The notes under the pieces: generated by a model | Seen by the model: the letters and a program-made list of their open reading frames with translations, nothing else | What the model was told of the DNA's origin: nothing | Database searches by the model: none | In this document: piece by piece, positions 1 through 33,294 of the stretch | Layout of the letters: each line of letters begins with the position of its first letter | How positions within the stretch are numbered: the first letter of the stretch is position 1 | Assembly (NCBI GenBank): GCA_003614675.1 | Contig: ML002408.1 | Coordinates: 1-33,294, forward strand | Source: Dimargaris cristalligena | Lineage: Eukaryota | Direction of reading: 5' to 3' | DNA length: 33,294 nt | Translations under genes and position numbers: made by a program

Positions 1-60
1 TTATTATCTATCTTTTCAAATAAAGTTCAGTTTTCAAGGATTTGATTTCAGTTCTTTACA
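1..60 (+). mobile_element. Possible 3' end of a second LTR-like element nested into the LTR at 61-210
   Basis: CpG-free, contains AATAAA (19-24) and ends in ...CTTTACA (LTR-type CA terminus) where homology of the following sequence to the 31-32 kb LTR family begins. Only 60 bp are visible. Confidence 0.3.
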
Positions 61-210
61 CCTTGCATTAGCCTGCACTCACCCTTTATTAGTTAGTACC
101 ATGCCCCTCCCTAATACTAGTAGCCTGCTTAGCTGAGCCTAAGCCCACCTACCATTAGAAGCCTATCCCCAGGACTCTTGATGGACTAAGAGTGGGTAAC
201 CTGGGTGACA
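61..210 (+). mobile_element. LTR-like repeat, copy 1 (3' portion only)
   Basis: Aligns by eye with ~31550-31701 and ~32626-32778 (shared blocks such as ATACTAGTAGCC, CCTACCATTAGAAGCCTATCC, GGACTAAGAGT). Ends GGGTGACA. Confidence 0.8.
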
Positions 211-1650
211 TAAATCTCCCTTTAATGATAAAAAATTGGCATTCCTACCATATTCACCATTTATTCTTTCTTTGGGAGATGCCTATAGTATAAGCAATAA
301 GAATAGGAAAACCCCCTGCAACAACAACTGATAGTGGTGAGCAAGTCAGGTTTCCACAATGAAATTGAGATATGCAAAATGTATTGTGATGAGGACAACC
401 TAAAGGTGGTTGGTATGGCCTGATATATTTAGAATTCAATACAACTACAGAATTTGTAATGCAATGCCAATGTATAAATGTGGGGTGTATTTACCATTAA
501 CTTGCAACTGAGTCCTTGGTTCTACACATTTGTTGTTGGTTTACCCTGACCATATGCCTGAGACACATATTCTGCTTTTAAACTTAAGGTCAGTATACTC
601 TATATGCCATTAGGAATTTGACCCTAACAGAAAACTCTGATAAAAATACTATTTTGGGCAACACCACTCTGCTACTAGTTGCAAATAATAGCAATTAAAT
701 AAAATACTCTTAAATGATCCGCCATCAAGGTCTTGCATATAACTAACTGTTGTTGATGGGCAGTATGGAGAGGTTGTTGATTTTTGATAATATTAATGAT
801 AACCACATATATGTTGTTATTTGATCAATACATCAAAATAATGTCACCTTTGGGAAGTATCATTACCAACTGAATTCTTTTTTGACTGGTCAAATGCCAA
901 TTCCACCACCACCAGATTGGTCTAAAATGGAGCCTGTAGATGCTATCCCCATCCCCGAGTCTTATGTTATCATAAAATTCTAAACAATAATGCATATTTG
1001 AGTAGTACCAGTAATAGACTGAGTTTATCTGTCTATATATATTTATGTGTGTGTGTGTGTGTGTAAGAGTATAAAGAAGGGATGTACTGGATACTCTAAT
1101 ATCAGCCCAGGATTATAAGGAAAAAATAGATTTGTGGGACATAATGCTTTACTACAAATGTAACATAAAATGCATGCATGAAGTAATTATAATATATTAT
1201 TATGTGGTTTTGTGAATAGGATGAGTGTATGTGGACCAGATTATCAAGTAATCACAATAATTATTCTGACATGGCCGAGTAAATCCCATGGGACTAAGAA
1301 ATGGGTTTGAATGGACTTCATTACAATTTGCCTAATGCTATTATAGATGCAATTAGCCACTGAATCAACACAGCTATCTACCCATACAACTTAAAAATTG
1401 GGCAAAGTTTGGTCTTTTAGAATTCAAAATAAAGACTAAGCTATTGCCGGGTTTTGCAAAGATGTGATTATTAAATAAAGGTTTATTTGGAATGAGCATG
1501 ACCTGTGATGGCTTGTATATTAACCTTGGCAGAGTTCATTGACCAGAATTGGCCGTTGAAAGGGGCTCTGCTGGCCCTAATCGGACTTTAGTATAGTCAT
1601 GCCCCAGATTGCATTAAAGTGGCAGTGCCAGTTCTGATTATAATTTGTTG
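211..1650. repeat. CpG-depleted, AT-rich degenerate repeat or heterochromatic flank
   Basis: Only 6 CpG counted in 1-1650, versus frequent CpG after ~1650. No recognisable TE ORF, so the family is unassigned. Confidence 0.45.
1046..1064. repeat. (TG)9 microsatellite
   Basis: Read directly. Confidence 0.9.
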
Positions 1651-4600
1651 GCGCTTGCTATATCCGACTTACCCCATTTGGCCACTCTCGTGATCAGCTG
1701 AACATTACCTTGACGTGTTTAAATTTTCCAAGGACATAGTCCAAAAGTAATGTCTTCGTCATCAAAACTCAATCGCCCTCAAATTATCAATGGACCATGC
1801 TCACAGTCAAGACTGAACTGCCAAGCACAGAGAAAAATGAAGCCCAGTCTGTAACATCCCACGCAACCCTATAGTGCTATTGCCATGTTCTTACCTAACT
1901 TTTTTACCTAGTGTGGCCATCCTTTTCAAGAAGGTGTTCTTAGAGCCATGGTTTTTATATTATCCCTAGGACCCTCTCTACTAATCTGCGCTCCTCCCTT
2001 TTTGTTGACTGAACCTCCGACCAGGTTTATTTTTGTATGACATTATCACCTGCTTCCTAACGGCGAAGTAATTCCAGTACACACAGTTTCCAGCCTTTTT
2101 AAGACAGAAATGCTACAACCTAGCTTCCACAGGCTTGGCATACAAAGTCAAGGAAACATACTGGTAAAGTTTCGCATTAGTATTTGTTTAGATCCGCCGT
2201 CTACTGAGCGAGAAATCGGCCATGGCGTACTAGTCGGCACCATGGCCTTTGATGTTATATCTGCTCCGACAAAAAATATTAGGCTAACGGATCCCATTCT
2301 ACTAACTAAATGACCTATATGACCCATGCATTCTACCCTAGGTCGGGCGGTTAACTGATTAATGCGATACTACTTCTTACCAGTAAATCCAAATAAATGG
2401 TGATCCCTTCCTAAAGTGCCTGAGCGATTACCTCTTTTTAACTATCCGCTCATGCAGTCCAGTATAAATCAGGAGGAGGGAAAATCACACTTTGCCAACT
2501 TTAAGTATCGCACTGGTATTTGCCTGTCCCGACTAGGCATTCTATGTACCAAAATAACACAATACAAGTGATATAACCCCACTTTAGAGACCTTGGGTCA
2601 TTTATGTAATTATGCACCCTAGTGTAGCTGTATGTACCGAGGCAGTTTTGTGGAGAAAAAAGGCAGCCAGCAGCATATTCCTTTGGTGATCGCTTAGTGC
2701 CTGGCGCACTTGATCAACGCTTCAATCAGTAAATATATTAACCAGGGCGGTACTACCTGCCTTTTAACTGAACATCTGAAACATAGTGTTTCCGGGGCCG
2801 AGCTTTCGTAATACACCAAGGTAGGTTTGATCCCCACACTCCCTCATCCGCTCTAACATTCAGCTTACTCCCTATTGTATAGTAGCCGGCATTTTTGGCC
2901 TGAAGTACAGTACATGTAGCAAGAGAGATGGCCGATGGCTCTGAAACGCGTTATGGCTATGAATGCCCATAGTTAAGAGCAGCCTTTACAGTCGGAATGA
3001 CCTTTAAGAGTTCACATACTAAATCCAACTCTTGGGATGGACAGGCGGTAGCGATCATTCTAAAGCACGGCATTTCCAATGTTAGATACTAGATATTATT
3101 GTGAACCAGGGATCGACGCTCTACTAGTCGGAAACATAGGTTCCGAGCGGAACACTTTAGCCGAAGTGACAATAGAGGTCAAACAATACCTAGCCAACCC
3201 ATCGTACTGGCCCCCTCTTCCACATCATTACAGTCTACTTGGGTTCTTTAAAGTACCAAATACACCCATCCATCCACATTTAAGCAAACCCATGTTCCAT
3301 CTTCGACTCCGCCGGGGTAATCCCACTAAAATGGTCGACGATAGCAACAACACTAAGAACTAGCGCACTTTCCATTTATGGGTTTCATGACAATCACCCT
3401 TAGGCGACCTAACTTAAGCCCCACATCGTAGTTCATTAAAGGAGACGACGACCCAGCGGCCCGTTTACCTAAACAGTGACCTGGGCTTTAGTCCATGGCT
3501 CCAGTGGCCATTTCTCAGATAGCGTCCCCCGGTTAAGAAAAATTAGTCACCTCGATTTCCAAGATTGTTGTTGTGAGGGCAACATTATAGATCCGTTGTT
3601 GATCCTAAGTTATGGGATATTCCAAAATTAGCCGCCTGGGTTCCTAAACTATCGGCCAATTGTATGCCCTGCATTTTGACTGAGGCCAGTTCAGCTGACC
3701 CATGGGGCTACTCAAGATGGCACACCAACGAGCACCTCAGATACATGGATATGGGACACTGCGAAGGTCTTGTAAGTTGGCGAATGCGACGTCCCAGTCA
3801 TATTAACGGCAATATTTATCCTCACAGAGCTCTATGCGGGAGTAGCAATCCCAATATTATCTTAGAGCACCAAGCGCTCATGGTGGGTAGAAAAAAAAAG
3901 AGAGAAAAGGCGGATACGGCATTAAGAGTATAGGGAATGGCCTACATGAATAACCTTCGGAACACTGGCTAATGACTTGCCGGTAGCTGGACTTATTGTA
4001 GTCGCGAGGATAAACATGTGCTAACAACAACATCCGACACCTTTTGGTATAATACTATTAGCCAAGACCAGCCAGCTCTTGGTTTATTTATCGACACGTA
4101 GCGTCAGTCTTCCGTTCTGATATTATGTAAGTGGCGCTATTTTTACTGTGTCAAATATGTGATTTCCTCTTTAAGCACCTTCTCTGGGCAGGGTTTAGTG
4201 ACGAACGGGGTACAGAAAAGCTTGCTATGTAAAATACACCACTGAAAAATCGACGATTAGATTAAAAGATGGTCACTTACCAGCCTCCGAAAACCCTAGT
4301 ACCCTTCTACCCAAGGATGAGCTTGGGTGTGGGCGATTCACCACCCACCCTCAGCGACCCCTCTAATCGACCAGGGACCCGTGGGGATTTTCCTGCACTC
4401 TAATTACTCAAAGGCGTTAAATAGGGGGAATCAATTGACCCTGAACAAGTTTAATTCTTAGGACAATCCATCCCGATTTTCTAAACTGTTATGAGTTACC
4501 CACCAACCGATGCGCATTTCGTTTCACATTAGACGGAACTCCATGCCCTCCACCCAGACGTTTCTCCCCTTAAAGGTAATTACAAGGCCGAGTGGTAATA

Positions 4601-7600
4601 TATTATAAGGACCAACATTCATTCATTTATTTATTTTAAACAAAAAACCACCACCAACCCTAGCTCGTAATGTAAACCCCCATCCGATACCAGGCAATTA
4701 GATTTCTACAGCCCTTAAATGTGTCTATCCCGGTAAGCCAATGGTACATTTGGGACTCTAATTATATTAATTGTTTATCAGTACATCCATTCAACCACAT
4801 GCCTCGTTGGATAAAAAAACGGGGGCAGTTTGTAGTTAGGCTGGATATATTATCGACGTCGTTGACTCCCATACGCCCATGGTGAAGCCAGGACTTGAGA
4901 AAGGGTAGGCCCTCTGGTCTACACCTGATAAAGATTGCCAGACAACACCAGTTCCGGTAACCAAATTTGGCTAGTATAAATTCAGCTGGTAGTCTGTTTC
5001 AGGTCTAGGTAGTCGCACCACCGTCTTACTTACACATCGTACCCATGGACGACAGAATGTGGTTTTAAATTGGACCTAATTAGAGTCGCCACCAATAAAG
5101 GACGAGTCGAATATGGTCCCATTTCACCAAACGGGACTCACTCTAGTATTTCCCTAACCCCCCCCCCCTTTATTACCAACCCCCTTTATTTTCAATTTTA
5201 AATCACACGGTGCTAGCCCATAAGTGTCTACTTGACCCAAGGCGGCAATTCATATACACACTCACATAAACATTGTCTATGCAGTATCACTTTCGGTGGC
5301 TAATGCCCGCTGGCTGGATAGCTACCTGCTATAGAAATAAATTGAACACTCCGTTCGCGGGAAAAAGGGCAGGGTCGATTACGACGTAGAATCCAATCAG
5401 TCCCCGAGACTAAAATGCCAATCTTCGTTGATTCCCCCGACTACTTTACCGTTTGCCAATGAATCGCCGAAAAGGGAATAATTCAACATAAAGGGTACGG
5501 CTACTGTAGGTGGAGTTGGATAAGGGGGGAAAGGTGTGGCCAAATTTATGGATGGCTACGCCATTCATTAAGCAGTCTGAATTCACAGCTCCGTAAGTCG
5601 TTTTGTTGGATAGGCGAGGAGGGTTATATTGAATTAATGGGAGGTGGGTGTTTGGTATTTGACCAAGTTGGTTATTGGTACCGGCTGTTGATTAATCGTC
5701 AATACTGATTGTCCCACTTTCCCAACCACAGGTATATTTACTCGCCGACAGTGCCGGAGGTCGGTTTGCCGGTGCGAATTTTCCATGATACAGCAACATA
5801 ATCACCATTGGTTGACATGATCTATATTGGTTAAGGTTGTCCCTAAGGTGTTTACGTGATTCACGCTATACAGGTTATTGAGGGGTGTAAAGGGGGAAGG
5901 GATAGGTGAGAATAAGGATTTTACCGATATCCCTGAGTGAATTACTCCCACCATTATCCTGGTTTCTCATATTTGATCATAACCATGATCACTCAGGGTC
6001 TGAGCCTGTTTGGACTACCGAGCTCTCCATCCAGCTGTTAGGGACAGCCACGTCTCTCTTTCTCGGCTTAGTCTGAATAGTTAAAGCACATTTGCAATGT
6101 TTGATTATCCGACGTATCCTCCACCACCTACTCGCACCTTCTATTAATTCGGAACACTCACACACATGCCCTGGCGGCCTGAATAGACCATGTGTAACAT
6201 GGAATAACAACCGCCCCCCTTCTACAACACCTTTAAGGGACACTACCACGTACATTTGGGGAACTCAATACCCCCACCAGTCCAACGCTGGGTCAGCATG
6301 CTGCGTTTCACGTACGTCTTTCATCCCCACGTACGTATTGAACCGCCGCACAGCAGACCGTCCACCCATTTAGATCCGGCATTCCCACCCCATGTATAGC
6401 CCCGGCTCAAGGCGGGTTGTACCTTATTCGGGCGACCGTCTCTAATAATACCAAAGCGGCCCTCCATTATATGGAGCGCGCCTCCCACCCGGGAAAAGGC
6501 GAGGTGGGGGTGGGGGGTTGTCCCAAACCCTGGTCCAGCAGCATAAAAGTCCTCAGACGCAAAACAATACCAAAGATACTGCACCCCCTGTGAGGTATAA
6601 AGATATCGTTTTCGAGGGGGAGGCTGATTGCTGCAGTAGGAAGTACCAGGGAAGCCAACGCAGGGGAATGGGGGAGGGATGCGACCAGTCGCAATTAATG
6701 CAAGGGGACGGATTTGCAGATATAAATAAAATTACGAACACGGATTACAAAGGAACGATTTATCATTGCAACGGGGCTGATCAGACAAGGGGAGGGGGGT
6801 TGCGGCCATAAGTCTTGGGGTGTCGCTAAACAATATACCTTGTAACTAAGGGGTCGCATGGGAGGAATACAAGCAGAGTGCGGTGTAAAGCGGCCAACAA
6901 CCGCCACCTTTGCAAAGTTACAAATCGACCAGGAGGAGGTAAGGTATACAATGCCCCCTATCGGACATTTCGCTAGTCCATTAACCCATGGCCCAGAACA
7001 TGACGGCATTCAAAAAGTGGTTGGACCGGGAATACTCGACGAAACAACCACCACCACCCAACAGCAATCAACCTTATGACACTATATAGCTTTAGAACAC
7101 TAGGCTGACGAATTACCCAATGTATGACCATATTTTTTCCTGAAGCGGGCTGCTGGAAAGACATCAGCCATATCTTTACAGCGTTGGTCCCCTGCATGAT
7201 AAAACATTAAGATAGCAAGGGGTTAATGGCGGGACGGAATAAACGTGAAGGCCATGGAAGAGGCGGGAAATCTAAACCCCAGCCATCCTATCCTACTCTG
7301 GGGCACTCCACAGCAGCCGTCCCTTGGATGAGTCAGCCTCGATCTAGGCCAGGGAGAGAGGGCCCACTTCGCCTGATTCGATCAGCTCTAGATGGAGAGT
7401 GTGTGGGCCAGCGTAATTGAATTCAGTCCACCCAGCGGGGCTCATCCTTAAGACCTATGCTGAATCTGACTGGGTGGGTTCCCGCCACCAGCGCAGTGCC
7501 GGAACTCCCACCGGCACCACACTCCCCTCTTCCCCCTCCCTCCCTCTTTCTCTTGCCGCCGTTTCCTTTCCCTGGCCCTGGTAACCGCCCGATGAACTAG

Positions 7601-7780
7601 CATCCTCCCTGCTTGTTAGGATAAGATATGGGACTTGCACATCTAGTCGTGGCCCAGCCAAAACTGATCTTTCTTCATCAGAGTGTCTACCTTCCCACCA
7701 TTCACCAACGAATTAAGCCACCAGCCAACCATAAATGACCGTCGTCACAGCCCTCACTCACTTACTCACTCATTCATACA

Positions 7781-7796
7781 TATATATATATATATA
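7781..7796. repeat. (TA)8 microsatellite preceded by degenerate CACT repeats
   Basis: Read directly: ctcactcacttactcactcattcataca followed by (TA)8. Confidence 0.9.
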
Positions 7797-10700
7797 CCCA
7801 ATACATGTTATAATAAGTGGTTCACACCTTGATGCATCGACATACACTGCGGACTCGATTCTAGATCCTCTTATAGTAATGGTCCCCAGATGCAACCCAA
7901 AGGATCGCCCAGGAATAGTAGTGTGGACCATTCAGTGCCTGACCAAGGTTAGGGGAAAAGAGGGGAACCACTGAGCTCCCATCTGTATCCATTGAGCTTT
8001 CCCAATGCAGTGGCTCGGCGGTGGCGGCTACCCGGCTGAAGCAGGCCGCGTTACCACAGCAGCAGCCCCCCCCCCACTGGCCCGCTGGCCTTTTCCGGGT
8101 CCAACGGGAAAGAGAAAGAGAGAACGAGAGAGAGCACTTTCTCCCATTGTCGTCTTATTTAGGATTTATCAGCCAACGGAAATGCAGTAAACAATATCTC
8201 GAAAAATGAGTGGTGGCTGGTAGCCCTGGTTCATCGCCAGTCTGTTGATACCCAATGGTTCATGTACACAAAGTAGTAACCAACGTAAACAAGGACCCAC
8301 AGTGTTGTTTGTAGACACAACAGAAGTTGGTGTAATGGGCCATGGGCGCGAGTACGAATCCCCTCCCCTGCAACCTTTCGCCACCTTTGTTGTTGTGAAT
8401 TATTATGTATTGAAAAGGCCTCCAAATGTGGCCAATTATGGGCCAGCAGCTCACACTATGCAGGAATGGCATGGATCATTCATTTATTGGGATCCAAAGG
8501 TTTTCATTGGGCGATTCTAGGCCAAACTTAGTCGCCCAATATTGTTCGCTTTCTCGGAAACCGAAGACACCCCCCAGTCGAAACCTGAGGCCATCAACAC
8601 ATTATTATTAGCATCACCATTATGACGCGGCCGTTCCTGAGCTAAGGCGGCTTACTGCAAGTCCCTCCGGCTCGTGGACCGTGGGTTGCACACCATTGAC
8701 CGATTGGTAATGCGAGGTTATATATTGGCAAGACACAAGTCCCACTTGCCTAATCTAATCCCCATTTAATGGGGGCCATCTCTACTATCCCAACCCTTTT
8801 TATCCGCCAACCTTTACCTGAATGCCGGTAGGATATCTAAATCAGCCAATAGTACTGGCCACGTAGTTGACCTAGAGGGTGGACCCCAAAATCAACTATT
8901 TTAAAAACAATACAATTGGGAACGTCCATTGTTAAACAAAAAAGAAAAGGACATCATTTATTCACTGGCCACAGCCTATCCAAGCGCGATGGTTCATTAC
9001 AGCTCATGAAAAACCATTTGCTACTTAGAATTACACAGTGCCCTCCCAGCTTTTTTTCATATGCAATGGCGCTGTCCCTCGATGGCGGCGATCCTTTACC
9101 GATCACATTCACTACTTGCTTATATTTTTTGGGACTATATACACGAACAAGGTTTATTCGCAGGGCAGGTGTGAAACTAAAAGAGAAAAGAGTAGTGTCA
9201 AACCGACATGAATTAACCTGGGCTGGTTAGTATAGACGGGTCTGCCAAGATTCATGGGAAATATAAGCAGCCATTCAATCTCCACAGCAGTACCTCTTTG
9301 GTGGCCCACCAGGTCTGACTGCCAATCACTTTGGTTACACTAAAACCCCCGAACTAACCAATCAATAGGAGCAACTCGAGGGAATTATAACCCTCTAACC
9401 GTGGCGGGGGAACGTAAGGATACCCCCTTCCACTTGCTAACGTAACGGCGGGCCACCCGGCGATTGGTGCGGGCGACGCGGAACAAAAAGAGAAAAACGC
9501 CAACCCGCATCGTTCCGCCCATCTGCCTCTATAATTCACGGCACTGATCTACCCCAGCGTCTGCCAATTCTATTCAACTCAATTCAAATCCAGCCGCCAG
9601 TTGACCTTCTCCGCCCTGTTTAGCCGAGTTTGGTCCCAATGTGGGCAAAGAAGCGTATAAGGAAGTTTGCCATCAGAGCGGGCTAAGAATCCGGTTGGAT
9701 CCCTCCCTCCTTCCCTCGGGTCTTATCTATTAAATGCCCCTGGTCTACCCGTTTGGATAGCCGTCATAATTTTAGATCACCACTCTAAAAAAATGGCATA
9801 TGGTCGGCGCTATACCGACTCGGAGGCTTAATCTATGAGAAATTCCGTACTATGAGCCTACCACCGAGGTGGTGTATAATAGGATAACCCGGACAATAAA
9901 CAAAATCAAACTCCGGTGGTGATGGACCTTTCATCGGATTGGCGCTGAATTTGGGACCAAGTCTTAGTCTTTACCTACCCTGGCTGATTCCGAAAGCCCC
10001 ATATAGGAGACCAGTTGTTTTAATGACCTACCCCCCCCATACATACACACCTCTATATACGGTGTATGGGTGGGTGGATATCAGTAGTGCTGCAATACGT
10101 GCTCTTTTACCTATATTCAAGGGGATTAAATGGCAGTTCCCATGGTGGGTTCCGGGCTCACACGGGAGTTTGAATTTCTGTCACATTGCACTCTTAAACT
10201 CCATTAGCTACATTGGTAAACAAACGAGGACATCGTTTACTAATAAATGATGATTTCACCTAATCGGCCTCTCGTAGGCGGTTGGGGGAAAAGAAGGACA
10301 AACATAATGGAAAAATATATATATGCCAAAGGATGTTTGATTGGGATTGTGATTAGGAAAAATGAAGTTCAAGTGGATAAGAGGGGAGTGATTTGTATAC
10401 TACTGAAATGCCAGGCCTTCAACAATGCGATATTTAGGTTATCCGGCAATCCTTTGGGCTGCAATCAAGTTTCATGACTAAATAGCCCCCCCCACCGACC
10501 TACAACTATCCATGTCTCTTGGAAAACATTTCCAAACCGCATGTCCTATTCAGGGCTGAAATGGATAAGTTGAAGGATCTAAGGACCATGGAGGTTATAT
10601 GAAGAAGTCCTTAACCGACCCTTTCCCGTTCCAAGTCGGTTATTTTTAGCCGACCATCTAAGTGATTGGTAATTAGTCATGATAATGGGCTTTTCCCAAT

Positions 10701-11727
10701 GTGTATTATTATAATAGAATAGCCCCTTGGCGTTATAGGCCAGTGGCTCTCCGTTTCAATTATTTAGCGAGTCGAAATGTACGTCTGATGCATTCGTGGT
10801 GCGTGTTTTTTTTCTTTTTTTTTGGGGGGGGGGGAGCAGTGCTACTAGGTGGCCCAGGGGTATCCTTCAGTCCAAACCCACTCTCCTGGGTTTTGTTCCA
10901 CATATTCAAGGGTGGTGTATCGTTGTATCTCCAGATGCCTGGTGGACGTATATAGCAGCCAGTCGTAGTAGAATAATGCTATTATGTTGAATCATTTGGA
11001 GTTTCCTAGTGGTGGAGGAGGAGTGGTGCTATGCAATTTTACATTGTCTTTTTGATTTTGTACAACGGTCGTCAATTGGTTATGTATAGGTTAAGGAGTG
11101 TGCTACCATCATCCCTCCTATGAAAATGTTCGCTGCTATTTCCCTTGCGAATGTGGACTCCGCCAACAGCTGTCAGTAGGACTGGTATTATTCGCCCAGG
11201 CAATTATGTAGTTACACAAACGCGTTCGACGCGATTGGGGACCAAGCGGAGGTTTAAAATTCTACATTGATCAGTCCTTTCTCTATGGGCTGCGGGTAGA
11301 GTTGTACGCCCATTGTAAAAAAATACAATGGGGTTTTTTGGTCTCTAACGAAATTAGGAACAAAGGTGTAGAGAGGGGCAGTCTAAATTTGGCATGAGGG
11401 CCGCACGGGTTGGTAATTTTGATCAATCACCCAACTACCGAATTTGGAATGTGGGGGGGGGGGGTGCTTAATCCATTTTACTATATGGGTGGTCTAGCCC
11501 TATCTAATATGAAAAAAAATGGGGTAATAATTCGAAGTACCTTAAATCAAAATGTGGGTTACAGCTCCTAGCGATGGCTCCGGATCTAATGTAATGGAGG
11601 GTGGGCCTACCTCGCCATTCTTTTATTCATTTATACCGCGCAGGGGTATAGTATAATCTGAAAGGTACTTATTCAACAGTTCTCCAGAAGAATTCAATAT
11701 GGGAATGATAAGAAATGCGGTTTCTTA

Positions 11728-11733
11728 TTTATT
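11728..11733 (-). terminator. Candidate polyadenylation signal (AATAAA) of the C2H2 gene; alternative at 11622-11627
   Basis: TTTATT on + strand. It lies near the end of the pyrimidine-rich (sense) stretch running from the stop codon to ~11700, giving a 3' UTR of ~0.7-0.8 kb. Confidence 0.45.
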
Positions 11734-12405
11734 TTAATGATGGTCAAAAATATTAGGCCAAGAGTCGCTGTATAGGCAAGAGTGTTGTGTGTGTGTATTC
11801 TACAGTTAATAGGTGAGAGCGGAATGATCATGAGTGAAGCCAGAGGGAGTATTGACATTTTTCACTGGAATGGTGGGGGAATGGACACCCGCCCGGACGT
11901 CCATTGGAAGAATGGCAGAGATATCCAGCGGGCGAGTCTCGGAATAATTGGACAAGTTAAGAAATCATTTCCTGAAATTATAAACATCTGGGAAAGAATA
12001 AAGAAAGGTCATGGTGAAAAAATAGTATAGAATAGGTGGGACACTCGACCAACCATGAATAGCCCGTCAACAAAGCGGCGTAAGGATCAATGACAAACGA
12101 CTCAAGGCGGACGAGACAAAAGAAAACACAAATGGTACAGAATGGTGGATGGGGTATGAAAATGATATTTGGATGGAAACTGACAATGATGGTATGGGGA
12201 TGTGAAAGGTGGGAGGGGGAGACAATGCGAGGATGGAATGAATAGGATCCGCGGCGAAGATGGCGAGAGATCACAATCAAGAAAAGTCGGTGGTTTGGTC
12301 AAACGAGATGGGTACCAGTCCCAAGACAAGACCAAAATGGTGGCCATTCAGGAGCGAACACCTCTTAGCCGACATTCACAGCAGTTAGAGATGGGGCTGA
12401 CGCGC

Positions 12406-13278
12406 TTAATTGGCGTAGGCATTGCTAAGGGGACCGTAGCCGGAGTACGAGTGGGTGCGGTAGCGGTTGTGAGTGTGGGGCATCGAGGGGCTCTCGGGTA
12501 CGCTGTAGGGCGACATCATGGGCCGGGAACCCATGTAGTGAGGGGAATGCGGGGAGTAGGGGAAGCAGGGGGCGTGGACCTCCATGGCGGCTTGACTTAG
12601 GCCTAGGCGACGCTTATTACTCCGGGAACGGACATTGGTGTGGGTGCGAAGGTGCTGCATCATATTGTCCTGGCGCGAGAAGCGCGAGTTGCAGCCGGGG
12701 AAAGAGCAGGGGAAGTTCTTCTCACCAGTGTGAACGCGGTAGTGCCGCGACAGATGGCCGCTGGTGGTGAATTTCCGGCCACAGCCCTCAAACTGACAGG
12801 TGTGACGGCGGGGTGTGTCCTTCTGCTGGCCGACTGAGACGCCTTCAAACAAATCGGCGGACGAGGACTTGGGGCTCGACGGGGCGGTGGAGCAGGGGGT
12901 GATGGGGGACAGGTAGAATTGGTTAGAGCTGACCTGGTTGGAGGGAGTGATGGGAGTGGCGGGAGGGGTCAACTGGGTGGTGGTGAAGCCCAGGTGGCTG
13001 GCGATGGTGTCGAGACTGGGGAGGCGCAGGCCGTGGGGGGCCTCGGTGTGGTGGACCTTCAGGGAAGGGAAGAAGGGAAGCTCCGGGGGAGGAGTGGCAC
13101 AGGGGGTGTCATCGTCATCGGAGTGACTTCCCTGGCGGGGACTCCGGGGGGAAGCGGGGAGCTCGTCGTTCAGGAGGCTGACGACGGAGCCATCGGCGTT
13201 GCGAACGAAAAAACTGGAGTCGCAGGCAGCGGTATCCAGAGTGATCTGTTCCTTGCGGGCAAGAGCCATGCTGTACAT
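12406..13278 (-). CDS. NRG1: Nrg1-family C2H2 zinc-finger transcription factor (probable repressor), 290 aa, intronless
   Basis: Two tandem C2H2 fingers at aa 159-213 (nt ~12640-12804): CQFEGC..FTTSGHLSRHYRVH-TGEKNF-PCSFPGC..FSRQDNMMQHLRTH. The FTTSGHLxRH / TGEKN / FSRxDN signature matches yeast Nrg1/Nrg2. Basic RSRSNKRR follows the fingers (NLS-like), flanks are S/T/P-rich, the ORF is GC-rich, and it ends in TAA. The second ATG (13269, AGCATGG) has a stronger start context. The symbol denotes family, not proven orthology. Confidence 0.95.
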   Translation of the reverse strand: MYSMALARKEQITLDTAACDSSFFVRNADGSVVSLLNDELPASPRSPRQGSHSDDDDTPCATPPPELPFFPSLKVHHTEAPHGLRLPSLDTIASHLGFTTTQLTPPATPITPSNQVSSNQFYLSPITPCSTAPSSPKSSSADLFEGVSVGQQKDTPRRHTCQFEGCGRKFTTSGHLSRHYRVHTGEKNFPCSFPGCNSRFSRQDNMMQHLRTHTNVRSRSNKRRLGLSQAAMEVHAPCFPYSPHSPHYMGSRPMMSPYSVPESPSMPHTHNRYRTHSYSGYGPLSNAYAN

Positions 13279-13481
13279 GTTTAATGTGTAGATATGGGGG
13301 GAGTAGGGGATACGAGAAATCGTGGCTAGGTAGGAAGGAAATGGAAGGAGACTGAAAGTTTCGGGTATAGTGTAGATTTAGGAATAGAATAATATATGTA
13401 TATATATGAAGTGAATATATAGAGAGAAGGAGGTGGGGGTACCAAAGAGTAGAGGAGAGGTAATGTGGGAGCGGGGTTGAA

Positions 13482-13491
13482 CTTATATATA
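13482..13491 (-). promoter_or_regulatory. Alternative proximal TATA-like element (TATATATAAG)
   Basis: About 205 bp upstream of the ATG on the coding strand. Could simply be a TA run in the 5' UTR. Confidence 0.3.
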
Positions 13492-13613
13492 TGTATAGGG
13501 GAGGAAAAGACAAATGGGATATGTGGAGGGAGAGGTGTGTGTAAGTCGTCGGGTGTCAAAGGGATAGCTAGATGATGTGCTGGAACAAGAGTGGCAGGGC
13601 GGCCGAGGGCATC

Positions 13614-13621
13614 TATTTATA
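13614..13621 (-). promoter_or_regulatory. TATA box (TATAAATA) of the C2H2 gene
   Basis: Canonical TATAWAW in GC-rich context and correctly oriented. It is ~40 bp downstream of a consensus CCAAT box and followed by an ATG-free C/T-rich leader. Confidence 0.6.
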
Positions 13622-13652
13622 TGTGGGCGAGGGGGAGGCCACCCAGCTAGCA

Positions 13653-13659
13653 AGGGTCC
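13653..13659 (-). promoter_or_regulatory. Nrg1-type binding motif GGACCCT
   Basis: AGGGTCC on + strand equals the S. cerevisiae Nrg1 motif GGACCCT. It lies between the TATA and CCAAT boxes. Confidence 0.4.
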
Positions 13660-13660
13660 G

Positions 13661-13669
13661 TGATTGGCT
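13661..13669 (-). promoter_or_regulatory. CCAAT box (AGCCAATCA; HAP/NF-Y consensus)
   Basis: TGATTGGCT on + strand, at typical spacing upstream of the TATA. A second CCAAT in the opposite orientation is at 13676-13680. Confidence 0.55.
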
Positions 13670-13919
13670 GGCTCGCCAATAAGGAGGGCAAAGGGAAGGT
13701 CGACGCATATACACACCCCAGGGGGAAAGGGCACCCACCACCCGTTCAGCACTTCAGCCCGTATACAGTGGGGGCCATTGAGTATATGCATTAGTAGTGG
13801 CGACAACCAGAGAGGGCCACGGCAGGGTGCTCTGATTCCCGCTGGGCCTTCCCTCCCCCCTCGTTCAGCCCTGCGCGGTTGACTGAAGCCTAGGTTGCCT
13901 AATATGGAGATGGTGGGTA

Positions 13920-14100
13920 CTCTCTCTCTCTTTCCCTCTCTCTCTCTCTTGCTGTGATTTGCTCTGCTTTTCCTCTTCCCTCCCTCTTCTTTTTTTTTCT
14001 TCCCTACCTTGACTATCACCACCCTGTCTCTGGCTATATCCCCATTAGATGTACCTCCCCTCTCCTTCCGGCCCGACTGTGGCCTTCTCCTCTTCCCAAC
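13920..14100. repeat. Polypyrimidine/(CT)n low-complexity tract
   Basis: (CT)n and C/T runs on the + strand, read directly. Confidence 0.8.
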
Positions 14101-14125
14101 AAATGTAGGCCGCGCGATGACCTTC

Positions 14126-14162
14126 ACCAATCAGTGAGCCATTAGAGTCAATGGCCAATCAG
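14126..14162 (+). promoter_or_regulatory. Tandem CCAAT boxes (ACCAATCAG, GCCAATCAG) 28 bp apart
   Basis: Two extended HAP/NF-Y consensus matches in the same orientation, ~850 bp upstream of the ATG. Confidence 0.45.
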
Positions 14163-15277
14163 ACCCCCACCCGAACCACCGGCGGAGGGAGACCAGAATG
14201 GCGGTTGGTGAGAGAGTAATATACTACTGAAAAGGAGAAGAGAGGGGGGGACGGGAAGGAAAGAGGGTAGGAGAGTAAGTGACCAACCCCACCACCCCTT
14301 TTTCCACATCCTTACCGCCACCCCACGCGCTTCATCATGACTGGGCTGGGCGGTAATGGCTGCGATTGCCCCACCCCCGCACCTCCTCCATATGCCCCGC
14401 CTCCACTCTTGCCCCTTTTTTAGTGTGGCCCGCAAATAGCGGAGAATCGGTCTCCTTAACTCATCGTTGTATGCGGGCCCAGAGATTACACAACCCCGGC
14501 TCTTTTTGAGACGTAACAAGGGGCATTGGGAGGGAGTGGGGCGACTTAGTCGGCTAGGGGCCATTTAGTGAACCCACCACATATCATTACCACCCTAACG
14601 GTGTATGGCACTCCCCACCATCGATTATACCGTGGCCAGAGGGAGGGGGAGGACTCACCCCCATTCGGTTAGCCAACTCCACTGAACGCGAGGGACGACC
14701 GATTGCCATAGTAACCCTAATGTATAATAAGGCCTTGTATGATTGTAGAACTATGGCCAGGTGGAGGAGAAACCAAGGCCACTAAACTTAGCGGTGCATG
14801 AGGGCTGCTAAGCAAGGGCCAAGGAACGTCCAGTCCATAATAACCCTTTCGCTCCGGCCCCATATACTCAGCCTAGCAGCGGTTAGTCAGTCGGTGACCA
14901 CTATACCGCATTGACACGAGTGACTGGTGCATATACACCCTGACATCACCACACCTTCCCTGAGGACCAGTCTATATGGGTGCATATACTCAATCCCTCT
15001 CTCCCCTACTGTCCATGTGTACCCAAAGTAAATGCTATACTCCCTCCCTTCCCGTAGTTCCCTTGGGCTGCCTAGTGCTTAGTTCAGTCACCGACCCACT
15101 CATACTCCTAGATTCCCTTCTATCCCTTCATTGATCCTTGTTCTTTAATTCTGCCCCTTCCTCCTGCTACCTGGCCGCAGTCTTAGGCAAGCCCTACACT
15201 AGTTTCCCCTCCCGTCTCCGCTGATGGAACAAGCAGCGAGGCTAAGTTTGAGATCATGGATATACCACCACCCTCCA

Positions 15278-15293
15278 TATATATATATATATA
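15278..15293. repeat. (TA)8 microsatellite
   Basis: Read directly. Confidence 0.9.
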
Positions 15294-18200
15294 CACTAGC
15301 CGGCTAGGCCGCTGTTTATTCGTTCCCAAACTGTTGTTGAATCGCCCCCAGAAGTAGTCATTGGCCAGCGTCCAATCTAATCGCCGTCCAGTAAAAGGTG
15401 CTCTTTGGAAGAGGATGGTGGAAAATGGGAAAATGTAAGAGAGATCTAATATTAGGCCGGTTGGGGTTATATTTTCCGCTGTTGAATACTAACCGTGTGG
15501 GCGGGTGGTGGTGGTGAAGAAAAGGAGGAAGGTAATAAATGTGAAGGGGCGAGCGGAGCCGCACCCCCCCCCTCCCACTATGTTCTGCATACTGTAATGT
15601 TCGACCTTGCAAACGGACCGACGGTATGTCAGCCGTACTCGTAATCACCGATGGGGATTGGCTCAGTATAGCCTGGGTTAATGCGGCTGCGCCCACCACG
15701 GCCACTGCAGGCGGGGTACGCACACCTCTCTCTATCCCTCCCCTCCATCTCTCGCGCTCTTCCCTTGGCGAAGAAGCCAAGAGGAGAGCAACCTGCGCTT
15801 CCGTCGACGACGCTTCTGGCACACCTACAACACCTCACCCCTCCCACTCACTCCGGCTCTCTCTCTTTCGCGTTCTTTGCGCTTATCCACACTCGCCTGT
15901 GGAGGGGGGCGAGGAGAGGGGTCGCGAATGCAGTTGCCCCGAAGGAGTTCTTTGCAGAAGGTAAGGTGTAATTGTAACACTCAGCTGGGCAGGACGCCTT
16001 TCATTGGATTTCAACGTCAGGCATTACCCTGAGAGTGCATAAGTCTTGGAATTCGCCAGCCAGTGTTTTAGTCAGTAACCACCCTTGCGGCTGCTTGCGA
16101 GAGGGTCTCTTAGTCATGGAGAGAGTGTCCTTTCTACACCCATGGTCCTCTTTTTGTGGACCACAATGTATATAGTATTACAACTCTTTACGCAGGCTGG
16201 CCTGGTCTAAATACCAGGCTGTGGCGTAGAGGAGAGGGGGGGTCTACGACCAAATACCTCCGAATATCAATGCGGCCGACTCGCATCCCAGAGACCCAAT
16301 TTATCAAACCACTGAAACGGCGTAGCCACCGTCCCAAACATACATGCACCCACGGGAAGCTCTCCTAGCCCGAACAATCGATGCCGCATATTTCAAAATA
16401 TGCGCTGCCCATGGGTGACATATTTAATCCATGAAAGGGGCGAGAACGAGGGGGGTGGCGGGGGATGTCGGCTTGAAGAGAAAGAGAGAAACAGATGGGG
16501 AGAAAGAAGGGGGGGTTACCAGGCATGTCGCGAGTGTAAATATCACACGCTGCTACTGAAATGGGCCCTTGGTTACCCTGGTCCAATGTACCGAATTTGA
16601 AAACCTCAGGTCGTCCAGGGAAGGGTCGGTTGGTGAGAGAGAGAACCCAGGGCCAGGCCCATCACTCCTTCCCGGACGGAACTGCCGAACCATCAGTCGG
16701 ATCAATAGGCCTTGAGGTCGATAAGGATACCTATTAATTAGGGCATATGTAGATAGGCAGGTTACTTACTAATTAAGATTTATGTTATATGGCTTATCTT
16801 CCCTTCCGCTCCCTGCTTGTGTAGTGCCATCAGTTTGTGGTCCATTACCACATTCTATTGTCACGCCAACGTAGCATAGTTCACGTTGACTTGACCGTTC
16901 GTAGCTTCCCATTACCATTCTCTCTCTCTCTCCCCGCTCTCCCCGGTTACCCCTTTTTGCGGTGTAGTAACTGAATCGAATATGTTGCCCCCTTTTCTCC
17001 CCAATTTGTGGCATCGCTACTGGGCATCAGGGGTACGCACGCTCATGTGTGGTGCAAGGTGGACGGAGACCTAACAGATAGAAGGAAGCCATTGTCAATC
17101 GTCCTCCTCGCCTGTGCTTCTTCATACAACCTCCCTCCTGCAACTAAAGCCAGGTTAGCTGGAACAGAAAGAGAGGAGCCTAAAAACAACGGAGCCTGGA
17201 GTAATCACTGTTAAGCCAGCCCAATGGCAAGGGAGAAGGGGGTGTGTGGGGGTAACCCAGCGCCTGTCCACAGGCTCGGTTGCAAGCGGGATAGGGCAGG
17301 ACACGCTGTGGAATACACTCCACCGGAACCGATTAGACCAGACCTAGTACATGGGATCCTGTTTGTCACCCGCGCCCTTCACCCGTTTCCCGTATGCCCT
17401 TGCCTAGGCAGGTTAACGATATGGTCCGGCCCCCCTAGCTCTTCTAGTGAGGCTCCAGCAATGGAAGTGTGGGTTTGATATTTTAGTGCGGAAGGGTGTG
17501 AGTTGAAAGATCACGGACGGCGCTCTCCCAACGGGATTCGCATCTTCCCCATAATGCTGTCCATCGGAACGGGAGACCAGCCGGCTAAGAAAGGCGATGT
17601 TATCAAATGGCACAAGGGCATGGGGGCTAGCACACTCGGTTGGCGGTGATTGTCCCAGCGTGGTTTCGCTGGCTCAAAATCTGCACGATTCCTAAAAAGG
17701 ACACTATCGGCTAACCCGCCCGCCCTCGTCGCTGTGCTCTTCCGTTTGGGCTGAGAAGGATAATCCTGGTGGCCCAGCTACCATCGACAAAATATATATA
17801 ACATAACATATATGGCTATGGCTATGGGAAACCACATCAATTTGGTTCAATTTCGGCGTGGTGTGTTATTTAACCCGATGATCGATAAACGTATACCAGT
17901 TGGAGAAACACTAGTACATCCCAAATTGTTTAGGTCGCTAGTCCTCTTTCCCCTACTACAACTATGGCGGATCCTTGAATCCCAAGGTGGTAGTGGTGAA
18001 ACGCAGGCTTGATCAGTGCACGTGTTTAATCTCCCTCTCGCTGCTCCCAGGGCGGTAGGGTACTCGACTGGCCCGTTCCCACTCCCGGTCTTCTCCTACC
18101 CATTCACCACTGCAGCGGCTAAGCTCATTTATTATGTCAGTGATCCTCTCAAGACGACCACTCGTTGCGGTCTGTTGGAATTCATCAAGTTTCACCACCC

Positions 18201-21200
18201 GTATTTGAGAGTAGGGGCGCGCCCCCTCACACGCTACCCCAATAGGTTTTGAGCGAAACCGATGCTGCGCCGCCGAATATACCACGGCCTGGTGCGACTT
18301 TTCCCGGCCCGACGCATTTCCGAAATGGTCGATATAGTGCTGCCACTGTTGAACCACCCTTATTTCCCCGCTTTCCCGTTCCGCTGGTTCGGGATTCCGT
18401 CTATTGGTGTTTGATCTGACTGTTGGGGAGATGTAGTGTGGCCCTGTTGACCTTTCAAATGGAGAGATAGCCCTCGATTTCATTCGAAGCGTGACTCCAC
18501 CACCCGGGGCAATCCCTCAAAAACCTAGCACCACCGCTCGGTCGGGTTATTTAGGGCTGGCTTGCCGCGGTCCGGGTATTCACGGCCCGACCAGACTGTG
18601 TTTGCTTAGTTCCGGACGCTTAGCCTCACTCTACTGGCTGCCTTGCTCCCAATAATTTAATGTATAGGGGAGGAGATGACAGCGCTCGAGCGAGAAGTAG
18701 ATCAATTTCAGGATTTTGCAGCTGACATGCAAAACGTATACTATCCCCTGTCATTTTCACTGTGCTGCTTCATTTGCGAAAAGAAGGCGCTGATGAAGAA
18801 GGAGCGAACCCCGTTCACTAGTATATGCCTGGGGGGGGGGTAAGTTAGCCAAACCACGTCTTGAATGGTTTAATACATTCGAAGAATAGTCCAGGAGTAA
18901 GTCAAGGTTTGCACCTATTGAGTAGGGGGCAATACGGCCCAACCACCAGCGAATGTTTCTTATAGCCAGCCTCCGACGAGCCATTACTACTGGTGCGAGG
19001 ATCCTTCACCACCGTGCTCCTCGCGCCCCTCCCTATTTTTTTTGCTGGGCCTTCATCATTGGCGGTTGGTGATTTTACCCAACCCTTTCCCGCCCTAAAA
19101 ACCGGAGGGTACAGCGGGGCGTGGGTAAGATTCAAGGGTGAAGAAATGTGGGGAGCTTCAGCAACCAGGCCAGGCCCCACCATCACACCATGACGAAGTT
19201 ACGTAACCGACAATCAAATCCCCTTCCTCCTTTCTTCCACACCCTCTCTCTTGGTTGTACTATAGATAGGCTGCAGACAAAAGCGAGAGCGGTAACTAGT
19301 GGAGCCGTGGGCCCCAGTAATAAGGCAGGAGAGGTCGGGGAGCGGTTGAAGGAGGTTATGCAAATTTGGCTTGGGTGGCTGCTATAGTAGAAGCGTGATA
19401 TTCGGACCATTCGGAGACAAATCTAAAACACCATCATTCTCCTGGGAAGGGAAGCAAAGGTCTAATAGCTAGCCCAATACCTCTCGCTGCTGGACCGGGT
19501 GGTGTGAAGGAAAGGGGGGAACAGCACAGTGATAGATGCGGTAGATGGTGGAAAATAGGCGTTTTAACCATATAGGAGCGATCGTTGCGGGCCTCACCCT
19601 GGTCGGAAGGCCAAGCCGTAAACAAAAAGTACACTAAACAACCTAGGGGAAGTGCTTAAACTTGGCGCATCAAGTTCCCCCAGCCGGGGGATCTAAACAT
19701 ATTTTTCCGCGACCCCTAAAGACTAATATAGTTCCCTTGTGCCCAAACCATCCTATTTTTGGTGATCAACAGGAGACCGCCCATCTTTCCTACGACAAGA
19801 CGAGTGGTGTACGGGCGTTTTAGTTCTTATGTTATTTTATATATATGTATTAACATTATCGAAGTTCCGAATCTTCCCCCCCCCCTAGTTTAATCACTGG
19901 CCAAGGTTATGGAGTCTGTTAATGGTGAGCTATTCGAGTGTGCTGGGCCATATACCCATTATCCAAGTTAGACAATACCCCGTGGTAGAGACTATGGGTA
20001 TTCGGTGGAATCCAATGGCGGGAAGGGGAGCGTTAGAACAAATGGGGTCAGTAAGATTGAGTATGGCTAACAATCCTGCATCATGACACAAGGATCCTTC
20101 ACTCTCTATTTCAATTGTAGCAATACACCGCAATTTAGGAGTGTGCATCGACCCCCCCGTCCTTTATCTCACCCCCTTCATTCTTGTTACACACTTACCT
20201 GGCTCCTCTTTCCTCCCGTATATAGCCCACAACTTAAGCGCTCCTCAGATCCTTCATCAGGGTATAGTAGACACACTTAGACTCTTTTTTATTTAGAAAA
20301 AAAGCCGAACGGCCCCACTGCTATACTGTATGTGTGTGAACCACCCACCCAATCTATATAGACGAGCAGACAATAGTGAGGCCGGGGAAGACACAGCATA
20401 ACTGAAGTGTATTCCAATATGATGTGAAAGGGTCACCCCAGCAGCATAGTGAAGTAGTGACACGACTCGAGGCAGGAAATCTCCTCCTCTTCTCGAAGAG
20501 TTCAATAGCCAGTCCGCGTGTGTGCGTGGCAGCTAGTGAAGTGTAATCAATAAAGAGAAACCGTTGTCTATTTTTAAAACCGCATTGTTCTATTTGAACC
20601 CCCCCTTTCTTTCCCTTTTCACTCGGACCTATCAAAGCGCGTCAGCCTAAGCAACAGTAGTGTGTATTTCCAATCTATTGTCGGGTCCGTTTTGGGCCAT
20701 CGGCGACTTTCTTTTTATCGTCAGATGTCAACAAGGTCGGAGAAGATTAGAGGGGGAATATTTATTTCCCTACCGGGTTGTCTCTCTGCCCCTTCGTCTT
20801 ATTATTATTCCCCCGCGCCTCAGCCACACTGTGACTCAAGGGCTTTCCGGAGTGTGTACCCTATGGCTTGTATTACTGGTCGGGGCTAGTCACGGTGGTT
20901 TCCCATCCCTTATCTCCCATTTTATTTTTGCGTGTTCTTAGACTCACCAACCACACGCCATATAGCCATTGGCGCCAAGCGGGGATATATTATGTGCTGT
21001 GGATTGTGGTGTATGGCTGGTTAAGAAAGAAGAGCTGGAGAAGAAAGAAAGAAAAGGGGACATGCTCCTTCCTCCCTTATTACCCTGGCTAATTCACAGT
21101 AGCTCACGCCCACCTTCCATCGTAGGGCAGCTATTGGTCCCCGCGCCGATGGAACGGGTTGTAACACCACCACCATCACTACTGGGCTCCAACACCCCCC

Positions 21201-24085
21201 TCCCCACTCAGTTCTTTTACCTTACTGGGGGTTTAACATCTTAAATTCAGTCCTCTTCTTATAGTCACTGTAGTCGTGTATTTTTTGGGGGGTCGGTGTA
21301 TCAACTATATAACGATGCTAAAAGGATCCTAGATCACGGTAGTGTATCAAGTCCCTTAAAAGGTTAAATGACGGGTACACGAACTATGGTCGATCATTGT
21401 AAGCCTTCAGTACCTGGCAGTAAGGGTGGGGGGCTTCGATCCGCATGCCTTGTCCCTCTGGGCTCCGCATGGTTCACGGCTAGAAGGGGAAGGGGGAGGA
21501 GGAGCTTTTTCACTCGTGGAGATGTAGGTGGCCCTGGTTAAGATTCCCCCCTCCTCTCCTTCCTTTTTGTCTTTCGTCACCACATTGAGGGTTAGTGTAG
21601 TTTAGGTTGTGGCTCCGGAAGGTCATTGGGCACTGAGCGATACATTTGCGGAGCGCTGAATGAGACTAAACTGCCCTGAGCTTCTTCACCTGCGGAAGAA
21701 GAAGAAGGCGGTTGGAAAACTTCACGAACAGGGTGGATACTGAAGGTTACTTGGTTGATCAGTCATGTCCAAGTGCCGCTGTGAAGCATTCAAAGTCGAG
21801 AATGTTGCAGCTTAAGGAGATACAAAATATAAAGAAGAATAAGAAAAGTAGAAAGGGACATGGAAGGCCAAGAGAGTACCGGGGATACTTTTTTAAAAAT
21901 TTTAAAAAAGACTGCTTCGGATTCCCCTACCAACACGCCCACCACGAAATTCCGGGACTTCAGTAGTAACCTGGCTTCGCCTGCGAACGGAAGCGTGTGT
22001 TACCGATCCCAGGAGCGGGTCTGATCCGCTGTTGTTAAACCCGCTTTTTCGCTAAAAGTATTCGGTTCCGGATTCTTCGCGATTGTCGCAGGCATTGTCA
22101 TCCTGAATTAACGGCGGTAATAACCCCCTTTAAAACAATACCTGATTTATCAACACCCTAAACATATCAATTCGCCTTGAAACCCCCTCCCCCCTAATTA
22201 GTTGAGATTGGCGATAGCCAAACCCCACCTCTTTCCTAATTCCCCAACGGGTCCACTGTAACCATTGGCCTGGACTTTTGTCCTTAGCCTGGCCCGCTCA
22301 CTCTCCCATCCCTGACCGCGTGCTATATGACCGTCTCTGGGTATCTCCTTCCGTTATTGACCTTCACTGAATCCTTAGTAAGTATGATACATCTGTATAG
22401 AGGGGGGAGGGAGGTCAAACTCGAATTTTAGGGGAGTGGGCCAATCCCTATAGTATTTTCCCAGCCGGGTACTCCTGCCCCATAAAATGAAAGTGGGATT
22501 ATTGGGCGAGACAAATTAAGATATAGGGCCAGGCTAGGTGTTCTCATCGCATCCCCTTTACGTGCCCGACTCTCTATATAGTGGTAGGGTCCACCAGAAT
22601 AAGTGGACCAACTCGGCAATCTGTGTTGGACTCTAGGACTTCCAGATCGCAGGAATGGGAACCGGTGATCCACTCTGCATCCTTCAAAGGGACTTTTCCA
22701 CCCGGCCCTAAAAAAATCAGGAAGATGCTGCAGGGTGCAGCAGTCGGAAGACGGGTGGTGGAAAAAGGGGCGATGGGAGCTATACTATTCTGAAATAGAC
22801 ATGGTTATATGAGCTGGGGGAAGATTTCCGGTGCAATGTCATCCCGAAGCCAATACTTGGAAGGACTTTCCATTTGTTACTATTCCGCCGGCGCATAAAA
22901 AAGGCGGGGTATACCTTGCATGTTTACGATAACATAAAAAACGATTCAGAGACAGTGGAATGCCAGACAACCATGAAGCATTGATCCCGCAGATAGAGCC
23001 CTTCTCGTGCAAGTCGACACCAAATGGAATGGAATATTGGAAGGTGCTTCAACCATGATCTTCGAGGCAAGGTGCGTGTAAGATTGATTATTCCCTGTTA
23101 GGTATGAATTGGTTTTGGGTAACCCTTTTCCCCAGTCCTCGAGCGACTTACCCATGATTGCCCGTTGGTCATATTCAACGTGGCTTCTTGGAAGACAAGG
23201 GTGCTGGGGAGGGATGTACGTGCTTTATGGTCCATTGGCGATGTAATATAATGATTAGGTACGGCCCTCTATATTCGCCATTAGCCATGGCCTCTGGTAG
23301 GGGAAAATGGGGCAGTCTGGGTGCACTTTTGATTGCCGAAGGTTCCTCCTGTATATAGTCACCGGAAAGTTAAAATAGCATGCTCCCCTTGCTTAAATCC
23401 ACGTGTCCGTGTTATCCTGGAATTGCTCCGTCCCCTGTTTATTATTTAGAGAAGGTTAACGACAATCAGGTTGAATTCAATTATTTAGATTGTTGTGTTG
23501 TGTTTTTTTTTTGATGAAGACGTTTTCGCATTTCACTTAGTGGGCGGGGAAATGTTACGAATACACGCACACACACCGCACCAACAATGAACAGGTTCCG
23601 GGATTCACTATTCCCAAGCACATTGTGAAGGATTGGAGTATTTACTCACAGCAAATACTCCCCACAATTGGCATTCCCCCTTTGCTAATTATTTTTAGCT
23701 TGGTTGACCGGTTTATTGGGGGAGGGGGGGCTGCTGCTGTTGCTGTTCCCCGCTGGTAACCCTGCATCCGTTTATAGAGCTAATGTTGGCCCAAAGTCCT
23801 GGTGCCAATCTGAAACAAGTGGCCAATAGAATCTAGAAGGGTGGGGAGTGGAGTAAGTGATTCTTGTACACACAGTTGGCGCTGTTTGCCGCCCCCCCTT
23901 TCTTCTTGATTCGCTGTCCTTTTTTCAGAGGCTGCACTCACTATAGGAATCGGTTAGAAGTGACCTAACCACATGGCTCTAGCTTCTTAATCAGCTTGAC
24001 TAAGCAGCCCCCCAGAATGGGCAATACACCCTTTTTTAAGTGAATGGCCAGCATCCTTCTTATTTCTTGCCCGACCTTTTTAAAT

Positions 24086-24223
24086 TGGGTGAAATTCAGC
24101 CCAGCTATATAAGGGTTTACATTATACGTGTATGGGAGAATATATGGGAAAATGGTTTTTAACTAGTAATATTGGCCCCATTCAATGGATTTTTCGTTAT
24201 GCAGCTTGGATGAACTTCTCCCA
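24086..24223 (-). repeat. Isolated inverted fragment of the ~241-bp repeat found at the right end of the window
   Basis: The reverse complement of 24123-24223 aligns ungapped with 33194-33294 (13 mismatches in 101 by hand). 24086-24132 also aligns with 33044-33090. Confidence 0.9.
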
Positions 24224-27200
24224 ATAGTAGTCTAATAGAGACTGGGCCACTCCCTTGCTACCCAGTCTACTATGCCTAGGCAACTCTCACCACACACCTA
24301 GTCATTGATGAGGTGGTCTAGCATAGCCCACGTCGGCTCTGATCTCTAATTCCCAGTATCCTAGTGATGCGTGTATATGTTTCGCCCTGCCGGTGCTGAA
24401 ATGGTTGGTGGTGGAAGGTGCAGGGTACAACCTAATTAATTAAATGTGGAGTGACTCCACAAGAAGGGAATATGGGGGGAGGGGTGTGTACTACTGACTA
24501 GCATACTGGATTAATAATTATACCATTTTCATCTGAAACTAACCCGCGCTCTGCCTTTGCATTGGCTCCAATGGAATGGTCATCATCCGCACCCCACTGT
24601 TACCCCTCTCACCCTTTCTTCTCTCCCACTCTCTATCACTCTGGCTTATCTCCCGATGGTCCAAACTCAAAAAAGCCAATTATCCCTTTCCAGGTAATTC
24701 ATGATTTCGTGCTTTAGTTGCCTAGTTCAGTGTAGGGCGGGAGTGGCCATGTTGTCGATATTGTTTAGCCTCTCCCATTACTTCAGTCGTTCTCTATAAA
24801 GGACTAGAAGAATATCGGGTAATGGTGCGGGTCATTTACTAGGTGGATATGGTGTTAGTGGCGTTTCACATTTTAAAAGATTACTCACCATACAAGTGCA
24901 GATCAACCGGCGCCCTCCACCGCCTTCTTTAATCCCTCTAGAAGTATGATTGCCTAGACCGGGGTACATATAGAGTAATTTTGACATTTTGGGTCCAGGC
25001 ATGTGTAAAATATCATGACTAGAGTCTTTATCAACTTTCTCCCACCGCCAGTATCACCCTGGCCATGGTGGGCTTTCTAGTTGTTAGACTATCAGTTGGC
25101 ACTGTTAACGGTAGTTAGTCGACCGGTGGATCTTTTCCCTAGACCCCGACTTGCATATTCTACCCAAAACTTAATTCCCATCTTGCCTCAGTGTATCCAG
25201 ACTCTCCGGAGAGTCCCACCACCCTTGCGAAAAATTAGATGCTGAACATGTTATACTGAGAATGCCCAGAAAATAGGAGGCACCCATATCATCCCAAGCC
25301 CATGATGCTGGGTGTCTTCTATTCACCGAGTGGCTTAGTTTAAGGAGGTGTATAGTCAACCATTGGATAGTGGTCATTTTATTTTTGTTCACCGGCTGCT
25401 CTATTTTTGGATAATGATGCCAGCAATTTAGATGGCTAGAGCCGGGGGAATTTTTTCATTAATGTATGTGGAAAGGTAATGAACAGTTTCCCCTCCCCAG
25501 TCCCCTAGGTGCAGGCTCATTGCTATTGCAGTCGGCTTGGTTCACAGAAGGAGAGTAGTGTACAGTCACATTTAACTATGACCCCTTTTTCTTCCGACTC
25601 CCTAGGTGAAACGGGTCCATTCACCTTTGCATCCCTCAGTCTCTTTTCTAATCGATAGAGAACTGATCAAACTTTAGTGTTGGCCACAGCCCCATTCTCT
25701 TGCGGGGGAAGGAGGGTAAGGGAGGGGGGTTTCCGCCCTAAGCCGAAACAAAAGTAAAGTACATTGCGTGGCTGATGAAACCAAAGTAAACAACACCCAC
25801 CTAGTCAGTACGCTTTATTATCTTTATGCATTTATTTATTTATTTACACTACCTTGGCCAACACCAAATACACTTCCTTCACTCAAAGTGTCTAGATGAG
25901 ATTTGAAACGCCCACTGTGGCACACTTCCACAAATCGCGCTGGGTTCACTCAAAAAAACTACTACCTACCTCCGCTTTATTTTTTTCCCTAGGCCAGCTC
26001 ATTGGGTTAACCGATTGGTTGCATTATATGCTAGCTTTGGGGAGGGGGAGAGGGTGTCCTTCTGGTCATAACCGGTTTATTAGCCAGTTGAGTGTATACA
26101 ACACCAGAGGACGAACTGTAGCCCCGCACGCGTAATTCTTCGACTTTGGCAACACTGGGCAAATCGAGGTATATGGGACTTTGCTTTGGGAGCGTAGCGA
26201 GGGGGTGTCCCTTTAGCTCTACAGCGCAGTCCCCCACCCTTCCCCATTGACGCAGAGTGAGGGAGGTATATCGATGCAACTGTTGGTCCTTCGGAAATTC
26301 AAGTAATTGGCTTATAAAAGAGGGTCTGCTTTCCCCAGTAGTGTACCTGGTAGGGGAATGAAGAGGGGGAGCCCACCTGAACAGTTTGAAAGGACTTGTT
26401 TCGTTGGTATATTCACTGTGCTTGAAGCAGTTCAGTAGCAAACTAGACGCGTCGCCCTACTGAACTCTCTCTTCAACAGTTCACCAGTGTTAGGTTGAAT
26501 CGGGTAGTTTCTAGCTGTAACCCAGAGAGTTTATTCGATACCCCATTACCGATGGCTGATAAGGCAATGTTTCATATTTTCATGATTGGTTGGTCACTAT
26601 TTATATAAAAAGCCATTTATTAATTTCCGTTATTGCATAAAAAAATGAATTCCGACAGGGCTAGCTAAGGAGCAACGAGCTATATGGTACCTAGGCTATC
26701 AGATCCGCTCGGCTCGGTTCAGCGTGAGGTTGCAACCTCTCCTTATCGTATAGTGCAATCTGGAACGGGGTGATTAAGTAGGGTCCGGGAGATTCCATGG
26801 GATATTCTTCTAGAGGGTAAACAGGTAGTTAAACTAAACTATACTTCCGCGCTGCTCGCAACACTATGGGCGATTACCACCGGCCTCAATTGGGGAATAT
26901 CCAACATTTATCAATCGCCAATTATTAATAGGGATGTAATTCACGTTTCCGTTTTTTATATCATTTTAGTGAGATAATTTGACCCGACTCATGTGCCACG
27001 AGATTGTTAATATAAAATCGCACCACCATTACCGGTTATTAGCGAGCTTCCAATCTTCACGAAAACCGCGGGAAGACGCCTGTGTGAATATTTACCCTCT
27101 TTTGGAGCGTAAGACGAAACGCGAACCCGGGAATGGTGGCACCAATAAATCAACTTATTTTTTATAGCCTGCTTGAATCACATTAACTAAGCTCAGTTAT

Positions 27201-28657
27201 AAGATAGCCCTGGAGACCCAAATGGTCAGTTCAGGTTGCTGACAAACCATCGGGCAGCATGGCCTGCCATTTAACCACATGCCTTCATGGTACACCGTGA
27301 AGGTTAGAATACAGAATAGTATGGGGCCCACTAGGCATTTCGATAAACGTTCTAGATATAGGCGTGTAGTCCTGCTTCTTTTGATCCAGGCCGAAGCAAT
27401 GGGCCAAATTAGGGAGGACTGTAGGCATTATCCACTTACTTCCCCTTTTTTTCAATAGACACTGAATTGGTGTTGTAAATAGGAAAGGTCCATTGGTGTG
27501 GAAACGAAAGACGGTAGTTTGCATCCAGCATTGAGCGTTCGATAGCAATGCACCGATACCAGTAAACTGTGACACACCATGTATACATGGAACACTCAAA
27601 AATCACCCAGAAACCTCGTTTATTGATGCTGAGAAGTGAAACCTTCTAATTATGCAAATGCGGGGCTTTGGCAGGGGGTGGTGGATCCGGCAGTGAGTTG
27701 ACAGCGGATACTCAGCAATGTAGACAAATATCCGTGAAGTCTTGTCAATTAGGGGGGTGGAGCGGCTTCGCAGTTCCGCATTGAGCCGATTGTAGTGCTG
27801 CTCGACTAATTAGGGCATATACGTGTGGGTAGAGTGCACATCATCCATACTATACATTATAATTAGTTAAGAACACTTATCAGGGTCACTATCCAAGTTG
27901 GAAAGGTGACAGTCGGGCTGTGATTGCTGAAAACAGCTCAATATTTACACAATGTGATATTAAACTAAACCAAGGGGGTTTCTCTCAGTTCACCGCGACA
28001 CTCGGCCAGGTGCAACCTAGCTACTGATTTCATTTTCAACCCTTGGTGCAATTCCAGTGTAGCTGGCTTAAACCTTAGACCAGGGTTGTAAGTGGCCTAT
28101 ATTAGTGGCTACTAATAAAAATGTCGCATTAGGAGGTACCTTCATTGATATTCGGCTTCCTCCCCCCTTTTTTTGGCACCTCTAACTGGTAAGATTGACC
28201 TTCCTGAACGGTAGCATAGTCCGGACAATCGGAGCCTATCCAGTCAATACACCATAGTGCAGCCGCCGCACTTTTACATTGCTCTCGGTTGCTGCTGCAG
28301 TATCTGAGCTCCCCCCTCCATTGTTCCTCCCCCCTCCCCATACTGACTGTGCTGCAATACTCCACGCGACACTCCAGGAAAAGCCTTCCGCACGTTGGGG
28401 AGATTCTCCCCGGTTGCCACATTGCTATTACCAAGTATGGTCTAATAACCCTGGGCCGATCCCTAGACACGTCGGCGGACTACCCTGTTGTGTCATTATG
28501 ACTAGGTGGGGTAATCGACTATCGGAGCCAAGTTGGGTATGGTTACACCCTACTAGCAATACACTCCTTGGCCTGACATTCTAGTCCTTAACTGCCTAAT
28601 TAGCCATTCTCCCGTATTTTGTATTTACCGCCCGCCTTTACGCTTTAGGTGAAATAG

Positions 28658-28698
28658 GGTGGTGGTGGTGCTGGATAATAATAATAATAATAATAATA
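28658..28698. repeat. Compound microsatellite (GGT)4 ... (ATA)8
   Basis: (GGT)4 at 28658-28669 and (ATA)8 at 28675-28698. Confidence 0.9.
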
Positions 28699-31100
28699 AA
28701 AAAGGCTAATTAGCACTAAAATCACGCGAATTGAAGCCGTGGATCCTATATTGGTCGTTGTTCCCAGCGACAGTGGTTGACTATTAGAATATCATTAGTA
28801 TCAGCCCAATTTGGTATGCTACCGAAATTCACTAAAGAATGTGTCACTTTGATTGCACTACTTTTGCGTGCTCCAGAAACGGCAGAGTCATCTGGTACAT
28901 ATTTCCGGCTCCATGTCGAATATCTAAAGTAGGGCAGTTGGGTACTGCTTTTTCGGCTCGACCCCCTTGCTCTAGTGGACGGCGTTCCTCACTTAATATT
29001 CTTACGATTAAAAGGGGTATCCCCCCAGGAAATTATCCAATACAATCCCTCAAAGCTTATTTAGATTGTTCATACAGGGGGCTGCAATAGAGCGGTTTCA
29101 GGAAAGATTCTGCAATGGTAGGCGCCGAGCCACTCGCTGAGGACCGTTGCAGGCCTATATCATCACTTTAGTACCCAGTATAATGCCGGCCATTCCCAAA
29201 GAAAACGCCGATGTAATATAAAATATTCACAGAAATTCGATTTTTATGGAAAAGACCGTGCGTAACTGGGGACTACCATCCGTCGGTTAACCAATAAAAT
29301 GGATCCCATTAGTCCGTGATTGGCTGCAACTTCGGATTCGAAAAGATTATTCGATTGGGTGCCCTCGGGTCGGAGGTATAGGATAGGACAAGTACATAGG
29401 TGCCGCCAATAGATAAGGAGGGGATGGGGGAGGGGCTCGTAATTTAAGCGAGAGGCTCTTTGCACCCCCCCAAAAAAAGGAAATAAAAGAACGAGAGCTA
29501 GCCTGAGTTAGTCGCATTACTTACGTACCCTTTCGGATTTCTCTTACATTTTGCCGCCGATGGGCAACTAGAAGGTATTGGTGCAGCCCATTTCCCATCT
29601 GCCCCTCTGTTCACACAGATGCTTCTCAAAGGGGAAAGCCCTCCGACCTCATATTATTGCTTCCCCTTCTTTCCTTTCTACATGTTATTTTCCCTGACTC
29701 CCTGGCGCCGAGCCACTTGTATCCACTGTAGCCTTACGGTGCACGAATAGGAGCGAATCGGCACCAGATCTATCCTGATATACCCTGGGATTTTTTCAGG
29801 GTCGTTTACCACCAAGGATTGGCTGGACACTATTTTGGTCAGCATTAGATTGGAGGGGGCTCCTCGAGTAACATGGTAGATACTATAATAAAAAGGATAT
29901 CAGGTCATTTTCACGCCGATAAATTTATTGGATCGGTGGGGGCACTTTAACCGTTGGGAAATTGACCCAGCTATGCCTCCTACCGCTCGCTAGCTCGTGA
30001 AAGCTTCCATGGGTCCAACTCAGGCAATGTCCCCTTGGCGTTAATAGCCACTTACCAAGCCTTCCGACCGAGAACTTACTATTGGCTTGTACAATATCTG
30101 CTTTCTAAACTCGACAAATGGTAGTAAGCAATCCAATGGACTTCTAAATACAGAAATATAACGATTCCTTTACAATTACATTCACTTGCTGTACGTTATT
30201 CAAGCCACACCCCTTGGAATATTCTACATGTTAGTGGTACCAGCGCAATACTCAGCCTATTCTACACCTCGGAGACCAATGGGGGCATGGTCTACATCTT
30301 GGATATTGGCCACTGAGTTGGAGGGTTTTCCTATGGATTATAGTGGTCTAACCAGTCACTTAAGGTATTTCAAAAAGAAACCCAGATTACTAAGCGGGCT
30401 AGAAGTATGACGTCGAGTATCAATTCAGATATATGTCAAAAAAACACATGGAAATCACATTATTCTGGCCGAGGATTGCATTTGGTCAACGCACTGATAT
30501 GTCCCAAATTTCACTGATTGTTGGGCAGCAGCATTGTGTGGCATGAACGAGGTATACTGAATTGTATTTTATGGATATAATTTAGCTCATTGGACGTATC
30601 GATTTGGTATCAACAAAGAAGGCGTAGAGTGGTCCCGTTTTATCACAAGTTGTATTTGCTAAAAAAGGGCCACCTTGTATCCAATTCCTGGGCTAATCAA
30701 TGTCGACAGAGATGCAAGTTACAAAGTACGGCTTTATTATCGATTTTATTATGTTAATCAATATTTAGTAATTATCGGCCTAGGCTGTAGTTTGGGGCGA
30801 CATCACCTTGCTTGTACCAGGCTTAGGAATGCGGGGTATGGGTTTGATATCATTTTCGGGATCTTTTGATATTGATATAAAAGGACCCGACCTATAGGTA
30901 GGAGTATGCTCAAGGACATGGATAAAATAGATTTAGGACCACTGACCATGATTGATGATGATAGACATGGGTACAGAAATTGTGGATAGTATGTTTTGAA
31001 GTGCCCTGAAACAACTTGTGAAGGTACTAATTGCTTGATTAAAGAAATATTCATATTTATATTAGATACTTCAATGAATTGGTGATTACTTTCTTTAATA

Positions 31101-31701
31101 TGTAAGATTCCAATTATCAGACCATCCAATCTACCTTAATCCAGCCAGCTTAGATAACCAACCCTGTTAGGCCTTATAGTACCATATTAGCTTTCCCATA
31201 GTTACCCCTGGTGCCATGGGATCATTATTTATCATATAACCTTCCCTCTGGCCAGACTATACCAATTTGCACTAATTACTCCAGTGCTAATCCATTAGAC
31301 TCTTCCAGTTACCATTAGAAGTCTTATAGATACTAGTAACTATCCAGTTAGCCTATTTACTTATTCCCTAGTCTTAGTAGTATTCTCCTTATGGGACCTC
31401 CCTCTAGAGTCATCCTTGTATATATATAACCAGACCCCATTAGAACTGGTTAGATTCCTCAGCTTATTCTTACCCTTAGTTTACTTCCAATAAACTCTAT
31501 ATATACTCATTCCCCTTATATTAACTATTAAGTATGCTAACTGTACATCCCTTTCATATACCTAATACTTAGCCTTTATTAGTTAATACTATGTCTGTAC
31601 CTGATACTAGTAGCCTACTTAGCTGAGTCTATACCCTACCTACTATTAGATACCTATCCTTAGGATTCTTAATGGACTAAGAGTAGTGAACCCAGGTAAT
31701 G
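31101..31701 (+). mobile_element. LTR-like repeat, copy 2 (probable solo LTR, ~600 bp)
   Basis: Starts TGTAAG. TATA run at 31419-31429 then AATAAA at 31489-31494 (U3-R-U5 layout). Collinear with 32171-32778 along its length, with no CpG. The end is degenerate (GGTAATG versus GGCAACA/GGTGACA). Flanks AATA/GATA may be a decayed 4-bp TSD. Confidence 0.8.
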
Positions 31702-32170
31702 GATATTTTCATCACCAATATATCAAGATTTAGAGGGTAGACTAGTAAGATATAAATGCATTTATAGAATATTTAAAAGCTAAGTGAAAATATTCACCTT
31801 GCATCCCCAAGAAATCCATCAATACCAGCTACCTGAATCATCCAGGTATAGTCCTAACTAACATTTGGCCTTTTTGACTTGTGTACTACTGGGGGTATCT
31901 GGCCTGTTACTGGTGGCCTTGTGGATTCACAAGGAGGCAGCAGCCTCCTTATTAGTACAGCCTAAAGTTGCAGTGGCCAGTTCCCTGGTGGTAGAAGATG
32001 GGAGATGTGGTGAACTTACCACATTTTCTACTTACTTTTATTTTTTATCTATTTTTTGCACCTATCAGAACAGTGTCCCTGCCCCTAGTAAGTGAATAAG
32101 CCCCTACCCCTGCCAAATAAAGTCATTTTTATTAGAAAGTTTGAATAAATGATAACCACATGCTCTATTA

Positions 32171-32778
32171 TATAAGGATTTAATCACCAGTAGAAATTAT
32201 TGGCCTTCCTAATCCAACTTAATCCAGTCCTAATGATTGCCCATCCTTATTAGGCCTTATAGTGCCATATTAACCCTCCCATAGTCACCCCTGGTACTAT
32301 GGATCATCATTTATTATATAACCCTACCCATTGTAACCCCAATAGTTTGTACCCCAAATACTCCACTTGCTGATCCAAGTCTCTTCCAGTTCCCATGAGA
32401 GTCTTCCTGATATGAAGCCATCTGGTTGGGCCCTTCACCTATCCATACCTTAGCCTTAGTCATATTCCCCTTGGGACCTCCCTCTAGAGCTGTCCCCATA
32501 TATATAACCAGGCCCTACTGGGACTGGTTCAATTCCTTAGCTTATTCCTACCCCTTAGTTTACCTCAATAAACTCTATATATGCTCACCTCCTTATACTA
32601 ACTAGTAAGTGTGCCTACTACATGTCCCTGGTATTTACCTGCATCTGTCCTTTATTGGTTAGTGCTACACCCCCATCCTAATACTAGTAGCCCACTTGGC
32701 TAAGTCTAAGCCCTGCCTACCATTAGAAGCCTATCCTCAGGACTCTTGAAGGACTAAGAGTAGTTAACCCGGGCAACA
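32171..32778 (+). mobile_element. LTR-like repeat, copy 3 (probable solo LTR, ~608 bp)
   Basis: Starts TATAAG (decayed TGTAAG) and ends GGCAACA. TATATATAA at 32499-32507, AATAAA at 32567-32572. About 84% identical to copy 2 over the last ~93 bp, mostly transitions. No TSD, PBS or PPT seen. Confidence 0.8.
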
Positions 32779-32954
32779 GAAATAGTAATAAATAAGGAAG
32801 AAAGCTGCAAAGAGAAAACAATAACTCTAGTTGAGTTGTTTTATTAAATAGAGGACACACCTATAAGAATGAAGGGGATATAGCCATTATAAAGTGAATA
32901 AAATAGTGCTCACAAGAGCTGAATGAGAATCACAATAGATCATGTGATTCCTAA

Positions 32955-33294
32955 CAAGAGGTTCAGTCAGGCTGTATAATGAAAAATCCATTAGATGAGG
33001 GTAATACTACTGGCTAAAAATGAATTACTCATCCATTTTCTTGTACACTTATCATTTAAATCCCTATACAGCCGGGCCAAATATCACCCATATCAATAAC
33101 ACATTACACAGATAATAGGTATTATGAAAAAGCTGGAGGCATGTATGGCAGGGTGTCCAGATGCCATATTTTATTGGCAAACTAGTAAACATATGGGAGA
33201 AGTTCATCTAAGCTGTATAACAAAAAATCCATTAGATTTGGCCAATATTACTAGTTAAAAATAAAATTTCCATATATTCTCCCATACACATATA
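32955..33294 (+). repeat. Diverged tandem repeat, period ~241 bp (satellite or TE sub-terminal repeat), truncated by the window end
   Basis: GCTGTATAAn(G/A)AAAAATCCATTAGAT occurs twice, with AAAAATCC starting at 32982 and 33223 (offset 241). Similarity continues downstream. Confidence 0.75.

What the first reader, a model, noticed from the sequence alone, without database searches (positions are those of the whole stretch)
1650..30800. A ~29 kb CpG-protected, almost TE-free domain devoted to one 873-bp transcription factor gene
Seen: CpG is nearly absent in both flanks but common across ~29 kb. That span contains one credible CDS, ~17.5 kb upstream and ~10.7 kb downstream non-coding DNA, and only one 138-bp repeat fragment I can detect. 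It is dotted with GC-rich, CCAAT-, GA/CT- and TA-rich patches. Established: fungal promoters are typically around 1 kb or less, and Nrg1-family repressors control morphogenesis and stress responses in yeasts. Inference: this is an unusually large cis-regulatory domain, kept unmethylated and purged of insertions, resembling the methylation valleys around animal developmental regulators and possibly containing distal enhancers on both sides of the gene. Best candidate for an undescribed system here.
Basis: partly seen in the sequence, partly recalled or inferred. Interest (0 to 1): 0.7.

Follow-up and report, generated by a model that had tools for sequence, protein, structure and literature searches.

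The report
Gene desert around fungal Nrg1 regulator
A lone Nrg1-like transcription factor gene in an early-diverging fungus sits in about 29 kb of gene-free DNA, as several related regulator genes in this genome do, which probably reflects oversized control regions; its CpG content and scarcity of transposons are just the genome's normal state, not a protected island.

Summary
The description holds; the 'CpG-protected, TE-purged valley' does not. The window is one whole contig of a 30.65-Mb Dimargaritales fungus. CpG retention is the genome default: six size-matched contigs have o/e 0.78-0.88, CpG-retaining runs reach 90 kb, and the window's non-coding o/e (0.69) is below ordinary spacers (0.76). 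Repeat density is ordinary (1 insertion seen, 1.1-1.7 expected). The flanks are the anomaly: CpG-erased repeat islands, noted before in this genome by the scan. The gene desert is real: no second gene by codon model, spliced-gene search (best 8.0, nulls 6.4-19.8) or Pfam (0 of 101 frames). It is not unique: 8 of 10 other C2H2 genes have at least 8 kb gene-free upstream against 4 of 72 unselected genes (p 6e-7); bHLH/GATA genes only 1-2 of 8. One other locus is as large. Best reading: an extended cis-regulatory region like those of Candida NRG1/UME6 (3-7 kb mapped), but in a spacer several times longer. Regulatory function, and any distal enhancer, is inferred only: no RNA, chromatin or relative-genome data were available.

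The parts
1..1650 (.). Left CpG-erased flank; 1-215 is a piece of a high-copy ~590-bp repeat, 215-1650 is CpG-poor (o/e 0.14) and AT-rich but matched nothing else in the genome
1650..12405 (.). Downstream gene-free, single-copy DNA (10.7 kb) with ordinary CpG level
5650..9650 (.). Second GC-rich (0.48-0.53), CCCCT-, CCAAT- and TA-run-bearing patch about 3-7 kb past the stop codon; candidate downstream element or non-coding promoter; no significance test, function not shown
12406..13278 (-). Intronless CDS of an Nrg1-like two-finger C2H2 protein, 290 aa (P0001)
12640..12804 (-). The two C2H2 fingers (residues 159-213), recognition helices TTSGHLSRH and SRQDNMMQH
13279..13621 (-). Likely leader and core promoter: no ATG for 333 bases upstream of the start, TATAAAT at -343
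   Evidence: transcription start not mapped
13622..19300 (-). Proximal upstream zone, GC 52-54% for 6 kb, CCAAT boxes at -389, -402, -853, -881; most likely seat of the regulatory elements (inferred)
19300..30890 (.). Distal upstream gene-free DNA, GC falling to 44-48%, ordinary CpG level
24080..24229 (.). Single copy of a high-copy ~140-150-bp AT-rich dispersed element; no CpG-dead halo around it
30890..33294 (.). Right CpG-erased flank: two copies of the ~590-bp repeat (31113-31700, 32196-32790) and two of the 140-bp element (32957-33099, 33187-33294)

Best explanation
Two ordinary things side by side. (1) The genome is unmethylated by default; a DNMT1-type enzyme methylates CpG in nests of repeats, whose CpGs decay to TpG/CpA. 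The two contig ends are such nests, so the stretch between them looks like an island without being one. (2) The Nrg1-like gene belongs to a class of C2H2 regulator genes that in this genome sit behind 10-24 kb of gene-free DNA. Most likely this DNA is an extended cis-regulatory region: many condition-specific factors bind over several kb upstream (densest in the GC-rich first 6 kb) and integrate signals into repressor expression, as mapped for C. albicans NRG1 and UME6; scattered functional sites keep deletions and neighbouring genes out, while most bases are neutral spacer that takes small insertions at the normal rate. Shown: default CpG state, ordinary repeat density, absence of other genes, association with C2H2 genes. 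Inferred: methylation itself, regulatory function, which parts of the 28 kb act.
For: CpG default. BAH + C5-methylase gene of DNMT1 type at G000:C729. Among 14 pairwise alignments of the ~590-bp repeat, CA/TG is the commonest double mismatch (180; next 36) and copy CpG o/e is 0.04; all 9 fetched loci of that repeat have CpG-dead zones, 5 of 6 loci of the 140-bp element do not. Repeat-restricted CpG methylation in fungi is established (PMC13297926, passages). No second gene: segment model best 12.1 vs reversed-sequence null 14.5 apart from the reversed gene; spliced search best 8.0 vs nulls 6.4-19.8, while the same search found hidden intron-rich genes scoring 29-118 in 5 of 19 other gaps; Pfam 0 of 101 frames; no Rfam or tRNA hit; splice-donor word GTAAGT depleted in other regulator deserts. 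Class effect: upstream at least 8 kb in 8 of 10 C2H2 genes vs 4 of 72 unselected genes, p 5.7e-7; one of those 4 is itself a small C2H2 gene (C3:37813). GC tends to fall with distance from the start in most of the 10 other loci profiled. Precedent: PMC4374957, PMC3912905, PMC5559454, PMC7793994 (passages).
Against: No direct sign of function: motif densities (CCAAT, CCCCT, MVCCCT, SYGGRG) are within about 20% of ordinary spacers and no 6-mer stands out strongly (top z 4.4); insertions are not purged. The class effect did not carry over to bHLH/GATA genes (1-2 of 8, p 0.42-0.11), and the C2H2 set is related by descent and was picked on long contigs. The longest gap in the unselected sample (16.1 kb, C9) lies between two metabolic/transport genes. 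In C. albicans 2.9 kb suffices for NRG1 regulation (PMC4374957), so most of 17.6 kb may be idle. The CpA context also shows excess C/T change in the repeat (0.137 vs 0.04-0.07), so the flank decay may not be pure CpG methylation.
Confidence: 0.58

Rival explanations
1. Mostly neutral spacer: the gene-free DNA is unconstrained sequence that accumulated or remained after loss of neighbouring genes; only about 1-3 kb next to the gene regulates it. The link with C2H2 genes would be inherited layout or lower deletion rates rather than current function.
For: Composition, motif density and insertion rate are those of ordinary spacers; a 16-kb gap occurs between non-regulator genes; bHLH/GATA genes show no significant excess; gene loss is named as a cause of long promoters in post-duplication yeasts (PMC3912905, passage).
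Against: No coding relics detected; neutrality does not explain 8 of 10 vs 4 of 72, nor that the long side is upstream in all 8, nor the GC gradient towards the start.
Confidence: 0.25
2. The gaps hold transcribed units that my models cannot see: long non-coding RNAs, very long UTRs, or tiny micro-exon genes; the GC/CCAAT/TA patch at 5.7-9.6 kb would be their promoter.
For: This genome hides intron-rich genes from simple models (5 of 19 gaps) and earlier notes report micro-exon genes; the downstream patch resembles the proximal promoter in composition; UME6 has a 3-kb 5' UTR (PMC4374957).
Against: Spliced search stays at null level in the window; the ATG-free leader is only 333 bases and a TATA-like box lies at -343, which argues against a very long scanned leader.
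Confidence: 0.12
3. One reading: a specially protected unmethylated valley, purged of insertions, around a developmental regulator, as in vertebrates.
For: Sharp CpG borders on both sides; 0 CpG-dead 500-bp bins in 178 kb of other regulator gaps vs 3.6% in long unselected gaps, a weak hint that large repeat nests avoid regulator gaps.
Against: No methylated background to be protected from: CpG retention is the default, runs reach 90 kb, the window's o/e is below average, insertion density is ordinary; long contigs of a 2220-contig assembly are repeat-poor by construction.
Confidence: 0.05

Closest known systems
Extended upstream regions of Candida morphogenesis regulators (C. albicans NRG1, UME6, white-opaque and biofilm regulators; C. 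parapsilosis Efg1 targets)
   Same: Same gene family (Nrg1) with a long gene-free upstream region; regulator genes have above-average upstream regions; Efg1 binds the NRG1 intergenic region and spreads over more than 5 kb at CZF1 (PMC4374957 abstract and passages; PMC3912905, PMC5559454, PMC7793994, PMC12333994 passages).
   Different: Scale: mapped elements reach 2.9 kb (NRG1) and 6-7 kb (UME6), and the longest C. parapsilosis intergenic bin reaches 11.5 kb, against 17.6-20 kb upstream plus 10.7-12.4 kb downstream here; lineage is Zoopagomycota; no binding or reporter data here.
Repeat-restricted CpG methylation and CpG decay in fungi with DNMT1-type enzymes
   Same: CpG-dead repeat nests in a CpG-retaining genome, CA/TG decay signature, BAH + C5-methylase gene present (PMC13297926 passages, there described for Basidiomycota and some Mucoromycota).
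   Different: No methylome here; some extra change at CpA; the depleted zone extends about 1.4 kb into sequence with no detectable repeat match.
Vertebrate DNA methylation valleys/canyons and gene deserts around developmental regulators (recalled; no call)
   Same: A regulator gene alone in a long gene-free, CpG-retaining stretch.
   Different: Valleys are exceptions in a globally methylated genome and are CpG-enriched and transposon-poor; here CpG level, run length and repeat density are the genome's norm.

Membership tests
Nrg1-type C2H2 repressor | Two C2H2 fingers with TTSGHLxRH and SRQDN helices shared with proteins named NRG1 and with yeast relatives | tested here: met
   helices match P0072 and P0099 (source name NRG1) and yeast P0094, P0117; no own-genome paralogue of 14 has them; clade support weak (88/86, includes long-branch C127)
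Nrg1-type C2H2 repressor | Acts as a repressor of morphogenesis/stress genes | not testable with these tools
   Sources name the closest hits 'transcriptional repressor'; function not tested
DNA methylation valley / CpG island | CpG level above the genome's non-coding background | tested here: not met
   0.69 vs 0.76 short spacers, 0.74 long spacers, 0.75 other regulator gaps
DNA methylation valley / CpG island | Exceptional length in an otherwise CpG-depleted genome | tested here: not met
   29.5 kb vs 30 of 30 kb in 5 of 6 size-matched contigs, 47.5 kb (C80), 90 kb (C3)
DNA methylation valley / CpG island | Depleted of transposon insertions | tested here: not met
   1 insertion seen, 1.14-1.72 expected, P 0.49-0.68; low power
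DNA methylation valley / CpG island | Measured lack of 5mC; Polycomb/H3K27me3 marking (recalled) | not testable with these tools
   No methylome or ChIP data
Extended fungal regulator promoter (Candida type) | Long gene-free upstream region next to a regulator gene | tested here: met
Extended fungal regulator promoter (Candida type) | Regulator genes as a class have longer upstream regions | tested here: inconclusive
   Met for C2H2 (8 of 10 vs 4 of 72), not for bHLH/GATA (1-2 of 8)
Extended fungal regulator promoter (Candida type) | Several factors bind and condition-specific elements lie kilobases upstream | not testable with these tools
   Motif counts uninformative; no ChIP, reporter or relative-genome alignment
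Animal-type distal enhancer landscape | Elements that act over more than 5-10 kb, position-independent, with looping | not testable with these tools
   No chromatin or Hi-C data
Repeat-restricted CpG methylation (flanks) | CpG loss with TpG/CpA signature confined to repeat nests, DNMT1-type gene present | tested here: met

The most novel reading that the evidence does not exclude
Dimargaritales, an early-diverging fungal order with a 30-Mb genome, has evolved 25-40-kb regulatory gene deserts around its signal-responsive C2H2 factors, with true distal enhancers acting from 10-20 kb upstream and from downstream (the 5.7-9.6-kb patch), an animal-like regulatory architecture outside animals.
Probability: 0.2. 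Interest if true: 0.7.

Novelty: new member of a known kind. Interest (0 to 1): 0.3.

Why it matters
The CpG part does not matter: it is the usual unmethylated background between methylated repeat nests. The gene-desert part is of modest interest. Distal enhancers are usually described as an animal innovation absent from compact unicellular genomes (PMC5429095, PMC5560861 passages), and the mapped fungal precedent stops at about 7 kb. A small zygomycete-grade genome in which most sampled C2H2 regulator genes have 10-24 kb of empty upstream DNA is a ready test case: one ATAC-seq run or an alignment with two sister species would show whether fungal cis-regulation reaches that far. I found no paper on this in four searches, which cover only the open library.

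Tried and rejected
Expression: no RNA holder was listed for 11000-16000, so no reads were laid; this says nothing on expression. Relatives' DNA: the genome tool holds no relatives; the metagenome scan gave 8 loci on contigs of 1.3-10 kb, too short or too distant to test conservation; the contigs of the two closest orthologues could not be read, so conservation of the gap is untested. (1650-17000) was not scored; smaller pieces were. First count of long upstream gaps (11 of 18 vs 6 of 72) was discarded after the spliced search found hidden genes in 5 of 19 gaps; the revised count is used. C113 was dropped from the C2H2 set (weak hit, no coding segment at the place); C147 (no coding segment at the domain, next gene about 6 kb away) was counted as short; C71 is ambiguous (score 20.1). 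Motif and 6-mer enrichment gave nothing decisive. Long ATG-free leader: rejected, only 333 bases. Tandem repeats: one (ATA)8. Rfam, tRNA: none. PDB search gave only generic zinc fingers. Papers opened without useful passages: PMC4739763, PMC8075579, PMC2900288, PMC8265631. No supplements were read; supplementary intergenic-length tables of the Candida papers could raise the known upper range. Look-ups of earlier notes found no report of regulator gene deserts.

Full report
Setting. The window is the whole of contig G000:C201 in a 30.65-Mb, 2220-contig assembly. Its one clear gene, 12406-13278 on the minus strand, encodes a 290-aa protein with two C2H2 fingers. The best hits are from Dimargaris verticillata (54% over 93%) and Dispira simplex (47% over 98%), then Kickxellales and Mucorales, so the organism is a Dimargaritales fungus. 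Earlier notes name a species; I did not test that. The finger helices TTSGHLxRH and SRQDN are shared with proteins that sources call NRG1 and with yeast relatives, and with none of 14 own-genome paralogues; the tree groups them with weak support.

The CpG observation. CpG o/e is near zero in the first 1.5 kb and last 2.3 kb and 0.3-1.0 between. But this level is the genome's default. The six contigs next in size rank (first 30 kb each) have o/e 0.78-0.88. The longest run of CpG-retaining 500-bp bins is 29.5 kb in the window, 30 of 30 kb in 5 of those 6 contigs, 47.5 kb in C80 and 90 kb in C3. The window's non-coding o/e is 0.69, against 0.76 in 149 kb of short spacers, 0.74 in 98 kb of long spacers and 0.75 in 178 kb of gaps at other regulator genes (that last set includes C80 and C50 stretches later found to hold genes). 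There is no island.

The flanks. They are the special domains. They hold copies of a ~590-bp repeat (1919 and 1076 candidates in the first looks, 40 scored each) and of a ~140-150-bp element (957 candidates, 39 scored). In 14 pairwise alignments of the longer repeat, CpG o/e is 0.04 and CA/TG is the commonest double mismatch (180, next 36), the mark of CpG decay on either strand; C/T change before A is also raised (0.137 vs 0.034-0.071). All 9 fetched loci of this repeat have CpG-dead zones; 5 of 6 loci of the short element do not. The genome encodes a BAH + C5-methylase protein of DNMT1 type. Repeat-restricted CpG methylation is established in fungi (PMC13297926, passages). Methylation itself is inferred. 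Eight earlier notes on other pieces of this genome reached the same reading; they are AI notes and not evidence, and I tested the point separately.

Purged of insertions? No. The interior has one insertion (24080-24229). Genome searches of 1650-10300, 14500-24050 and 24300-30850 found only the window, and a BLAST of the whole window against a 688-kb sample plus 24 repeat loci found nothing else inside. The rate is 0.35 per 10 kb, against 0.40 in short spacers and 0.45 in other regulator gaps; 1.1-1.7 insertions were expected. Power is low. Long contigs in a fragmented assembly are repeat-poor by construction.

Is it really gene-free? Yes, as far as sequence can tell. A codon model trained on other contigs gave the gene 105 and nothing else above 12.1, with a reversed-sequence null of 14.5 apart from the reversed gene. 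A spliced-gene search gave a best other score of 8.0, against 6.4-19.8 in six simulated and 15-16 in two reversed nulls. The same search found hidden intron-rich genes scoring 29-118 in 5 of 19 other gaps, so it can see such genes. Pfam matched 0 of 101 stop-free frames of 70 aa or more (101 of 107; six overlapping the gene were left out). Rfam and tRNA scans were empty. Very small genes and non-coding RNAs remain possible.

Is the gap unusual? Among 72 uncensored genes in 351 kb of unselected contigs (C195-C200, C3, C9) the median upstream distance is 1.7 kb and the maximum 16.1 kb; the window has at least 20.0 kb upstream and 12.4 kb downstream to the contig ends. After correction for hidden genes, 4 of 72 have 8 kb or more, one of them a small C2H2 gene found blind (C3:37813, 14.9 kb). 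Of 11 other C2H2 loci fetched (from 51 matches, chosen for room on long contigs; C113 dropped), 8 of 10 have 8 kb or more: C18 24.0, C152 18.5, C80 15.3, C73 14.4, C125 at least 11.7, C587 at least 10.2, C264 10.1, C30 9.8 kb; C220 and C253 have 1.0 and 2.6 kb (Fisher p 5.7e-7). C18 (about 36 kb with one gene) and C73 (at least 30 kb around a tandem pair) match the window. An independent set, 4 of 11 bHLH and 4 of 13 GATA matches on the longest contigs, gave only 1-2 of 8 (p 0.42-0.11). By recall, not by a call, the short-gap genes look like housekeeping factors (TFIIIA-, Sfh1-, Cbf1-like) and the long-gap ones like signal-responsive regulators (CreA/Mig1-, Msn2-, Loz1-, NsdC-like). Limits: small sample, related genes, home-made gene models whose non-coding training set included parts of the other regulator gaps (not the window), and a 16-kb gap between two non-regulator genes on C9.

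Anatomy. There is no ATG for 333 bases upstream of the start, a TATAAAT at -343 and CCAAT boxes at -389, -402, -853 and -881. GC is 52-54% for the first 6 kb upstream and falls to 44-48% beyond; most other regulator loci show a similar drift. A second GC-rich patch with CCCCT, CCAAT and TA runs lies at 5.7-9.6 kb, downstream of the gene. Over the whole stretch CCAAT (3.9 vs 3.4 per kb) and CCCCT (4.6 vs 3.8) are only slightly above ordinary spacers, and GA and TA runs are below.

Mechanism. Most likely (0.58) the gap is an extended cis-regulatory region: several condition-specific factors bind over kilobases upstream and set the level of the repressor; scattered sites hold the spacer open while most bases drift. 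In C. albicans the NRG1 promoter spans 2.9 kb with separate response elements and UME6 elements lie up to 6-7 kb away (PMC4374957, abstract and passages); Efg1 binds the NRG1 intergenic region in C. parapsilosis, whose longest intergenic bin is 2.7-11.5 kb (PMC3912905, passages); regulators bind unusually large regions likened to super-enhancers (PMC7793994, PMC12333994, PMC5559454, passages). Rivals: mostly neutral spacer (0.25), hidden non-coding transcripts (0.12), a protected methylation valley (0.05). No step of the regulatory model is shown directly: no RNA run was listed and no relative's DNA could be aligned.

Verdict. The headline claim, a CpG-protected and transposon-purged domain, is a figure-ground error. 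What remains is a real gene desert around an Nrg1-like gene, one of several around C2H2 regulators in this genome, known in kind from Candida but several times longer and in a distant lineage. Four searches of the open library found no paper on such deserts in early-diverging fungi (listings only). New member of a known kind; interest 0.3. The bold reading, true distal enhancers over 10-20 kb in a small fungal genome, stands at about 0.2 and would deserve 0.7.

Noticed in passing
G000:C9:29920-33258 (-) (L125:1-3258): One open frame carries an isocitrate/isopropylmalate dehydrogenase domain followed by aconitase domains, possibly a fusion of two lysine- or leucine-pathway enzymes; it has 16 kb of gene-free DNA upstream.
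   Followed up: no
G000:C73:13588-15757 (-) (L081, L082): Two tandem C2H2 genes with the same match score and finger layout inside a gap of at least 30 kb; recent duplication or assembly artefact.
   Followed up: no
G000:C18:about 10900-47400: A single C2H2 gene with 24 kb upstream and 11 kb downstream gene-free, the largest such gap seen; next to a 6-kb CpG-dead block.
   Followed up: partly
G000:C3:37813-38196 (-) (L115:7813-8196): A 128-aa one-finger C2H2 protein (Pfam E 0.006, below cut-off) with 14.9 kb gene-free upstream, found in the unselected sample.
   Followed up: partly
G000:C30:1-10668: A GATA gene (9640-10668, +) with no coding segment in the 9.6 kb upstream by the simple model; not run through the spliced search and not counted.
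   Followed up: no
window 215-1650: CpG-poor (o/e 0.14), AT-rich DNA with no match elsewhere in the genome: old relic or methylation spread from the repeat at the contig end.
   Followed up: partly
window 5650-9650: Promoter-like patch (GC 0.48-0.53, CCAAT cluster, TA run at 7779-7796, GA run near 8110-8135) with no gene attached.
   Followed up: partly
window 32196-32790 and related loci L056-L064: Copies of the ~590-bp repeat show raised C/T change at CpA (0.137) besides CpG loss, a faint RIP-like bias also reported in earlier notes.
   Followed up: partly
P0001 residues about 24-39: A short N-terminal motif (around VVSLLNDE) recurs in Dimargaritales, Kickxellales, Basidiobolus and Mucorales orthologues; possibly a co-repressor contact (inference).
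   Followed up: no
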